A stretch of 63,562 bases of DNA, counting the filler. It is 4 parts of 4 records of this genome, joined end to end, with 100 filler letters (N's around TTAATTAATTAA, not from the genome) between each part and the next. Parts side by side here need not be neighbours in the genome. Positions count along the whole stretch, not along the records: positions 7,851 to 34,087 come from DRR723986_5788; 3 more parts are not named here. One strand, 5' to 3'. The notes below the pieces were generated by a model. That model ran no database searches. It was not told the origin of the DNA and saw only the letters and a list, made by a program, of their open reading frames with translations. Both the position numbers and the translations under genes were made by a program. Below, piece by piece: positions 1-63,562 of the stretch. Position 1 is the stretch's first letter, and every line of letters begins with the position of its first letter.

Positions 1-900
1 ACGCTGATCAGCGTTCAGCTGGATAATTTTACCACCGGCTTCTGTGATCGACGTTTTGGCCGCTTCGTTCACGGTAAACGCTTCTTTGTTGCGGGTCTCG
101 GTGACTTCACTCAGGATGGTTGTGAACTGATCCCGTACCGCTGGGTCCAGGCTGTCGAGCCAGTCAACGCTGGTCACGACCAGATAGTCGATGATGCCGT
201 GGTTGGTTTCAGTGACACCGTCCTGCACTTCGAAAAACTTCTTGCCGTAGATGTTGGACCAGGTGTTTTCCTGACCATCCACAACGCCCTGCTGCAACGC
301 GCCATACACTTCTGAGAACGCCATTTTCTGCGGCGAACCACCGATGGCTTCCATCTGCGCAACCAGAACGTCGCTGGATTGTACGCGGAATTTTAGACCA
401 TTGGCATCTGTCGGCGCGATCAACGGCTTGTTGGCCGACATCTGCTTCATACCATTGTGCCAGAACGCCAACCCTTGCAGACCGCGACGCTGCATGCTGT
501 CCAGCATGGCCTGACCATCGTCAGACCCTTGGAATGCATCCACTGCGTCGATATTTTTGAACATAAAGGGCAGATCAAACAGGCGGAACTGCTTGGTGAA
601 CTTTTCAAACTTGGACAGCGAAGGTGCCGCCAGCTGAACATCGCCCTGCAACATCGCTTCGAGAACTTTGTTATCGTTGTAGAGAGTTGAGTTTGGATAA
701 ACCTCAAGGCACATGGTGCCGTTCATTTCTTCGTTCACACGCTTTTCCAGCAACGACGCCGCAATCCCTTTGGGGTGCTTGTCGGTGTTGGTGACGTGGG
801 CGAACTTCACCACGATTTCGCCATCATCGCATGCCGCAAAACCGGCCGTTGCGGTGACGCTCAACGCCAACGCCGTGGCTGCTGTTGTCAAAAGTTTCAT
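1..900 (-). CDS. dctP: TRAP C4-dicarboxylate-binding periplasmic protein DctP (3' end runs off the window)
   Basis: Not in the ORF track (no stop). Manual translation from ATG at 900 gives MKLLTTAATALALSVTATAGFAACDDGEIVVKFAHV...KHPKG...FSEVYGALQQGVVDGQENTWSNI, typical DctP motifs. GGAGGG RBS upstream; next to dctBD. Confidence 0.93.
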   Translation of the reverse strand, partial: MKLLTTAATALALSVTATAGFAACDDGEIVVKFAHVTNTDKHPKGIAASLLEKRVNEEMNGTMCLEVYPNSTLYNDNKVLEAMLQGDVQLAAPSLSKFEKFTKQFRLFDLPFMFKNIDAVDAFQGSDDGQAMLDSMQRRGLQGLAFWHNGMKQMSANKPLIAPTDANGLKFRVQSSDVLVAQMEAIGGSPQKMAFSEVYGALQQGVVDGQENTWSNIYGKKFFEVQDGVTETNHGIIDYLVVTSVDWLDSLDPAVRDQFTTILSEVTETRNKEAFTVNEAAKTSITEAGGKIIQLNADQR

Positions 901-1093
901 CTGTCTCTCCCTCCAGAATAAATCAGAATTCATAGGCATACGCCACATCTGTAGCGCGCTGAGGTGAGTGAAACGAATCGCAGCCACGTACTCAACAGCT
1001 CAGCAGACCCGACTTGCAGTCAGATCATATCTGTTCATTTACAACATGTTACAAACAAGGAATGAGTGAAAGGAAAACAGGGAGGGGCTCTGG

Positions 1094-1143
1094 TGTGCGG
1101 ATTCCCACACACCTCGAATACGCGCTGTGCGAAATTCCACACA
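1094..1143. promoter_or_regulatory. Tandem DctD-type binding sites
   Basis: Two 18-bp imperfect palindromes, TGTGCGGATTCCCACACA (1094-1111) and TGTGCGAAATTCCACACA (1126-1143), 32 bp apart, upstream of dctP. They resemble the rhizobial DctD UAS TGTGCGGAAATCCGCACA. Confidence 0.7.
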
Positions 1144-1271
1144 CTTCCGCGAATCGTTCTGCGACTCACCCCAATACCCGGACCGACCGCTGCCCGGCGC
1201 AGTCGGGCTGCCCGGCCCAAGGCCTGTGGCCGCGCATCTTGGATGCGTGGTCAGGGCGCGGGAGTGTTTGG

Positions 1272-2501
1272 TTAACGCCGGTAATCTTCGGGGCGAATGC
1301 CATAGCGCGCAAGCTTGTCGTAAAACGTCTTGCGAGGCAGCTTCAGAGCCTTAGCGGTATCGGATGCTTTGCCATTCTGACGCCCTAGAGCCGCGATCAG
1401 TAATGACCGTTCCACCCGCGCCAATTGCTCGGCCAATCCCATTTCCGAGGCTTCCGCCACATCTTCTGGCATACCCAGAACAAACCGCATCGCCGCTGAC
1501 ATCAGGGATCGCGCATTCCCGGGCCATTCCTGCGCCATCAAAGCCGCCAGATGTTCTGGTGTGACCTCTGGCATCTCAATGCCAGCCTGCTCCGCCGCCT
1601 GTGCCACATAATGGCGAAAGATCACCGGAATATCTTCGGGACGTTCGGCCAAAGCCGGGATCCGCACACGCATCACATCCAACCGGTAAAACAAGTCGGC
1701 ATTGAACATGCCACGCCTTACCAAATCAGCAAGGTCCACGGTTGTTCCGGCAATGATGCGCGTGTTTGGCCCCTGTTCGATCAATTCCAGCGCTGCGTAT
1801 TGCGTGGCCTCAGGCAATGCGGACACTTCATCAATAAACAAAGACCCTCCCACCGCGTCCGTACAAAATTGCGCGAATTCTGTAGCATTCGTGCCTGCGG
1901 CGGGCCGCTTCACAAACGGTCCCTGACCGCTTGGCGACATCAGATGGATCACTTCTGCCACTTTTGAAATGCCGCTGCCCGGTGCCCCTGTCACCAAAAC
2001 TTCAGCCCCAGTCGGCGCAAATCGCCGGACCCTTTGGCGCAATTCTTGGGATTGCGGAGAAGTCCCAAACAACATCCGCGCCGCCGGATCACCGGTTTCA
2101 AGCTGTTGCTTCAGGGTTCGGTTCTCCAACACCAACCCGCGCGTTTTCAACGCTCGTTCCAGCACAGACAACAGATCCGCCGCCGCGCATGGTTTTTCGA
2201 GAAACCCAAAGGCCCCCTCGCCCATCGCTTGAACAGCCATGGGAATATCACCTTCACCGGTCAGCAAGATCACCGGCAGTTCCTCGTCCACGTCTTTGGT
2301 GTAGTTCAACAGATGAAACCCATCCCGCCCCGGCATGCGCATATCTGATAGGATCACACCGTCAAACTCGGCTGTGATGTGATCCTTAGCCGCGACAAAC
2401 GACCCTGCGGTGATGGCATCGAGATCAGCCAGCTCTAGAGTTTGCGCCAATGCCTCGCGCACAGCGACATCATCATCAACCACCAGGATTTTCCGGATCA
2501 T
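1272..2501 (-). CDS. dctD: DctD-like response regulator (REC-AAA-Fis HTH), degenerate AAA+ domain
   Basis: Receiver motifs (ILVVDDD, SDMRMPG, FLEKP), AAA-like FIDEV and LFYRL, WPGNAR, C-terminal HTH (TAKALKLPRKTFYDKL). Overlaps dctB by 4 bp. Confidence 0.88.
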   Translation of the reverse strand: MIRKILVVDDDVAVREALAQTLELADLDAITAGSFVAAKDHITAEFDGVILSDMRMPGRDGFHLLNYTKDVDEELPVILLTGEGDIPMAVQAMGEGAFGFLEKPCAAADLLSVLERALKTRGLVLENRTLKQQLETGDPAARMLFGTSPQSQELRQRVRRFAPTGAEVLVTGAPGSGISKVAEVIHLMSPSGQGPFVKRPAAGTNATEFAQFCTDAVGGSLFIDEVSALPEATQYAALELIEQGPNTRIIAGTTVDLADLVRRGMFNADLFYRLDVMRVRIPALAERPEDIPVIFRHYVAQAAEQAGIEMPEVTPEHLAALMAQEWPGNARSLMSAAMRFVLGMPEDVAEASEMGLAEQLARVERSLLIAALGRQNGKASDTAKALKLPRKTFYDKLARYGIRPEDYRR

Positions 2502-4231
2502 GCCGCCGTTCCTTCTTTGTAATAGTCCAATTCAACCACAAACATTGCGCCCCGCGTCCGGTTAGACCCTCGGATATTGCCGCCGAAACTCTGCACTAGC
2601 CCATAAGAAATCGACAACCCAAGCCCCATGCCTTCGGAACTGCCGACGGCTTTGGTGGAATAAAACGGATCAAAAATCTTTTCCGGCTCTTCGATCCCCG
2701 GTCCGGTATCACATACAGCAACTTCCAACCGCGCCCCCGGTGTCAGCTTGACCTCAATTTCGCGCTGATCTGCCCCGACCATCGCATCCGCTGCATTGTT
2801 TAACAGGTTGACAAAGACCTGCACCAGACGCACCTCGCCGCCCCAAGCGTAGACCTCTTGTGTTGGGGCGTTCCAGATCAATGCAACGTCATCTGCTTTG
2901 AGGCGAGGTTCTGTCAGCTCAACGGCGGTATTGATCACCTGCACCAAATCCACGCGCCCCATTGGCTCGCTTTCATTGCGGGCAAAAGCACGCAAATTCT
3001 TGATGATCCGGGCCATGCGTGTCGCCATTTGCGAAATCCGGCCCAGGTTTTCACCCGCGCGCTCAGCCTTGCCCCGTTCGAGAAAGGCGGTGCCGTTGTC
3101 AGCAAATTGCTGAATTGCCATCAGTGGCTGGTTCAACTCGTGACTGATCCCAGCAGACATCTGCCCCAAGGCGCTGAGCTTGCCAGCTTGGACCAACTCA
3201 GCCTGCGCTTTTTTCAGTGCGGCTTCGGCCTCTTGACGCTCAGACACTTCACGCCGGAGCTGAACGTTGCTGGCGGATAAGGCGCGTGTCCGTTCCGAAA
3301 CCCGGCTTTCCAGCACCGCATTGGCTTCGGCCAAGGTGCGCCGCCGTTCCGTGGCCAGAAACAACATTGCCCCAAACGCAAGGCAAATCGCAGCCACCGC
3401 ATAGGTCTGCAACCACGCCAACTGCCGCGCCGGGGCAACATCAATCAACGCTTCGCCCTGCAATCCGATCACTGGCAGGTCCTGAACCAGATGCAGGGCC
3501 GTATCCGGCAGATATGGCCCCCAATCCAAGCGCCAGATCTCATGTGGGTCCAGCACCTGCGCCTGAAAGGGCAAAGCCCCGCCATTGGGTGGTATCAAAC
3601 CAGCCCCCCCCGGCCCCCGACGCCAGAACAGAATTTCCGACCGGTTCGAGATAAAAACCTCTCCCCTTGTATCCGTAAAGAACACCGCTGGCTTGCTGCC
3701 GCGCCAATCCCACTCGATATTCGCAATATCAACTGCAATGACTAAGGCCCCACGTACCCGGCCATCAGGAGCGAAATCAGGGGCGGCATAATAATAGGCA
3801 CGCCGTTCCAACGGGTCTTTGATTCCGTGCCCACTGCCAAGCGCCCCTTGCATCGCACGACGGAAATAAGACCGGGCATTCAGGTTCGGTGGGGCAAGAC
3901 CACGCGCTGAAACCAGAACTGCACCGGTTCGATCCGCATACATCAATTCAAGCGCCGACGTCTTATCCGCGACACCAAGCAACAGGGCCTTTGCCGCCTC
4001 CAGCCCCAACGGAGTGTCCAAATGATCCAAGGCCGGATGGTCTGCCAACAGCACGGCGGTTTCCTGAAACCGCTGCAGTTGGGTGCTTAGCCGGCCGCTG
4101 GCCAGTTCCAGATCAGCCTCGCCGCGTTTGGCCAATTGTCCAACCGCTTGACTGTAGCCATACGACCAAACGCCGGCGCTGAGCGCGCCGACCACCATCA
4201 AAAATCCAAGGATGATCCAATGTCGTTGCAT
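2498..4231 (-). CDS. dctB: C4-dicarboxylate sensor histidine kinase DctB
   Basis: Two TM segments flanking a Cache-like periplasmic region; H-box AGISHELNQPL, N-box QVFVNLLNNA, DTGPG, GMGLGL. Start placed at ATG 4231 (MQRHW). Confidence 0.9.
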   Translation of the reverse strand: MQRHWIILGFLMVVGALSAGVWSYGYSQAVGQLAKRGEADLELASGRLSTQLQRFQETAVLLADHPALDHLDTPLGLEAAKALLLGVADKTSALELMYADRTGAVLVSARGLAPPNLNARSYFRRAMQGALGSGHGIKDPLERRAYYYAAPDFAPDGRVRGALVIAVDIANIEWDWRGSKPAVFFTDTRGEVFISNRSEILFWRRGPGGAGLIPPNGGALPFQAQVLDPHEIWRLDWGPYLPDTALHLVQDLPVIGLQGEALIDVAPARQLAWLQTYAVAAICLAFGAMLFLATERRRTLAEANAVLESRVSERTRALSASNVQLRREVSERQEAEAALKKAQAELVQAGKLSALGQMSAGISHELNQPLMAIQQFADNGTAFLERGKAERAGENLGRISQMATRMARIIKNLRAFARNESEPMGRVDLVQVINTAVELTEPRLKADDVALIWNAPTQEVYAWGGEVRLVQVFVNLLNNAADAMVGADQREIEVKLTPGARLEVAVCDTGPGIEEPEKIFDPFYSTKAVGSSEGMGLGLSISYGLVQSFGGNIRGSNRTRGAMFVVELDYYKEGTAA

Positions 4232-4277
4232 ATCAAGGGTCTTGCATCCAACACGCGTCAACGCAAGGGTGCGCCGT

Positions 4278-5459
4278 ATGAAGACATTCCACCAAGACCC
4301 GACAGATCCCACATTTGTTCAGAACCCTTATGCTTTTTATGCTGAGGCGCGCACGCAAGGCCCGCTGCTGTTCTGGCCGCAGTACAAAATGCCCGCAGCG
4401 TTCACACATGAGGCGGTGCACACCATCTTACGCGACCGCCGGTTTGGGCGCGAAATTCCCACTGAGATGGCAACTCAAGGACCCGATCATCTGGCCCCGT
4501 GGCTCAAGGTCGAGGCCCACTCTTTGCTAGAAGCGGAACCACCGCGCCATTCCCGCTTGCGGGCTTTGATCCTGCGGGCGTTTACATCACGCACAATTAC
4601 AGCTCTCACGCCGGATATCGAAATCCTGTGTCACCAGTTAATTGATCGCTTTCCCGATCAGCCCTTTGATCTGTTGAACGCGTATTGCACCCAAGTCCCT
4701 GTGATCACCATCTGTCGCCTTCTTGGGGTGCCTGAAAAGATGGCGCCGGAATTGCTCCGTTGGTCACACGACATGGTCGCCATGTATCAAGCGAACCGAA
4801 CCCGCGATACCGAAGACACTGCCGCCAAATCCTCAGCAGAATTCACCGCATTTCTAACGGAATACATCACGCAACGCCGGACCGACCCGCGCGATGATCT
4901 GATTACGCGCTTAATCTCAGCCGAGGAAGAAGGGACCAAGCTGTCGACGGACGAATTGATCGGCACCTGTATTCTTGTTCTGAACGCAGGCCACGAAGCC
5001 ACCGTTCACGCCCTGTCGAATGGGGTCAAAACCCTGTTGCAGACCAAAACCCAATCGCATCTGTTGGATCCTGACACATTAGACACAACGGTTGAGGAAA
5101 TCCTAAGGTATGATCCCCCGCTGCACATGTTCACACGTTATGCCTATGAAGAGCTGACCCTTTTTGACCACCACTTCCAACGTGGTGATCAGGTTGCGCT
5201 GTTGCTTGGGGCCGCCAATCACGACCCTGCCGTGTGGGGCAACCCGGATCAGTTCACCCCGACACGCGCAATCCAAACCAACACCAGCTTCGGGGGTGGG
5301 CTGCATTTCTGCGTGGGCGCGCCTTTGGCACGTCTGGAAATGCGTGTCGCCCTTCCGGTCTTGTTTGAGCGCTGCCCCAATCTGCGTTTGGCCGAGCAGC
5401 CGCAGTATTCGGATACCTACCACTTTCACGGCTTATCGAAATTGATGGCCCAAATTTGA
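4278..5459 (+). CDS. Cytochrome P450
   Basis: I-helix NAGHEAT, EILR (ExxR), heme motif FGGGLHFCVG. Start placed at ATG 4278. Confidence 0.95.
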   Translation: MKTFHQDPTDPTFVQNPYAFYAEARTQGPLLFWPQYKMPAAFTHEAVHTILRDRRFGREIPTEMATQGPDHLAPWLKVEAHSLLEAEPPRHSRLRALILRAFTSRTITALTPDIEILCHQLIDRFPDQPFDLLNAYCTQVPVITICRLLGVPEKMAPELLRWSHDMVAMYQANRTRDTEDTAAKSSAEFTAFLTEYITQRRTDPRDDLITRLISAEEEGTKLSTDELIGTCILVLNAGHEATVHALSNGVKTLLQTKTQSHLLDPDTLDTTVEEILRYDPPLHMFTRYAYEELTLFDHHFQRGDQVALLLGAANHDPAVWGNPDQFTPTRAIQTNTSFGGGLHFCVGAPLARLEMRVALPVLFERCPNLRLAEQPQYSDTYHFHGLSKLMAQI

Positions 5460-5491
5460 TAAGGCCCAAGGGGGCAGCTGCCCCCTATCCC

Positions 5492-5953
5492 CTAGAGCGG
5501 CAGCATTGTTGTCGATTTGATCTCTTCCATCGATAACAGCGCGGTCACGTTGTGCACACGCACCTCGGAAATCAACGCTTGATAGAACGCATCATAAGCG
5601 CGGGCGTTCTTAACACGGACCTTTAAGATATAGTCGATATCGCCTGCCAGCCGGTGGGCCTCTTGCACTTCGGGGCGATCGCGTAACGCCTTGAGAAAGG
5701 CGTTTTGCCAATCCGCCTCATGTTCCGACGTGCGGATCAAGACAAAGAAACAGGCTTCGTATCCCAGCGCCTCGGCGTCCAAGACCACGGTCTGCTGACC
5801 GATCACCCCAGCGGCGCGCAATTTACGAATGCGATTCCAAACTGGGGTCTTTGAACTGCCCACCTGACCGGCAATTTCATCCAAAGATTGGCTGGCGTCG
5901 CGTTGCAGCTCTGCCAAAATTTTCCGATCCGTATCGTCTATTCGTACAGACAT
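5492..5953 (-). CDS. Lrp/AsnC family transcriptional regulator
   Basis: DDTDRKILAELQRDA HTH, VWNRIRKL, GDIDYIL. Divergent from the cysG/sulfite reductase genes. Confidence 0.92.
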   Translation of the reverse strand: MSVRIDDTDRKILAELQRDASQSLDEIAGQVGSSKTPVWNRIRKLRAAGVIGQQTVVLDAEALGYEACFFVLIRTSEHEADWQNAFLKALRDRPEVQEAHRLAGDIDYILKVRVKNARAYDAFYQALISEVRVHNVTALLSMEEIKSTTMLPL

Positions 5954-6095
5954 TCCTGTTTCTTCCTTCTTTCGAGACTGACGTTCCACTTTGCCCGAAA
6001 AGCAGAACAATCATTCTTATCTTGCCGCGCATATAGCGCAATAGGGGGAATATTTCCTATATAGAGGGTCAAGTCAAACACCACCGGGGGCCGCA

Positions 6096-6881
6096 ATGCC
6101 TGATCAATTCACCACTACTGCACAGCCTATGCCAGGCCATGTCGACTTTGTCGGCGCCGGTCCGGGCGACCCAGACCTGCTGACGCTCAAAGCCATGCGT
6201 GCCTTTGAAGCTGCGGATATCGTGATGCACGACCGCTTGATCAGTCAGGACATTTTGGATGTGGCCTGTCAGACGGCCATATTGGTTGATGTGGGCAAGG
6301 CAGGGTTTGGCCCTTCTTGGAAACAAGAAGACATTGATGCCCTGCTGGTCGAATACGCTCTGACAGGTGCACGTGTTGTGCGTTTGAAATCCGGTGACCC
6401 CACCGTCTTTGGTCGTCTGGACGAAGAAATCGAAGCAGTCGAAGCCGCCGGTATCTCTTGGACCATCGTTCCGGGCATTACCGCCGCATCTGCCGCTGTG
6501 GCGTCGATCGGGCAGAGCCTGACGCGCCGGGGTCGCAACTCTTCTGTGCGGTTCCTGACCGGCCACGACATGCAAGGGTTCGCGGATCACGATTGGGCAG
6601 CGCTTGCCCAGACCGGCGAAGTTGCCGCCATCTATATGGGCAAAAAATCTGCGCGCTTTGTTCAGGGCCGTCTGATCATGCACGGCGCCGACCGCGCGAC
6701 GCCCATCACTTTGATTGAAAACGCATCGCGCCCCAACCAACGCGTTCTGGCGACATCTCTCGAGAACTTGCCTGTTGACCTTGCTGCGGCCGAACTGAAC
6801 GGCCCTGCCCTGACTTTTTACGGCCTTGCGCCCCGCGATGCGGCGCAGGCTCTGACTGAATTCAAGAAGGAACTCGCATAA
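6096..6881 (+). CDS. cobA: Uroporphyrinogen-III C-methyltransferase (CobA/CysG methyltransferase domain)
   Basis: VGAGPGDPDLLTLKA, RLKSGDP, VPGITAA and IYMG motifs. Confidence 0.93.
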   Translation: MPDQFTTTAQPMPGHVDFVGAGPGDPDLLTLKAMRAFEAADIVMHDRLISQDILDVACQTAILVDVGKAGFGPSWKQEDIDALLVEYALTGARVVRLKSGDPTVFGRLDEEIEAVEAAGISWTIVPGITAASAAVASIGQSLTRRGRNSSVRFLTGHDMQGFADHDWAALAQTGEVAAIYMGKKSARFVQGRLIMHGADRATPITLIENASRPNQRVLATSLENLPVDLAAAELNGPALTFYGLAPRDAAQALTEFKKELA

Positions 6882-7195
6882 TGGCCCGCGCTTTCACGCC
6901 CAAAGTTGTCACTGCCAATCACCTGCTCGAAGGTGACGTGATCTATCTGACCGCGACGGATGGCTGGTCCCGCACCCTGTCCGAGGCCGAAGTCATCACG
7001 GACGAAGCCCACGCACAGGTGCGCCTGCTGGATGCCGAACGTCAGGCCAACATCATCGTTGGCGCGTATCTCGCCGATGTCGCCCTTGGTGCAACCGGCC
7101 CGGAACCCACGCATTTCCGCGAGGATTTCCGCCGCACGGGTCCGTCGAATTATTTCCACGGTAAACAAGAGCTCCCCCCGCAGCCCCAGACCTGA
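6881..7195 (+). CDS. DUF2849-like protein of alphaproteobacterial sulfite reductase operons
   Basis: VVTANHLLEGDVIYL ... HFREDFRRTGPS; lies between cobA and the sulfite reductase. Confidence 0.75.
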   Translation: MARAFTPKVVTANHLLEGDVIYLTATDGWSRTLSEAEVITDEAHAQVRLLDAERQANIIVGAYLADVALGATGPEPTHFREDFRRTGPSNYFHGKQELPPQPQT

Positions 7196-7270
7196 GCCTA
7201 GATCTGCCCAAGATCGCTCTTCCCATTCCAAGGCCCTTGCTTCTGGGGCTGCAACAAGGACAGCAGAACC

Positions 7271-7750
7271 ATGTACCGCTACTCCGAGTTTGATACCGAA
7301 TTCCTCGCTGAACGTAACGCCCAGTTCCGGGCTCAGGTAGATCGTCGCATCGACGGATCTCTGACCGAAGACGAATTCAAACCCCTGCGCCTAATGAACG
7401 GCGTCTACTTGCAACTGCACGCCTATATGCTGCGGGTTGCAATTCCCTATGGCACACTCAGCAGCGACCAGATGCGTCAGCTGGCTTTGCTGGCCGAAAA
7501 GTGGGACCGGGGCTATGGTCACTTTACCACCCGTCAGAACATCCAATACAACTGGCCGAAACTGAACGATATTCCGGACATGCTGGACTCGCTGGCCGAA
7601 GTCGGCATGCATGCGATCCAAACATCGGGCAACACCATCCGCAACGTGACAGCGGATCACTTCGCGGGCGCTGCTGCGGATGAGGTCGCCGATCCGCGCC
7701 CCTATGCGGAACTGCTGCGCCAATGGTCCACCGACCACCCGGAATTCCAG
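7271..7750 (+). CDS. cysI: Nitrite/sulfite reductase hemoprotein (truncated at contig end)
   Basis: EDEFKPLRLMNGVYLQLHAYMLRVAIPYG, GHFTTRQNIQ, SGNTIRNVT. Confidence 0.88.
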
Positions 7751-7850
7751 NNNNNNNNNNNNNNNNNNNNNNNNNNNNNNNNNNNNNNNNNNNNTTAATT
7801 AATTAANNNNNNNNNNNNNNNNNNNNNNNNNNNNNNNNNNNNNNNNNNNN
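7751..7850. other. Artificial contig spacer
   Basis: N-run containing TTAATTAATTAA (stops in all six frames); sequence composition changes across it. Confidence 0.98.
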
Positions 7851-7928
7851 GAGTATAAGACCAGAGTATAAGACCAGAGTGTAAGACCAAAGTGTAAGAC
7901 CAGAGTGTAAGACTGGAGCGTAAGCCCA
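7851..7928. repeat. 13-bp tandem repeat, GAGTRTAAGACCA x6 (degenerating)
   Basis: Units start at 7851, 7864, 7877, 7890, 7903 and 7916, at the contig edge. Confidence 0.92.
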
Positions 7929-8003
7929 GAAAAAACGTCAGCTATTAACACAAGGTATCCAGCAATTGCGCAAAAACAGGCCAGAACTGCATCACTGCGA
8001 ACG

Positions 8004-9629
8004 TCAGTCCTCCGGAAACTCAGCGAACAAGTCCTGAACACCCTGCTCGCGGCTTGAGCGCATTTTTGACGTAAAGATATTTTCTATTGATTTGTTAAGT
8101 ACGCGACTCTCGACCCAGAACATTAACTCCAGCAGACCCAGCGGAGGTGCAGCTGTTTTGTTTAACACATCGCCCAGGAGTTTTGAGTGAAGTCCCATTA
8201 AAACTGCTTTTTGAGAAGCAACATCCGCTGAAGCAATCAGCTTGCGAATTGCGGAGATAATAGCTTTCTCAACCACCTGCAGCTGATCCCGACCCTTTAA
8301 ATACCTTTGTGTTGAGCGGAACATACTTTCGAGCACATCATAATTTTGCAGTTCGTAGTGTATCACCAGCAGTAACAAACGCGTGCACTCCTGAATATCG
8401 CGTTTAAGCTGAGTGCGGCGTTCGGCCAGAATATACTGCACGTGTTCCAGCGCCTGATCGTAGCGACCCGATAGAAAATAAATTAAACTGCAATTGAAGT
8501 AAAGGTTAATCAAACGGTCAGGACGTAACCTGTCGTGATAGCGCGGCACAGACTGCTCAAACTCTGCAGCCAACCCACGTGCCTCCGCCAGCAATCCGTA
8601 GTTAAGGTAGTAGCCAAATTCTAAATAGGTCACGATGCCAAACATCGTGGTCTCTTCCTCAATAGTAGTCGAGGGCAGTTGTTTAATTTTCTTGAGTGAA
8701 TCAGCAAAGTCGTCAAAATACCGTATCGAGATTGCACAGCTCAGATAGTTGGTCACAAAACGTTTGTAGTTGTCGGGGTCTTCGGCGATTAGTGATTTAT
8801 TTAATTCCCACAGTTCGATTGCCTGCGAATAGCTGCGCATCGCGTCCTTAACATCACCTCTAAACCGTTGAAAGTTTCCGCGTGAATGCAAAAGTTTAAG
8901 AGCGGCCTGCAGCGGTAGATTTGCGGGGTCGGCCTGCGCCAGAGGTGAATCCATCAGTTGCTGCAACTCGTCCAGAGCGCCGGGATCGCGCAGATGGACA
9001 TAGCTGTGGTTGGCCTCCTGCACACGATCGGCCAGATCTTCATAATTGATAACTGTTGCGATTTTATCGAGAATCTGCTGCTGTTGTTCGTGATACTGGC
9101 GTAACGGTTCGCGCAAGGAATCGGTTGAACCGCGCAGGAGTAGTTTGCGCTCCCAAGCAAGAATTTCAATGATATACGCGTATTTATGACACTCCTCGGC
9201 TTTGCGTTTGGCACGGGAGATGACTTTTTGGCAGTGTGCAAACAAACCACGCTTAAACAACACTTCAATATGTCCAAGCAACTTGCGCAGCTGGGAATCC
9301 GCAGATTTTGTAGCTGCATAAGCTGCCAGACCATCGAGAATCAATCCGGTAAGGTCGTACTTGGCTGAAGCCAGCTGATTGGCTGTGGGCCTGAATGTTA
9401 AGTGCCGCAAGGCGTCCGCATCGCGTCCGGGTGCAGGAATTGCGGTGAAAGCCTCGAAGAGCTGTAAGTGCTTGCTCCCCTGGTTATTTCCTGGGTTATT
9501 CCCTGGGCTATTCCCTGGGCTATTCCTTGAGCCCTGCTTTTGATGCCTGGACGCGAAGAGCCTGAAGTAGCGCCGTTCCGTTCTGGTCATAGAGTCGATG
9601 AGCTGCCAGAGATCCTGTGAGTGCCGCAT
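8004..9629 (-). CDS. Large helical TPR-like protein, paralog A (putative one-component regulator)
   Basis: 541 aa, helical. N-terminal DLWQLIDSMTRTERRYF; shares IELWE, RDIQ..HYEL and ELMFWVES motifs with 17779-19305 and 26011-27546. Confidence 0.8.
   Translation of the reverse strand: MRHSQDLWQLIDSMTRTERRYFRLFASRHQKQGSRNSPGNSPGNNPGNNQGSKHLQLFEAFTAIPAPGRDADALRHLTFRPTANQLASAKYDLTGLILDGLAAYAATKSADSQLRKLLGHIEVLFKRGLFAHCQKVISRAKRKAEECHKYAYIIEILAWERKLLLRGSTDSLREPLRQYHEQQQQILDKIATVINYEDLADRVQEANHSYVHLRDPGALDELQQLMDSPLAQADPANLPLQAALKLLHSRGNFQRFRGDVKDAMRSYSQAIELWELNKSLIAEDPDNYKRFVTNYLSCAISIRYFDDFADSLKKIKQLPSTTIEEETTMFGIVTYLEFGYYLNYGLLAEARGLAAEFEQSVPRYHDRLRPDRLINLYFNCSLIYFLSGRYDQALEHVQYILAERRTQLKRDIQECTRLLLLVIHYELQNYDVLESMFRSTQRYLKGRDQLQVVEKAIISAIRKLIASADVASQKAVLMGLHSKLLGDVLNKTAAPPLGLLELMFWVESRVLNKSIENIFTSKMRSSREQGVQDLFAEFPED
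9478..9530. repeat. 12-bp in-frame tandem repeat in TPR paralog A
   Basis: CCCTGGGCTATT-like units encode RNSPGNSPGNNPGNNQG; absent from paralogs B and C. Confidence 0.85.
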
Positions 9630-9921
9630 AATGCATTTGTCGGTCTTCGAGTTGCGTAATGTATTTCGGTAAAAACGAATGTATGCATAATTGCTTGATT
9701 TCTGATTATATGCCAGAGTTTTTCCGAATTTGAGTCGTGTAAATCAGCATAAGCGCTTGATTACAGAAGATCCACCAGCGCACGAGCTACACAGTCACCA
9801 CGTAGAAATCTGATTTTGAGCGACTTTTTGTTGAGTAAAGTGCTTCGGAGAGAACTAGATTGACGGATAGAAAGCGCGAAAAGGCGCACACTTTTAACGG
9901 ACTGTTTTGCGGAGATCAGTT

Positions 9922-10356
9922 ATGACGGAAATCAAGATTCAGCGCGACGGTGAGTCCCCACGTGGAAAAGGTAAAGGCAGTTTGCCACCCGTTCTGGTAG
10001 GCCTTAGTTATCCACTGGCACTGCAGCTACATACCACGGTTGGACCCGAAATAGCAGGGCAGCGCGAAGTTTCATTGCAGATGTTCCTTGGCAGCCTGCC
10101 TGATGCACAAAAAATCAATTTGGGGGGCACACTGTTAACAGTTAATGGCGCGGCCGTAGCCGTACCGAGCTCGACAATTCCTTATAGTCCCGAGCAGACT
10201 CCATCAAACGGCTTTTTTGCACATGAGTTAACACCGAATCTAACGATTCAGTTGCTCGATAGTTCCGGCGATTTGTCCGTGATTGTGGATGGAGACATCA
10301 CGACCAAGTGGACAATTGGCGCAATCGATATGGAATTGCTTGATCCACCGTATTAA
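9922..10356 (+). CDS. Small uncharacterised beta-rich protein (module A)
   Basis: GGAG RBS before ATG 9922; 144 aa; contains GFFAH, also present in 28405-28920. Confidence 0.7.
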   Translation: MTEIKIQRDGESPRGKGKGSLPPVLVGLSYPLALQLHTTVGPEIAGQREVSLQMFLGSLPDAQKINLGGTLLTVNGAAVAVPSSTIPYSPEQTPSNGFFAHELTPNLTIQLLDSSGDLSVIVDGDITTKWTIGAIDMELLDPPY

Positions 10357-10448
10357 ACACAAAACTTGCTGAAAATTATCAATTGATATACGTGCACCAG
10401 CAGCAATGCTAATTACTAATCTTTTCACTCCAATTCTGGGAGAAAATT

Positions 10449-11522
10449 ATGTGTACACGCGTATTTGACAATCGCAGAAATACGATTCTGACGACCGGCC
10501 GCAACATGGACTGGGCGGAACTGTTTAACAACGTGCTCTATACCTTCTACCGTGGGCTGGAACGCAAGGGCCTGGCCGGCGACGAGGCGACCAGCCGCAA
10601 AGCGGTCACCTGGACTTCACAATATGACAGCGTCGTTGTTACCGTTGGTCCAGAAGTGGCCCCAGCTGCCGCCGACGGCATGAATTCGGCCGGCCTGGTT
10701 TCAAACGTCCTTTACCTTGCCGGTAGTACTTTTGCCGATGAAGACCAGTATCCGGGCCGCGGTGGCTTGAGCATATTGCGATGGGTGCAATATGTACTCG
10801 ATAATTTTGCGACGGTAGATGAAGTCGTGGCAGCTTTTGACAACGGCCCCAACAGCCCAGTACTAATCAGCGCGTCAGTTCCGGATGAGGGCTCAGAATC
10901 CAAACCGGCAGAGCTTCACATGTCAGTTTCCGATAAACACGGCAACTCGGCGATTATTGAAGTGTTTAAGGGTGAGTACCTGGTTCATTCTTCGCAGGAC
11001 TACCGCGTAATGACAAATGATCCGAACTTCGATAAACAATTGCAGTTAAACGAATACTGGCGCTGGCAGTGGAACAAGCTCGAAAACTCTCATACTTCTG
11101 AGACGCTGCCGGGCTCTACTTTTTCACCGGATAGATTTGCGCGGGCAGACTACTTTATTAACAATGTGCGCACACCGGCTACGCCAACTCTCGCAGTCGC
11201 GCAGATGTACTCGATCATTCGCAATGCTTCCGTGCCTTTGGGATATCACCTGGGCGGCGACGCCGACAACAATGAACCGAATATTGCGCAGACCTTGTGG
11301 TCGACTGTCGCTGTGCATGAACAGCAGCAATATTTCTTTGGTGATGTAGCCAGTCCGAATGTGTTCTGGACGGATCTACAGAGTTTTTTCAGCGTTGAAG
11401 ACGGCGAAGTCAAACCCGGTAAGTCGATGTCTCTGCATTTGCAAAAGGACGGTGAATACCAGCATTATGCCGGTTGCGTCAACGGCGACTATGATGTAGC
11501 ACCAGATCCATTTGCGGTCTAA
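10449..11522 (+). CDS. Linear amide C-N hydrolase, choloylglycine hydrolase/penicillin V acylase family (Ntn hydrolase)
   Basis: Starts M-C-T-R (Cys nucleophile); GRNMDW, DGMNSAGL, VMTNDP and SPDRFARA motifs; no signal peptide. Confidence 0.93.
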   Translation: MCTRVFDNRRNTILTTGRNMDWAELFNNVLYTFYRGLERKGLAGDEATSRKAVTWTSQYDSVVVTVGPEVAPAAADGMNSAGLVSNVLYLAGSTFADEDQYPGRGGLSILRWVQYVLDNFATVDEVVAAFDNGPNSPVLISASVPDEGSESKPAELHMSVSDKHGNSAIIEVFKGEYLVHSSQDYRVMTNDPNFDKQLQLNEYWRWQWNKLENSHTSETLPGSTFSPDRFARADYFINNVRTPATPTLAVAQMYSIIRNASVPLGYHLGGDADNNEPNIAQTLWSTVAVHEQQQYFFGDVASPNVFWTDLQSFFSVEDGEVKPGKSMSLHLQKDGEYQHYAGCVNGDYDVAPDPFAV

Positions 11523-11552
11523 ACCAGCCGGCCCGGCAATTCCCTTTTTCAT

Positions 11553-11590
11553 CTAAGTGTCTTCCTGCTCAGGAGTGGGAAGACACTTGG
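11553..11590 (+). terminator. Stem-loop after the Ntn hydrolase
   Basis: AAGTGTCTTCC...GGAAGACACTT inverted repeat. Confidence 0.6.
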
Positions 11591-12172
11591 TTTACAATTG
11601 GATTGTCGACGAAGCAGGCTATTACGGCGAAACCAGCACGATTACATGTCGGCAATAGAATTCGATAGTTTCAGAGTTACCGTAGACCAAAATATTCACT
11701 TGAGCAGTTGCCGGGCTCAACTGCATTAAGCTTGAGACTGACCAACAAACAAAACCCTCAAACCGCAAGCCGCAAGTGGCAGCGAAAGCGGCGCTGCAAT
11801 CAATAGGCGCAGTCCAGCACACCAACACGCCTCTCACCGAATGCAGTAGTTTTACCGTAGTACATTCGTTTGCCAATCGAAGCATATTGGAACATGCACA
11901 AAAGGCATAGCCCCAATGCGAGTTAATTTTGCGCCATGTGGCAAGGTTTTTTGAGCATAGGTACAACAGTCAGAACAATCACAAACACATGAATTGCCGG
12001 TTAGAACTAAATGGAAAGTAGCTACACAATACTGTATTGAATTGGCCTCGAATGTGAGTCCACCTCTCGATTGTACCCACTAGATGTTGTAGGCATCGGC
12101 TTACAGGGAGTGTTGTAAATGTTAAAGTCAAGGTGTTCTATGAATAGAACAACAGCAGTTTTGAAAAGTTTT

Positions 12173-13480
12173 ATGGCGAAGCGGATCACGCTACAAGTTC
12201 TGGCGATTTTGTCTCTTTGCTGCCTTCTGCTTGCATGTGAAGACGATGAGCCGCTACAGACATCCGCTCCAAACGAGCCTCCGAAGTTGGACACTGCGGA
12301 CGTAGCCGATACGACCGGAGGGGATATGCCACGTGATACAACAGTCGTCCTGGATACACTTGGACTAAGAATCGACTCAACTGATGTTGTATCAATCTGC
12401 CCACCACAAGAAATTGTGATATTCGGCGCAAACTTTCCAACCAGTTCAACTGAACTGGAATTGACAATTGGTGGTGTTCCGACAGCAATTAACACACTTG
12501 GCAAGCAGAGTTTAACAACAACTGTGCCTTGGCGGATAAACAACGGCAATATTGTCCTGCGCAACAAGTTAACCAGCCAAACTGCAGAGTTAACTACGAA
12601 AATAGATGTTGACTGCGACGTGCACCCACCGCGAATACCAGAAATCACATCAACAGTGCCGGAGCAATTCTGCCCCTGCGAAGTTCTTTCTTTAGTTGGC
12701 AATAACCTTGAGAACTACCGAGACTACAAGTTTTTTATCGGGGATCAGGCGATTTTTCCATCTTCCTACAGTGCAACTCCTGAAGCCAGACTCCGGGCAA
12801 CAGTCCGTGAAGGCACGGGCTCTGGTTTCCTGCGCATAGTTTCGAATGAGACCGACGAAGAAGTGTTTAAGTCTGAGACGGAGTTGATTCGCAATAAACT
12901 TTGCATTCCGGACTTCAGTATTGAAATTTCCGGTATTGAATGTTTTAATGAACATCTAACTTATTCGGGTGAACAAGCGAACGAGGATTCGCCGCGAACG
13001 CAAGAGTGGAGCGCCTTTGCAGACGTCTTTACATCCGAATGTTTTGGTCCGTCCAATCCTGTTGGAGAGCATAGAATCAAACGCAGCCAGGACACCTTGG
13101 AAATCCACAACAAGAAAGCAATTGGAGATCAACGTTCCAGTAGATCGGACGAATATGTCTTGCGTATTATCTACACACCGGGCAGCCAAGTCATTGAGTT
13201 GATTGAGTACTGGCATCAGTACAGCGCAAGGTTTACATCGCGTGGATCGGGATCGACAACATTTGAACGGATGCTGCGAATAGATCCTGGTCCGATATCT
13301 GGGAATTCGCTTGAGTTACGTGGTCAGGAAATTGCCGAGCGTGTCACAATCACCTATAATGCAAAAAGCATACGTCAGAGTATTGGAGAAAACAGACAAG
13401 TAGAAGAGGTGACATCCATCTCTGAGCGCTGTCGCCCGTTAGATTTTGCATCAATCATACTGCGCCTGGGAAATCCATAA
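12173..13480 (+). CDS. Putative lipoprotein with IPT/TIG-like domains
   Basis: Lipobox LLLAC after a hydrophobic stretch (start 12173). IVIFGANF and LSLVGNNL repeats and PRIPEITSTVP are IPT/TIG-like. Confidence 0.65.
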   Translation: MAKRITLQVLAILSLCCLLLACEDDEPLQTSAPNEPPKLDTADVADTTGGDMPRDTTVVLDTLGLRIDSTDVVSICPPQEIVIFGANFPTSSTELELTIGGVPTAINTLGKQSLTTTVPWRINNGNIVLRNKLTSQTAELTTKIDVDCDVHPPRIPEITSTVPEQFCPCEVLSLVGNNLENYRDYKFFIGDQAIFPSSYSATPEARLRATVREGTGSGFLRIVSNETDEEVFKSETELIRNKLCIPDFSIEISGIECFNEHLTYSGEQANEDSPRTQEWSAFADVFTSECFGPSNPVGEHRIKRSQDTLEIHNKKAIGDQRSSRSDEYVLRIIYTPGSQVIELIEYWHQYSARFTSRGSGSTTFERMLRIDPGPISGNSLELRGQEIAERVTITYNAKSIRQSIGENRQVEEVTSISERCRPLDFASIILRLGNP

Positions 13481-13518
13481 AGAATTCAGGAGCAGCAAAT
13501 CCTCATGCTGCCCAATGC

Positions 13519-13560
13519 AATTGTCCGCCTGCTGACTGGTAGCAGGCGGGCAATTCTTTG
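13519..13560. terminator. Probable bidirectional terminator
   Basis: AATTGTCCGCCTGCT...AGCAGGCGGGCAATT between convergent genes. Confidence 0.65.
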
Positions 13561-13574
13561 TTTTCAGTGCTGTA

Positions 13575-15623
13575 TTAAACGGCGGGGCTCTTCACCGCAG
13601 CTGCACCGACAAATATCACAAGCCCATCACCACCAGGGTTGGCCTCAAAATCGACGTAGGCGGACGCCTTCCAGTTGTTAATCGCCCAGAGGTTGCCAAC
13701 TCGATCGATGACTGATCCGGTCATCCTGGTTAATGGCTCATAAGAATCCGGATTGCCGCTACCATAGGTTCCATAACCGTTCGCAAGTGTAACCGGAGAA
13801 CCACCCGTCGGCAGAGTTAACATTCTGGGCTCGTCGGGATGTTCGGCGGAAACTACGGTGACACCGAATTTACCGCGTACATCTTTTTCGCCCGGCTCAG
13901 CCGGTGATTCGTGCACGGGAAAGAAGTTGGCGACATAGATTTGATCGTTCGCATCAAACACCATGCCCCAGGGGCGGCCAATATTCGTGGAGTAACTGGC
14001 CAGCACTTCTGTTAAGTCGTTATTGAGCCTGTAGACGCAGCCTTTTGCGACTGCCGCAACAAAGACTTCCCCGCGCGAATTAACAGCAACCTGCCGAAAA
14101 GCCTCATAGTCGTCGGGTGACCATTGTCTGATTTGTTCCAGAAAGGGCTTCGCAGAATTGTCTGTATTAATACACAACTTGACCAGTGCTGAGTTGGTCG
14201 CGGGCCGGGAGCCATCCTTGGCGGCACCTGCTCCGGCATTTGAGACAAATGCATTTCCGTCAGCGTCAAAGTCCAAATCAAAGGAGCAGTTAAACGGGTT
14301 GGGGTTTTCAAACTCATATGTTAATATTTCTGACGCATGCGGTGCACGTGAGCCGTCGAAGTTAAGATATACTACAATAGCGCTGTTAACATCTGGGAAG
14401 TCGTAAACAGTAGCATTGGATGGTGCCATTGGCTGCTGTGTACCCCAGGATGTAATCCACAGATTGCCATGTTTGTCGTATTTCATGCCCTGCGCGCGAC
14501 TAATTTTTTCGAAGTAACCTTCCTGCGGGCTTAAAGCTTCCCCGCTACTGTTAAAAGCCGAAATACTTCCATGTTGCGGATTGTACTGTTTAGGCCCCCA
14601 ACCAAAATTCCCGAACAAAATCCGCGATCCATCGGCATTCGCACAGACGCCAAAACCACCGCCAAGCAGGCCTCCGCCAAAGACTGGCGAGAAATCAGCC
14701 GGTGAGCCATCGGGATTCAATACTACCGCAAAACTGCCTGAGTTCGGTGTGCCCTGCGTGACGTTGTTTGTCAGCCACAGGCGATCGTTTTCATCAAAAG
14801 CAATGTATCCAGGGCCGGAAATCAGGAAGTTCTGCGCACCGGATCGATTAACTTTAACCGTCAGCGACCATTGATTTGGCACCGGACTCCACTTCTGGCG
14901 CTGTTTATGCGAATACATGTCTGGCAGCGACGGGCTATAGAGTTGCGGCAGAGCACGTATTAATTCATAAATCTGTTCCACATTGGTCCAAGGATTTTTA
15001 CACATTGACCAAATTGCACCAAAACTGCTCGAATACTCAGCGCGCTTCTGACCGCTGCCTTTTGTCAAACTCAGAAGTGACTTATACACTTGAGCATCGG
15101 TCATGCAGTAATGCAGCAGGTTTGCCAGAAAGTTAAACATTGGAAAACTATTGGTTTCGAGCCCGTTGGGAGAAGTAGAAATTACCGGTGAGAGCGCGCC
15201 GGCTGCATGCATGAAATTATCGCGCATGCCCAACATCAAACCCATTTCCCGGTCAGTCGCATTAATTCCAATGTGCAATTGTTCGTTGATACGCGTGAAC
15301 TGCGCAAAACAGAATGTCGCCGCAATGGTTTCGCGCTCGCCTATAGAAACACGGTGGTCCTTGCGTTTGAATACGGACAAAAACAAGATGTTACGATCCT
15401 TGAGTTCAACCGGCCCGGCCCCGGCATCATATGCGCGTACATGCATCACAATGTACAGATAGCCATAGGGTGCGCTGTCTATATCTAGTTCAAAATTCGG
15501 AGAATGGACCGTGTGGCTGCTTAGGTGTACGGCACGGCCGGCACGCATTCCACAAACGTGGACAAGAGCTTCAGCTGGAACAAGACCGGATGCTAACTTT
15601 GTGCTACATTGATACAAGGGCAT
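13575..15623 (-). CDS. NHL-repeat-like beta-propeller protein
   Basis: Repeated IAFDENDRLWLTN, YDKHGNLWITS, FDADGNAFVSN, PWGMVFDANDQIYVAN and IDRVGNLWAIN motifs. Confidence 0.78.
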   Translation of the reverse strand: MPLYQCSTKLASGLVPAEALVHVCGMRAGRAVHLSSHTVHSPNFELDIDSAPYGYLYIVMHVRAYDAGAGPVELKDRNILFLSVFKRKDHRVSIGERETIAATFCFAQFTRINEQLHIGINATDREMGLMLGMRDNFMHAAGALSPVISTSPNGLETNSFPMFNFLANLLHYCMTDAQVYKSLLSLTKGSGQKRAEYSSSFGAIWSMCKNPWTNVEQIYELIRALPQLYSPSLPDMYSHKQRQKWSPVPNQWSLTVKVNRSGAQNFLISGPGYIAFDENDRLWLTNNVTQGTPNSGSFAVVLNPDGSPADFSPVFGGGLLGGGFGVCANADGSRILFGNFGWGPKQYNPQHGSISAFNSSGEALSPQEGYFEKISRAQGMKYDKHGNLWITSWGTQQPMAPSNATVYDFPDVNSAIVVYLNFDGSRAPHASEILTYEFENPNPFNCSFDLDFDADGNAFVSNAGAGAAKDGSRPATNSALVKLCINTDNSAKPFLEQIRQWSPDDYEAFRQVAVNSRGEVFVAAVAKGCVYRLNNDLTEVLASYSTNIGRPWGMVFDANDQIYVANFFPVHESPAEPGEKDVRGKFGVTVVSAEHPDEPRMLTLPTGGSPVTLANGYGTYGSGNPDSYEPLTRMTGSVIDRVGNLWAINNWKASAYVDFEANPGGDGLVIFVGAAAVKSPAV

Positions 15624-15824
15624 GTAAACCTCGGTAAAGTGATGTCAGGAGATAGTCTATGTTTAGCAATTCCGTCAAGTAAGATACGCAGCGGGCCACA
15701 ATTGACAATTTCACTTGTACTGTTTTCAAAATTTTTGCGCATGTTTGAATCAATTGGCTAACACCTGGATCAGCCTCCAAATTCAGCTAAGCGATTTGTA
15801 TATAACATATTGGGCTAGAAACAC

Positions 15825-16493
15825 ATGCTAACAAACGAGGTTTTCAAGGCAGCAGTGGGTGGTGAGCTGGAAACAGTTAAAGCGGCTCTGGACGGCGGCT
15901 TTGACGTAAATTCTATTGCCAAAAACGGCATGAGCCTTTTAATTTGTACAATCTGGGAACAAGGCAATTTGCCGCTGGTCAAACTCTTATTGGAGAGAGG
16001 TGCTGATATCAACTACCGCCAGCCCTCTAATCAATGGACATCACTGTGTTATGCAGCAATCAACGGGCACTCCGAAGTACTGCACTTCCTTTTTGAAAAT
16101 GGGGCTGGACTGGACGAGGCCGCTGGAGACTGGAAAGCTCTGATGTTCGCGGTTCAATATCGCAGTCACGCCACTGTCAGAATTCTCCTGGAACACAGCG
16201 CATCCATAAATATCCGCGACGACAAAGGACAAACACCTCTGATTCGAGCTGCCAAGAATAGTGACGTTGAAATGGTAAAGACCCTCCTGGCACACACACC
16301 TGATGTTAATATGCAGGATCTTAGCGGCAATACCGCTCTGATGTATGCAGCGACCAAGGCAAAACCCGACAATGTTAAGAGTATCCTACTGGCCGGCGCA
16401 AATACGGATTTGTTAAACAAGGATGCTAAGACGGCACTGGATCTTGCGCAGGCGAAAAAGAAAAAAGCGAACGTCGCTCTTTTGATGGCATAA
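15825..16493 (+). CDS. Ankyrin-repeat protein (paralog of 30246-30914)
   Basis: GQTPLIRAA, GNTALMYAA and LLERGADIN ankyrin motifs; 222 aa. Confidence 0.93.
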   Translation: MLTNEVFKAAVGGELETVKAALDGGFDVNSIAKNGMSLLICTIWEQGNLPLVKLLLERGADINYRQPSNQWTSLCYAAINGHSEVLHFLFENGAGLDEAAGDWKALMFAVQYRSHATVRILLEHSASINIRDDKGQTPLIRAAKNSDVEMVKTLLAHTPDVNMQDLSGNTALMYAATKAKPDNVKSILLAGANTDLLNKDAKTALDLAQAKKKKANVALLMA

Positions 16494-16756
16494 ACCACAA
16501 GTTTCTCTCGCTCCAACATCCGGAATTGAATAGTGGTGATCCTCAGAGCAAAGCTCACCTGATGCGGTATTCCAATCCAGACTTTGATTGCAGAAACACC
16601 ATCATAAAAGCCTGATGTACCCACCGAGATATTCAGGTCTCAGTTAGATATTCGGCCTCAGGGAAATGGAGCGCATTGGAACCCTGCGTAGTCTAATTGC
16701 GTTTGCGCCACATTGTCGCTTGGCAAACTCGGCCGAGGTGGCTATTTTGGAACCGG

Positions 16757-16798
16757 CACAGAATGTTGTGTACAGAATGTTATGCACAGAATGTTGCC
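16757..16798. repeat. 14-bp direct repeat x3 upstream of the peroxiredoxin
   Basis: CACAGAATGTTGTG / TACAGAATGTTATG / CACAGAATGTTGCC. Confidence 0.8.
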
Positions 16799-16837
16799 GT
16801 CGATTGCACTTCTAACACAAAATCTGGTAATTCAATT

Positions 16838-17473
16838 ATGGCTATCCGCTTAGGTGATACTGCTCCTGACTTCACAGCTGAGACATCTCAGGGACCTGTC
16901 AATTTTCACGAATGGCTCGGCGATAGCTGGGGCATCCTGTTCTCACACCCTGCCGATTATACGCCAGTTTGCACAACTGAGCTGGGTACGGTCTCCAAGA
17001 TCTTACCTGACCTACAGTCGCGCAACGTTAAACCGATTGCTGTCAGTGTTGACCCAGTTGAATCACATCATGGCTGGATCAAAGACATCAATGAAACGCA
17101 GGATACCACGGTCAATTATCCAATTATTGCCGATCCGGATCGCGTTGTAGCCGACAAATACGACATGATTCACCCAAATGAGCTAAACAACATGACGGTG
17201 CGCTCGGTATTCATTATTGGCCCCGACAAAAAAGTTAAGTTGACCTTGACCTATCCAGCATCAACTGGTCGCAACTTTAACGAAATCCTGCGCGTGATTG
17301 ACTCACTGCAGTTGACAGCCAACTATTCAGTAGCTACTCCGGCAAACTGGAAGGACGGCGAGGATTGTATAATCGCTCCTTCGGTACCTGACGCTGACGT
17401 TCCAGCCAAATTCCCCAAGGGCTCAACCACAATCAAGCCTTACCTGCGCACGACACCGCAGCCGAATAAATAA
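16838..17473 (+). CDS. 1-Cys peroxiredoxin (Prx6 family)
   Basis: LFSHPADYTPVCTTE, YPASTGRNF, VATPANW. Start placed at ATG 16838. Confidence 0.95.
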   Translation: MAIRLGDTAPDFTAETSQGPVNFHEWLGDSWGILFSHPADYTPVCTTELGTVSKILPDLQSRNVKPIAVSVDPVESHHGWIKDINETQDTTVNYPIIADPDRVVADKYDMIHPNELNNMTVRSVFIIGPDKKVKLTLTYPASTGRNFNEILRVIDSLQLTANYSVATPANWKDGEDCIIAPSVPDADVPAKFPKGSTTIKPYLRTTPQPNK

Positions 17474-17596
17474 TAGTAGGCCGGTTGACACTACATAATT
17501 GATGGGACTGCTGTCGTGACAACAAGCGACGCAGTCCCATTTTTGGTTGTGCTAGTGTGTTCGAGCAATTCCGTGTTAACTTACTGGCTGCTCCCT

Positions 17597-17703
17597 TTGA
17601 CTTCTGATTTGAGCGCTTGCGCCCCTTCACCTGCGGTTTGTGGCTGGCTTTTTGAGCTTTTGTTTGTTATTGAGAGTAGATTCTAAAGCAGTTGAGATAG
17701 TCC
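17597..17703 (+). repeat. Dispersed intergenic repeat, copy 1
   Basis: TTGACTT..TTTGAGCGCTTGCGCCCC..TCACCT...GTGGCTGGCTT...TTGTTTGTT...GCAGTTGAG, similar to 24697-24834(-), 33547-33615(+) and 11716-11770(-). Confidence 0.65.
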
Positions 17704-17778
17704 GCAACCCATGGATCAAATACACCAACACTCTACCTAACATCAAATGAACACCAAAGTTTGCATCCAGTTTGGCTA

Positions 17779-19305
17779 TCAGATTTCCAGCTCGCTTAGG
17801 TCTTTGCCTTTATACTTAGAATATGTATCGTGAAGTGGCTTCCCGAGTAGATTTGCAAGCACCCAATACTGAATTTCATGAAACAGGAGATATCTCGAAT
17901 TCACCTCCTGGAACTTCGCATCCCGATTGACACGCCACAAGTCTCGGTATGTCAATTCCAAACAAGAATTGTCCGCACAATTTGACAATTTCTTGAGTTT
18001 GCTCAGAAGTTCTTTATATAACTCCTTGTACATGTCTTTCTCGCGGAGGGCGCGAATAGTGGAACGGATAGAATTATGTATGTCTTGTGCCTTCAATTCA
18101 TACATTAGCACACAGCGTAAAACTTTGGCAACAGTCTGGATATCAATGCGGACTTCGCTGGACTTTTCATTAATTATCATCTGAGTCCATTCATTGCTCT
18201 TTGACCAGTTGCCATTCAGGAAAAATACACAGGCGTATAAATACCTGATAGATGTCGTTCGCGCAGGGTTGATCCCATTTTTGTACTTCTCCAATTGAAG
18301 CCGAAAGACTTCTTCTTTACGTATGACCTCGCTAAATTTTGCGGTTTGTAAAGCATACAGTAGCGCAAGATAAACTCTATTCTGTACCAACTCTGCCTCG
18401 TCGTCCACGTTTATTGCGGATACACTATTTAATGCCTCAATTGCTGAGGCCATTTCCTTATAGCGTTTTAACCTGGCACATGCAGTCGCAAAATTGGAAA
18501 GTGCCTTGGCATAGCCCATTGGGTCTCGATCTCTGCGATCGTCATGTTGCTCCCAAAGTCCAATTAACTTTTTGCGGTGGCTGTAAACTTTATCCGACTC
18601 TCCATTAAACTGATGTATCATGGCATGACAAGAATGGTACATACAGGCATTGCGAAAGTCCATCGATTTTTTGCGGGTAATTTTTCGTATCTCACTTAAG
18701 AGTGTTGCTAACTTTTTCTTTGCATCTGGATCGGGTCCCGTTGGGTTACCCCGTAAAATGCTAAAAATCTGTTCGCGAATAATTGAGAATTCAGTCTGCA
18801 ATTGCAAATTACCTTTTGCGTTGCGGAGTTCCTCAACCAAGCTTTGAACTTTTGCCTCTGTATTTGGTTCATAGTTGCCCTGATAGATTGAAAGTTCAAG
18901 CTCAATCACCATAATTTGCGCCAGATAATTTTCGCCTTTGCCTACCTTTTCACGCAACTTCCTAACTTTGGTTCTGGCTTGTTTGTACATGCCTTTGTTA
19001 CGTAAGAACCCGACATTGTGTAGCTCACGTTGCAGAATCAGCGACTCCTTTTTGCTGGATTCGTACATCCACATAGCCAGAAGAATTTGATCCTTGAGTT
19101 CAGTCTGAAAGGCGGATATGTCTTGAACTTCCGGAAAAGCCTCTACAATTTTGTCATAGTCGTACTCTGGCATTGCATCCAAAAGTTTGTATAGTCTGTA
19201 GTATTTTGGATCGGCCTTATGCCGCTCTGCAAAGATTGCGAAGTAGCGTTTTTCCAGTGTCTCGAGCGAATGAACAAGCGTATAAGCATCATGTACTTTG
19301 GGCAT
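17779..19305 (-). CDS. Large helical TPR-like protein, paralog B
   Basis: Start placed at ATG 19305 (MPKVHDAYTLVHSLETLEKRYF); IGLWEQH, RIDIQ..MYEL, EIQYWVLA. Confidence 0.8.
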   Translation of the reverse strand: MPKVHDAYTLVHSLETLEKRYFAIFAERHKADPKYYRLYKLLDAMPEYDYDKIVEAFPEVQDISAFQTELKDQILLAMWMYESSKKESLILQRELHNVGFLRNKGMYKQARTKVRKLREKVGKGENYLAQIMVIELELSIYQGNYEPNTEAKVQSLVEELRNAKGNLQLQTEFSIIREQIFSILRGNPTGPDPDAKKKLATLLSEIRKITRKKSMDFRNACMYHSCHAMIHQFNGESDKVYSHRKKLIGLWEQHDDRRDRDPMGYAKALSNFATACARLKRYKEMASAIEALNSVSAINVDDEAELVQNRVYLALLYALQTAKFSEVIRKEEVFRLQLEKYKNGINPARTTSIRYLYACVFFLNGNWSKSNEWTQMIINEKSSEVRIDIQTVAKVLRCVLMYELKAQDIHNSIRSTIRALREKDMYKELYKELLSKLKKLSNCADNSCLELTYRDLWRVNRDAKFQEVNSRYLLFHEIQYWVLANLLGKPLHDTYSKYKGKDLSELEI

Positions 19306-19799
19306 ATCTACTGCGACCTTAAATCCAGAAGAATCAACGGTTTGATTCCAATTTAGCAAGGTCCGGATACATTTTGCAAAAATCCCCCCTGTTTAATATT
19401 TGTCATTCCACGCATAATTACTTGTTTTTCGGGTAAATTACTGACTATTTCCTGGTTCATCACAGAGAATCAGAACCCATTATTAGCACTCACAGGCCCC
19501 AACAAACAAGCTACTCACTAGGCTTTACACGTTGGTATTACTGACCTCTGCAGCACGCATCTAGCCCAATTCCCTGCCAAACAGACCACAAATTCAATTA
19601 TCATAATACCCTTCGTTCGGATTTCCAGTTTTTCGTTTTTTTTGGTTTCCCGATCATAGACCTACTTGAGTAAATTGATATAGTTGACTGAGTCATCTCT
19701 TGCTCTTGATTGAATTATACAGCGCCAGGCTGTAGCCGCGCTTGCATATTCATTTATGCCACCTTAGGTCTCACTCAACCATTAACAGAGGAAAAAACC

Positions 19800-20201
19800 A
19801 TGTCCAACAACTCTTATCTGTTCTACCCAAAAGAGTTTTACGACTTGACACAATACACATTTGAAATTAACCATACCGAGATCGTAGTGCTTAACAGAAA
19901 GTCAGGTGAGCAGCACGTCTGTTTTAGCCTGATTGGGTCCCCGTATGGAATTCAAGTTAAACACAACTTTCTACATGTTGGTCAGTTGTGTATTTGTGGG
20001 CCCAACTCCACTCTTACACTAAATGAATCAGTTAGTAAGATCCATGTCAAAGAATTAGAGAACATGAACTATAGTTTATGCGTTCATTTCTCCTGTGATC
20101 AATCCAACAGTTGGGAGACTGAAGTCCCCGAGACTCCCATGCGGTTTTCCAGACGTGGGGAAACTCTGATAGTCGAACTGCCGCAAAACAATTCAGTTTA
20201 A
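19800..20201 (+). CDS. Small uncharacterised beta-rich protein B1
   Basis: GAGG RBS before ATG 19800; YGIQVKHNFLHVGQ aligns with LGLHAINGYLCIGK of 27932-28330. Confidence 0.75.
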   Translation: MSNNSYLFYPKEFYDLTQYTFEINHTEIVVLNRKSGEQHVCFSLIGSPYGIQVKHNFLHVGQLCICGPNSTLTLNESVSKIHVKELENMNYSLCVHFSCDQSNSWETEVPETPMRFSRRGETLIVELPQNNSV

Positions 20202-20231
20202 CGCTTCTTAAACTCTTCCGGAGACAAATTG

Positions 20232-20786
20232 ATGCCCTATTCTTGTTCAAGCATTGAAGACCTGTCCGAGCTGCTATTTGATGTAGTCACACACAATTTA
20301 GTGTTCTACTATGAAAGAGGTACTGGCGGTCAGGACGATATCTTCAGACTTCAAGTATATGACTACAACAGCATATTGCAGTTTGAGTGTGATATTGATG
20401 GTATTTTTGGTGAGAGCCTGTGCCTTGATGTAACTGGGCCTGACAACGACGGGAAGCACCATCTGCGTGTTTCTTCGACGGAAACATTTCAATTGCCAAG
20501 TAGCTATTTTCAAAAGGAGATTGACTTCAGCAAACCTTATGCAAGTGTTAAGGTTGAGAAAAGCGACCTGGATGACAACTTTAATTTTGTGGGTGTTGAA
20601 GATATTCGCTACGACTCGGTTGCAACACAGTTCATCCCACTCAAAAACCATCGCTACAGCCTCAAACAATGCCGCATCTACCTTAGTCGCAGGGACAATA
20701 TCCTTGAGATTCAATGCGCTTGTGTACCGCCAAATTGCGGTTCAACCCCAAACCCGTGTTATACCTGTGTGATTACAACAGTTTAA
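20232..20786 (+). CDS. Small uncharacterised beta-rich protein B2 with a Cys-rich tail
   Basis: GGAG RBS; NLVFYY, DIDG, FVGVEDIR and DNILEI match C2 (28405-28920). Confidence 0.75.
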   Translation: MPYSCSSIEDLSELLFDVVTHNLVFYYERGTGGQDDIFRLQVYDYNSILQFECDIDGIFGESLCLDVTGPDNDGKHHLRVSSTETFQLPSSYFQKEIDFSKPYASVKVEKSDLDDNFNFVGVEDIRYDSVATQFIPLKNHRYSLKQCRIYLSRRDNILEIQCACVPPNCGSTPNPCYTCVITTV

Positions 20787-20821
20787 CAACACTCCCAATT
20801 ATCACTATCAAAGGAAATACT

Positions 20822-22447
20822 ATGTCAACTCGCACACTTCCCAGCACTTACGGTGAAATTAAAGCGATTGTGTTTAACTCTCCAATTGAATATGATCAAA
20901 TTGACAAAAATGGAAAACCTCCCGAACGCGTAGCGGCACGTTATAATGACGTCATCGAAACTTTTAAAATGGCAAATCCAAAATGGGACATTGAAGTTAT
21001 CATCCTTGGAAAAAAGCCATCCAAGAGAATGTTCTTTGCATCCCACTCTACAATTCCAATGTATAAAATTCAGGAACTGTGGATTAAAACAATTGCTGAC
21101 TTTGAGAGAATTCTACTGGATCTCTATTCCGCAGTTTTACCACCGAGTGTTATTAGTTTGGTCCACATCGTTTTGGAAGATCACCCTGACGATATAGATG
21201 ATGATGAAGTAGATGATGTGGTAGATGATGTAGTAGATGATCTACTTGATGACAACCTTGAGATGTCTCCTACTGAGATGGCAGTATCGCCTGCATTTCA
21301 CAAACCTCCATCACGCCAACCGGCCAACCAGCCAACCAGATATGTTTTTGAGTCGATTCAGGATCCATTTATCATCAAACCGAACGAAAACATTGGTCGA
21401 GTGAACAGTTTGGGTATCGCAATCTCAGAACATTTTCGACCATACGGTGTGCCCGAAAAACTTCTAAAGAAGCTTATTAGTGAGCTAAACAACTCAAAAA
21501 TTCCAACGAGTAGTGGAAATACTCTGAGTTTCATTTTTGAACGATTTGACGGCCACCTTCACGGAGGTAACATCCTGATTAGTAAGAATTTTGCTCTGAT
21601 TGGAACCAATACGCTGGCAAAAAATCTTAGTATTCTTGACAATCAAGATGATCCCGAGTTTGCAACAGCGGATGATGTCACCGCAGCGTTTAAGCATAAC
21701 CTGAACCTATCGGCAGTCCACTGGATTGGTGCTGAGAGCCAAAATAAGCTGGCGTTTGAATATGACAAGAAAAATCAAGACTTGGGACTATTAAGACAAC
21801 TGATTGAGCATCTGGATATGTTTATCACGCTTGGCGGTCCCCTTGACGAGAAAGAGTCTCAAGAAATCGTATTCCTTGCGACAATTAGCAAAAGAAACAG
21901 TATTGGAGTCCCAGACGACCTTTTCACAAGAATCAAGAACTACTTAAAGGAACAACGGGACAAACTGAAAAACATTAAGACAAAATCTAATCAAGACAAG
22001 TTTAAGATTATTCCCATCCCAATAATTTTGCACATGGTTGGTGAAAAACTTTGGTACTCCTACAACAACTGTATACTGGAAGTCTACCTTGATGACAAGG
22101 ACAAGTTGGTGCGTAAGGCCTACATTCCCCAGTACACAGCTCCAAAGGGCAGCTCCGCTGAAGTAGAGGAGATATTCAACAAAGCCAACGAGAAAGCTTG
22201 TAGAAGATTTAAGAGTGCTGGATTTAGTCTGTTTACATGCAGCACAATGTTCGACGCCCGTTCGCGAAATAACGGATCCCTACACTGTATTTGCAGTTTT
22301 GTACCGCACTCCCAATTAAGAACCGAAGGGCAACAACATCGCCCGAACTCGCATTACGGCCCAACTACAGTTTCGGACTTGCGATTTTGTAAGCATTCGA
22401 AACAGACTGACTTAACACTTCTTTCCCAACCATCAATGAATATTTGA
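20822..22447 (+). CDS. Pentein-fold guanidino-modifying enzyme (PAD/agmatine deiminase/amidinotransferase-like), module B
   Basis: STYGEIK N-terminus, SIQD, GGNILI, HLDMF, YNNC, GSLHCI give the Asp/His/Asp/Cys catalytic set. Start placed at ATG 20822 after AAGGA. Confidence 0.8.
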   Translation: MSTRTLPSTYGEIKAIVFNSPIEYDQIDKNGKPPERVAARYNDVIETFKMANPKWDIEVIILGKKPSKRMFFASHSTIPMYKIQELWIKTIADFERILLDLYSAVLPPSVISLVHIVLEDHPDDIDDDEVDDVVDDVVDDLLDDNLEMSPTEMAVSPAFHKPPSRQPANQPTRYVFESIQDPFIIKPNENIGRVNSLGIAISEHFRPYGVPEKLLKKLISELNNSKIPTSSGNTLSFIFERFDGHLHGGNILISKNFALIGTNTLAKNLSILDNQDDPEFATADDVTAAFKHNLNLSAVHWIGAESQNKLAFEYDKKNQDLGLLRQLIEHLDMFITLGGPLDEKESQEIVFLATISKRNSIGVPDDLFTRIKNYLKEQRDKLKNIKTKSNQDKFKIIPIPIILHMVGEKLWYSYNNCILEVYLDDKDKLVRKAYIPQYTAPKGSSAEVEEIFNKANEKACRRFKSAGFSLFTCSTMFDARSRNNGSLHCICSFVPHSQLRTEGQQHRPNSHYGPTTVSDLRFCKHSKQTDLTLLSQPSMNI

Positions 22448-22457
22448 AGTGAATACG

Positions 22458-23372
22458 ATGCCTAAAAAACTCGGAATACTCGTGATTCATGGAATCGGCA
22501 AACAGTCAGATGGTTTCTCCAATGCCTTGCGTTCCAATGTAAATGAACATCTGCGTGATCTGAATGTCAATACATCCGAAATTGCCTGGCAGGAGGCGCA
22601 ATGGGCAGATGTCCTTTCCGGAGTGGAAACGGAACTTATGGACGATTTGACCAAGGATAACCCTCTACGGTACATGGACTTTCGGAATTTTGTCGTGCAT
22701 GCATTAGGAGATGCCATTGCCTACCAACAAGTGCCCGGTGGCCGCGAAAAAATCGATGTGTACGATGCCATCCACAGGCAGATCCAAACATCCCTATTAC
22801 GTCTTAGGGGCAAAATCCGCGATTCAAATCCGGCACAAGACGTAGAAGCTCCGCTTATAATTATTGCGGAGTCGCTTGGCTGCCACATAATCTCCAACTA
22901 TATCTGGGATATGCAACGAGCCATTGGACAAGAAAGTGCCGGAAAAGAAGTTCACCCACCGCTCTGCTTTGACCTTCCCGACAATGCTTTTGAAAGAATG
23001 CAAACCGTATCAGCAATCATTATGAATGGATGTAACCTGCCTCTGTTTACTTTGGCCTACAACGACCGCCAGCCGATTAACTTTCCGCCGGAGCAATTGC
23101 GTACTTTTTTCCCGGGCAGCATAGACGATGAAGACTTCAACAGCGCAATTCGTTGGAATAACTATTACGATCCCGATGACATTCTGGCTTATCCCTTAAA
23201 ACCGTTAAGCAAGAAGTATCACGATACGGTTCACAGAGACGTTCGGGTTAACGTTGGCTCTATAGTGACCTCTGCGACGCCACTATCGCATACAAAGTAC
23301 TGGACGGATGACGACTATACGGAACCGGCAGCCAAGATGATCTATAGGGTCTGGCGCTTGCTAGGCCCCTAA
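22458..23372 (+). CDS. Alpha/beta-hydrolase-fold protein
   Basis: VIHGIG oxyanion motif, AESLG elbow, NYYDPDDILAYPL, SHTKYW. Confidence 0.78.
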   Translation: MPKKLGILVIHGIGKQSDGFSNALRSNVNEHLRDLNVNTSEIAWQEAQWADVLSGVETELMDDLTKDNPLRYMDFRNFVVHALGDAIAYQQVPGGREKIDVYDAIHRQIQTSLLRLRGKIRDSNPAQDVEAPLIIIAESLGCHIISNYIWDMQRAIGQESAGKEVHPPLCFDLPDNAFERMQTVSAIIMNGCNLPLFTLAYNDRQPINFPPEQLRTFFPGSIDDEDFNSAIRWNNYYDPDDILAYPLKPLSKKYHDTVHRDVRVNVGSIVTSATPLSHTKYWTDDDYTEPAAKMIYRVWRLLGP

Positions 23373-23447
23373 GACCAGTTAGTGAAAACACTACGCTAAC
23401 CAGTAGGACACATGATTGTTCTTTGACAACTCACACAAACGATTTCG

Positions 23448-23482
23448 AGGCTTAAAACACGTACTGCCAGTGTTTTAAGCCT
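23448..23482 (+). terminator. Stem-loop after module B
   Basis: AGGCTTAAAACAC...GTGTTTTAAGCCT perfect inverted repeat. Confidence 0.6.
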
Positions 23483-23576
23483 TGAGGCAACCTGCATTTT
23501 CTTTGCCGCACAATATATGATTTTCTGAAAGAAACCGGATTGCGGTCTTGCACATTTCTCTAGACGGAGTTAGACT

Positions 23577-24650
23577 ATGCGTACACTTTTCTGTTTATTT
23601 CTATCTTGCTTTTTGTTAACATCCAACTCACTTAGCCAAGGTGTGTTTCGAACTCATAAAACCAAGTCTGTCCACAAAAACTCGCGGCTTGCCAAACAAC
23701 TCCAAAAAGAACTTGACAGCCTGCAACTTCTTCGGCAGCAAGGCATAACAGCACTGTCGGCGGGATTAGCACCTTCTGAGCTGAGGTACAAAGAGAATCC
23801 ACCTGCATCCGAAACCGATGCAGATGAACCGCTATCGTTCTTTGAAGTTTTGGCTGAGATTGATCAATCGATCGCAGAACGCGAACGCGAATTGGAGGGT
23901 ATTTCCAATACCACCAGCGGCGATGGTGACGGCACTGGAACCAGCAGCGATACTAAGCCCGAAACATCGGGTTTTGCGGGAAGCAGTGGTTTTGTGATTT
24001 CCAAAAACGGTAAAGTGACCCCAACAGTATTGGGCTCGGCTAATTTCGATATCTCGACCAATTCGAATATTTCGATTGCTGTTGGTGGACTACCGGCAAT
24101 TGCCGACACAGCGTCCGACCAAGTCGGTGAGAACTTGTTTCTGCCGGATCAGAGCACCTATAGTTTTGCGTTGAGTTATTCACATCTACTTGATTCGCTG
24201 ATTGACTGGAAACAGAATTTTGGCTTAACAGTTGGCACGCGCCTTATGGGCAAAAGTCTGCAAAGGCTAAAACCTGATAGTATTGAAACTGCAATCCAAC
24301 AGACAGACTTTGGCGTTATCGATCTCCAAGTGGCACTGGATTACATTCTGATTAATACGGACGCCAAGAAGTTCAGTCTATTTGGCGCTGTCAATTATCT
24401 AAGTATTGATCAGAATGAAGACAGATTCACAGAATTTTTTGGTTCCGATGCTGAGCGTAATTTCATTTATCCAAGTTTTGGATTCCGTGTACAGGTCTCC
24501 AGCGAATCGGCCGGCATGTTCAGTGGAATGTTTATCCAGGGAGAGTACTTCCACTATACAGACACAGTCCACACAATCGAGGAAACAAAAGTTAACGATG
24601 GAATTTTTTATCTCCGCATCGGTGTATCCGGAGATTTTTGGCGCTGGTAA
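23577..24650 (+). CDS. Secreted, putative outer-membrane beta-barrel protein
   Basis: Signal peptide, coiled N-terminal part, alternating beta-strands, C-terminal aromatic residues (FYLRIGVSGDFWRW). Confidence 0.6.
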   Translation: MRTLFCLFLSCFLLTSNSLSQGVFRTHKTKSVHKNSRLAKQLQKELDSLQLLRQQGITALSAGLAPSELRYKENPPASETDADEPLSFFEVLAEIDQSIAERERELEGISNTTSGDGDGTGTSSDTKPETSGFAGSSGFVISKNGKVTPTVLGSANFDISTNSNISIAVGGLPAIADTASDQVGENLFLPDQSTYSFALSYSHLLDSLIDWKQNFGLTVGTRLMGKSLQRLKPDSIETAIQQTDFGVIDLQVALDYILINTDAKKFSLFGAVNYLSIDQNEDRFTEFFGSDAERNFIYPSFGFRVQVSSESAGMFSGMFIQGEYFHYTDTVHTIEETKVNDGIFYLRIGVSGDFWRW

Positions 24651-24696
24651 TCCAGTGCTAGAAGTAGAGACTCAAGGCTGTTAACCCGCAATCCCA

Positions 24697-24834
24697 GAGA
24701 CTGCCTCAAATGTTCTAGGCTTCCGGCACAACAACAAACAAGAAGATCCAGCAAGCCACTCAAACTAAGCTGCTGAAGCGACTGGGGCGAAATTACTGAG
24801 GTGATCGGGGCGAAGCGCTCAAACCTCAAGTCAA
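24697..24834 (-). repeat. Dispersed intergenic repeat, copy 2
   Basis: Reverse complement reads TTGACTTGAGGTTTGAGCGCTTCGCCCCGATCACCT...GAGTGGCTTGCT...TTCTTGTTTGTT...ACATTTGAGGCAGTC. Confidence 0.65.
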
Positions 24835-24895
24835 GAACCCGAAATGTTAAGTCAGCCAAAAAATGAACTGATTATATGCGCAATTTTCAACGATC

Positions 24896-25237
24896 CTAGT
24901 TCCAGACGAATGTGTGCCCCAACAGCATACTCACAAAGTTATACGCGAGTACAAGTAAAACAAACACAATAAACACGAGGTCCAGGATTATGTATGGCCA
25001 GAAGGCCAGTTTTTCGCGGAATGGGACGTACAACATTACTCCGACTGCCAAGACGATTAACTCCAGAGCGCTGTGAAAATAGTGAATCTGAATGTTAACT
25101 GAGCGACTGGCGGGATAAAGCCCAACCATAATCCCAATGCATTTGGACAGGACAATCACAGTCACAGTTATCAAAACTCTTGTTCCCGGAGTCAGTTCCG
25201 GTTTTTGTGATTTTTGAACCTCGTGCTCTGACTGCAT
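24896..25237 (-). CDS. Small 3-TM membrane protein (paralog of 25502-25837)
   Basis: Three hydrophobic segments; I.Y, Y..FR, ILD.V, (Y/F)N and C-terminal H...W shared with the neighbour. Confidence 0.72.
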   Translation of the reverse strand: MQSEHEVQKSQKPELTPGTRVLITVTVIVLSKCIGIMVGLYPASRSVNIQIHYFHSALELIVLAVGVMLYVPFREKLAFWPYIILDLVFIVFVLLVLAYNFVSMLLGHTFVWN

Positions 25238-25501
25238 GTTTATCCCCCTACCAGAGCCGCACCAATTTTATCTTGGGATTCTACTCCGATATCAACACCG
25301 CAAATTGAGGTAAAAATGCCTTATCCGGGGCGTTTTCCCTCACCATCTATTGTATCGTACAGGCAAGCTGAATTTCGGTTCAAATGCAGATGTCCGCGCA
25401 GCAAAACATGCATGATCGGAATTGACTGGTCGTGCGGGTCACCAAAATGAAGACACAGTTAAATGTATGAATAAATCCAGGCACAAGCGAATAGAAAACA
25501 A

Positions 25502-25837
25502 TCAGCTCCATGCCTGAGAGTGCAGGATCAGCAGCAAAATAATGTTGAAGGCAGTAAACAGTAGACCAAAGAGAACGTACACAATGTCTAAAATCAGGAA
25601 AGTCGATCCCTTAACACTATTGCGAAAGGAAAGGTAGAAATTAATACTGACAAATAGTCCAATTTGCTCTGCAACACAGGAGACATACTGAATTTTTGCC
25701 GTAATTGCTTCGTTGAAGGACAATAAATAAAGCAGGCCGAATAGTGATAATTTCCAAAATAATATTCCGACAACGATTAATAGTGTCACGCTTCCCGGTG
25801 ACCCTTCAGATTGTGCCGGCAGCTGCACTTGTTCCAT
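25502..25837 (-). CDS. Small 3-TM membrane protein (paralog of 24896-25237)
   Basis: Same motifs as its neighbour; GGAG RBS upstream on the minus strand. Confidence 0.72.
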   Translation of the reverse strand: MEQVQLPAQSEGSPGSVTLLIVVGILFWKLSLFGLLYLLSFNEAITAKIQYVSCVAEQIGLFVSINFYLSFRNSVKGSTFLILDIVYVLFGLLFTAFNIILLLILHSQAWS

Positions 25838-26010
25838 ATTTGTCTCCCCTGTTCCTGAACTTTATGTGATCTTGTAATCTGAACCCAGCGCCGAAACTTG
25901 AACAAAGTACTATAGCTCAATCCGTAAGCAAATATAACAATAGTACGCTGTATACGAGTTAAAAAAATGATTCTCAGAATAAATTTCAGTCGTGGAGCCA
26001 CGCAAGAGTT

Positions 26011-27546
26011 TTAAGCACCGCGCTTGGCGTTGTATTCAACAAAAACTTCCAGCGTTGGACGGTTTTGCACAATGGACTCCAGCCAAAACAATAACTCACG
26101 CATGCCAAGAAAGTGCTGGTCGCGCGGGCCGGCCGCGATAGCACGTATGTTAAAGCAGAGGCGCTCGTAGACCGTGAACTTTTCGGCTTCGCTGACGGCT
26201 TTTGACAGAAGTTTAAGTTCGTCGACAATCACCTTCTCATACTCAACACTCTTTTTGTTGCGTTTGAGTGAAGCCAAAATCCGGCGTATTAACATGTCGA
26301 GGGAGTCCTCACTATCCAGCTCCACATGCACTATTGCAAAAACAACCTGGGCAATCATTTGAATGTCCTTGCGCGCATCTGTTTTAAAATCATTCATGAT
26401 GCGCAGCAGCCACTGAAGTGATGTTTGGTAGTCCTCCAGAATAAAATGTATCACAGCCAGATTGTAAAATATTGTGAGCAAACGCGACTGCACCATGTGA
26501 TCGCCAAACTTGCGTAGACCGCTTTCAATCCACTCCAGGCGCGTGAGCACTGGCTCCAGCTCACAACTGTTGAGTGCATTAAGCAGCAACAGATGTGCTT
26601 CATTCTGGAATTTTTCAACGTCCTGCGCAAAATTCTGTGGTTTGAGGTTGTGAATTTTGGCGACAACTTCGTTAATCGTTTTGGTGTCAATCGGGTCACA
26701 CAACATGCAGGAGTTGGCATAGTTTGCCAAAGACTTGCTGAAGCCCATGAACCCGTCACTTAAACGCTCGGGATTGGATTCCCAGAGTTCTACTATTTTG
26801 CGGCGAAAGCGCGTGGTCTCCTCATGTCGATTGTGCAGCCGGTGGTAACGCGCCATAATTGCGTAATAATAGCGCCGGCAGTCAAATGTAACCGCCAGAG
26901 ATTCATTCTGTAGCAGGGGTGACTTGAGAAGTTCTTGCAGCGCTGCCTTACTCTCGGCACTGGGTTGTTTATACGATTGGCTGGAGTGCAGTAACATGCG
27001 GTCGTGCAGGGTTTGATACTGCCGTACAAGCTGATATTCCTGCAGGACTTTCTGGCTTTCGTCCAGCGAAGCATTCATAGCCTTGACGATGCCCGGTGGC
27101 TGCCGTTTCTGCAGGATGCGCCGCTGCTTTTCAAGTATCTCTATCAGTGCTGTGTGGTAGTCAATTTCGCGTGCCATTTTAGCCGCGTGCACCAGGGTCT
27201 TGGCAGCCTGGCCGAGCAGCCCCAGTTCGATAAGGCATTCGGCATTGCTCAGCTGTCGGTCCACGGCCTCCTGCTGTGAGTTGCCGGCACGGCGGATACG
27301 CAGGCTCTCCAGAATTTGATCATAGAGGCGCATTTTATGTGAGGGGAAGTTGCGTACCGAGTAGTGCTTTTCCAGTTTGGCTTTGGCCGCCGCCTCATCA
27401 TAGACGTCCTGTGTACGGATAATGTCAAACAAATCAACAACCAAACCTTCGATTCCACGCTTGCGCAGCTGCAGTTTGAAGTAGATAATGTCGTGTTTGG
27501 TGAGCGACTTTATCAGCTGATGTAAGTCAGTACTGGGGCTTTTCAT
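26011..27546 (-). CDS. Large helical TPR-like protein, paralog C
   Basis: Start placed at ATG 27546 (MKSPSTDLHQLIKSLTKHDIIYFK); VELWESN, RKDIQ..HVEL, ELLFWLES. Confidence 0.8.
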   Translation of the reverse strand: MKSPSTDLHQLIKSLTKHDIIYFKLQLRKRGIEGLVVDLFDIIRTQDVYDEAAAKAKLEKHYSVRNFPSHKMRLYDQILESLRIRRAGNSQQEAVDRQLSNAECLIELGLLGQAAKTLVHAAKMAREIDYHTALIEILEKQRRILQKRQPPGIVKAMNASLDESQKVLQEYQLVRQYQTLHDRMLLHSSQSYKQPSAESKAALQELLKSPLLQNESLAVTFDCRRYYYAIMARYHRLHNRHEETTRFRRKIVELWESNPERLSDGFMGFSKSLANYANSCMLCDPIDTKTINEVVAKIHNLKPQNFAQDVEKFQNEAHLLLLNALNSCELEPVLTRLEWIESGLRKFGDHMVQSRLLTIFYNLAVIHFILEDYQTSLQWLLRIMNDFKTDARKDIQMIAQVVFAIVHVELDSEDSLDMLIRRILASLKRNKKSVEYEKVIVDELKLLSKAVSEAEKFTVYERLCFNIRAIAAGPRDQHFLGMRELLFWLESIVQNRPTLEVFVEYNAKRGA

Positions 27547-27931
27547 GTATGAACTTCTATTCGTATCTATGCTTATCGGGCCTTCAAAACACGAAAAATT
27601 ATTTCCGTAGTCGAGTAATATATTCAATCCATATTTCTGACAAACACTTGCACGCATTTCAATACACATTTAGTGAAAGTGCTCGTAATGAAACAACCGA
27701 TTTTGGCTTATTTTCGGCACTTTTGGCATTCTACGTACGTACAGCAGAATCATTAGATTCAGTCAATTGCTTCAAATCCTGGAACGGTTACCAATGTCAT
27801 TTTATGAGATTTATGGCTTGCTTGTTTCTGCACTGATGATCTAGATTGGGCACCACAGACCCGGGACATCCAGCCCCTGCCTTCTACGCGCTGGCATCTC
27901 CCACTCCTCCATCTCAAAAACTTGGCCGGCC

Positions 27932-28330
27932 GTGGAAAGGGACGAATTCATACATCGAGCGGAGTTCGACAATCAAAGCTACGATGCATTTGTGCAGGGC
28001 AGTTCTCTTATCATCAGCAACAACTATACGCATGTTCAGGCACTACAAATTGACATGGACAATCACGTATTGGGTCTGCATGCCATCAATGGCTATCTGT
28101 GCATTGGAAAAGTTCTTTTCCGTGGCAAACACGCCTGTACCGTTTTACAGCGCCCCAGGGTACTCTCCGGCCACTTAACATTTCAGGCACCCGAAAAGGG
28201 CTGGGTCCTCCAGGTCTATGGCCATGACATGCAAGGGCATATTCTTCAGTTGCGATTTGAATTAACACAGTTGATCGTGGAGGTTGAAGTCGGCGCATCG
28301 ACCGTCACGATCCGTTCAAGCAAACTGTGA
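27932..28330 (+). CDS. Small uncharacterised beta-rich protein C1
   Basis: GTG start, 132 aa; similar length, position and motif to B1. Confidence 0.68.
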   Translation: MERDEFIHRAEFDNQSYDAFVQGSSLIISNNYTHVQALQIDMDNHVLGLHAINGYLCIGKVLFRGKHACTVLQRPRVLSGHLTFQAPEKGWVLQVYGHDMQGHILQLRFELTQLIVEVEVGASTVTIRSSKL

Positions 28331-28404
28331 ATCGATAAAGACAAAGCGTCTGCAGACGCACCCATAAATACGTTTTAACAATACTTTCATCTCAGGAGCT
28401 AACG

Positions 28405-28920
28405 ATGACTGGTGTAGACGAGTTTTTACTAAAAAACATCCGACTGTATTTTGATGAAGACGCCAAGTTGGTCAAAGTGCGTGACTGCCCGAACGGTGCA
28501 GAAACTGACTACGATCTGGACGGCACGTGTGTTGGCGTAACAATTGAAAACGACAAGCTGTTTATTGGTCCAGGCAAGACGCTGGATTCGCCGATTTCAC
28601 TTCCAACACAGATTCCAATTCACCGCAATCACGTGCAGGGCTTTTTTGCACATTTGATTGACTCCAACGCCAGTTCACAGGGCACGTCCGAGGACATCGT
28701 CGACGTAGAGTTTGTCGGTGCGGGTGATGACCGTGACGAGTGTGACCTGATAACGACCGGCAAACCGCGCGATATGTTCCGCTTCCGACTTTCTGAGTTA
28801 ACGATTCAGATGAAAATTGTTAACAGCGGCGGCGATACAATCCTGCAGATTTGGTATGAGAGCGATGCAAGCACCGGGCTTGATCACATGGTAACAACCA
28901 ATCTGGATGCAATCCACTAA
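28405..28920 (+). CDS. Small uncharacterised beta-rich protein C2
   Basis: AGGAG RBS; NIRLYF, DLDG, FVGAGDDR and DTILQI match B2. Confidence 0.78.
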   Translation: MTGVDEFLLKNIRLYFDEDAKLVKVRDCPNGAETDYDLDGTCVGVTIENDKLFIGPGKTLDSPISLPTQIPIHRNHVQGFFAHLIDSNASSQGTSEDIVDVEFVGAGDDRDECDLITTGKPRDMFRFRLSELTIQMKIVNSGGDTILQIWYESDASTGLDHMVTTNLDAIH

Positions 28921-28940
28921 TAAACAGGGGTCTTATATCT

Positions 28941-30197
28941 ATGCAAGCTGAAGCTCCGTTCCTGCAGGCACTGTCCTCGTGCGAAGGTCGTATCACTAAA
29001 ATTCTGGTAAGTTTTCCAACCGCATTGGATAATTACGATCAAATACTTGAGCGCTTTCGTGGTTTGTTTATTGCCATGCAGACGCGTCCAATTGAGTTTG
29101 TAATTGTTACGTGCACCGACCATCCGGAGCTTTCACACTTTGCAAAAAAGCATGCTGACTTCCTCCGCCGCGAACTTGCCAGAGTGGCGGAGGATGTGGG
29201 CTGCAAGCCTACGCTTACAGTTGTTCCAGTATTCAAAGGGGGCCGCAGTAATGTGGAACTGAGTGCATGGGTACAGGACTACTTTTATGTCCTGCAAAAT
29301 CAATCGCTCGGCATCACGGCCCTCCTGGAAACGATTGACTTTGAGCCAAAGCCCAAGAGTTCGCTTAACACCCATATTGCTGACGCAGTCGCCGCAGCCA
29401 AGGGCTATCTACTTAAACCCGTGCGTCCCAAAATTGTTGGTGGTGATGTCCTGGTAAACGGCACCTGGGCAGTAGTCGGCAACACAATCTTTAGCGGCAG
29501 CCTGGAGGTCAAAAACAGTTTTGAACGCGCACAATGGCGTGAGGCTGAGGCCTTCTTGAAGAAATCCCTGGGAGTAGAACACATCATCTGGGCATTCTTT
29601 GATCCCTCAGAACACGAGTTGGAGCGCTCCGGCAAACAGTTTGAAAACTCCTTTAACAGCTGCTTTAACAGCTTCCTGCAACATTTGGACTATTTCGTAA
29701 CACTTGGTGGCCCCAGTGCCGCCGATGAGCGTAAACAAACCATCTTTGTTGCCAGTGTTGAGGAACGCCACTGTATCGACATAAACTGGGCAACTACGCC
29801 GGGAGTTCGCCTGCTTTCTGAAAAATTGGACCTGCTGGCTGAGCGCTTTAACAACTACCGGCTTGGATCACTGCAATTTGAGGTGAAACGGCTGCCGCTG
29901 ATCGCTGCACGGCAAATCAGCATGGTCCTGTATTCATTCAACAATTGTCTAATCGAAGTCGATGATGGCGTGCGCAATGCCTACCTGCCCGTGCACCTGC
30001 CACATACTAGTGGTAAAGCCAAATACATTGTAATTCAGGCCTACAAAGAGGCACGTGCAAGTTTCGTTAGCGCAGGGTTTAATGTCATTCCGGTTAACGG
30101 CCACTTCCCCGGCGCAATTGGACGTCGCGGATCCTTGCACTGTGCTTTAAAAATATTAGAACGTTCGAATTCTGTCGCAGCAAGCTGCCCGCTGTGA
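28941..30197 (+). CDS. Pentein-fold guanidino-modifying enzyme (PAD-like), module C
   Basis: SCEGRIT, WVQD, GGDVLV, HLDYF, FNNC, GSLHCALK; paralog of 20822-22447. Confidence 0.82.
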   Translation: MQAEAPFLQALSSCEGRITKILVSFPTALDNYDQILERFRGLFIAMQTRPIEFVIVTCTDHPELSHFAKKHADFLRRELARVAEDVGCKPTLTVVPVFKGGRSNVELSAWVQDYFYVLQNQSLGITALLETIDFEPKPKSSLNTHIADAVAAAKGYLLKPVRPKIVGGDVLVNGTWAVVGNTIFSGSLEVKNSFERAQWREAEAFLKKSLGVEHIIWAFFDPSEHELERSGKQFENSFNSCFNSFLQHLDYFVTLGGPSAADERKQTIFVASVEERHCIDINWATTPGVRLLSEKLDLLAERFNNYRLGSLQFEVKRLPLIAARQISMVLYSFNNCLIEVDDGVRNAYLPVHLPHTSGKAKYIVIQAYKEARASFVSAGFNVIPVNGHFPGAIGRRGSLHCALKILERSNSVAASCPL

Positions 30198-30245
30198 CGG
30201 AGGCCGAATTTAACTCAACCCACACACATTCAAATGAGTTAAACC

Positions 30246-30914
30246 ATGGATATTGAACACTTTCTGCAGGCCGCTTTTAGCGGCAATGTCCGCAAAGTCC
30301 AAACTGGCTTGCGCAGGGGCATTGATGTTAATATCAATGCCAAAAATGGCATGAGTCTGCTGATGATATCGATCTGGCATCACGCCAATCTGCCAATGGT
30401 GCGCTACCTGCTGCAAATGGGCGCAGACATGCGATATCGCCAGCCCTCAACTGGATGGAATGCTTTGACCTATGCAGCCCTCAACGGGCACCCGGAAGTT
30501 CTGCAATGCCTGTTTGACCACGGTGCACAGCTGGATGAACCCGGCGGCGACTGGCAGGCACTGATGTATTCCGTTAAATATGGCAACACTGCCTGTGCAG
30601 AAGTCCTGCTTCAAAACGGTGCAAAAATTAACACGCGCGATTACCGCAATCAGTCGCCACTCATGCGCGCAGCGCGCATGGCAAACTATGAAATGGTACA
30701 GCTGCTCTTGCAATATGGCGCAGATCCTAATCTGCAGGACAACCTGGGGATGACAGCCCTGATGTATGCTGTTGCATGTGATCACTTGCCGCTGACAGAA
30801 GCAATCTTAAGCGCCGGTGCTGATCGCCTGTATACGAATTCACATGGCCAGACCGCTAAAGACATCGCACTTGAAAAAAGTACCAATGAATTGATGCAGA
30901 TATTAAACGACTAA
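30246..30914 (+). CDS. Ankyrin-repeat protein (paralog of 15825-16493)
   Basis: Ankyrin motifs; shares AKNGMSLL, YRQPS, GDW.ALM and TALMYA with the other copy; also 222 aa. Confidence 0.93.
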   Translation: MDIEHFLQAAFSGNVRKVQTGLRRGIDVNINAKNGMSLLMISIWHHANLPMVRYLLQMGADMRYRQPSTGWNALTYAALNGHPEVLQCLFDHGAQLDEPGGDWQALMYSVKYGNTACAEVLLQNGAKINTRDYRNQSPLMRAARMANYEMVQLLLQYGADPNLQDNLGMTALMYAVACDHLPLTEAILSAGADRLYTNSHGQTAKDIALEKSTNELMQILND

Positions 30915-31166
30915 CCTAGCGCCCCTATTCCGTCGCATAACTGCCCCAGAGTCAAAAGTCTATCAGCTGACAAATCATAAACAGACTTAAAGACGGCCAG
31001 TTAACCACCGGCAACAGATTCCAATACTTCTGGGAACATTGAAGTAATAAGAGCAATACTTTGCCAGGCTATCAGTAGTGCACCCTTTGTGGTATGCCTC
31101 TCAAAGTCAAAGAAAACCATAAAAGCACAGCGATAACAGAAACGTATACATAAGAACCGCCTACAA

Positions 31167-31202
31167 CAAACAGGGCGTGAGCAAAAACTCACGCCCTGTT
31201 TG
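31167..31202. terminator. Probable bidirectional terminator
   Basis: CAAACAGGGCGTGAG-CAAAAA-CTCACGCCCTGTTTG perfect 15-bp stem. Confidence 0.75.
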
Positions 31203-31280
31203 CTAATAGAGCAAAGTATCTGTTAAGTTCAAGTATTGAGGCTACAGCGTATGCAACAGTAACCGGCAACACCGGCAGCA

Positions 31281-32783
31281 TTAATGTTGCACAATCAATC
31301 GCTGCACTACACGTTCGCCAGTTTCGCTGGTGACTGCGAGCAGATAAATACCTGAATGTGTCTCCGATGTATCAACTTCAATCGATCCTTGAAAACCGGC
31401 CTGTGCGTTTAAGTCCTGCACGTGCATGACTTTTCGTCCAAAGATGTCGTAAAGACTAACCGTTAAGTGTTGTTTCTCGCGTACTTGTATCGTAGCAAGT
31501 GCCAGCTCGCTGGCGGGGTTTGGATGCAGCATTTCCAGCGTAAAAGCCTCCGACTGTGAACGCCACACATCAAAATATGGGTCGCCTGCCAGGCCGCCGC
31601 CGGCAACGGCGAAGTCCCCTTCCTCTTCAACTACACTGGTTAAAACCTCTCGTTCTTCTTCCAACTCCGCTGCAATATGCTCCGGCAAAAGATCAATAAA
31701 TGTCTGATCGGCCCTGTACCACAAAATGATATCGAGTGGATAAACGCCGTCTTCGTCAGGATCCAGAAGGCGGAAGTGAATCGGCAAGAGAGTTTGGATA
31801 TTCAGCACCGGATCTTCGAGTGACGTTTTAACAATATCTCCGCTGCCTTCCAGTTTGCGTCTGGCATTTGGGCCATGCTGTTCAAAAATTGCATTGGCAG
31901 TAGCATTGTCTTCCAGATACCAAAACGCAGCAACATCGTCACGGTAGGTCATGACGCAGACGGGTACAATTCCGGGGGTTGCAAAACCATAAGCTTCATT
32001 GCCCTCAACAGGAGCGCCAAACCAGACTCGCATCATTTCATCGGAATTACTAAAAGTGATCTTCAGCGAGTCATTCGGATGTTCAAGTGGTGTCGGAAAC
32101 AATAACTCACGCTGATGCATATTCGGATAGGAATAATAATGGGGGCTCAATCCCATGTAGAAACAATTTAACTCACTACGACGGTACTCAATTCCAATCT
32201 GTCTAAGTTCCGCGGCATTTAACTCCAGCAGCCTGCAGCCTTCAATTTCAGCTGAATTAATCAAGTCTGAAAATCCGGACTTCGCTCTTTGAGCCCGGAT
32301 CTTTTCGCGAATTTTCGCAGCAAGAACTTCAGGATCGGTAGTTGGGATAAAAACATGACCTTCATCACTTTGAGATTCTTTTTCAGCCAGAAACATCATA
32401 TCTGATTCGTCTGCCCTGGCGTCCGAATCTGCCGCATCAGTCAGCCTGGGGGCGGGGCCCAACTGTTGGGCTTCTGGCTTAGTTTCAGGTTGAACTTCAG
32501 GTTGAATTTCAGACTGTACTTCAGGCTGAGACCGCTGCTCCACAAGAGACGTGATTTCGTCTGGGTTCAACGAAAATATTACGATCGCCGAAGCCAGAAC
32601 TATAATAGCACCCGTCATAGTTAACATTCCATATTTGCTTAATAGGATATGAGATAGTTTAAGCCCCGCATCAGCAGTCGCTGCATTTTCAACAGCGCTC
32701 CGGAGCTTTGAAACTGATTGCGGCGGCTCTACTTTGCGGGCCTCTTGAATATATGATTCGAGAGTTTTTTTGGTTGTACTCAT
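31281..32783 (-). CDS. Putative anti-sigma membrane protein with a C-terminal T9SS (Por secretion) tail-like domain
   Basis: Overlaps the ECF stop by 4 bp; one TM near residue 60; Q/P/E linker; C-terminal LHPNPA...SLYDIFGRKV...SGIYLL...RLIV. Confidence 0.7.
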   Translation of the reverse strand: MSTTKKTLESYIQEARKVEPPQSVSKLRSAVENAATADAGLKLSHILLSKYGMLTMTGAIIVLASAIVIFSLNPDEITSLVEQRSQPEVQSEIQPEVQPETKPEAQQLGPAPRLTDAADSDARADESDMMFLAEKESQSDEGHVFIPTTDPEVLAAKIREKIRAQRAKSGFSDLINSAEIEGCRLLELNAAELRQIGIEYRRSELNCFYMGLSPHYYSYPNMHQRELLFPTPLEHPNDSLKITFSNSDEMMRVWFGAPVEGNEAYGFATPGIVPVCVMTYRDDVAAFWYLEDNATANAIFEQHGPNARRKLEGSGDIVKTSLEDPVLNIQTLLPIHFRLLDPDEDGVYPLDIILWYRADQTFIDLLPEHIAAELEEEREVLTSVVEEEGDFAVAGGGLAGDPYFDVWRSQSEAFTLEMLHPNPASELALATIQVREKQHLTVSLYDIFGRKVMHVQDLNAQAGFQGSIEVDTSETHSGIYLLAVTSETGERVVQRLIVQH

Positions 32784-33370
32784 GGCAATTTCCCCTTGGG
32801 GATGAAGCGGAATGTGTGCGACTCAGAATTGCGAACTGTATCTTTGTTAACATTTTGCGGCATTGTTTCAACAGCATGCGCCCCGAGCAGTTCGGCCAGT
32901 TTCCGGCGCCCGCGGACCACACGTGCCTTTACCGCTGAGAGTGAAGCACCCTGGATTTCACTTATCTGCTTTAAGCTGCAGTCGGACAGTTCAAACAGCG
33001 CCACGGCTTCGCGTAATTTGCGTGGCAGCCGTCCCAACATTTCGTACAAAATCCGCGCATCAGCCGCCATTTCGGGGCTCGTACTCGTCGCTGCAATTGT
33101 CTCATTCACACTCTCATCCAGCCGGGTAAATCGCGACCCGCGCCACAGACGGCGTTTATGGACGCGGCTGCAAATCGTAAACAGAAAACTTTTAAACGAG
33201 GCCTTGTCACGCAAACTCTCAAATGCACGCAAGGCCGCCAGGACCGTCTCACCAACGGTATCTTCGGCATCCTCATGGGAAGCTGTCAGCGCCATTGCAA
33301 AACGGAACAAGTCCCTGTGGTACTCGCTCAGCAACTCCCAAAACTCGGCATCCGCCTGCTGTCTATTCAT
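32780..33370 (-). CDS. ECF-type RNA polymerase sigma factor
   Basis: DAEDTVGET and FKSFLFTI (region 2); LPRKLREAVAL...SLKQISEIQGASLSAVKARVVRGRRKL (region 4). Confidence 0.92.
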   Translation of the reverse strand: MNRQQADAEFWELLSEYHRDLFRFAMALTASHEDAEDTVGETVLAALRAFESLRDKASFKSFLFTICSRVHKRRLWRGSRFTRLDESVNETIAATSTSPEMAADARILYEMLGRLPRKLREAVALFELSDCSLKQISEIQGASLSAVKARVVRGRRKLAELLGAHAVETMPQNVNKDTVRNSESHTFRFIPKGKLP

Positions 33371-33546
33371 GTATCTGTTATCGTCCGTATCATTGTTTCA
33401 GTACATTAGTGTCACGAGCCGCGTAAAAAGTTAAATCTAGCCCAAATATTTTTTTTCGGAGAATCTTTTGGTATGGCGTATTGGCTATTTTGGGTGGTTC
33501 GCGAATTCCAAACTGGGTTTACAACAGCACTGTCCGCAGGCAACTC

Positions 33547-33615
33547 TTGAGCGCTTGCGCCCCTGGCACTCCGCTTTGGCTTCGTTTTAGTGGCTGGCTT
33601 ATGTTCTTGTTTGTC
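33547..33615 (+). repeat. Dispersed intergenic repeat, copy 3
   Basis: TTGAGCGCTTGCGCCCCT...GTGGCTGGCTT...TTCTTGTTTGT. Confidence 0.6.
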
Positions 33616-34087
33616 GCTGTGTCCCCATCCCAAAGTCTTTCAGCCCAAATGTTTTTTGTTTAAGGGCTTTGTGTGTGAATCCACATTTCGGTCTTGCAGT
33701 ATCAGGCGCAAATTCTTGAGCATCCGGCCTCATCCGTAATTTCTCGGGCGATGGCTCTCAGGCAGGAGCGCCGGGACTCCGGTCTGAGATTCCAGACTAT
33801 AGTCTCTATGACTTAAAACACATGGATCAAAAGATTTGGTCTCAAGAGTTCGAGATAGTCTTGAGGCTGGCAGGCATGTGGCTAAGTGGTTAGTGGTTGA
33901 CGCGGTTGATTGAGTCATCGACAGTTGGTTAGAATTCTGTCGCTACAGTCTGCGGCGCACTATTCCGCCGGCGAACGTTGCGCTTTAAGCAGGAGGCGCA
34001 CAAGCCCGATGATTTGTTAGAGTTTGTACCACTGAATCTGTTTGCCTTGACTTGAGTTCGCGATAATCTGCAATTTGTAGGTGGGGG

Positions 34088-34187
34088 NNNNNNNNNNNNN
34101 NNNNNNNNNNNNNNNNNNNNNNNNNNNNNNNTTAATTAATTAANNNNNNNNNNNNNNNNNNNNNNNNNNNNNNNNNNNNNNNNNNNN
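34088..34187. other. Artificial contig spacer
   Basis: N-run with TTAATTAATTAA linker. Confidence 0.98.
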
Positions 34188-34215
34188 ATCAATTATCAAT
34201 TATCAATTATCAATT
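34188..34215. repeat. Heptamer tandem repeat ATCAATT x4
   Basis: Read directly at the contig start. Confidence 0.9.
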
Positions 34216-34293
34216 ATGGCGAAACTGAAAGACAGTAAGAAGGTTTCACAATTCAAAAATAATTAACTACTAACCACACTTTATAATAAACAC

Positions 34294-34782
34294 ATGAAAA
34301 AGCTATTCTTAACCCTAGCATTAATTGGAGCAGCGATATCCGTTCAGGCACAGAGCAAAAGTGTCAAGGCTCTTTATGAAAAATATAAAGGCGAAGACGA
34401 CTTCTTCCACATGGAGCTTGGAGGCAATTTCATGAACTTTGCCGAAGGCTTCAAAATTGACATTGATGAGAATGACATGGCTACTGTGGCGAAGTCAATC
34501 GAAAAATTAAACTTCTTTACCCTTCCCGATCATGCAGATGCAGGAAGAGTAGAATATAAAACATTACAAAAAGGCCTTGAGAAAGAAAGGTACGATCTCT
34601 TAATGGAGGCGTCTGAAGGCAAAAAAGGAGGAGTGATGGTCTATTCTAAAGGAGGAAATAAGATATCTGACTTGGTAGTCCTCGTAGGCGGTGATGATGG
34701 AGACTTAATTGTGGTAGAACTCAAAGGATCATTTGACCAAGAATTGGTAGCAAGAGCTGCTAATTATAAAGGAAAAAACTAA
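34294..34782 (+). CDS. DUF4252-like secreted protein
   Basis: Signal peptide, YEKYKG, YDLLM, ISDLVVLV...VVELKGSFD pattern typical of Bacteroidota DUF4252. Confidence 0.75.
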   Translation: MKKLFLTLALIGAAISVQAQSKSVKALYEKYKGEDDFFHMELGGNFMNFAEGFKIDIDENDMATVAKSIEKLNFFTLPDHADAGRVEYKTLQKGLEKERYDLLMEASEGKKGGVMVYSKGGNKISDLVVLVGGDDGDLIVVELKGSFDQELVARAANYKGKN

Positions 34783-35369
34783 TATCTCTCAAAACTTCGG
34801 AATTGGATTGATTCCAATTTTTGCAATAATTTTAAAAACAGGTTTAGAAAATTGACTCTAGACCTGTTTTTTTTGTTTGTATTTAAAAGGCAGGGTAAAT
34901 AAAAAGCATTTTTCACCAACACTTGTTGTTGATTTAAATCAAATCAGGTGGAATTTGACCCCAATCAAAACTCCTTTTCAAAAGTTTTTTTAATTTTTTT
35001 TCACAAAATATACATTGGTGAAGAATAGATATCTCTTTGGGGCATAAATATAATATTTGGTAAAAACATTAAAAACAAATATATATTCTATAAATCGGCC
35101 AGTTTTCAGAACACAACAAGTTTCGCTATCGATTGCGAAAGCATTTTATTAAATCCGCAAATATTAAAGCGATTCATTACCAAATCATTAACAATGATCT
35201 TTTTTTATTGAAGTATTTGCAATTGATAATTTCAGTCGTACCTTTGAATCGTAATAACAAACCAATCGGTAACCGAATTGAATTACAGCCCAAATTTCCC
35301 CACCTGAGACGGAGCAGCCGTCAGGCGGTTAATTTGAAAAATTAGAACCTATTCAAACCAATTATTAAA

Positions 35370-35936
35370 ATGAAAAAATTATTCACATTGCTTTTCGTAG
35401 CGGGGATCGCTGCAGGAGCGTTTGCCAAATCAGAAGGTACATCTGTCTTAATTAGACAAACTGAAACTACTAAGGTTGCAGTATCCTTCAATGAAGCACC
35501 ACAAGGAACTGTGATTGTTAAAATCACAGATTCTGAAGATCGTTTGATCTTGAGAGACAGAATCACTAAGGATGAAGCTTTTGCTAAGAAATACGATCTT
35601 AAAGCTCTTCCTCAAGGAAACTACTCTGTAGAAGTAACGGACGAATCAGGCGTATTGAGAACTGCTTCTTTCAACAACTTTGTAGCAGAGACTCCAGCTG
35701 TATTCTCAAGAGTTTCTCCAATGGGAGACAACAAATACAGATTGCTAGTAAGCAACCTTGACGCGAAGGACATCGAAGTGATGATCTATGACGGAGACAA
35801 TTTGATCCACACTGAGAAAATTGACAATCCTCAAGGACTTCACAAAATTTACTCTTTCGATAAAGTAAGTGGAGCAGGTATCAACTTTAAAGTGAAAACT
35901 GCATCAGGATTCGAAGGATATGTAACTAGCCTATAA
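35370..35936 (+). CDS. Secreted beta-sandwich protein of unknown function
   Basis: Signal peptide; two repeats of the KKYDL..LP.G.Y type; followed by a terminator. Confidence 0.7.
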   Translation: MKKLFTLLFVAGIAAGAFAKSEGTSVLIRQTETTKVAVSFNEAPQGTVIVKITDSEDRLILRDRITKDEAFAKKYDLKALPQGNYSVEVTDESGVLRTASFNNFVAETPAVFSRVSPMGDNKYRLLVSNLDAKDIEVMIYDGDNLIHTEKIDNPQGLHKIYSFDKVSGAGINFKVKTASGFEGYVTSL

Positions 35937-35959
35937 GCTAAACCAACTTCATATAAACT

Positions 35960-35989
35960 AACCCCGCTTGAGCAATCAAGCGGGGTTTT
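35960..35989 (+). terminator. Rho-independent terminator
   Basis: AACCCCGCTTGA-GCAA-TCAAGCGGGGTTTT. Confidence 0.85.
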
Positions 35990-36004
35990 GTTGTTTAAGG
36001 TGAC

Positions 36005-36449
36005 TTAACCGCGGTGGTCACAGAGATAAACGCGGAGAGCGCAGTTTAGAAATGAATTTATGCTGGGGCAATAGATAAAACTTTTACCATTGTCTGACTG
36101 AGCGAAGCCGAAGTCCAATTACAGCGCCTTTAACACCATTTCTAAGCCAATGGATCTGCGGGGCGTTCTGTGTTATTCTACATATAATGTTATCCTGCTT
36201 CTCCAGAAGCAGGATTTTATCTATACAATAAATTAGCCCCGTACCTAAAGGCACGGCAGATAGCACCATCAACTTTCCTTTCCACCCATAGTTTTTCCCT
36301 AAATGGACGTGCAAAAAGAAAAAAATAGCCTCCTTGAGCTGCCGCAAGGCCTTCAAATCAAATATTTCGATCCAATTTTTACACAATAGAATTCAATAGA
36401 ACACAAACTTTCGAACTCTGCGTTAACCTCCGTGTACATTGCGGTTAAA
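36005..36449. repeat. Inverted pair of REP-like elements (TTAACCGC...CRC.GAG...CGC.GAG) enclosing other REP-like palindromes
   Basis: 36005-36044 (+) and 36414-36449 (-); same family as 43313-43351 and 43476-43514. Confidence 0.65.
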
Positions 36450-36541
36450 CCAAAAAATGCGAAGCATCTCTGCTCCGCATTCGTTTCTTTATTATTAAAC
36501 CGACTGATCAATGAATACTGATCACTGCGGCTTTACTTTTA

Positions 36542-38278
36542 CTATTTCTTCCAACTAGCCTTTCCACCTTTGGCAGAATCAACAGTGATAGAATAATTAG
36601 AGCCTGAAGAAACAATCCACTTCACTTTCACTCCAGTCATACCAGGCACATTATCTACCTGTATTTTCTCAGGATTATTTTTTTGCTCCGACAATTTATT
36701 GAAGTCTTCATCTTCCACCACAAATCCAGCCACTACCTTAGCACCTGAAATGGTCACATTGTCTGGCCGCTCAATTTTGTATTTGAGATCCTGACTAGCG
36801 TGAGTTGGCATCAGGCGCTCGTTATAGATCGTTGCTGTAATTGCTTTTAATCCTCCACCAAGGTCTTCCTCTTTAACATCCATGATGGAAAGCTTTGGCG
36901 TGTGATAGGCATGATAAATCGTGAAAGCTACATTTCTATGTGCATCTTGCTCTAGCAAGAAACCTGGATGAGCCCGCCCGAAAGTCTTTTTAAACCCTCC
37001 TATTTCCACTGTTCCAAATTGTGGATGCTCAAATTCTTTCCACATCACAAAAGCATCGCCCATAGTCAAGAATTCATCAACTTCGAACATTTCATTTTGA
37101 CCACCGCCTTGTTTGTGGAAATACAAATACGGAACCATCAGCTCATTGGAAAAGGTAAAAACCCCTCTCACTCCGTAAAACCAATCCAGTTCTCCACCGA
37201 AAACAGAGTACAAATCTTTATATACCGTCAGATATCTATATCCTGGAATCATTTCTTCACCCTTTTGCCCGAGCGCATCATAGATTCGAATATCGTTTCT
37301 GTTATAGGTGCTTACATCCTCTTCGGCACCTGGACCTCTGAGGATCATTCCGCCTGAATTGTGGAAACTTTGAGCTCCTGCGATATTCGGATGCTTCATT
37401 ACAAATTCCATTATCGACCGGTTTTCAGGCAAGGTAAATGGATACTTCAATGCGCCACGCTGAATGTAGTCTGGTTGCCAATTCCAACCCCAGTCTCTAT
37501 TTGGATCATAATAGCCTACGCCATCGTCATTCACGCGACCATCACCATCACCATCCGTGCCTTCCTGACCCAACATTTCATACTCACCCATTTTATCCGC
37601 ACCTACCATAATCAGTTTGCGTGGATCCTGTGGGTCTTTGATATAGCGACCAGTCGGAGATTTTCTAATCATCATTGTGATGTGTCCATCGCCATCCAGA
37701 TCATCCATTCCATCTTCCCCAGCTACCCCATCTCCATCATTATCTAAGATCATCATCCCGGATCGTGGTGAATTTGCAGTATTTGGCTCCAAGAAAAAGT
37801 CATTTCTTGCATCTGGATTTATGGTTGGTGTGATGTAAAACACCTTGTCCTTCAGGAGCTGCTGGATAAATTCATTATCAGCAAACATCTCTGTGAGGTA
37901 CCAAGCACCATAAAGAGAAAATTCTCCGCCCTGGATTTCATTGGAGTGAATATTCCCATCGATCCACATTCCTGGTTTATCGGTATCTTTTCCGGTGGCA
38001 AAATCCGTAATCGTCAATGTCCACATGTCCCTGCCCTCGTAGGATTTACCGATTGATTCCAATTTGGCAAGGTTAGGATGCGCTGCGGCGATCTTCTTCA
38101 TATTATCCACCAAACCCTCGTAAGTATAATAGCGATTGAAAGCGATATCTACTTTTGGATTGTGTGGAGTACCGACTGCGCGGAAAAATTTCTCCTGCGC
38201 ATCTGCTTTATAACTTCCTAGGCTAAGTACTCCAACAGCCAAGGCAATGAGCATTTTTGTTGTTTTCATCTTTTTCAT
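36542..38278 (-). CDS. M14 family zinc carboxypeptidase with DxDxDG Ca-binding motifs
   Basis: Signal peptide; NIHSNE (HxxE), NPD, DPNRDW, SFHNSGG; DNDGDG, DLDGDG and DGDGDG motifs. Confidence 0.9.
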   Translation of the reverse strand: MKKMKTTKMLIALAVGVLSLGSYKADAQEKFFRAVGTPHNPKVDIAFNRYYTYEGLVDNMKKIAAAHPNLAKLESIGKSYEGRDMWTLTITDFATGKDTDKPGMWIDGNIHSNEIQGGEFSLYGAWYLTEMFADNEFIQQLLKDKVFYITPTINPDARNDFFLEPNTANSPRSGMMILDNDGDGVAGEDGMDDLDGDGHITMMIRKSPTGRYIKDPQDPRKLIMVGADKMGEYEMLGQEGTDGDGDGRVNDDGVGYYDPNRDWGWNWQPDYIQRGALKYPFTLPENRSIMEFVMKHPNIAGAQSFHNSGGMILRGPGAEEDVSTYNRNDIRIYDALGQKGEEMIPGYRYLTVYKDLYSVFGGELDWFYGVRGVFTFSNELMVPYLYFHKQGGGQNEMFEVDEFLTMGDAFVMWKEFEHPQFGTVEIGGFKKTFGRAHPGFLLEQDAHRNVAFTIYHAYHTPKLSIMDVKEEDLGGGLKAITATIYNERLMPTHASQDLKYKIERPDNVTISGAKVVAGFVVEDEDFNKLSEQKNNPEKIQVDNVPGMTGVKVKWIVSSGSNYSITVDSAKGGKASWKK

Positions 38279-38281
38279 GGC

Positions 38282-39889
38282 TTATAGTTTTACAGAAGTA
38301 GAAGTGAATCCGGCATGGGAAGCACCGGCTTTTACAGTCACATTTCCTGAACCACGAATAATCCAGCTAAAACTAGCCTTCTCAAATGCGCCCAAAGACT
38401 CCATTAGTTCGATCTTATTTCCTGAAACTATGTCATCGGGATCAGCACTCATATCAATTCTAATTTGTCTAAGCCATCGTGATTGCTCTCCCATCTCTGA
38501 GTGGGTTGGGATAGCAGAATTATTAAACAGATCCATAGTCACTCGTGTCAATCCATTACCAAGTGACTCTGATTTTACATTATGCAGTTCAAGTTTTGGC
38601 TGCATCTCCGCCAACTTAAGAATGAATTCGGTATGCTGATCTGCGATTTCACCTACTTTCTCATAAGAAGGAGTAGTCATCACAAAAGGCTTGATGCCTC
38701 CCACTTCAACTTTTTTACCTGGAAAATCCGGATGCTGAACTTCAGTCCAAGGAACAAAAACATCATTCATCGCTAGTGAATCTGCCCAAGCCAAATAGTT
38801 GGCTTCCGCATTTGACTTGCCTTTGCCAGTAGAATCTTTGAATTCAGGCACCCAATACCCCGGTGTGCTGAAACTCAATCTTCCAAAGTGGAAATAAGCC
38901 CATTGGAAGAAATCCCCATCAGTGCCTTGATTATCCTGCTGGTAAGCCTTCTGCTTAACGGCTTCTTTATAGACATCAGAAATCATAGCGTTTATAGCCT
39001 GATCTTTCTCCAAAATAGAAGTGACCACCCTCTTCTTTGCATTTCCTGCATTGTACTTCAATGGTGAAGACAAATTGTTAGCTGGAGAAAAAGTAACAAA
39101 GGCGAAAATATTCCATTGCTCAAATAGATAGTCAAGAAGCGCGCGAGACTCCTTTTGGGTCACTGGCATATCACCAGCCAATGGCTCAAAAACAGGGAAT
39201 TTATAGGTTAAAGACTTATTGAAAGCAATTCCTTCTTTTAGGTCTTCAGCGAACTCTCCATCTTTATCATCATCTTTTGATTCCTTATAAAGTGAATATT
39301 TCCCAGCTTCTCCCTTGGCTTTATCCACTTTCACTAATACACGCTCATCTTCTTTGGAAAGAACGTAATCTCCCATAGGATCTTCTACTCGCATCATGGT
39401 GATCAGACCATCACCATTCAGATCAGTATATCCACTTCCTCCCGGAGTTCCATCCCGATCATGATCAATCGACACCGCATTGCCTCTTCTTTCATATTTC
39501 AATGAAGCGAAGTACTGCTCGTAAGCGTCTGGAGACATGTTGGGAAAAATGTAAAAAGTCGTAGTCTCAAGCGCTTCCGCATGATCTGAAACCAGCTTTT
39601 CAGCAAATTGTGTGGCCAGCTCCACGCTCAGTACCTCGTAGCCCTCCACTCCGCCTACTACAGCGATGGCCGGTTTTTGATTCAGTTCACCAGTGCCCAC
39701 TTTAAGCACCCAGATATCTTTGCCACCTTCTGTTTTGGTGAGTGAGGTGAGCGTGGCGGAAGCATTGGATGCTACGTTTTGCAAACGCTGATTGAGTTGA
39801 TTAAGCGTGGGGTACTCCGATTGCGCAAATGCAGCGCCTGAAAGCCCCATACCTCCCATCAACAACCAACTGAGTAGTGTTTTCTTCAT
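38282..39889 (-). CDS. M14-fold paralog lacking the canonical zinc ligands
   Basis: Homologous layout (SPDAY, DHDRDG, DLNGDG, HPDFPG.KVEVGG), but GVEGYE replaces HxxE and TFSPAN replaces SFH. Confidence 0.8.
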   Translation of the reverse strand: MKKTLLSWLLMGGMGLSGAAFAQSEYPTLNQLNQRLQNVASNASATLTSLTKTEGGKDIWVLKVGTGELNQKPAIAVVGGVEGYEVLSVELATQFAEKLVSDHAEALETTTFYIFPNMSPDAYEQYFASLKYERRGNAVSIDHDRDGTPGGSGYTDLNGDGLITMMRVEDPMGDYVLSKEDERVLVKVDKAKGEAGKYSLYKESKDDDKDGEFAEDLKEGIAFNKSLTYKFPVFEPLAGDMPVTQKESRALLDYLFEQWNIFAFVTFSPANNLSSPLKYNAGNAKKRVVTSILEKDQAINAMISDVYKEAVKQKAYQQDNQGTDGDFFQWAYFHFGRLSFSTPGYWVPEFKDSTGKGKSNAEANYLAWADSLAMNDVFVPWTEVQHPDFPGKKVEVGGIKPFVMTTPSYEKVGEIADQHTEFILKLAEMQPKLELHNVKSESLGNGLTRVTMDLFNNSAIPTHSEMGEQSRWLRQIRIDMSADPDDIVSGNKIELMESLGAFEKASFSWIIRGSGNVTVKAGASHAGFTSTSVKL

Positions 39890-40099
39890 AAATCGTTTGG
39901 GTTTTAATTCTCTGATTATTGTAATCCTGAAAAAGATTAACCCTAAATTTTACTAAAATTTCGGGACAAAAAGCCTTTTCCTTATTCGGAACGCCGAAAT
40001 AACACTTGAATGGATTGGGATCAGGATAAATGGAGTTGAATTAAAAGTATTGTACAGATCGGGAAAATTCGCTTATTTAAGGTCATTAGCTTTTTCAAT

Positions 40100-40930
40100 A
40101 TGTATCAAAAAGTAGCCCTTGCCATAGCTTTTTCCCCTAGGATGGAAGCTTTGATTTCAGAAACAAAACGACTTGTTCAGCTTTTCGGCTCCGAGCTGAT
40201 CCTAATTCATATAGGTAAAAAAACGGATGAACTAGAGGCCAAACTTGGTGAAATCATGATAAAAAATGGTTTGGATGAGAGCAAAACCAAGCTAATCTGG
40301 AAAGAGGGAAAGCCAGTCAAAATGATCATCGAGGCCTGTAAGGAAGAAAATGCGGACCTGTTGGTGGCTGGGGCTTTGAAGCGTGAGGGATTTCTGACCT
40401 ATTACATGGGATCAGTGGGCAGAAAAATCATCCGTAAATCTCCCTGCTCAGTTTTGACTTTGATTGAGCCGAAAGTTCAATCTACGGTTTTTGAAAAAGT
40501 AGTGCTCAACGGAACTCAGTTAGAAATCACTGCTAATGTGATCGAGTGTGGAATTATTTTCTCCAAGGCGGTAAAGGCAGATCAAGTTCACATTTTGAAT
40601 GAAATAAAAATGTATGGTCTCCAAATGGGCACTGCCAGTGAAGACTCTGAAGAGGAAGCATCAAATACCAGGCGGCAATTGGTGCAGAATGAAGTGGAAT
40701 ATGTAGAGGGAATTTTAAAGCAAATAGATCAAGGAAATTTGAAGATAAATATTAAAGTGACTGGAGGAAGATGGGCAGTAGAATTGGCTAGATTTTGTGA
40801 AAAAATCGAAGCAGACCTGCTGGTAGTGGGTGATGATCAAAAACTGAATTTTTTCGACAGGATTTTCCCACATGATTTGGAAGACCTATTGAGCACTTTG
40901 CCTTGTAATTTATTAATCGTAAAAAATTAA
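40100..40930 (+). CDS. Universal stress protein (two UspA domains)
   Basis: ADLLVAGA, MGSVGRKIIRKSPCSVL, ADLLVVG, PCNLLIVK. Confidence 0.88.
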   Translation: MYQKVALAIAFSPRMEALISETKRLVQLFGSELILIHIGKKTDELEAKLGEIMIKNGLDESKTKLIWKEGKPVKMIIEACKEENADLLVAGALKREGFLTYYMGSVGRKIIRKSPCSVLTLIEPKVQSTVFEKVVLNGTQLEITANVIECGIIFSKAVKADQVHILNEIKMYGLQMGTASEDSEEEASNTRRQLVQNEVEYVEGILKQIDQGNLKINIKVTGGRWAVELARFCEKIEADLLVVGDDQKLNFFDRIFPHDLEDLLSTLPCNLLIVKN

Positions 40931-40936
40931 ACCTCC

Positions 40937-42172
40937 ATGGAAACGTTAGGCCATAAGGAGGTAATTAATTTACTCCTCCAACTCGCATCTATTCTTATAT
41001 TGGCTAGAGTCTTTGCTGAATTGGCAAGGAAGTTCAAGCAACCTGCCGTGGTAGGTGAAATCTTTGCCGGGATCATCCTCGGACCGACCATTCTCGGAAA
41101 TTTCTTTCCTGGAGCTCATGAATATTTATTCGCATCACATGAGATGACAAACATAGCCTTTGATGGCTTTGTACAGATCTCAGTAGTACTTTTGCTATTC
41201 ATAGCAGGATTGGAGGTGGAGTTACATATTGTTTGGAGCCAGGGAAAAAAGGCGCTTTACATAGCTGTGGCCTCGATGATCCTTCCAATTATAGCTGGAT
41301 TCGTGGTGGCATACGCATTCCCGGAGTTTTTAGGAGTTAATATCAATGACAGAATAGTAGCTTCCACCTTCTTTGGTTTAGCTATTTCCATTACGGGGTT
41401 AGCTATTGTAGCAAGGATTCTCATGGATTTAAATCTCTTCAAAACCTCCTCTGGTCTTCTTATTATAGCTGGAGCTATGATAGTAGATGTATTGGGCTGG
41501 CTGATCTTCTCGGTGATTCTATCCCTGTCTGAGTCTGGTAGCGATGGTTTAGGAGTATGGCCCACAATTGGACTTACCTTACTATTTACTTTAGTAATGC
41601 TAACTATTGGAAAGGGATTGATCAACAGAGTATTGCCCTGGATCAATAAGAAGCTGGCCTGGCCGGGAGGCTTACTCTCGCTTTCCCTAGCGCTCTGCTT
41701 TTTGGCAGCATCATTCACCGAATTCATTGGTATTCACGCTATTTTTGGCGCATTTATCATTGGGGTTGCACTTGGAGATTCGGAGTATTTGACGGAAAAA
41801 GCCAAGGAGATTTTACATCAGTTTATCAATAACATTTTTGCTCCTATCTTCTTTGTTTCCATTGGACTCAAGGTAAACTTCATCACTGGATTTGATCCGG
41901 GAATAGTCGGAGTTGTGATTATTGTAGGCTTAGTGACAAAGTATTATGGAGCTTACTTCGGAGGAAGACTTGCAGGGGTTCCGCGCAAAGAATCCATTGT
42001 CGCTGGCTTTGGTATGAGCACTAGAGGAAGTATGGATATCGTACTGGGATTGATAGCTTTAGAAAACGGTTTGGTCACTGAGCCACTGTTTATTGGTTTG
42101 GTGATTTTAGCGATCATTGCCAGCATGACTGCTGGACCGCTCATAGGCTGGGCGAGAAATCTCAAGATATAA
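40937..42172 (+). CDS. Cation:proton antiporter (CPA2/Kef-like)
   Basis: QPAVVGEIFAGIILGP, LLFIAGLE, IHAIFGAF; many TM helices. Confidence 0.9.
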   Translation: METLGHKEVINLLLQLASILILARVFAELARKFKQPAVVGEIFAGIILGPTILGNFFPGAHEYLFASHEMTNIAFDGFVQISVVLLLFIAGLEVELHIVWSQGKKALYIAVASMILPIIAGFVVAYAFPEFLGVNINDRIVASTFFGLAISITGLAIVARILMDLNLFKTSSGLLIIAGAMIVDVLGWLIFSVILSLSESGSDGLGVWPTIGLTLLFTLVMLTIGKGLINRVLPWINKKLAWPGGLLSLSLALCFLAASFTEFIGIHAIFGAFIIGVALGDSEYLTEKAKEILHQFINNIFAPIFFVSIGLKVNFITGFDPGIVGVVIIVGLVTKYYGAYFGGRLAGVPRKESIVAGFGMSTRGSMDIVLGLIALENGLVTEPLFIGLVILAIIASMTAGPLIGWARNLKI

Positions 42173-42273
42173 AAGCTTTTTTCAATCGTTGATTATTAGG
42201 ATCAATTGGCTAAATCTAACAATCGGACGTATTTTTGGGTTCTGAATCGCAAATCCTCATACAAAGAGCTCTC

Positions 42274-43302
42274 ATGAATAAATCCGGAAAAATCGGCGTT
42301 TTGCTGGTGAACCTGGGAACACCAGATAGTACCGCTACCGGCGACGTAAGAAAATACCTTCGCGAATTCCTGATGGATGGTCGTGTAATAGATATTCCAG
42401 TTGTTTTCAGATGGATGCTAATCAATTTAATTATTGCACCATTTCGAGCTCCAAAATCGGCTCATGAATACAAAAAACTATGGACGGATCGCGGATCTCC
42501 CTTACTCTTTCATACAGAAGATCTTAGAGATAAACTGATTGAAAAACTTGACGCCAAGCAATACAAAGTAGCGATCGCAATGCGCTATCAAACGCCTTCC
42601 ATAGAAGCTGGATTAGAGGAATTGCGGAAAGCACATGTCACCAAAATCATCGTACTTCCACTTTTTCCTCAGTATGCTTCGGCATCAACAGGCTCTGTGC
42701 AGGACAAAGTGATGGAGATAGCAAGAACCTGGCAGATTATTCCTGACATTTCATTTATCAGTAATTTCGTAGAACAACCTTTATTTCTAGAGGCTTGGGC
42801 TGAACGTGGCAGAGCTATGCTGGAAGGGAAAGATTACGATAAAATCCTCTTTTCTTACCATGGACTCCCTGAGCGCCATATTCTCAAAGGTTCTGTAGAT
42901 GGCTACTGCCAGCTTGGTGCTTGCTGTAATAAATATGGGGCTAAAAACCATTATTGCTATCGTGCTCAATGCTTCAAAACGACTCGATTGATAGCCGAGA
43001 AACTGGGTATCCCAGAAGAAAAAACAGTGAATTGCTTTCAATCCAGATTAGGGAAAGATCCATGGGTAAAACCTTACACGGATGATGTAATTGATGAGCT
43101 GAATAAGCAAGGAGTGAAGAAGGTACTAGCCTTCTCCCCAGCATTTGTAGCTGATTGTCTTGAAACTACTGTGGAGGTAGCTGGCGAATACCGGGACAAA
43201 TTCCTCGAAGGAGGTGGAGAAGAATGGGACTTGGTTCCTAGCTTGAATTCCGAAAACACTTGGGTAGAATGTGTGAAGGAAATGGTGCTGGAGCATTCTT
43301 GA
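42274..43302 (+). CDS. hemH: Ferrochelatase
   Basis: LLVNLGTP, AMRY, PLFPQY, FSYHGLP, FQSRLG, AFVADCLET. Confidence 0.96.
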   Translation: MNKSGKIGVLLVNLGTPDSTATGDVRKYLREFLMDGRVIDIPVVFRWMLINLIIAPFRAPKSAHEYKKLWTDRGSPLLFHTEDLRDKLIEKLDAKQYKVAIAMRYQTPSIEAGLEELRKAHVTKIIVLPLFPQYASASTGSVQDKVMEIARTWQIIPDISFISNFVEQPLFLEAWAERGRAMLEGKDYDKILFSYHGLPERHILKGSVDGYCQLGACCNKYGAKNHYCYRAQCFKTTRLIAEKLGIPEEKTVNCFQSRLGKDPWVKPYTDDVIDELNKQGVKKVLAFSPAFVADCLETTVEVAGEYRDKFLEGGGEEWDLVPSLNSENTWVECVKEMVLEHS

Positions 43303-43312
43303 ATTAATTGAC

Positions 43313-43514
43313 TTTAACCGCCGAGTGCGCGGAGTATATCGCAGAGGGCACTACTGTTGTCCTCTATTTGAATCAATCAGGGCTAAAAGCCCTTAATAAC
43401 CCAGCCCTGACTAAAGGGCTGGTTTTTTTTGAACAATTGAATAAGTGAACCTAGAGTAAGCAGCTTAATCCTAAACTGTGCCCTCTGCGCAACCTTTGTG
43501 TACTCCGCGGTTAA
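43313..43514. repeat. Inverted pair of REP-like elements
   Basis: TTTAACCGCCGAGTGCGCGGAG...CGCAGAGGGCAC (+, 43313-43351) and TTTAACCGCGGAGTACACAAAG...CGCAGAGGGCAC (-, 43476-43514). Confidence 0.7.
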
Positions 43515-43592
43515 AATCATCCTCCCAACAAGCAACTTAACTTTACCCTTCTTATTCATCCATTTTGCGGATAACCTATTAACTTTGCCCCC

Positions 43593-44756
43593 ATGAACGA
43601 GCGATACATGCAGCGCGGAGTTTCCGCCTCCAAAGAAGATGTGCATCAGGCCATTTCAAAACTTGACAAAGGGCTTTACCCAAAGGCATTTTGTAAGATC
43701 GTGGAAGACACCCTTGGCAACGATCCTGAATACTGCAATATCATGCATGCTGATGGTGCCGGTACCAAATCTTCTCTGGCATATTCCTACTGGAAAGAAA
43801 CCGGCGATGTGAGTGTTTGGAAAGGTATCGCGCAGGACGCGATCATCATGAACACGGATGATTTGCTTTGCGTGGGTGCGATCAACAATATCCTCGTTTC
43901 CTCTACGATTGGTAGAAACAAAAACCTCGTTCCTGGCGAAGTGATCTCCGCGATCATCGAAGGAACCGAAGAGGTTCTTCAGATGCTTCGTGACAATGGC
44001 GTCAACGCTGTACTTACTGGCGGAGAAACTGCTGATGTGGGAGACTTAGTTCGCACAATTATAGTGGATAGCACAGTCACTTGTAGAATGCGACGCGATG
44101 AAGTCATCTCCAATGATCAGATTCAGGGTGGCGATGTGATCGTAGGTTTGGCTTCTTTTGGCCAGGCAAAATACGAGACAGCATACAACGGTGGCATGGG
44201 AAGCAATGGCCTTACCTCTGCCCGTCATGATGTGTTTAATAAAGTACTAAAGACAAAATATCCTGAGAGTTTTGATCCATCTGTCCCGGAAGATCTTGTT
44301 TACTCAGGAAAATATAACCTAACCGATCCAGCTCCAGGCGCACCTGTGAACATCGGTAAGTTGGTCCTTTCTCCTACGAGAACTTACGCTCCAATCATGG
44401 TGGATGTGTTGAACTACATGAGACCAAGAATTCATGGCTTGGTGCACTGCAGCGGTGGAGCGCAGACCAAAGTCCTTCACTTCGTGGACGACGTGCATGT
44501 GATCAAAGACAATTTGTTTGAAACCCCTCCCCTTTTCCAAATCATCCAAGAAGAAAGCGGTACGGACTGGAAAGAGATGTACAAAGTTTTCAACATGGGT
44601 CACAGAATGGAAGTTTACCTGGACGAGCGCTATGCTGAGGAGATCATCGATATCGCGGAATCTTATGGCGTAGAGGCACAGATCATCGGTAGAGTAGAAC
44701 CGCATCAAGGCAAAAAAGTAACGATTACTAGCCCACATGGCGTTTTCGAATATTAA
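43593..44756 (+). CDS. purM: Phosphoribosylformylglycinamidine cyclo-ligase (AIR synthase), Bacteroidota type
   Basis: HADGAGTK, GGETADVGDL, GSNGLT, HCSGGAQTK, VFNMG. Confidence 0.93.
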   Translation: MNERYMQRGVSASKEDVHQAISKLDKGLYPKAFCKIVEDTLGNDPEYCNIMHADGAGTKSSLAYSYWKETGDVSVWKGIAQDAIIMNTDDLLCVGAINNILVSSTIGRNKNLVPGEVISAIIEGTEEVLQMLRDNGVNAVLTGGETADVGDLVRTIIVDSTVTCRMRRDEVISNDQIQGGDVIVGLASFGQAKYETAYNGGMGSNGLTSARHDVFNKVLKTKYPESFDPSVPEDLVYSGKYNLTDPAPGAPVNIGKLVLSPTRTYAPIMVDVLNYMRPRIHGLVHCSGGAQTKVLHFVDDVHVIKDNLFETPPLFQIIQEESGTDWKEMYKVFNMGHRMEVYLDERYAEEIIDIAESYGVEAQIIGRVEPHQGKKVTITSPHGVFEY

Positions 44757-44933
44757 GTTATTATTTAATCGAAATCATATCAGCACCAGTATTTTCCTTG
44801 CTCAGCCGGTCAGAAGACCGATGACGGGAGACCCGCCACAGCGGCCAGGCCGAAGTACCGGAAAAGCTAGTGTTTACCATTTATGAAGTCACTTTGCTCT
44901 TTATTAAATAAAATCGTAGACATCCATATTTAA

Positions 44934-46289
44934 ATGGCATTGAAAGGGAAAAGCATATTACTAAAAACAACAAAAGTCCTAAGTTGGACTTTTGTTGTTT
45001 TGGTGGTAATCGGCTTGATCATTTTGACCAAAGTGGATCGTTCTCCGATTGAGGACCAAGCCTTTTATAAAGAGACTTTGGAGCGAATAAATCAAAGTAC
45101 TTTTTCAAAATCCCAAGGCGAAGCATGGATCGCAGGTTGGTCAAGCGTGAATATGACGCCGGCTGAACCGGCTGATCTGGTTGGCTATGCACCTCGTGGA
45201 AAATATGAATTCGTGCAGGATAGTAGCTTTGTCAAAGCATTGGCTCTTTCTAATGGAAATACAGGGATTGCCTGGCTTAATTATGAATTGCTGATCGTTC
45301 ACCCACATCTAGCAGCGCAAATTCAAACAGCTATAAAAGAAGCAAACCTACCAATTGATCAGGTGATTTTCACAGCAACTCATACACATTCTGGAATGGG
45401 CGGATACATGCCTGGTCCTATGGGAGAAATGGCTTTCGGAGGATACGACCAAAACATTGTGGATTTGATTGTGTCGAGTAGTCTTTCTGCTTTGCAAAAT
45501 GCCATCGCCACTCAAGACACTGTTTCTATCACCTATCGCAAGTCGGACGCAGGTGCGCTAGTAGCCAATAGATTCGTGAAAGATGGGCCGACAGACCCTT
45601 TTGTCCGCCAACTTATTTTCACCAAAAAGTCTGGTAAAAAAGCCACGTTCCTTACCTATTCAGCACATGCTACCACGATGAGCACCAAGTTTATGGGCTT
45701 GTCCGGTGATTATCCTTTTTACTTGACCAAAGAATTGGAAGAAGGTGATTTTGACTTTGCGATGTATGCCGCAGGAACGGTAGGAAGTCATAGACCTTTG
45801 AGGCCGGGAAACACACCTGAAATGGTCGAGCGATATGCGCATCAATTAGACTCTACGCTGAATCTGAGGATGACTTATTTCGCAACTGTCAAAAATCATC
45901 GAATCCAAACTGGCTATCTGCCGATTTCATTGAGAGAACCACATCTTCGTATTTCAGACAATCTTCGCCTTCGCCCATGGCTGTTCAATTATTTACTAGG
46001 CGAGACCAATGCTCATTTAGACATTACGCAGATTGGTAACATGCTTATGATTGCTTCCAGCGGAGAACTCTCCGGAGTTTTCTATGAAAAGTGGGAGAAG
46101 CTGGCGCAAAGCAGAGGTTTGAATCTGATCATTACGACTTTCAACGGTGGATACATTGGCTACATCACTCCTGATGAACTCTATGACGAAAACTTCCACG
46201 AGGTGCGCGAGATGAACTGGTATGGCCCTGGTAACGGAAAGTATTTTGATGAAATGGTGATGGCTATTATCAAGAAGTCAAGCCCTTAA
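44934..46289 (+). CDS. Neutral/alkaline ceramidase-family hydrolase, membrane-anchored
   Basis: N-terminal TM; ATHTHSG, YSAHAT, SGDYP, GYIGYIT. Confidence 0.72.
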   Translation: MALKGKSILLKTTKVLSWTFVVLVVIGLIILTKVDRSPIEDQAFYKETLERINQSTFSKSQGEAWIAGWSSVNMTPAEPADLVGYAPRGKYEFVQDSSFVKALALSNGNTGIAWLNYELLIVHPHLAAQIQTAIKEANLPIDQVIFTATHTHSGMGGYMPGPMGEMAFGGYDQNIVDLIVSSSLSALQNAIATQDTVSITYRKSDAGALVANRFVKDGPTDPFVRQLIFTKKSGKKATFLTYSAHATTMSTKFMGLSGDYPFYLTKELEEGDFDFAMYAAGTVGSHRPLRPGNTPEMVERYAHQLDSTLNLRMTYFATVKNHRIQTGYLPISLREPHLRISDNLRLRPWLFNYLLGETNAHLDITQIGNMLMIASSGELSGVFYEKWEKLAQSRGLNLIITTFNGGYIGYITPDELYDENFHEVREMNWYGPGNGKYFDEMVMAIIKKSSP

Positions 46290-46372
46290 AGGTCCGAAAA
46301 GTCCTCATATAGGTAGTTTTTATCCAGTTATCTCAAAAATCCTTGAGCTATTTTTGCCAAAACTTAAAAGCC

Positions 46373-46759
46373 ATGAGATTCTCCACACTGAAAAGTATAT
46401 ACCAATGCAAGTGTCCTCGCTGCCATAAAGGGGATATGTTTTTGCGTGGTAAATTATTGAATCCAACCAAGTTTTCTGTGATGAACAAATCCTGCTCGCA
46501 TTGCGGGCAGTCCTTTGAACCAGAACCTGGCTATTACTTCGGGGCTATGTTCGTTAGCTATGCGATCAACACTGCCTTATTTATTACTGCCTGGGTGGCT
46601 TTGACGATATTGAAACCAGACTATTCTTTGTCTCTTCTACTTTCTTTGCTGGGTGTAGCGGCCATAGTTTTTCTGCCATTCATCTACCGAATCAGCAGAT
46701 CAATCTGGATTGCGATTTTTATTTCCTACAAAGGCGAAGACCTCCCAAGTTCATCTTGA
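46373..46759 (+). CDS. DUF983-like zinc-ribbon membrane protein
   Basis: CPRCHKG, CSHCG, EPGYYFGAMFVSY, two TM helices. Confidence 0.85.
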   Translation: MRFSTLKSIYQCKCPRCHKGDMFLRGKLLNPTKFSVMNKSCSHCGQSFEPEPGYYFGAMFVSYAINTALFITAWVALTILKPDYSLSLLLSLLGVAAIVFLPFIYRISRSIWIAIFISYKGEDLPSSS

Positions 46760-46821
46760 GGACTTGATTTCTATGAAGTAAGTATATTTGGAATATCTTG
46801 AGTTTCGAAGATATTCCAACT

Positions 46822-47712
46822 ATGCCCAGCAGTCCACTTCCTATATTTCATATTCCAGATTTCGGGCCTGACGCGATAGATTCATCGCATTTCTATTATT
46901 CTGGACTGAAAAGTCATTTGGCCACACATCAATTTATCCAGAAACCACACAAGCATGATTTCTACATTATCGTAATTTTTACCCAAGGGAGTGGAAGCCA
47001 CACCATAGATTTCAAAACCTATCCAGTAGAGCCTGGATCCGTCTTTTTCTTAAGTCCTGGACAGGTGCATTCTTGGGAGCTTTCTCCCGATACCGACGGA
47101 CACATTTTGTTTTTCAGCACTGATTTTTACACCTCCACTTTCTCACGAAAAAGGCTAAACGATTATTCACTTTTCAACTCAATAGTGGAATTTCCCAACC
47201 TAGAAATCGATACACCTGAGACAAGAGAGGTTCTTTTCTTTTTTGAAAAAATTGATCAGGAAACCAAAAGTCCTAACTGGTCCACCAAGGACTTGCTGAG
47301 AAACTATATTGATACACTTCTTATTTTGTTGTATCGATACAAAGGCAGCAAAACTTCTTTTTCGCCCGAAGAAAAACTGGTTCACAATCAATTCCAGCAG
47401 CTGGAATTACTGATTGACAATCACTTTAAAAAACATAGAGAAGCGAGTTTTTACGCAGATCAAATGAGCCTCAGCATGAAACAACTCAATTCACTGTGTA
47501 AAAACACCGTTTCAAAAACCAGCTCTCAACTTATTCTAGACAGGGTTATCCTGGAAGCACAACGACTTTTGACACACTCGGATTTGAACATATCAGAAAT
47601 TGCATACGAGCTGGCATTTGAGGACTCTTCGTATTTCAGCCGCCTATTCAAAAAGAAAACGAACCTGACTCCTGAGCAATTCCGAAAACAACTAGATAAC
47701 ACAGACTTTTAA
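46822..47712 (+). CDS. AraC family transcriptional regulator
   Basis: PHKHDFY cupin, PGQVH, ISEIAYELAFEDSSYFSRLFKK. Confidence 0.93.
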   Translation: MPSSPLPIFHIPDFGPDAIDSSHFYYSGLKSHLATHQFIQKPHKHDFYIIVIFTQGSGSHTIDFKTYPVEPGSVFFLSPGQVHSWELSPDTDGHILFFSTDFYTSTFSRKRLNDYSLFNSIVEFPNLEIDTPETREVLFFFEKIDQETKSPNWSTKDLLRNYIDTLLILLYRYKGSKTSFSPEEKLVHNQFQQLELLIDNHFKKHREASFYADQMSLSMKQLNSLCKNTVSKTSSQLILDRVILEAQRLLTHSDLNISEIAYELAFEDSSYFSRLFKKKTNLTPEQFRKQLDNTDF

Positions 47713-48297
47713 ACTCCAAATCTGAGCTTTCACCCAACCTCCCATAAAGAGGCGCTCATCAGTTTTCAAAAAACCCTTCTTGGAGAAAAGTATTTCGTAC
47801 TTAGGGAGATCATTGCGAGGATGACGGACAACTGCTTGGAAAAAAATGATCATAGCATTAGTTAAGATTCGATGCCAGAAGCTTTTAGGATGAAAAAAAT
47901 CTGCAAGCAGAATCCTTCCATCAATTTCTAGTACCAGCTTGATTTGTTCCAAAAGGGACCCAATTGCCTCGTCAGTCATGGTATCTAGAACAAAATGAAG
48001 CCATATCTCATCAAACTTTTCCCCAGCCTTGAATTCCCCTAAATGAAATTTGAGCTGGCTTGAGTGGATATTTTTCTTTGCTGTTTTCAGCATGCTGCTG
48101 GACAATTCCCAATATTCCCCTGAAATCTCTGGCGCAATTTCAGCGTAGTCCAATCCATCTCCTCCCCCGATAATTAAGACGCGTTTTGACTTCGTGTTTT
48201 CCAAAAAGCAAAGTTTGGACACCTTCAGCTTTTGGCCAAAAACGAAGCTCACTAAAGAAGAATACCAAGGAGCAAGTAAACTATACTGATCTTTCAC
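47692..48297 (-). CDS. Class I SAM-dependent methyltransferase
   Basis: VLIIGGGDG, ELSSSML, FVLD, ILLADF. Start placed at GTG 48297 (uncertain). Confidence 0.75.
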   Translation of the reverse strand: MKDQYSLLAPWYSSLVSFVFGQKLKVSKLCFLENTKSKRVLIIGGGDGLDYAEIAPEISGEYWELSSSMLKTAKKNIHSSQLKFHLGEFKAGEKFDEIWLHFVLDTMTDEAIGSLLEQIKLVLEIDGRILLADFFHPKSFWHRILTNAMIIFFQAVVRHPRNDLPKYEILFSKKGFLKTDERLFMGGWVKAQIWSLKVCVI

Positions 48298-48337
48298 TAG
48301 TTTAAAGGAATGAACTAATTCCCAAAATACCCTTTTT

Positions 48338-49696
48338 ATGAAGAATCTATTCAAAACCATCGGCGGACTCCGTCAACTTTTATCCACTGTCGATCTGGAT
48401 CAAATCTCAAAGCTTTCCCAAAAAGTAGATATCTCCAAAATGGTAGGACTGGTCTCCCAGATGAGCGAGGAAGATCTATCCAAAATGATGGGCATGATGA
48501 AAGGCGGAAGCCGGCCGAAAACCATCCCGCCGATTAATGGAGATTTTTATGAGTTAGGCAAAAGTCTGCCTGCTCACGAAAGGGAAATTCAACTTCGTGT
48601 CCGTGAATTTATGGAGCGGGAGATCAAGCCCATCGCCAATGACTATTGGAACCGCGGGGAATTTCCCATGCAGATTATCCCTAAAATGGCTGAACTGGAT
48701 ATAGCTGGATTAACCTATCAGGGCTACGGCTGCCCAGGACATTCAGCATTGCTGGAAGGCTTCGTGGCTATGGAAATGGCGAGAATAGACACTTCAATTT
48801 CCACTTTTTTTGGAGTGCAAAGTGGACTCGCCATGGGTTCAATCTACCTCTGTGGTTCCGAAGAACAAAAGCAGGAATGGCTTCCTTCCATGCAAAAACT
48901 GGAGAAAATCGGTGCATTTGGCTTGACCGAGCCAGAGGTTGGATCTGGAGTAGCAGGGGGCTTGACCACTACTTGTAAAAGAGAAGGCGATGTTTGGGTG
49001 CTAAATGGACAGAAAAAATGGATAGGAAATGCTACGTTCTCAGATATGACTGTGATCTGGGCGAGAGATCTTGATGACCAGCAGGTGAAAGGCTTTATTG
49101 TGCGAAAAGATAATCCAGGCTTTAAAGCAGAAAAGCTGGAAGACAAAATGGCGCTGAGAATAGTACAGAACGCCTTAATCACACTCACGAATTGTGAAGT
49201 GCCGGAATCAGACAGATTGCAAGAAGCGAATTCTTTCCGCGACACTTCCAAAGTACTGCGCATGACTAGAGCTGGAGTAGCATGGCAAGCCGTAGGTTGT
49301 TCTAGAGGAGCATATGAGTTGGCCTTGGCATACACCAATGAACGCAAGCAATTTGGCAGACCAATCGCTTCTTTCCAGCTCGTTCAAGATCTTTTGGTGA
49401 CTATGCTAGGTGACCTGACGGCCATGCAGACGATGGTTTTTAGACTTTCGGAAATGCAGGACGATGACATTTTGAAAGACGAGCATGCATCCTTAGCAAA
49501 AGTATTTTGTACCCTTCGCATGCGATCAATCGTGGATCATTCCCGTGAGCTTTTCGGAGGCAATGGAATTTTGCTACGCCATGATATTGCAAGATTTGTG
49601 GCAGATGCGGAAGCAGTTTACAGCTACGAAGGAACGAAGGAAATCAATTCACTGATCGTAGGTCGAGCCATTACCGGGCATAGCGCATTTGTCTAA
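48338..49696 (+). CDS. Acyl-CoA dehydrogenase (glutaryl-CoA dehydrogenase-like)
   Basis: AFGLTEP, LNGQKKWIGN, RKQFGRPI, GGNGI, YSYEGT. Confidence 0.92.
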   Translation: MKNLFKTIGGLRQLLSTVDLDQISKLSQKVDISKMVGLVSQMSEEDLSKMMGMMKGGSRPKTIPPINGDFYELGKSLPAHEREIQLRVREFMEREIKPIANDYWNRGEFPMQIIPKMAELDIAGLTYQGYGCPGHSALLEGFVAMEMARIDTSISTFFGVQSGLAMGSIYLCGSEEQKQEWLPSMQKLEKIGAFGLTEPEVGSGVAGGLTTTCKREGDVWVLNGQKKWIGNATFSDMTVIWARDLDDQQVKGFIVRKDNPGFKAEKLEDKMALRIVQNALITLTNCEVPESDRLQEANSFRDTSKVLRMTRAGVAWQAVGCSRGAYELALAYTNERKQFGRPIASFQLVQDLLVTMLGDLTAMQTMVFRLSEMQDDDILKDEHASLAKVFCTLRMRSIVDHSRELFGGNGILLRHDIARFVADAEAVYSYEGTKEINSLIVGRAITGHSAFV

Positions 49697-50532
49697 AGCA
49701 ACAGTAAAATCGCGGGAATCAGGAAAGCAACTTCCATCCGCATTCTGATTTGCTCAGGACTAGCTTCCGATTTGAAAAAGCTCAGATAGTGGACAAGCAA
49801 CATAAATAATACTAAGCTCGGGAAGATCCTAAAAAGAGAATTTACCAGTAGCAAGCCAATCAATGCAGCTAGCATTAATCCGATTGCCAGCTGGTGAATT
49901 CTAGGATTTAGTTTCTCCTGAGGCATTAAAGTGGCTATGGAAGAAAAGCCTGACTCCGTGTCGCTTTCCTTATCCAAACTGGAAAGCATAATCAGATTTA
50001 GGTATGCCAAGCCCATATATAAAATCGTCAGGCCAAAGGCTGTCCAAGTGTAATCTATTTCGGGTGCTTCATACCAAGGAAGCCAAGAAATCCCGATCAC
50101 ATAGAAGATAGCCGAACTGAGTTCCTTTAGTCGAACTTGCTTTGCTGCCAATTTTCTCACAGCAAGCATTATCCCCAAAATCAGTATCCCAAGGCCAGCG
50201 CCGAAAAATAATTCTTTAGAAAACCCGAAAAATTTAATTGCCCAATACAGACCAATACAGCCAACTAATCCAAGGATTGCCAGCAATGGTTTTTGGTAAA
50301 TTAAATGAAAATGATGCCTATCCGCTGAACGATCTGCTGCCAGTTTTCGTGCATCCATCAAATGGTCTGCGGTATAAATACACCATACCGCCATCCCTAA
50401 TAAGGCATATTCCTGCCAATTCAACTCGACCCGCAGCGCTCGCTCAAAAAAAAGCATTCCAGCCATGGCACCTAGCACAACATCGATGGAAAGCCAAGTA
50501 AGTCGTTGATAAAATTTAAAGAGGAAATGCAC
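49693..50532 (-). CDS. Integral membrane protein (UbiA-like)
   Basis: Multiple TM helices; IYTADHLMD and DKESD acidic motifs. Confidence 0.6.
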   Translation of the reverse strand: MHFLFKFYQRLTWLSIDVVLGAMAGMLFFERALRVELNWQEYALLGMAVWCIYTADHLMDARKLAADRSADRHHFHLIYQKPLLAILGLVGCIGLYWAIKFFGFSKELFFGAGLGILILGIMLAVRKLAAKQVRLKELSSAIFYVIGISWLPWYEAPEIDYTWTAFGLTILYMGLAYLNLIMLSSLDKESDTESGFSSIATLMPQEKLNPRIHQLAIGLMLAALIGLLLVNSLFRIFPSLVLFMLLVHYLSFFKSEASPEQIRMRMEVAFLIPAILLLL

Positions 50533-50649
50533 AGCTTAAAGATAGGGTGAATGGGCAAAAGTCCATAGTTGGTACTCGGATGCTCAGGGATATTATTTAT
50601 TTTACGAATCAATTCTCAAACCCATAAACCTAAAATCATTTATTTAATC

Positions 50650-51288
50650 ATGAAAAAATCCACTTTACTGTTAGTAGCCCTACTTGCCTTCGTTACTTTT
50701 TCTTTTGCGCAAGCTCCTATCAAAATCGCCTGCGTAGGCAACAGCATCACCCAAGGTCCTGGAAGAGATAATCCAGATAGCTGGCCACTGCAGATGCAGG
50801 CCATTCTCGGAGATGCGTATGAAGTTGGAAATTTTGGTGTTTCCGGAAGAACATTGCTCCGCAAAGGAGACTACCCTTATTGGAATGAACCACAGTTTCA
50901 GCAAGTCAAGGATTTCGGAGCAGACATTCTTATCATCATGTTGGGAACAAATGACTCCAAGCCCCAGAACTGGAAGTATGCCTCTGAATTCAGACAGGAT
51001 TACCTGGATATGATTGCGGAGTTTAAGAAAACCATGCCTGCAGATGGCAAAGTCTATGTGATCATGCCAGTGCCCGTAACCCGTGAGAACTTCGGAATCA
51101 CTCCTGTGGTGATGAACAACGAGCAGCGCATGATGATCATGGATATTGCCTTAGACTCAGGCTCCGAGCTGATCGATCTTTACACGCCATTTATGGGTCA
51201 TGAGGATTTACTACCTGATGGCGTACATCCAAATACCGAAGGATTGGGCATTATGGCGAAGGTGGTCGCAAGGGCGATACGGTTGTAG
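50650..51288 (+). CDS. SGNH/GDSL esterase (sialate O-acetylesterase-like), secreted
   Basis: CVGNSIT, GVSG, LGTND, DGVHP; signal peptide from ATG 50650. Confidence 0.9.
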   Translation: MKKSTLLLVALLAFVTFSFAQAPIKIACVGNSITQGPGRDNPDSWPLQMQAILGDAYEVGNFGVSGRTLLRKGDYPYWNEPQFQQVKDFGADILIIMLGTNDSKPQNWKYASEFRQDYLDMIAEFKKTMPADGKVYVIMPVPVTRENFGITPVVMNNEQRMMIMDIALDSGSELIDLYTPFMGHEDLLPDGVHPNTEGLGIMAKVVARAIRL

Positions 51289-51295
51289 GGACTAG

Positions 51296-51597
51296 GTGTC
51301 GGATGTCCGATGCCCGGTGTCACAAACCCTCCAAGTTTTTAGAAATTTGGAGGGTTTTGGTTTTTAGTTCAATCCTCTTTGGGATTTCCATATCACTGGA
51401 TAGTATAGATATCCACGACTCCCGAAATTTACTTTAAGTATGTCAGTTATTTAAAGTTGGACCACTTCGTGGTCGTGCATTTGAATCTAAAAGTGAAAGC
51501 AAGACCCCGAATGGGGTCAAACCATGAATAGCCATGGGTGCAACCCATGGTTTAGAAAAATGACGAAAGGAACCACGACCCCGAAGGCGGTCGAACT
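51296..51597. repeat. Cluster of REP-like palindromes
   Basis: AAACCCTCCAAG...TTGGAGGGTTT (~51323-51357), GACCCCGAATGGGGTC, CCATGGGTGCAACCCATGG, GACCCCGAAGGCGGTCG. Confidence 0.6.
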
Positions 51598-51649
51598 CGA
51601 AATCCAGTACAAAGGTTTCTTCATGCCAATCCTAATTAACCCAACCCAC

Positions 51650-51859
51650 CTTAAACCTGACTCATCCGATATTTTACCTGACCGCGGTTACCTTTTTGAC
51701 CTCATTTTGGATTAAAAAGGTGACACGAGTTATCTTAAAGTAGACACGTCGTATGTTTTACCTAACTGCAGTTACCTTTTTTATTTGATTCTGACCTGAA
51801 AAGCTGACATGAGTGATGTTTTAGGTGACTCGAGTGATGTTTTACCCAACCGCTGTCAA
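51650..51859. repeat. Degenerate 21-bp periodic array with 84-bp higher-order repeat
   Basis: Ten 21-bp units. ATTTTACCTGACCGCGGTTAC (51671), GTTTTACCTAACTGCAGTTAC (51755) and GTTTTACCCAACCGCTGTCAA (51839) recur every 84 bp. Confidence 0.75.
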
Positions 51860-51974
51860 CTTTTAAATCAGAACAGCCTACTAGTTCCTTACTTGGGTTA
51901 ATATAATAGCCTGTCTCCCTGTGGAGAGAGTTAGGCTAGAAAGGGTTTGAAGTGTGTCGATTCTATGCACCCAC

Positions 51975-52005
51975 AAAAAAAGACCGAGTCAGAAAGACTC
52001 GGTCT
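51975..52005 (-). terminator. Rho-independent terminator of 52037-52507
   Basis: AGACCGAGTC-AGAAA-GACTCGGTCT with a T-tract on the minus strand. Confidence 0.85.
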
Positions 52006-52036
52006 GGATGATTGATTCTCAACTTTTCAAGCTACT

Positions 52037-52507
52037 TCACTTCTCAGGACCTTTACGATCTCCCTGACTTTCATAGCGTTTGCGAAGCTCTTCATATAGT
52101 GCTTGTGCGCCTGCTATTCCCATTTTCGCAGCATACTTGACAGAATTGTAGAATATCCTTGCCTGATCGTAAGCTTCTGCTCCGGCAAGTGTAGTGGTAT
52201 TCGTAAATTCGTCTTGCAACTGCTCTGCTGCCACAAAAAATGGCTTCAATTGAATGTAAGCTTCCAGATCCTTGCGCATCTCGACCACATCCAAAAAGGG
52301 CGGGTTAAACTGCGGGTTGGACTCTGCAAACTCTGTAGCCTTCTGTACAAAAGGCAAAGTACCATCAGACATCCGGGCGAGATGCTTCGCTTTGCCCTTG
52401 CTTAGCTCTGCGAAATAAGGCCCCATGATCGTGGTGATGGTGGCGAATGCATCCCGAACTTGCTGTAGTTCAGCGGGCGGGATGGAGATGGAAATGCCGT
52501 TCTCCAT
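52037..52507 (-). CDS. Hypothetical helical protein
   Basis: 156 aa ORF with its own terminator; FVQKA, GAEAY..A..FY motifs of a Bacteroidota hypothetical family. Confidence 0.75.
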   Translation of the reverse strand: MENGISISIPPAELQQVRDAFATITTIMGPYFAELSKGKAKHLARMSDGTLPFVQKATEFAESNPQFNPPFLDVVEMRKDLEAYIQLKPFFVAAEQLQDEFTNTTTLAGAEAYDQARIFYNSVKYAAKMGIAGAQALYEELRKRYESQGDRKGPEK

Positions 52508-53007
52508 AGTGTAGGTTGTTTAAAAATGAATAACAATTATTAAAAACTATAAATGAATTTAAACAAACTAGTTTTAAATACAATACTCAATTAAAAGTTT
52601 CTTAACACTGACTATCAGTAGGATAGGGAATGGTAAAGAGATAAGCTCTTGGGTTTCTAATAGAATTAAACACTGTAGATTTCGAAAATCTGGAGGGTTT
52701 TTAACTTATTCCACAAAACACCGCCATCGGACAGGCAGGCACAGACCACTGGGCAGGACTAGTGGAGGCAGTTTAAGTCCTAGTTTTTAACTATATATTT
52801 TATTTACCCTCATACTATCTGAGGTGTCAATTTTAATAAAGACAGAAATCTCTCGAATAGGGATTTGAAGGTGAGTGACTTAGAAACTGAATTCCTAAAA
52901 AAATATAGTTTTTAGAGGTATTGTATTATGGCTGCAAAATGAATAACTAGCGCGAGGTTTACCCTAAGAAAATTAGAGGGTAGCAGCTAACTCAATCATT
53001 TAGCGCA

Positions 53008-53595
53008 ATGCTGAAACACGTAATTTTATCCTGTCTGTTGCTCACTTTTGGTGGGTATTCACTAGCTCAAACAACTGCCCCTGGTTACTACATTTCCTTG
53101 AGCAATGACAGTGTCCTTACACAAATCAAGATGCCAAAATCAGTTTTTGGATCTGTGGACTTTTCCAAATTCCTTTTCAAAGTAGAAGCACAGGATAGCA
53201 ATAATGATTTGAAGAAATTTAAACCCGAGGATATCAAACGGTTTGGGTTTATCTATAACGGAGAGAGTTACAGCCTTTTTTCAAAACCTATTTTTACTGA
53301 AAATACGCTGAGGTTTTTACAGCCAACAGTTCTTGGAGAAAAATCCAGCCTGTTTCAATTTCAGACCTACGATCAAAATGGGGCTCCGCTAGGCACCTTT
53401 TATACGCTAGAAAAGAATGACGGCACTTATGCATTCCTAACTACCGGAATGAGAAGTCTCGATAAATTTAAAGATTTACTAAAAGAATTTTACGATGAAA
53501 ATCCTGAACTACTCCAACTGATCGACGCGAGATTTAAAGAGCGAAAGTCAGTGCAAGCCGACATGATCGAGCTTGTCGAATCGGCCAATAGATAG
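53008..53595 (+). CDS. Secreted hypothetical protein
   Basis: Signal peptide; GYYISLSNDS and KFKPEDIKRF patterns. Confidence 0.7.
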   Translation: MLKHVILSCLLLTFGGYSLAQTTAPGYYISLSNDSVLTQIKMPKSVFGSVDFSKFLFKVEAQDSNNDLKKFKPEDIKRFGFIYNGESYSLFSKPIFTENTLRFLQPTVLGEKSSLFQFQTYDQNGAPLGTFYTLEKNDGTYAFLTTGMRSLDKFKDLLKEFYDENPELLQLIDARFKERKSVQADMIELVESANR

Positions 53596-53620
53596 CCTGT
53601 TGTTCGAATAAGCTTCTTTA

Positions 53621-55189
53621 TCACTCTTCCACAAATCCAATCTGCTTCCACTCCCCTTTGATTTTATCATTTTGCTGTGGAGCACCAGGGGTACTTCTAC
53701 CCTCTTTGATATACTTGCTCAGGAGACTTTTTAGGGCGGCTACTTTCTCAGGATTTTCTGCCTGAAGATTTGTAGTCTCACCAGGATCGGAAGCCAGATT
53801 GTATAACTGAACTTCTGGAAGACCTTCCTCAGCTTTAGTGTTAGGTTTAGGAGCACTCCATCCACCAGAACCTTTAGCCATGATGAGTTTCCAATCGCCT
53901 TGACGAATTGCAAAACTGCCATTAATGGAGTGGGCTACTGTGGCTTCACGGAATTGATCCACTTGATTAGTTGCATCAAAAAGTGACACCAAACTGTAGC
54001 TATCCTCGCCTTCATTATCCTTGAGGGCATAGCCAGAAAGCTCTGCTCCAGTGGCCATCAAATCAGTCAAACAGATTGTTTCATTTCTGGAAGTTCCTTT
54101 TTGGATTTTGGCTGGCCACTTGGCAATAAAAGGTACTCGATGTCCTCCTTCGAAAATATCTGCTTTGTGCCCACGGTAGATGTAGCTAGAGTAGTGTCCC
54201 GCTGCCTGCATCACATCCAGACCTGCTGCCGGAGAACCTCCATTGTCACTCGTAAAAACGATCAGCGTATTTTCTTCAATTCCTGCTTTTTTGATTGCTT
54301 CATTCAACTGACCCACATAGTCATCAATCATCATCATAAAATCCGCAAATGGAGCTAAACCGCTTTTTCCTTGCCATTCAGCCGGTGGCAAAATCGGAGT
54401 ATGCGGAGAAGGTAGTGCCAAGTAAAGGAAAAATGGCTTTTCTTCCTTCGCCTGCTCTTGAATGTATGCGATAGATCGCTCAAAGAAATTTGGAGTAACT
54501 TTTTCGTGATCAAAATCAGGAGAAGTTGGTCCTTCTCTCCACCAAGAATATTTGCCTTTATTGACAGTTACTGTATCCGGAATCGCAGTCACTTGACCAT
54601 TCTCAACATACACATAAGGAGCCATATCCAGCGACCCATTATGACCGTAAGCGTAGTCAAAACCCAGATCATTTGGAGTATGAGTTACAGTCTTTGTAAA
54701 ATCTATATTATCGAAATCATTGGCACCCCAGCCATCAGCTCTCAAGGAATCTCCATCTACTGTAGCCCAATCCCAACCTAAGTGCCACTTGCCAATAAAT
54801 GCGGTATTATAGCCTTGACCTTTGAGCACAGAAGCAATCGTTGTTCTATCATCAGGTATCAAAGCGGTAGAATTCCCGGTAAGCACACCGCTTTTCAGGG
54901 TACTTCTCCAATTGTACCTGCCTGTCATAAACCCATAGCGGGTAGGAGTACACACAGCTGATGGTGTATGGGCATCCGTAAAAATCATCCCTTCAGAAGC
55001 CAGTTCGTCAATGAAAGGGGTTTTGATTTTTCCTTCAGGATTAAATGCTTTAATATCCCCATAGCCCAAATCATCTGCTAGAATGACGATAATGTTGGGT
55101 TTTTTATATTCTTGCTTCGGCTTTTCGACACAGGATAATACCGTCAAAGAGATAAATGTATACGCAAGTAGGTGGAAATAAAGCTTCAT
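53621..55189 (-). CDS. Arylsulfatase (S1 formylglycine-dependent), lipoprotein
   Basis: PNIIVILADDLGYGD, CTPTR (CxPxR), GKWHLG, SDNG; lipobox VLSC. Confidence 0.95.
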   Translation of the reverse strand: MKLYFHLLAYTFISLTVLSCVEKPKQEYKKPNIIVILADDLGYGDIKAFNPEGKIKTPFIDELASEGMIFTDAHTPSAVCTPTRYGFMTGRYNWRSTLKSGVLTGNSTALIPDDRTTIASVLKGQGYNTAFIGKWHLGWDWATVDGDSLRADGWGANDFDNIDFTKTVTHTPNDLGFDYAYGHNGSLDMAPYVYVENGQVTAIPDTVTVNKGKYSWWREGPTSPDFDHEKVTPNFFERSIAYIQEQAKEEKPFFLYLALPSPHTPILPPAEWQGKSGLAPFADFMMMIDDYVGQLNEAIKKAGIEENTLIVFTSDNGGSPAAGLDVMQAAGHYSSYIYRGHKADIFEGGHRVPFIAKWPAKIQKGTSRNETICLTDLMATGAELSGYALKDNEGEDSYSLVSLFDATNQVDQFREATVAHSINGSFAIRQGDWKLIMAKGSGGWSAPKPNTKAEEGLPEVQLYNLASDPGETTNLQAENPEKVAALKSLLSKYIKEGRSTPGAPQQNDKIKGEWKQIGFVEE

Positions 55190-55420
55190 TTTGTATAAAT
55201 CTAGGATAGAATGGTTGAATTTAGGGCGAATGACCCATATATAAAAGTAAAATAATGCAGCTAAGCAAAAAATCCTACTTTCAGCCTTTAAGAAGAGTAT
55301 AAACAGGCTAATGAAAGGTACCTAATTAAGCGCTATATGCTTACAGCAAAAGTCGTTTTAATAAAACAAAAAAACCACAACCCTTGCGAGCTGTGGTTTT
55401 GGAAGTAGGTCTATCGTTTA

Positions 55421-56293
55421 TTATTTACCTCCAAGTGCATTGGCACCAGAGACAATTTCAAGTATTTCATTAGTAATGGCAGCCTGACGAGTTCTGTTGT
55501 ACATCAATCTTAGCTCTTTCAGCAATTCACCAGCGTTATCTGTTGCCTTATCCATCGCAGTCATTCTAGCGCCATGCTCAGAAGCATTGCTTTCTAGTAC
55601 AGCTTTGTAGAACTGTATTTTCAAAGACGTTGGAACCAACTCTTCGATAATATATGCTCTTGATGGTTCCAAGATGTAATCCGTATCAGCAGTTTTCTCT
55701 TCAGCAGAATCATCTTTTGCCATAGGCAAAAACTGTTCTACATGAACTTCCTGCGTAGCTACATTCTTGAACTCATTATAAACCAAAGCAACTTGGTCAA
55801 ATTCTCCAGCTACAAAAGCATTCATCGCAAATTCTGCTGCGCTTCTAGCATTCTCAAAGCTGAGGTCCTGAAATAACTGAGAATACTCAGAAACCATATT
55901 GAAATCACGCTTTTTGAAAGCTTCAAAAGCTTTTTTACCAATAGGAAGAATAGTTATATTCTTTCCGGCAAATTGTCCTGCAATGGCCAAATTTACCGCC
56001 TTGATGATATTTGTATTGAAAGCACCACAAAGTCCTTTGTCTGAAGTAACAGGAATGATCAGTACATTTTTTACTTCACGCTTTTCAGCAAAAATAATAT
56101 CTGCAGCTCCTTCAGAAGCAGCTGATACGTTATTCAGGATTTGAGTCAACTTCTGAGAGTACGGACGCATCTGAGTGATTTTGTCCTGCGCTCTTCTAAG
56201 TTTAGCGGCGGAAACCATTTTCATGGCCTTAGTAATCTGCTGGGTAGAGACTACTGAGGTTATCCGTTCCTTTACTTCCTTAAGATTAGCCAT
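55421..56293 (-). CDS. atpG: ATP synthase F1 gamma subunit
   Basis: QQITKAMKMVSAAK, DKGLCG, RMTAM, RQAAITNEILEI. Confidence 0.98.
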   Translation of the reverse strand: MANLKEVKERITSVVSTQQITKAMKMVSAAKLRRAQDKITQMRPYSQKLTQILNNVSAASEGAADIIFAEKREVKNVLIIPVTSDKGLCGAFNTNIIKAVNLAIAGQFAGKNITILPIGKKAFEAFKKRDFNMVSEYSQLFQDLSFENARSAAEFAMNAFVAGEFDQVALVYNEFKNVATQEVHVEQFLPMAKDDSAEEKTADTDYILEPSRAYIIEELVPTSLKIQFYKAVLESNASEHGARMTAMDKATDNAGELLKELRLMYNRTRQAAITNEILEIVSGANALGGK

Positions 56294-56357
56294 CTTGGTT
56301 GCGTTGTGCTAGGGTATAGATAACCGGAAGACTCTCGCCTTCCGGTGTTCAAATCAA

Positions 56358-57370
56358 TTATTTTGAATATTTAGGAGCTAATTCTGCTGCTGCCTTAGAA
56401 AGAACTTTTCCAGCCTCATCAACTTTTCCTTTTAGGATGAAGTCAAGTGCTTCTGGATAAGACGTATCCAATAGTGTATAGAATTCTTTCTCAAATGCTC
56501 TGGCGTTTTCTACTGGAACTGTATCCATCAAGCCTTTAGTAGAAGCATAGATAATAGCTACCTGATGCGCTACAGAAACTGGAGAGTACTGCGCTTGCTT
56601 CAAGATTTCCTGGTTTCTTCTACCTCTTTCGATCGTACGCTTAGTAGTCGCATCTAGATCAGAACCAAACTTAGAGAATGCTTCCAATTCACGGAAAGCT
56701 GCCTGATCCAATTTCAAGGTACCGGCGATTTTCTTCATTGATTTGATCTGTGCGTTACCACCTACTCGGGATACGGAGATACCTACGTTAATCGCAGGAC
56801 GGATACCAGAGTTGAAAAGGTTAGTTTCCAAGAAGATCTGACCATCTGTAATAGAGATTACGTTAGTCGGGATATAGGCAGAAACGTCACCAGCTTGAGT
56901 TTCGATAATCGGAAGTGCAGTCAATGACCCGCCACCTTTTACCAAGTGCTTGATAGAATCCGGCAAATCGTTCATTTCCTGAGCGATTTTATCAGATTTG
57001 TTGATTTTCGCAGCTCTCTCAAGCAATCTTGAGTGAAGGTAGAATACGTCACCTGGATATGCTTCACGTCCCGGAGGTCTTCTCAATAGAAGAGAAACTT
57101 CACGGTAAGCTACTGCTTGCTTAGAAAGATCATCGTAAACCACCAAAGCAGGACGACCTGTATCTCTGAAGAACTCACCGATCGATGCACCAGTAAATGG
57201 AGCAAAGAACTGCATTGGAGCTGGATCAGAAGCAGGAGCTGCTACTACAACTGTATATGGAAGAGCACCACCTTTTTCAAGGGCCGCAACTACACCAGCA
57301 ACGGTAGAAGCTTTCTGACCGATTGCAACGTAGATACAGAAAACTGGCTCTCCTTTATCGTAAAATTCTT
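56358..57370 (-). CDS. atpA: ATP synthase F1 alpha subunit (5' part missing)
   Basis: [46 protein letters not shown]; frame open to the contig end. Confidence 0.98.
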
Positions 57371-57470
57371 NNNNNNNNNNNNNNNNNNNNNNNNNNNNNN
57401 NNNNNNNNNNNNNNTTAATTAATTAANNNNNNNNNNNNNNNNNNNNNNNNNNNNNNNNNNNNNNNNNNNN
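57371..57470. other. Artificial contig spacer
   Basis: N-run with TTAATTAATTAA linker. Confidence 0.98.
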
Positions 57471-58252
57471 GGTGGATCATGGGCAGCTACTATCTGCGCG
57501 AATGGCATATGCGCTGGTTTGCCGATCATATGGCCCCCGATGTAGATCTGCGCGATATCTCCGACACAACAGTGGGCTTTTCGCTGGCCGGGCCAAAGGC
57601 ACGCCAAGTGATCGAACGGCTGAGCGATGGCAATGTGGGCGCGCTGCCCTTCATGGGCTGCGGCAGCTTTGACATCGGGCTTTATCGGTGCCGCGTGGGG
57701 CGGCTGTCGGTGGCGGGCGAGCTGGGCTATGAAATCCACTGCCACGCGATGGATCATATAGGCCTGCGCCGGGCGCTGTTGCAGGCGGGCGCCGATCTGG
57801 GCCTGCGCGAATATGGCTTTAACGCCCTGCTCAGCCTGCGGTTGGAAAAAAGCTTTGGCATTTGGTCGGCCGAATTCACCCAAGGCTACACGCCCGCGCA
57901 AACCGGGATGGACCGCTGGATTGACTGGGGCAAAGATTTTATCGGCAAAACCGCAGCCTTGGCCGAACGCAGCACACCACCGGCCCAGCAGATTGTGACG
58001 CTAGAGATAGACGCGCTTGATGCCGATGCCAGCGGCTTTGAGCCTATTTGGCACAATGGGCAGCGGGTGGGCTTTGTCACCTCGGGCGGCTATGGGCACA
58101 GCGTGGGCAAATCGCTGGCCATGGCCATGCTAAACCGCGATGTGGCCGACATCGGCACCGAGCTTTGCGTGCATATCGTCGGGGTCGAACGCGGCGCGCG
58201 GGTGATTGCGCCCTCGCCCTATGACCCCACAGGAAAGGCCATGCGCGCATGA
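57471..58252 (+). CDS. GcvT-family aminomethyltransferase domain (dimethylglycine dehydrogenase-like, 5' part missing)
   Basis: LAGPKAR, SVAGELGYEI, SLRLEK, VGFVTSGGYG, PYDP. Confidence 0.88.
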
Positions 58253-59808
58253 GCACCACAACCGAACCCACCCCCGCCCGGCGCCAGGGGCGCCGGCGTG
58301 GCGCGGGCCATGGCCCCAGCACCGATCAGCCCCCGCGCAGCGCAACCTATCGCCAGTTGCGCAACCCCTTTACGCTGATGTCGGTCTTTTCCGATGACGA
58401 GGCGGCCAACATGCACGAAACCGCCTTGCGCACCCTGGAAGAGTTAGGGATGCGCGTGCTGCTGCCAGAGGCGCGCAAGATCTACGCCGCCGCAGGCGCG
58501 CGTGTGGTGGATGATATGGTCTATATCGGGCGCGAGATTGTCGCCGCAGCCTTGGCCTGCGCGCCGCGCAAAATCCATTGCCATGCGGGCAACCCCGCAC
58601 GCGATGTGGTGCTGGAATTGGGCGGGCTGGCCTTTCAGCCGGGCGCAGGCGCGCCCAATGCCACTGATCTGGTGCGCGGCCGCCGCCCCGGCTCGGCCCG
58701 GGATTTCATCGAATACACCCGGCTGGGCCAGCATTTCGATGTGTTCCACATGATGTCGCCCTCGGTCGAGCCGCAAGATGTGCCCACCCACTTGCGCCAC
58801 TATTTCACCACCGCCACGCAGATGGAGCATAGCGATAAATTCCCCTTTCTCTTTGCGCGCGGCACGCCCCAGACCTTAGACAATTTCGAGATGCTGAAAA
58901 TCGCGCGCGGCCTGTCAGACGAGGCATTTGCCGCAGGCGCGCACAGCTACACGATCATCAACACCAATTCCCCCCGCTGCCTGGATATTCCCATGGCGCA
59001 GGGGCTGATCGATTTTGCCCGCGCAGGCCAGCTGTCGATCGTCACCCCCTTTACGCTGATGGGCGCGATGGCCCCCATCACCGTGGCGGGCGCAATCACC
59101 CTTAGCCACGCCGAATGTTTGGCGGCCATCACCCTCACCCAATTGGCCCGCCCCGGCGCGCCGGTGTGCTACGGCACATTCACCTCGAATGTTGATATGA
59201 AATCGGGCGCCCCTGCCTTTGGCACGCCTGCGCATTTTCAGGCCTCGCTGGCCGCAGGGCAAATGGCGCGGCTGTTGGGCCTGCCATGGCGCAGCGCGGC
59301 GGGCAGTGCCGCCAACAGCAACGATGTGCAGGCCGCCAACGAAAACCAGCTGGGCCTGTGGGGCTGCCTGCTGGCCGGGGCCACGGTGATTATCCATTCC
59401 GCCGGCTGGCTCGAGGGGGGGCTATCGGTGAGCTATGAAAAAATCGTCACCGATGTCGAGGTGCTGAACATGGTGGCCGAGCTTTGCGCCGGCAAAAAAG
59501 CGGGCGAAGACGAGATCGGCTTTGCCAATGCCCTGACGCATGTGCTGCCCACGGGGCATTTCTTTTCCGCGCCCCAAACCATGCAGCGCTATGACCGCGA
59601 ATTTTATCAGCCCATCGTGCATGATTACGCCAATTTCGGCACCTGGACAGATCGCGGCGCCCGCGACACCACCACCCGCGCCACAGATGTATGGCAGGCC
59701 ATTTTGGCCCAGCCCAGCCCCCCAATGACCGCCCCCGACCGCATGCAGGCGCTACACGCCTTCATAGAAAAACGCAGCGCCGCCGGTGGTGCCCCACCCG
59801 AAAGCTAA
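58249..59808 (+). CDS. Trimethylamine methyltransferase (MttB) superfamily, non-pyrrolysine
   Basis: INTNSP, PFTLMGAMAPIT, VDMKSGAPAFGTP, HSAGWLEGG; no in-frame TAG. Confidence 0.92.
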   Translation: MSTTTEPTPARRQGRRRGAGHGPSTDQPPRSATYRQLRNPFTLMSVFSDDEAANMHETALRTLEELGMRVLLPEARKIYAAAGARVVDDMVYIGREIVAAALACAPRKIHCHAGNPARDVVLELGGLAFQPGAGAPNATDLVRGRRPGSARDFIEYTRLGQHFDVFHMMSPSVEPQDVPTHLRHYFTTATQMEHSDKFPFLFARGTPQTLDNFEMLKIARGLSDEAFAAGAHSYTIINTNSPRCLDIPMAQGLIDFARAGQLSIVTPFTLMGAMAPITVAGAITLSHAECLAAITLTQLARPGAPVCYGTFTSNVDMKSGAPAFGTPAHFQASLAAGQMARLLGLPWRSAAGSAANSNDVQAANENQLGLWGCLLAGATVIIHSAGWLEGGLSVSYEKIVTDVEVLNMVAELCAGKKAGEDEIGFANALTHVLPTGHFFSAPQTMQRYDREFYQPIVHDYANFGTWTDRGARDTTTRATDVWQAILAQPSPPMTAPDRMQALHAFIEKRSAAGGAPPES

Positions 59809-59818
59809 GGCCGATCAC

Positions 59819-60481
59819 ATGACAAATGCCCCCTCCACCCCCCAGCCCGCGGCCGATGCAACCGGCAGCGCCCATATCAAAGCCACCCGCGAAGATTGGC
59901 TGCGGGTGGCGATGGATGTGCTGGTGTCAGATGGCATGTCCGAGGTTAAAGTGCTAACCATCAGCCAGCGCCTGGATGTATCACGCTCGTCTTTTTATTG
60001 GTATTTCAAAAGCCGCAAAGACCTGATGAACCAGTTGCTGGCGGAATGGGAAAAAACCAATACTGGCATCATGGTGGCCGCGGCCCAAACCCCCGCCCCC
60101 ACCATTACCGCCGCGTTGAATGCGGTGTTCAAATGCATCATCGACCCGGATGGGTTTAACCACCCATTGGATTTTGCCGTGCGAGAATGGGCGCGGCGCG
60201 ATGGCACGGTGCGCCGCATTGTCGATCGCTCAGACACGGCGCGCACCGATGCGCTGGCGCAGATGTTTCAGCGCTACGGCTATGCCCCAGACGAGGCCGA
60301 TATCCGCGCCCGTGTGCTTTATTACCAACAAATCGGCTATTACGCCCTGGATCTGAACGAAACCATAGAAGAGCGTTTGGCCCGCGCCCGGCTGTATCTT
60401 TACGCCTTTACCGGCGTCTATCCCAGCGCCGAGGAAATTGACGAATTTTGCACCTTTGCACGGCAGGTGGCCACGCCATGA
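59819..60481 (+). CDS. TetR/AcrR family regulator
   Basis: TREDWL, LDVSRSSFYWYFKSRKDL. Start placed at ATG 59819. Confidence 0.92.
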   Translation: MTNAPSTPQPAADATGSAHIKATREDWLRVAMDVLVSDGMSEVKVLTISQRLDVSRSSFYWYFKSRKDLMNQLLAEWEKTNTGIMVAAAQTPAPTITAALNAVFKCIIDPDGFNHPLDFAVREWARRDGTVRRIVDRSDTARTDALAQMFQRYGYAPDEADIRARVLYYQQIGYYALDLNETIEERLARARLYLYAFTGVYPSAEEIDEFCTFARQVATP

Positions 60482-61731
60482 CGCGCTATTCTGCCCTATC
60501 GCTCTTGTCTCAGGGGGTGCGCGGCCACCGCGGCTGGCGCCCCGCTTGGGCCAAAACCCGCAGGCCCAAACCCGCCTATGATGCGGTGATCGTGGGCGGC
60601 GGCGGGCATGGGCTGGCCACGGCCTATTATCTGGCCAAAACCCATGGGTTGTCACGGGTGGCGGTGCTGGAAAAGGGCTGGATCGGCGGCGGCAACACCG
60701 GGCGCAATACCACCGCTGTGCGCTCAAACTATTTCTACCCCGAAAGCGTGGCGCTTTATGATCTGGCCCTGCGCCTCTACGAGGGGCTATCAAAAGAGCT
60801 GAACTTTAACATCATGCTGTCCCAGCGCGGCATGTTGATTGCCGCCCATACCCCCGCCCAGATGGAGATCTGCGCCCGCATCGCCAATGCCATGCAGCTA
60901 AATGGCGTGGATGGCCACCTAATGACCGCAGCCGAGGCCAAGGCCCGCATTCCCCTGCTCAATCAAACCCGCGATGCGCGGTTTGCCCTGATGGGCGGGG
61001 TCTGGCAGGGCCGTGCGGGGGTGGCGCGCCACGATGCGGTGGCCTGGGGCTATGCGCGCGCCGCCAGTGCCTTGGGCGTTGATATCATCGAAAACTGCAC
61101 CGTGACCGGCATTGAAACACAGGCCGGCGCGATCTGTGGGGTGCACACAAACCTGGGCCCGATCCGCACCGGGCGGCTGGGCCTGGCCGCGGCGGGCGCC
61201 ACACCGGGGCTGGCGGCCATGGTTGGGGCATCGCTGCCCATTCATACCTATGCGCTGCAGGCCTTTGTATCGGAACCCGTCAAGCCTATGCTGGACACGG
61301 TTTTGCTCTATCTGGGCACCGGCACCTATGTCAGCCAATCCGACAAGGGCGAGCTGGTTTTCGGCGGCGGGCTAGACCGCGTGCCCACCCATGGCCAACG
61401 CGGCAACCTGCCCACGCAAGAAACCGTTGTATCGGGCCTGCTGGAAATGTTTCCCACCTTTGCCCAGCTGAAATTGCTGCGCCAATGGGCGGGGGTTGTG
61501 GATGTGGTTCCAGACAGCTCGCCGGTGATTGGGCCGCTGGGGCCAAAGGGCATGTTTGTCAATTGCGGCTGGGGCACCGGCGGGTTCAAGGCCATTCCCG
61601 CGGGCGGCTGGCTGTTGGCGCATCTTTTGGCCACGGGCACCCATCACGCCATCAGCCGCCCCTTTGACATCGACCGCTTTATCACGGGGCGGCTGATAGA
61701 CGAGGCCGCCGGCTCGGGCATCGCGCATTAG
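60478..61731 (+). CDS. soxB: Sarcosine oxidase subunit beta family
   Basis: GGGGHGLATAYYLA, GGNTGRNT, RHDAVAWGYAR, GWGTGGFKA. ATGA overlap with TetR. Confidence 0.92.
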   Translation: MTRYSALSLLSQGVRGHRGWRPAWAKTRRPKPAYDAVIVGGGGHGLATAYYLAKTHGLSRVAVLEKGWIGGGNTGRNTTAVRSNYFYPESVALYDLALRLYEGLSKELNFNIMLSQRGMLIAAHTPAQMEICARIANAMQLNGVDGHLMTAAEAKARIPLLNQTRDARFALMGGVWQGRAGVARHDAVAWGYARAASALGVDIIENCTVTGIETQAGAICGVHTNLGPIRTGRLGLAAAGATPGLAAMVGASLPIHTYALQAFVSEPVKPMLDTVLLYLGTGTYVSQSDKGELVFGGGLDRVPTHGQRGNLPTQETVVSGLLEMFPTFAQLKLLRQWAGVVDVVPDSSPVIGPLGPKGMFVNCGWGTGGFKAIPAGGWLLAHLLATGTHHAISRPFDIDRFITGRLIDEAAGSGIAH

Positions 61732-61745
61732 ACGGAGGCAAGCCC

Positions 61746-62015
61746 ATGCAACAATTCCCCTGCCCCTTTTGCGGCCTGCGTGACGAAACCGAATTTCACT
61801 TTGCCGCCGAGGCCGGCAAACCACGCCCCGAACCGGCAGCACATGTCAGCGCCGACCGCTGGGCGGCCTATCTCTATCTCAGCGCCGCCCCAAAGGGCCT
61901 CGCGCATGAAATCTGGGTGCATCGCAGCTGCGGCGAATTTTTCCTGATGACACGCAACACCGAAACCCGGGCGGTTTTGGCCACACAGGCGCTGCCGGGA
62001 AGGGCGGGCGAATGA
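61746..62015 (+). CDS. soxD: Sarcosine oxidase subunit delta
   Basis: CPFCGLRDETEF, EIWVHRSCGEF, RNT. Confidence 0.92.
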   Translation: MQQFPCPFCGLRDETEFHFAAEAGKPRPEPAAHVSADRWAAYLYLSAAPKGLAHEIWVHRSCGEFFLMTRNTETRAVLATQALPGRAGE

Positions 62016-63562
62016 GCGGATGGCGCCACCCCAGCATGGGGCACATGATCGATCGCACCCACCCGATCAGCTTTTCCTTCGATGGCACACCCCTGCAGGG
62101 CTTTCAGGGCGACAGCGTGGCCTCGGCGCTGTTGGCCGCAGGGCCGCGCTTGCTGGGGCGCAGTTTCAAATATCACCGCCCCCGCGGGCTGTGGGGCATG
62201 GGTGGGGAAGAACCAAACGCCATCTTTGATGTGCAAGACCAGGGGCTTGGCTGCCCAAACCAACGCGCCACCACCCTGCCCTTGCACGCAGGCATGGCGC
62301 TGCGATCGGTCAACACTCGCCCCAACGCGCAGGGCGATTGGCTGGGGGTGATGGATTGGGCACAGCGGTTTTTGCCAGCCGGGTTTTACTATAAAACCTT
62401 CATGGCCCTCGGCTGGATGCGCTGGGAACCCATGATCCGGCGCATGGCAGGCCTGGGCCGGCTCGACCCCGCCCATATGCCCGCCGCCACAACGCCTGCC
62501 TTGAACGCGCTGTGCGATCTGTTGGTCATTGGCGCAGGCCCTGCGGGGCTGGCCGCGGCCAAAGCCGCCGCAGATCAGGGCCGCGTGGTATGGCTGCTCG
62601 ACGAGGCCACAGCCCTGGGCGGCAGCCTGCGCTGGCGCGGTGGCGAGATCAATGGCGCGCCTTGGGCCGAATTTGCCAGCGCCACCGAAACCGCGGTGCT
62701 GCAGGCCGGTGGCCGCGTGCTGACAGATACCACGCTTTGGGGCGCCTTTGACCATGGCAGCTATGCCGCCTGGCAACGCCGCCCCGATGGCCCCGACCGC
62801 CATTGGCGGCTGCGCGCCCAGCAGGTCATTCTGGCCGCAGGCGCGATCGAGCGGCCCATGTGGTTTGCCAATAACGATCTGCCCGGCATCTTATCGGCCG
62901 AGGCCGCGCTGCACTATCTGGTGCTGTATGGTGCCGTGGCCGGGCGGCGCATTTTGCTGGCCACTGGCAATGATGCCAGCTACCCGGTTGCCGCAGCCCT
63001 GGCGCAGGCCGGCGCGCAGGTGATCTTGGCCGATACGCGCCAGCAAACGCCCCCCGCCCCCCAAGGGGTGTGCCACATGCGCAGCGCCACGCTAAGCCGT
63101 GCCCATGGCAACCGCGCGGTGGGGGCTGCCACCGTTGATGGGCACTATATCGACGCTGATACGATTTTGGTGTCGGGGGGGTATACGCCCTCGGTGCATC
63201 TGCATTGCCAGGCCGGTGGCAAGCTGGATTGGGCCGCCGCCTGCGACGCGCTTGTGCCGCGCCCGGGCACGGCGCCCATGGCCACCGTTGGCGCCGCAAA
63301 TGGCGCCTTTGGGCTGGCGCTGGCGCTGGCCCAGGGCCACGCTGCCGCACAGGGCACAGGCCCCGCCCCCCGAGCCACCGCACCGGCCTGGGGGCTGGCC
63401 GCCATCCGCCCCAATCCACAGCTGCGCGGGCGGCAATGGATCGACCCGCAAAATGACGTGACATTGAAAGACGTGAAACTGGCCGCGCAAGAGGGCTACA
63501 GCGCGGTTGAACACCTAAAACGCTACACCACCCTTGGCATGGCCACCGATCAGGGCCGCAGC
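62012..63562 (+). CDS. soxA: Sarcosine oxidase subunit alpha (runs off the window)
   Basis: Not in the ORF track. From ATG 62012: FSFDG..QGFQGDSVASALLA, RSFKYHRPRG, GFYYKTF, IGAGPAGL, and at the window end QNDVT...EHLKRYTTLGMATDQG. Confidence 0.93.
   Translation, partial: MSGWRHPSMGHMIDRTHPISFSFDGTPLQGFQGDSVASALLAAGPRLLGRSFKYHRPRGLWGMGGEEPNAIFDVQDQGLGCPNQRATTLPLHAGMALRSVNTRPNAQGDWLGVMDWAQRFLPAGFYYKTFMALGWMRWEPMIRRMAGLGRLDPAHMPAATTPALNALCDLLVIGAGPAGLAAAKAAADQGRVVWLLDEATALGGSLRWRGGEINGAPWAEFASATETAVLQAGGRVLTDTTLWGAFDHGSYAAWQRRPDGPDRHWRLRAQQVILAAGAIERPMWFANNDLPGILSAEAALHYLVLYGAVAGRRILLATGNDASYPVAAALAQAGAQVILADTRQQTPPAPQGVCHMRSATLSRAHGNRAVGAATVDGHYIDADTILVSGGYTPSVHLHCQAGGKLDWAAACDALVPRPGTAPMATVGAANGAFGLALALAQGHAAAQGTGPAPRATAPAWGLAAIRPNPQLRGRQWIDPQNDVTLKDVKLAAQEGYSAVEHLKRYTTLGMATDQGRS

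Follow-up and report, generated by a model that had tools for sequence, protein, structure and literature searches.

A rare family of small beta-rich proteins as possible partners of predicted pentein-type cysteine hydrolases

Introduction

Known enzymes of the agmatine deiminase/Porphyromonas-type peptidyl-arginine deiminase (PAD) class (PF04371) act on free agmatine or on secreted or host proteins, and to our knowledge they have no co-encoded small protein partner. In citrulassin-type ribosomal peptides, the citrulline is made by a bacterial peptidyl-arginine deiminase that is not known to be encoded beside the precursor. We know of no dedicated enzyme-substrate pair for arginine deimination inside bacterial cells; full-text literature searching found none either, which does not in itself prove that such a pair is absent from the literature.

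A further point of comparison is BT2802 (RusR), from the locus for ribose utilisation in Bacteroides thetaiotaomicron, which, according to passages of a preprint, adjoins and lies upstream of the operon that it presumably regulates and carries predicted DNA-binding motifs, its regulatory role being putative even there (bioRxiv 10.1101/574913). Here we describe three gene modules in which distant relatives of BT2802 are encoded divergently from rows headed by small proteins. An initial annotation of this DNA had assigned five such proteins to one family; our analysis retains four of them, in two subfamilies that we call P1 and P2.

Results

Three divergent modules in the window

The window is the whole stretch of 63,562 nucleotides that was analysed, and all coordinates are positions along it rather than along its constituent records. 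In each of its modules A, B and C, a plus-strand row headed by a small-protein ORF diverges from a minus-strand gene for a BT2802/RusR-like TPR protein, in keeping with the proposal that the small proteins head divergent operons. All five small-protein ORFs are present, and orthologue alignments back their chosen starts (ATG 9922, ATG 19800, ATG 20232, GTG 27932 and ATG 28405).

In module A, the TPR gene (8004-9629, minus strand; 541 aa) faces a small protein of 144 aa (9922-10356, plus strand), which belongs to a family of its own with orthologues at 40-46% identity, followed by an Ntn hydrolase of the choloylglycine hydrolase family (10449-11522, plus strand; Pfam CBAH, E = 2.6e-38). The plus-strand row of module B, opposite a TPR gene for a putative regulator (17779-19359, minus strand; 526 aa), comprises B1 of the P1 subfamily (19800-20201; 133 aa), B2 of the P2 subfamily (20232-20786; 184 aa, with a Cys-rich C-terminal tail), a pentein-like Cys hydrolase (ORF 20714-22447, its likely start by alignment being ATG 20822, Met37) and two genes of unknown family, encoding 307 aa (22449-23372) and 357 aa (23577-24650). 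For these last two, no Pfam, NCBIfam or PADLOC family was found at a meaningful E-value, and a homologue is absent from related loci. Module C pairs its TPR gene (26011-27669, minus strand; 552 aa) with a plus-strand row of C1 (P1; 27932-28330; 132 aa; orthologues at 45-46% identity), C2 (P2; 28405-28920; 171 aa; orthologues at 47-49%), a pentein-like Cys hydrolase of 418 aa (28941-30197; orthologues at 42%) and, as its last gene, an ankyrin-repeat protein of 222 aa (30246-30914; Pfam Ank_2, E = 1e-38), which is kept after the pentein in loci L002 and L003 at 49-52% identity.

The TPR proteins of modules A, B and C match the NCBIfam model NF058569 (BT_2802_fam) over its full length, at E = 1.9e-41, 6.2e-24 and 7.6e-23. 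Their scores of 142.7, 84.8 and 81.3 bits lie far below the curated cut-off of 550 bits, so that they are distant relatives and not members at the NCBIfam level. The module B gene is paralogous to the TPR genes of modules A and C and to those in related loci; the module C gene shares 54% identity with the ones in L002 and L003, and for the module A gene there are orthologues at 47% identity in L023 and L024. Each TPR protein presumably regulates the divergent row; unlike the operon next to BT2802, the presumed target genes here are not concerned with sugar utilisation.

A sigma-70 promoter and terminator scan of 17500-31300 gave fewer sites than shuffled sequences and was uninformative, and a tRNA scan of the window found no tRNA. 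Comparison of the DNA of window positions 1-8000 with G152, G153, G163 and G172 returned one 72-base stretch as the sole match.

P1 and P2 as subfamilies of one family

B1 and C1 (P1, about 133 aa) and B2 and C2 (P2, about 175 aa) are very probably paralogues that form two subfamilies of one very rare family, not described before. When profiles that contained no window sequence were searched against the 232 ORFs of the window, the P1 profile matched C1 (E = 2.5e-24) and B1 (1e-10), the P2 profile matched C2 (1.4e-33), B2 (7.3e-26) and also B1 (2.5e-5), and none of the other ORFs was matched by either. Aligned with each other by hhalign, the P1 (17 sequences) and P2 (31-32 sequences) profiles gave a probability of 97.9-98.0% and E-values of 2.9e-13 and 5.1e-13 over 127-129 colinear columns, against reversed controls of at least 0.012. 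An earlier alignment of sub-profiles of 2-5 sequences had yielded 1.4e-3, within reach of the reversed controls, and the comparison turned decisive only once further members were available. In a set of 352 sequences, the P2 HMM matched P1 proteins at 6e-7 to 2e-3, one match being near full length, and B2 matched the P2 protein of L012 by BLASTP at 1e-17.

Pairwise BLASTP among the five small proteins found nothing significant, the best match being a 14-residue stretch shared by the module A protein and C2 around GFFAH (E = 0.084); the motifs on which the initial annotation had relied are therefore not significant taken alone. Placed in the profile alignments, most of them hold: all five ordered motifs reported for B2 and C2 fall in the same alignment columns, and so does the hairpin pattern of B1 (GSPYGIQVKHNFLHVGQ, 19935-19985) and C1 (28061-28111), which takes in the only invariant P1 residue, Gly59 of C1. 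The third member claimed for this pattern, C2 (28522-28572), is joined to C1 by the P1-P2 profile alignment, which lays C1 NHVLGLHAINGYLCIGK on C2 GTCVGVTIENDKLFIGP.

The family is indeed an unrecognised one: none of the five window proteins belongs to a Pfam, NCBIfam, PADLOC or PHROGs family, PDB sequence searches gave no consistent match, and among 31 P2 and 17 P1 members every Pfam family matches at most two. That no database family takes in any of the five, and that B2 had no match in a word-indexed search of 5.8 billion proteins (where the P1 alignment drew only two), could be taken to mean that the small ORFs are chance frames or non-functional remnants. This is refuted by conservation and selection, and we give it next to no credence: the P1/P2 genes are kept in four other genomes with unchanged gene order, pN/pS amounts to 0.07-0.25 (for pairs of P1/P2 orthologues 0.07-0.16, the pentein having 0.14), and shallow alignments suffice for confident structural models. 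The P1/P2 genes are real and under purifying selection. Their products are apparently cytoplasmic; inspection of the five N-termini alone revealed no signal peptide.

The module A protein

The idea of a single family of all five proteins, present as a pair by the penteins and as a single copy by the Ntn hydrolase, was attractive for its consistency of position: the module A gene, like those of its distant relatives in L048, L049 and L050, opens a row that diverges from a BT2802-like TPR gene, and its product shares GFFAH with C2. By sequence, however, the module A protein is quite probably separate from P1 and P2. It is not matched by the P1 or P2 profile at E <= 10 among the 232 window ORFs, and a profile of its own family (six sequences), which has a conserved C-terminal motif W-[TV]-I-G-x-x-D-[MI]-E-x-x-D-P-P, aligned with P1 and P2 at E = 0.24-0.29, equal to reversed controls. 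GFFAH is no link either, as the pentapeptide reads GFVAN in the orthologues. The two orthologues, in L023 and L024, adjoin an orthologous TPR gene but do not lie beside an Ntn hydrolase: BLASTP with the module A enzyme found no match in either locus, and the part of L023 that was inspected shows no Ntn hydrolase gene. The claim of a lone family member next to the Ntn hydrolase is thus not supported by sequence, and a family of all five is very improbable, although kinship at the level of the fold is conceivable; that of B1, C1, B2 and C2 stands, at a profile E-value of 5e-13. An Atlas search with the module A protein led to unnamed clusters only, with scores up to 0.90.

Predicted fold

AlphaFold2 models of C1 (pLDDT 91.8, pTM 0.85, 12 strands) and C2 (83.1, 0.79, 13 strands) are all-beta and confident despite shallow alignments; the beta-rich character originally proposed is thus predicted directly for these two and by homology for B1 and B2. 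In the register of the profile alignment, the strand states of the two models agree at 88 of 120 positions, compared with 35-65% at shifted registers. The proteins probably consist of two beta units in tandem, each about 60 residues long. There is a modest signal of an internal repeat (2e-4 to 3e-5, with controls of at least 0.016). Small beta-sandwich domains, namely the N-terminal domain of vaccinia A46 (5ezu), alpha-crystallin/HSP20 and CS domains, align with each half of C1 (1-61 and 62-132) and with residues 1-57 of C2. Foldseek found no convincing neighbour of either model in the PDB; ribosomal protein uL6 supplied the leading rows for C1 and the majority for C2, a resemblance that we set aside as unconvincing.

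Distribution and linkage to enzymes

An exhaustive search of 1.84 billion representatives recovered about 16 true P1/P2 clusters. Six of its 22 matches were giant cadherin/Ig-repeat proteins, which we rejected because their scores are sums of repeats of at most 5.5 bits each and disappear with a deeper profile. The family is present in four of 201 genomes of one order; C2 was found in none of the 151 genomes of the family that G001 belongs to, G001 itself giving only a chance-level match. Overall, P1/P2 proteins are limited to a small number of genomes, most of them uncultured.

Across 23 modules, the gene that follows encodes a pentein-type Cys hydrolase in 19 and a true PAD (PF03068 + PF08527) in one, and a divergent BT2802/RusR-like TPR gene is present in 19. 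The initial annotation's pairing of the small proteins next to penteins is correct in that the pair precedes pentein-like enzymes, but it is not universal, since a separate P1 is missing beside P2 in six of the 23 modules; some P2 genes have neither P1 nor a TPR gene within a 1.5-kb flank. The enzyme class beside P2 varies between pentein, PAD and subtilase.

The pentein-like enzymes of modules B and C are 25% identical, sharing a C-terminal GSLHC, and have no Pfam match at E <= 0.01; nor does NCBIfam recognise them. To judge from sequence, they are predicted pentein-type Cys hydrolases resembling agmatine or peptidyl-arginine deiminase. The profile of the module C enzyme family retrieves 2cmu and 3hvm (agmatine deiminase/putative PAD) from the PDB weakly at E = 0.002, and 6b2w at 0.048, and 22 of the 30 nearest Atlas clusters of this enzyme fall in the PF04371 set (score 0.93). 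Like PF04371 enzymes, the module enzymes have a C-terminal G-x-x-[HR]-C with an invariant Cys of the catalytic type (C401 of the module C enzyme, in nine of nine sequences), and their consensus holds an H-x-D-M-x-I-T-L-G-G and a W-x-Q-D block; what sets them apart is that P2 is always upstream. A metagenome scan with the pentein alignment gave three weak loci (L017-L019).

An arginine that varies with the enzyme

P2 proteins carry a near-invariant motif, G-x-x-D-x-R, which is absent from P1. In C2 it is G105-x-x-D108-x-R110 (28717-28734), in B2 it comprises G121, D124 and R126 (20592-20609), and its Arg, found in 28 of 31 P2 sequences, lies at a strand end, just ahead of a flexible loop. All 20 deiminase-linked P2 proteins have the Arg, and it is replaced in all three from modules without a deiminase, by Ser in L032, beside a subtilase, and by Leu in L037 and L038, which have no adjacent enzyme; as the latter two are orthologues, this covariation stems from only two independent deiminase-less lineages, and related sequences are not independent.

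A purely structural role of the motif Arg, for instance in a pair with the conserved Asp, is conceivable. On such a reading, the conserved Gly, Asp and Arg would serve the structure instead of being presented to the active site, and P1 and P2 would be accessory subunits of the enzyme (scaffold, specificity adaptor or folding helper), as would suit their tight and conserved linkage to it, a paralogous pair suggestive of a pseudo-symmetric heterodimer, and an Asp two residues before the Arg with which a salt bridge could form. This does not account for the loss of the Arg in precisely those modules that lack a deiminase, and P2 also accompanies unrelated enzyme classes; we consider it unlikely. 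The same covariation is compatible with P2, together with P1, being an inhibitor or immunity-type partner that silences a potentially harmful cytoplasmic deiminase or protease, in the manner of an antitoxin encoded ahead of its toxin, the Arg plugging the active site without turnover. The small gene does lie just upstream of the enzyme gene, the gaps being short, and P2 is retained where a subtilase or PAD has replaced the usual enzyme. Yet PADLOC finds nothing, P1 and P2 lack DNA-binding antitoxin features, a TPR regulator and further genes (ankyrin, unknowns) are atypical of toxin-antitoxin pairs, and there is no sign that the enzyme is toxic, which makes an inhibitory function unlikely as well, marginally more so than an accessory one.

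Discussion

What could link a small beta protein with a single conserved arginine to a predicted deiminase? The explanation that we consider best overall, at a probability of roughly 0.5, combines the P1/P2 family, a role of its members as upstream-encoded enzyme partners, and presentation of the arginine. The gene for a predicted pentein-type Cys hydrolase is directly preceded by a P1-P2 pair, or sometimes by P2 alone, in a row transcribed divergently from a BT2802/RusR-like TPR protein as the presumed regulator. P2 would be the cognate protein partner of the enzyme and would bring its near-invariant motif Arg to the active site of the deiminase, where this residue would either be deiminated, with P2 as a dedicated substrate, or act as a pseudo-substrate; P1 would be a degenerate paralogue without the motif, probably pairing with P2. 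Taken by itself, the presentation of the Arg to the active site, as substrate or pseudo-substrate, is the tentative part of this proposal and less likely than not.

More doubtful still, if conceivable, is an extension in which the modules would be self-contained protein-citrullination switches. A cytoplasmic pentein or PAD would citrullinate the Arg of its own P2, a protein whose fold would be one not represented in the PDB and which would be paired with its paralogue P1; this conversion would alter the action of the P1-P2 complex, and a RusR-like TPR regulator would switch the module on. Rare variants would have a subtilase for the deiminase and a Ser for the Arg.

With the citrulassin-type system, the modules may share the action of a bacterial deiminase on a genetically encoded polypeptide. 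The substrates differ, being short leader-core peptides there, whereas P2 is modelled as a folded beta protein of 170 aa. If the coupling inferred here is true, the modules would constitute a clean and compact genetic system, with a single enzyme, one small partner or two, and a single residue as the target, and would offer a route to study protein citrullination and the recognition of protein substrates by penteins.

Gene rows of the window

The window carries, from 8 to 31 kb, three gene rows of like design, in each of which a minus-strand gene for a tetratricopeptide-repeat (TPR) protein of about 530-550 aa faces a plus-strand row of one or two small ORFs followed by a hydrolase. All three TPR proteins match the BT2802 family model (NCBIfam NF058569) over its full length, at 143, 85 and 81 bits against a cut-off of 550. 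In module A, a single small ORF (9922-10356, +, 144 aa) precedes a plus-strand Ntn hydrolase of the choloylglycine-hydrolase family (Pfam CBAH, 2.6e-38). Module B begins with B1 (19800-20201, +) and B2 (20232-20786, +), followed on the same strand by an ORF of 577 aa, and module C with C1 (27932-28330, +) and C2 (28405-28920, +), followed likewise by a protein of 418 aa and, as its last gene, an ankyrin-repeat protein (30246-30914, +) that holds the same place in two related loci (L002, L003). The large proteins of modules B and C are 25% identical and have a C-terminal GSLHC motif in common. None of the five small proteins has a match in Pfam, NCBIfam, PADLOC or PHROGs.

A paralogue of the ankyrin-repeat protein, 48% identical, is encoded alone (15825-16493), flanked by genes for an NHL-repeat protein (13575-15623) and for a 1-Cys peroxiredoxin (16697-17473). 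Two further genes of module B (22449-23372, 307 aa; 23577-24650, 357 aa) are without a family match and without a homologue in the related loci fetched. On the minus strand, 31281-32783 encodes a 500-aa protein that bears the C-terminal sorting domain of type IX secretion (Por_Secre_tail, 5.7e-10), a feature which points to a Bacteroidota host for that part of the window.

The modules appear to sit in accessory DNA, as the left 34 kb lack a counterpart in the genome G001 and the G+C content falls from 0.55 to 0.48 near 8 kb and rises from 0.45 to 0.63 near 58 kb. While 34188-57370 is 96-99% identical to one G001 contig (C5), 1-34187, with all three modules, has no match in G001 DNA beyond a 573-bp stretch of 66% identity inside the peroxiredoxin gene. 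No tRNA genes were found in the window. Either the left block is a strain-specific island or the shared right block is itself mobile.

Two subfamilies of one protein family

An initial annotation had assigned all five small proteins to one divergent family on the strength of shared motifs. As all-against-all BLASTP among the five gives no significant match, such motifs alone could be due to chance, and relatives were needed. These proved rare. In a word-indexed set of 5.8 billion proteins, C2 has three relatives and B2 none. Both genome records with a C2 relative (G152, G153) carry a complete module C, with TPR protein, C1 and C2 counterparts, enzyme and ankyrin-repeat protein in the same order. 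A search with the enzyme alignment revealed more, paralogous modules in these two genomes, in which the TPR and enzyme genes enclose two small genes, P1 of about 135 aa (corresponding to B1 and C1) and P2 of about 175 aa (corresponding to B2 and C2). The P2 protein of one such module matches B2 at 1e-17, those of others match C2 at 7e-37 and 5e-4, and one P1 protein matches C1 at 1e-7.

Profiles built from relatives without the window sequences were run over all 232 window ORFs of at least 60 aa. The P1 profile recovers C1 (2.5e-24) and B1 (1e-10), the P2 profile C2 (1.4e-33), B2 (7.3e-26) and also B1 (2.5e-5), and no other window ORF matched. Across a set of 352 ORFs, the P2 profile also picks up P1 proteins from other genomes, with E values between 6e-7 and 2e-3 and in one case nearly end to end. 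Profile-profile comparison of 17 P1 with 31-32 P2 sequences gives 98% probability and E values of 2.9e-13 and 5.1e-13 over 127-129 colinear columns, where reversed-sequence controls reach 0.012 or worse. In this alignment NHVLGLHAINGYLCIGK of C1 falls on GTCVGVTIENDKLFIGP of C2, and GSPYGIQVKHNFLHVGQ of B1 occupies the same P1 columns as the C1 segment, including the sole invariant P1 residue, a glycine. The hairpin pattern that the initial annotation had seen in B1, C1 and C2 falls in the same columns once relatives are added, as do its five ordered B2/C2 motifs. With pN/pS of 0.07-0.16 in orthologue pairs (enzyme, 0.14), P1 and P2 genes are under purifying selection. P1 and P2 are two subfamilies of one family, which embraces four of the five proteins initially grouped together, the exception being that of module A.

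When the P2 alignment was searched exhaustively with HMMER against 1.84 billion cluster representatives, only 22 proteins reached E <= 1e-3. Among them are six giant cadherin/Ig-repeat proteins, whose scores add up many repeats of at most 5.5 bits each and which drop out with a deeper profile; about 16 true clusters remain. P2 is present in 4 of 201 sampled genomes of the order of G152 (4, 5, 3 and 9 copies) and in three of four of its family, and was found in none of 400 other genomes of its phylum; with C2 as query, none of 151 genomes of the family of G001 gave a match. The accessory location of the modules is consistent with this patchy distribution.

The small protein of module A

The module A profile matches those of P1 and P2 at E 0.24-0.29, the level of reversed profiles, and the GFFAH pentapeptide thought to link this protein to C2 is not kept in its orthologues. 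Judged by these sequence comparisons, the protein belongs to a separate family unrelated to P1/P2, so that two unrelated small-protein families would occupy one slot beside the TPR gene. Its orthologues in G152 and G153 (40-46% identity) adjoin an orthologous TPR gene (47% identical), and more distant members (L048:1351-3325 in G172:C117, L049:138-2016 and L050:1219-2672) are divergent from BT2802-like genes, identified as such from translations with the TPR N-terminal motif. The family has the common C-terminal motif W-[TV]-I-G-x-x-D-[MI]-E-x-x-D-P-P. Its single copy beside an Ntn hydrolase holds for the window, but the hydrolase has no match in the orthologous G152 and G153 loci. In one of these (L023:8339-11939, G152:C2) the orthologue is followed by the gene of a 127-aa protein and by genes whose translations, on reading only, resemble a cytosine-5 DNA methyltransferase, an endonuclease of the Vsr type and a restriction endonuclease. 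Among the distant members, one has an SpvB-domain (Tc-toxin-like) gene about 1 kb downstream, one adjoins an ECF sigma factor gene, and one precedes a gene for a 365-aa protein without an assigned family.

Predicted fold

The proteins had been described as beta-rich, and the AlphaFold2 models of C1 (pLDDT 91.8, pTM 0.85, 12 strands) and C2 (83.1, 0.79, 13 strands) are indeed all-beta and confident, though the alignments are shallow (9 and 23 sequences). When C1 and C2 are paired in the profile register, their models concur on strand or non-strand at 88 of 120 positions, compared to 35-65% at shifted registers. Foldseek finds no match in the PDB for either model at E <= 1e-3. Ribosomal protein uL6 supplies the best-ranked matches of C1 and the majority of those of C2, at a TM score of just 0.18-0.29, while the vaccinia A46 N-terminal, alpha-crystallin and CS domains match one half of C1 at a time (1-61 or 62-132) and also residues 1-57 of C2. 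Together with a modest signal between half-profiles (3e-5 for the C-half of P1 with the N-half of P2, 2e-4 for the two halves of P1 with each other; controls 0.016 or worse), these half-wise matches suggest that a beta unit of roughly 60 residues was likely duplicated in tandem to give P1 and P2. Judging from the models, the fold is possibly new.

Neighbouring genes and linked enzyme

We compared 23 modules, two from the window and 21 from related loci (L025-L045). A divergent BT2802-like TPR gene is found in 19; in L031, L035, L042 and L045 the 1.5-kb flank shows none. The gene after P2 encodes a pentein-like enzyme in 19 of the modules, which supports the proposed association with pentein-like enzymes; the pairing is less general, as a separate P1 ORF precedes P2 in 17 and is missing in six (L031, L037, L038, L039, L042, L045). 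Gene order is conserved with a cysteine hydrolase and a BT2802-like gene.

The main enzyme is not recognized by Pfam. Its tentative assignment as a pentein is based on a cysteine invariant in nine of nine sequences, conserved blocks which we take to be typical of agmatine deiminases, weak profile matches in the PDB to agmatine deiminase and a putative peptidyl-arginine deiminase (PAD; E 0.002), and PF04371 among its nearest Atlas clusters (22 of 30 matches belong to that set, score 0.93). In L045:2026-3330 (G172:C117), the gene after P2 instead encodes a genuine protein-arginine deiminase (PF03068 PAD, 4e-29; PF08527 PAD_M, 6.5e-28), by its domains from another deiminase family, unrelated to the first but also linked to P2. 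This PAD is of the three-domain animal type and directly follows a short P2 member (145 aa). In L032:653-3454 (G163:C56), a subtilase (PF00082, 1e-12) takes the place of the pentein after the P1-P2 pair; the P1 of this module keeps P2-like motifs, aligns to the P2 profile almost from end to end and looks like an intermediate form. The orthologous pair L037/L038 has no enzyme adjacent to P2.

A near-invariant G-x-x-D-x-R motif, absent from P1, marks P2. It closes strand 98-108 of the C2 model, before the least confident loop (block 111-120, mean pLDDT 54). The arginine is found in 28 of 31 P2 sequences and in all 20 that adjoin a pentein or PAD; it is replaced by serine in the subtilase-linked P2 and in P0025, of unknown genomic context, and by leucine, with glutamate for the aspartate, in the enzyme-less L037/L038 type (P0018). 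Covariation of the arginine with a deiminase is suggestive, not statistical proof, as it involves only two independent lineages and related sequences. The B2 clade (B2, L012, P0015, P0018, P0024) has a variable C-terminal tail in which Cys, Pro and Gly abound (in B2, five of the final 23 residues are cysteines) and which the C2 clade lacks; on reading, the tail is reminiscent of a modified-peptide core.

Discussion

No known family in sequence databases and no solved fold in structure databases accommodates P1/P2. We consider the family real and new for its four window members. Full-text literature searches on BT2802, on penteins with tetratricopeptide proteins and on bacterial PAD neighbourhoods and citrullination, in part represented by titles and abstract openings, brought up no account of a module of this kind. 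BT2802 itself figures only as a putative regulator (bioRxiv 10.1101/574913); by analogy, the TPR protein may regulate the divergent row. The linked enzymes would, from their sequence relationships, hydrolyse guanidino groups. Resting mainly on the covariation of arginine and deiminase, our proposal is that P2, probably paired with P1, would offer its motif arginine to the active site of the enzyme, preferably as a substrate or else as a pseudo-substrate.
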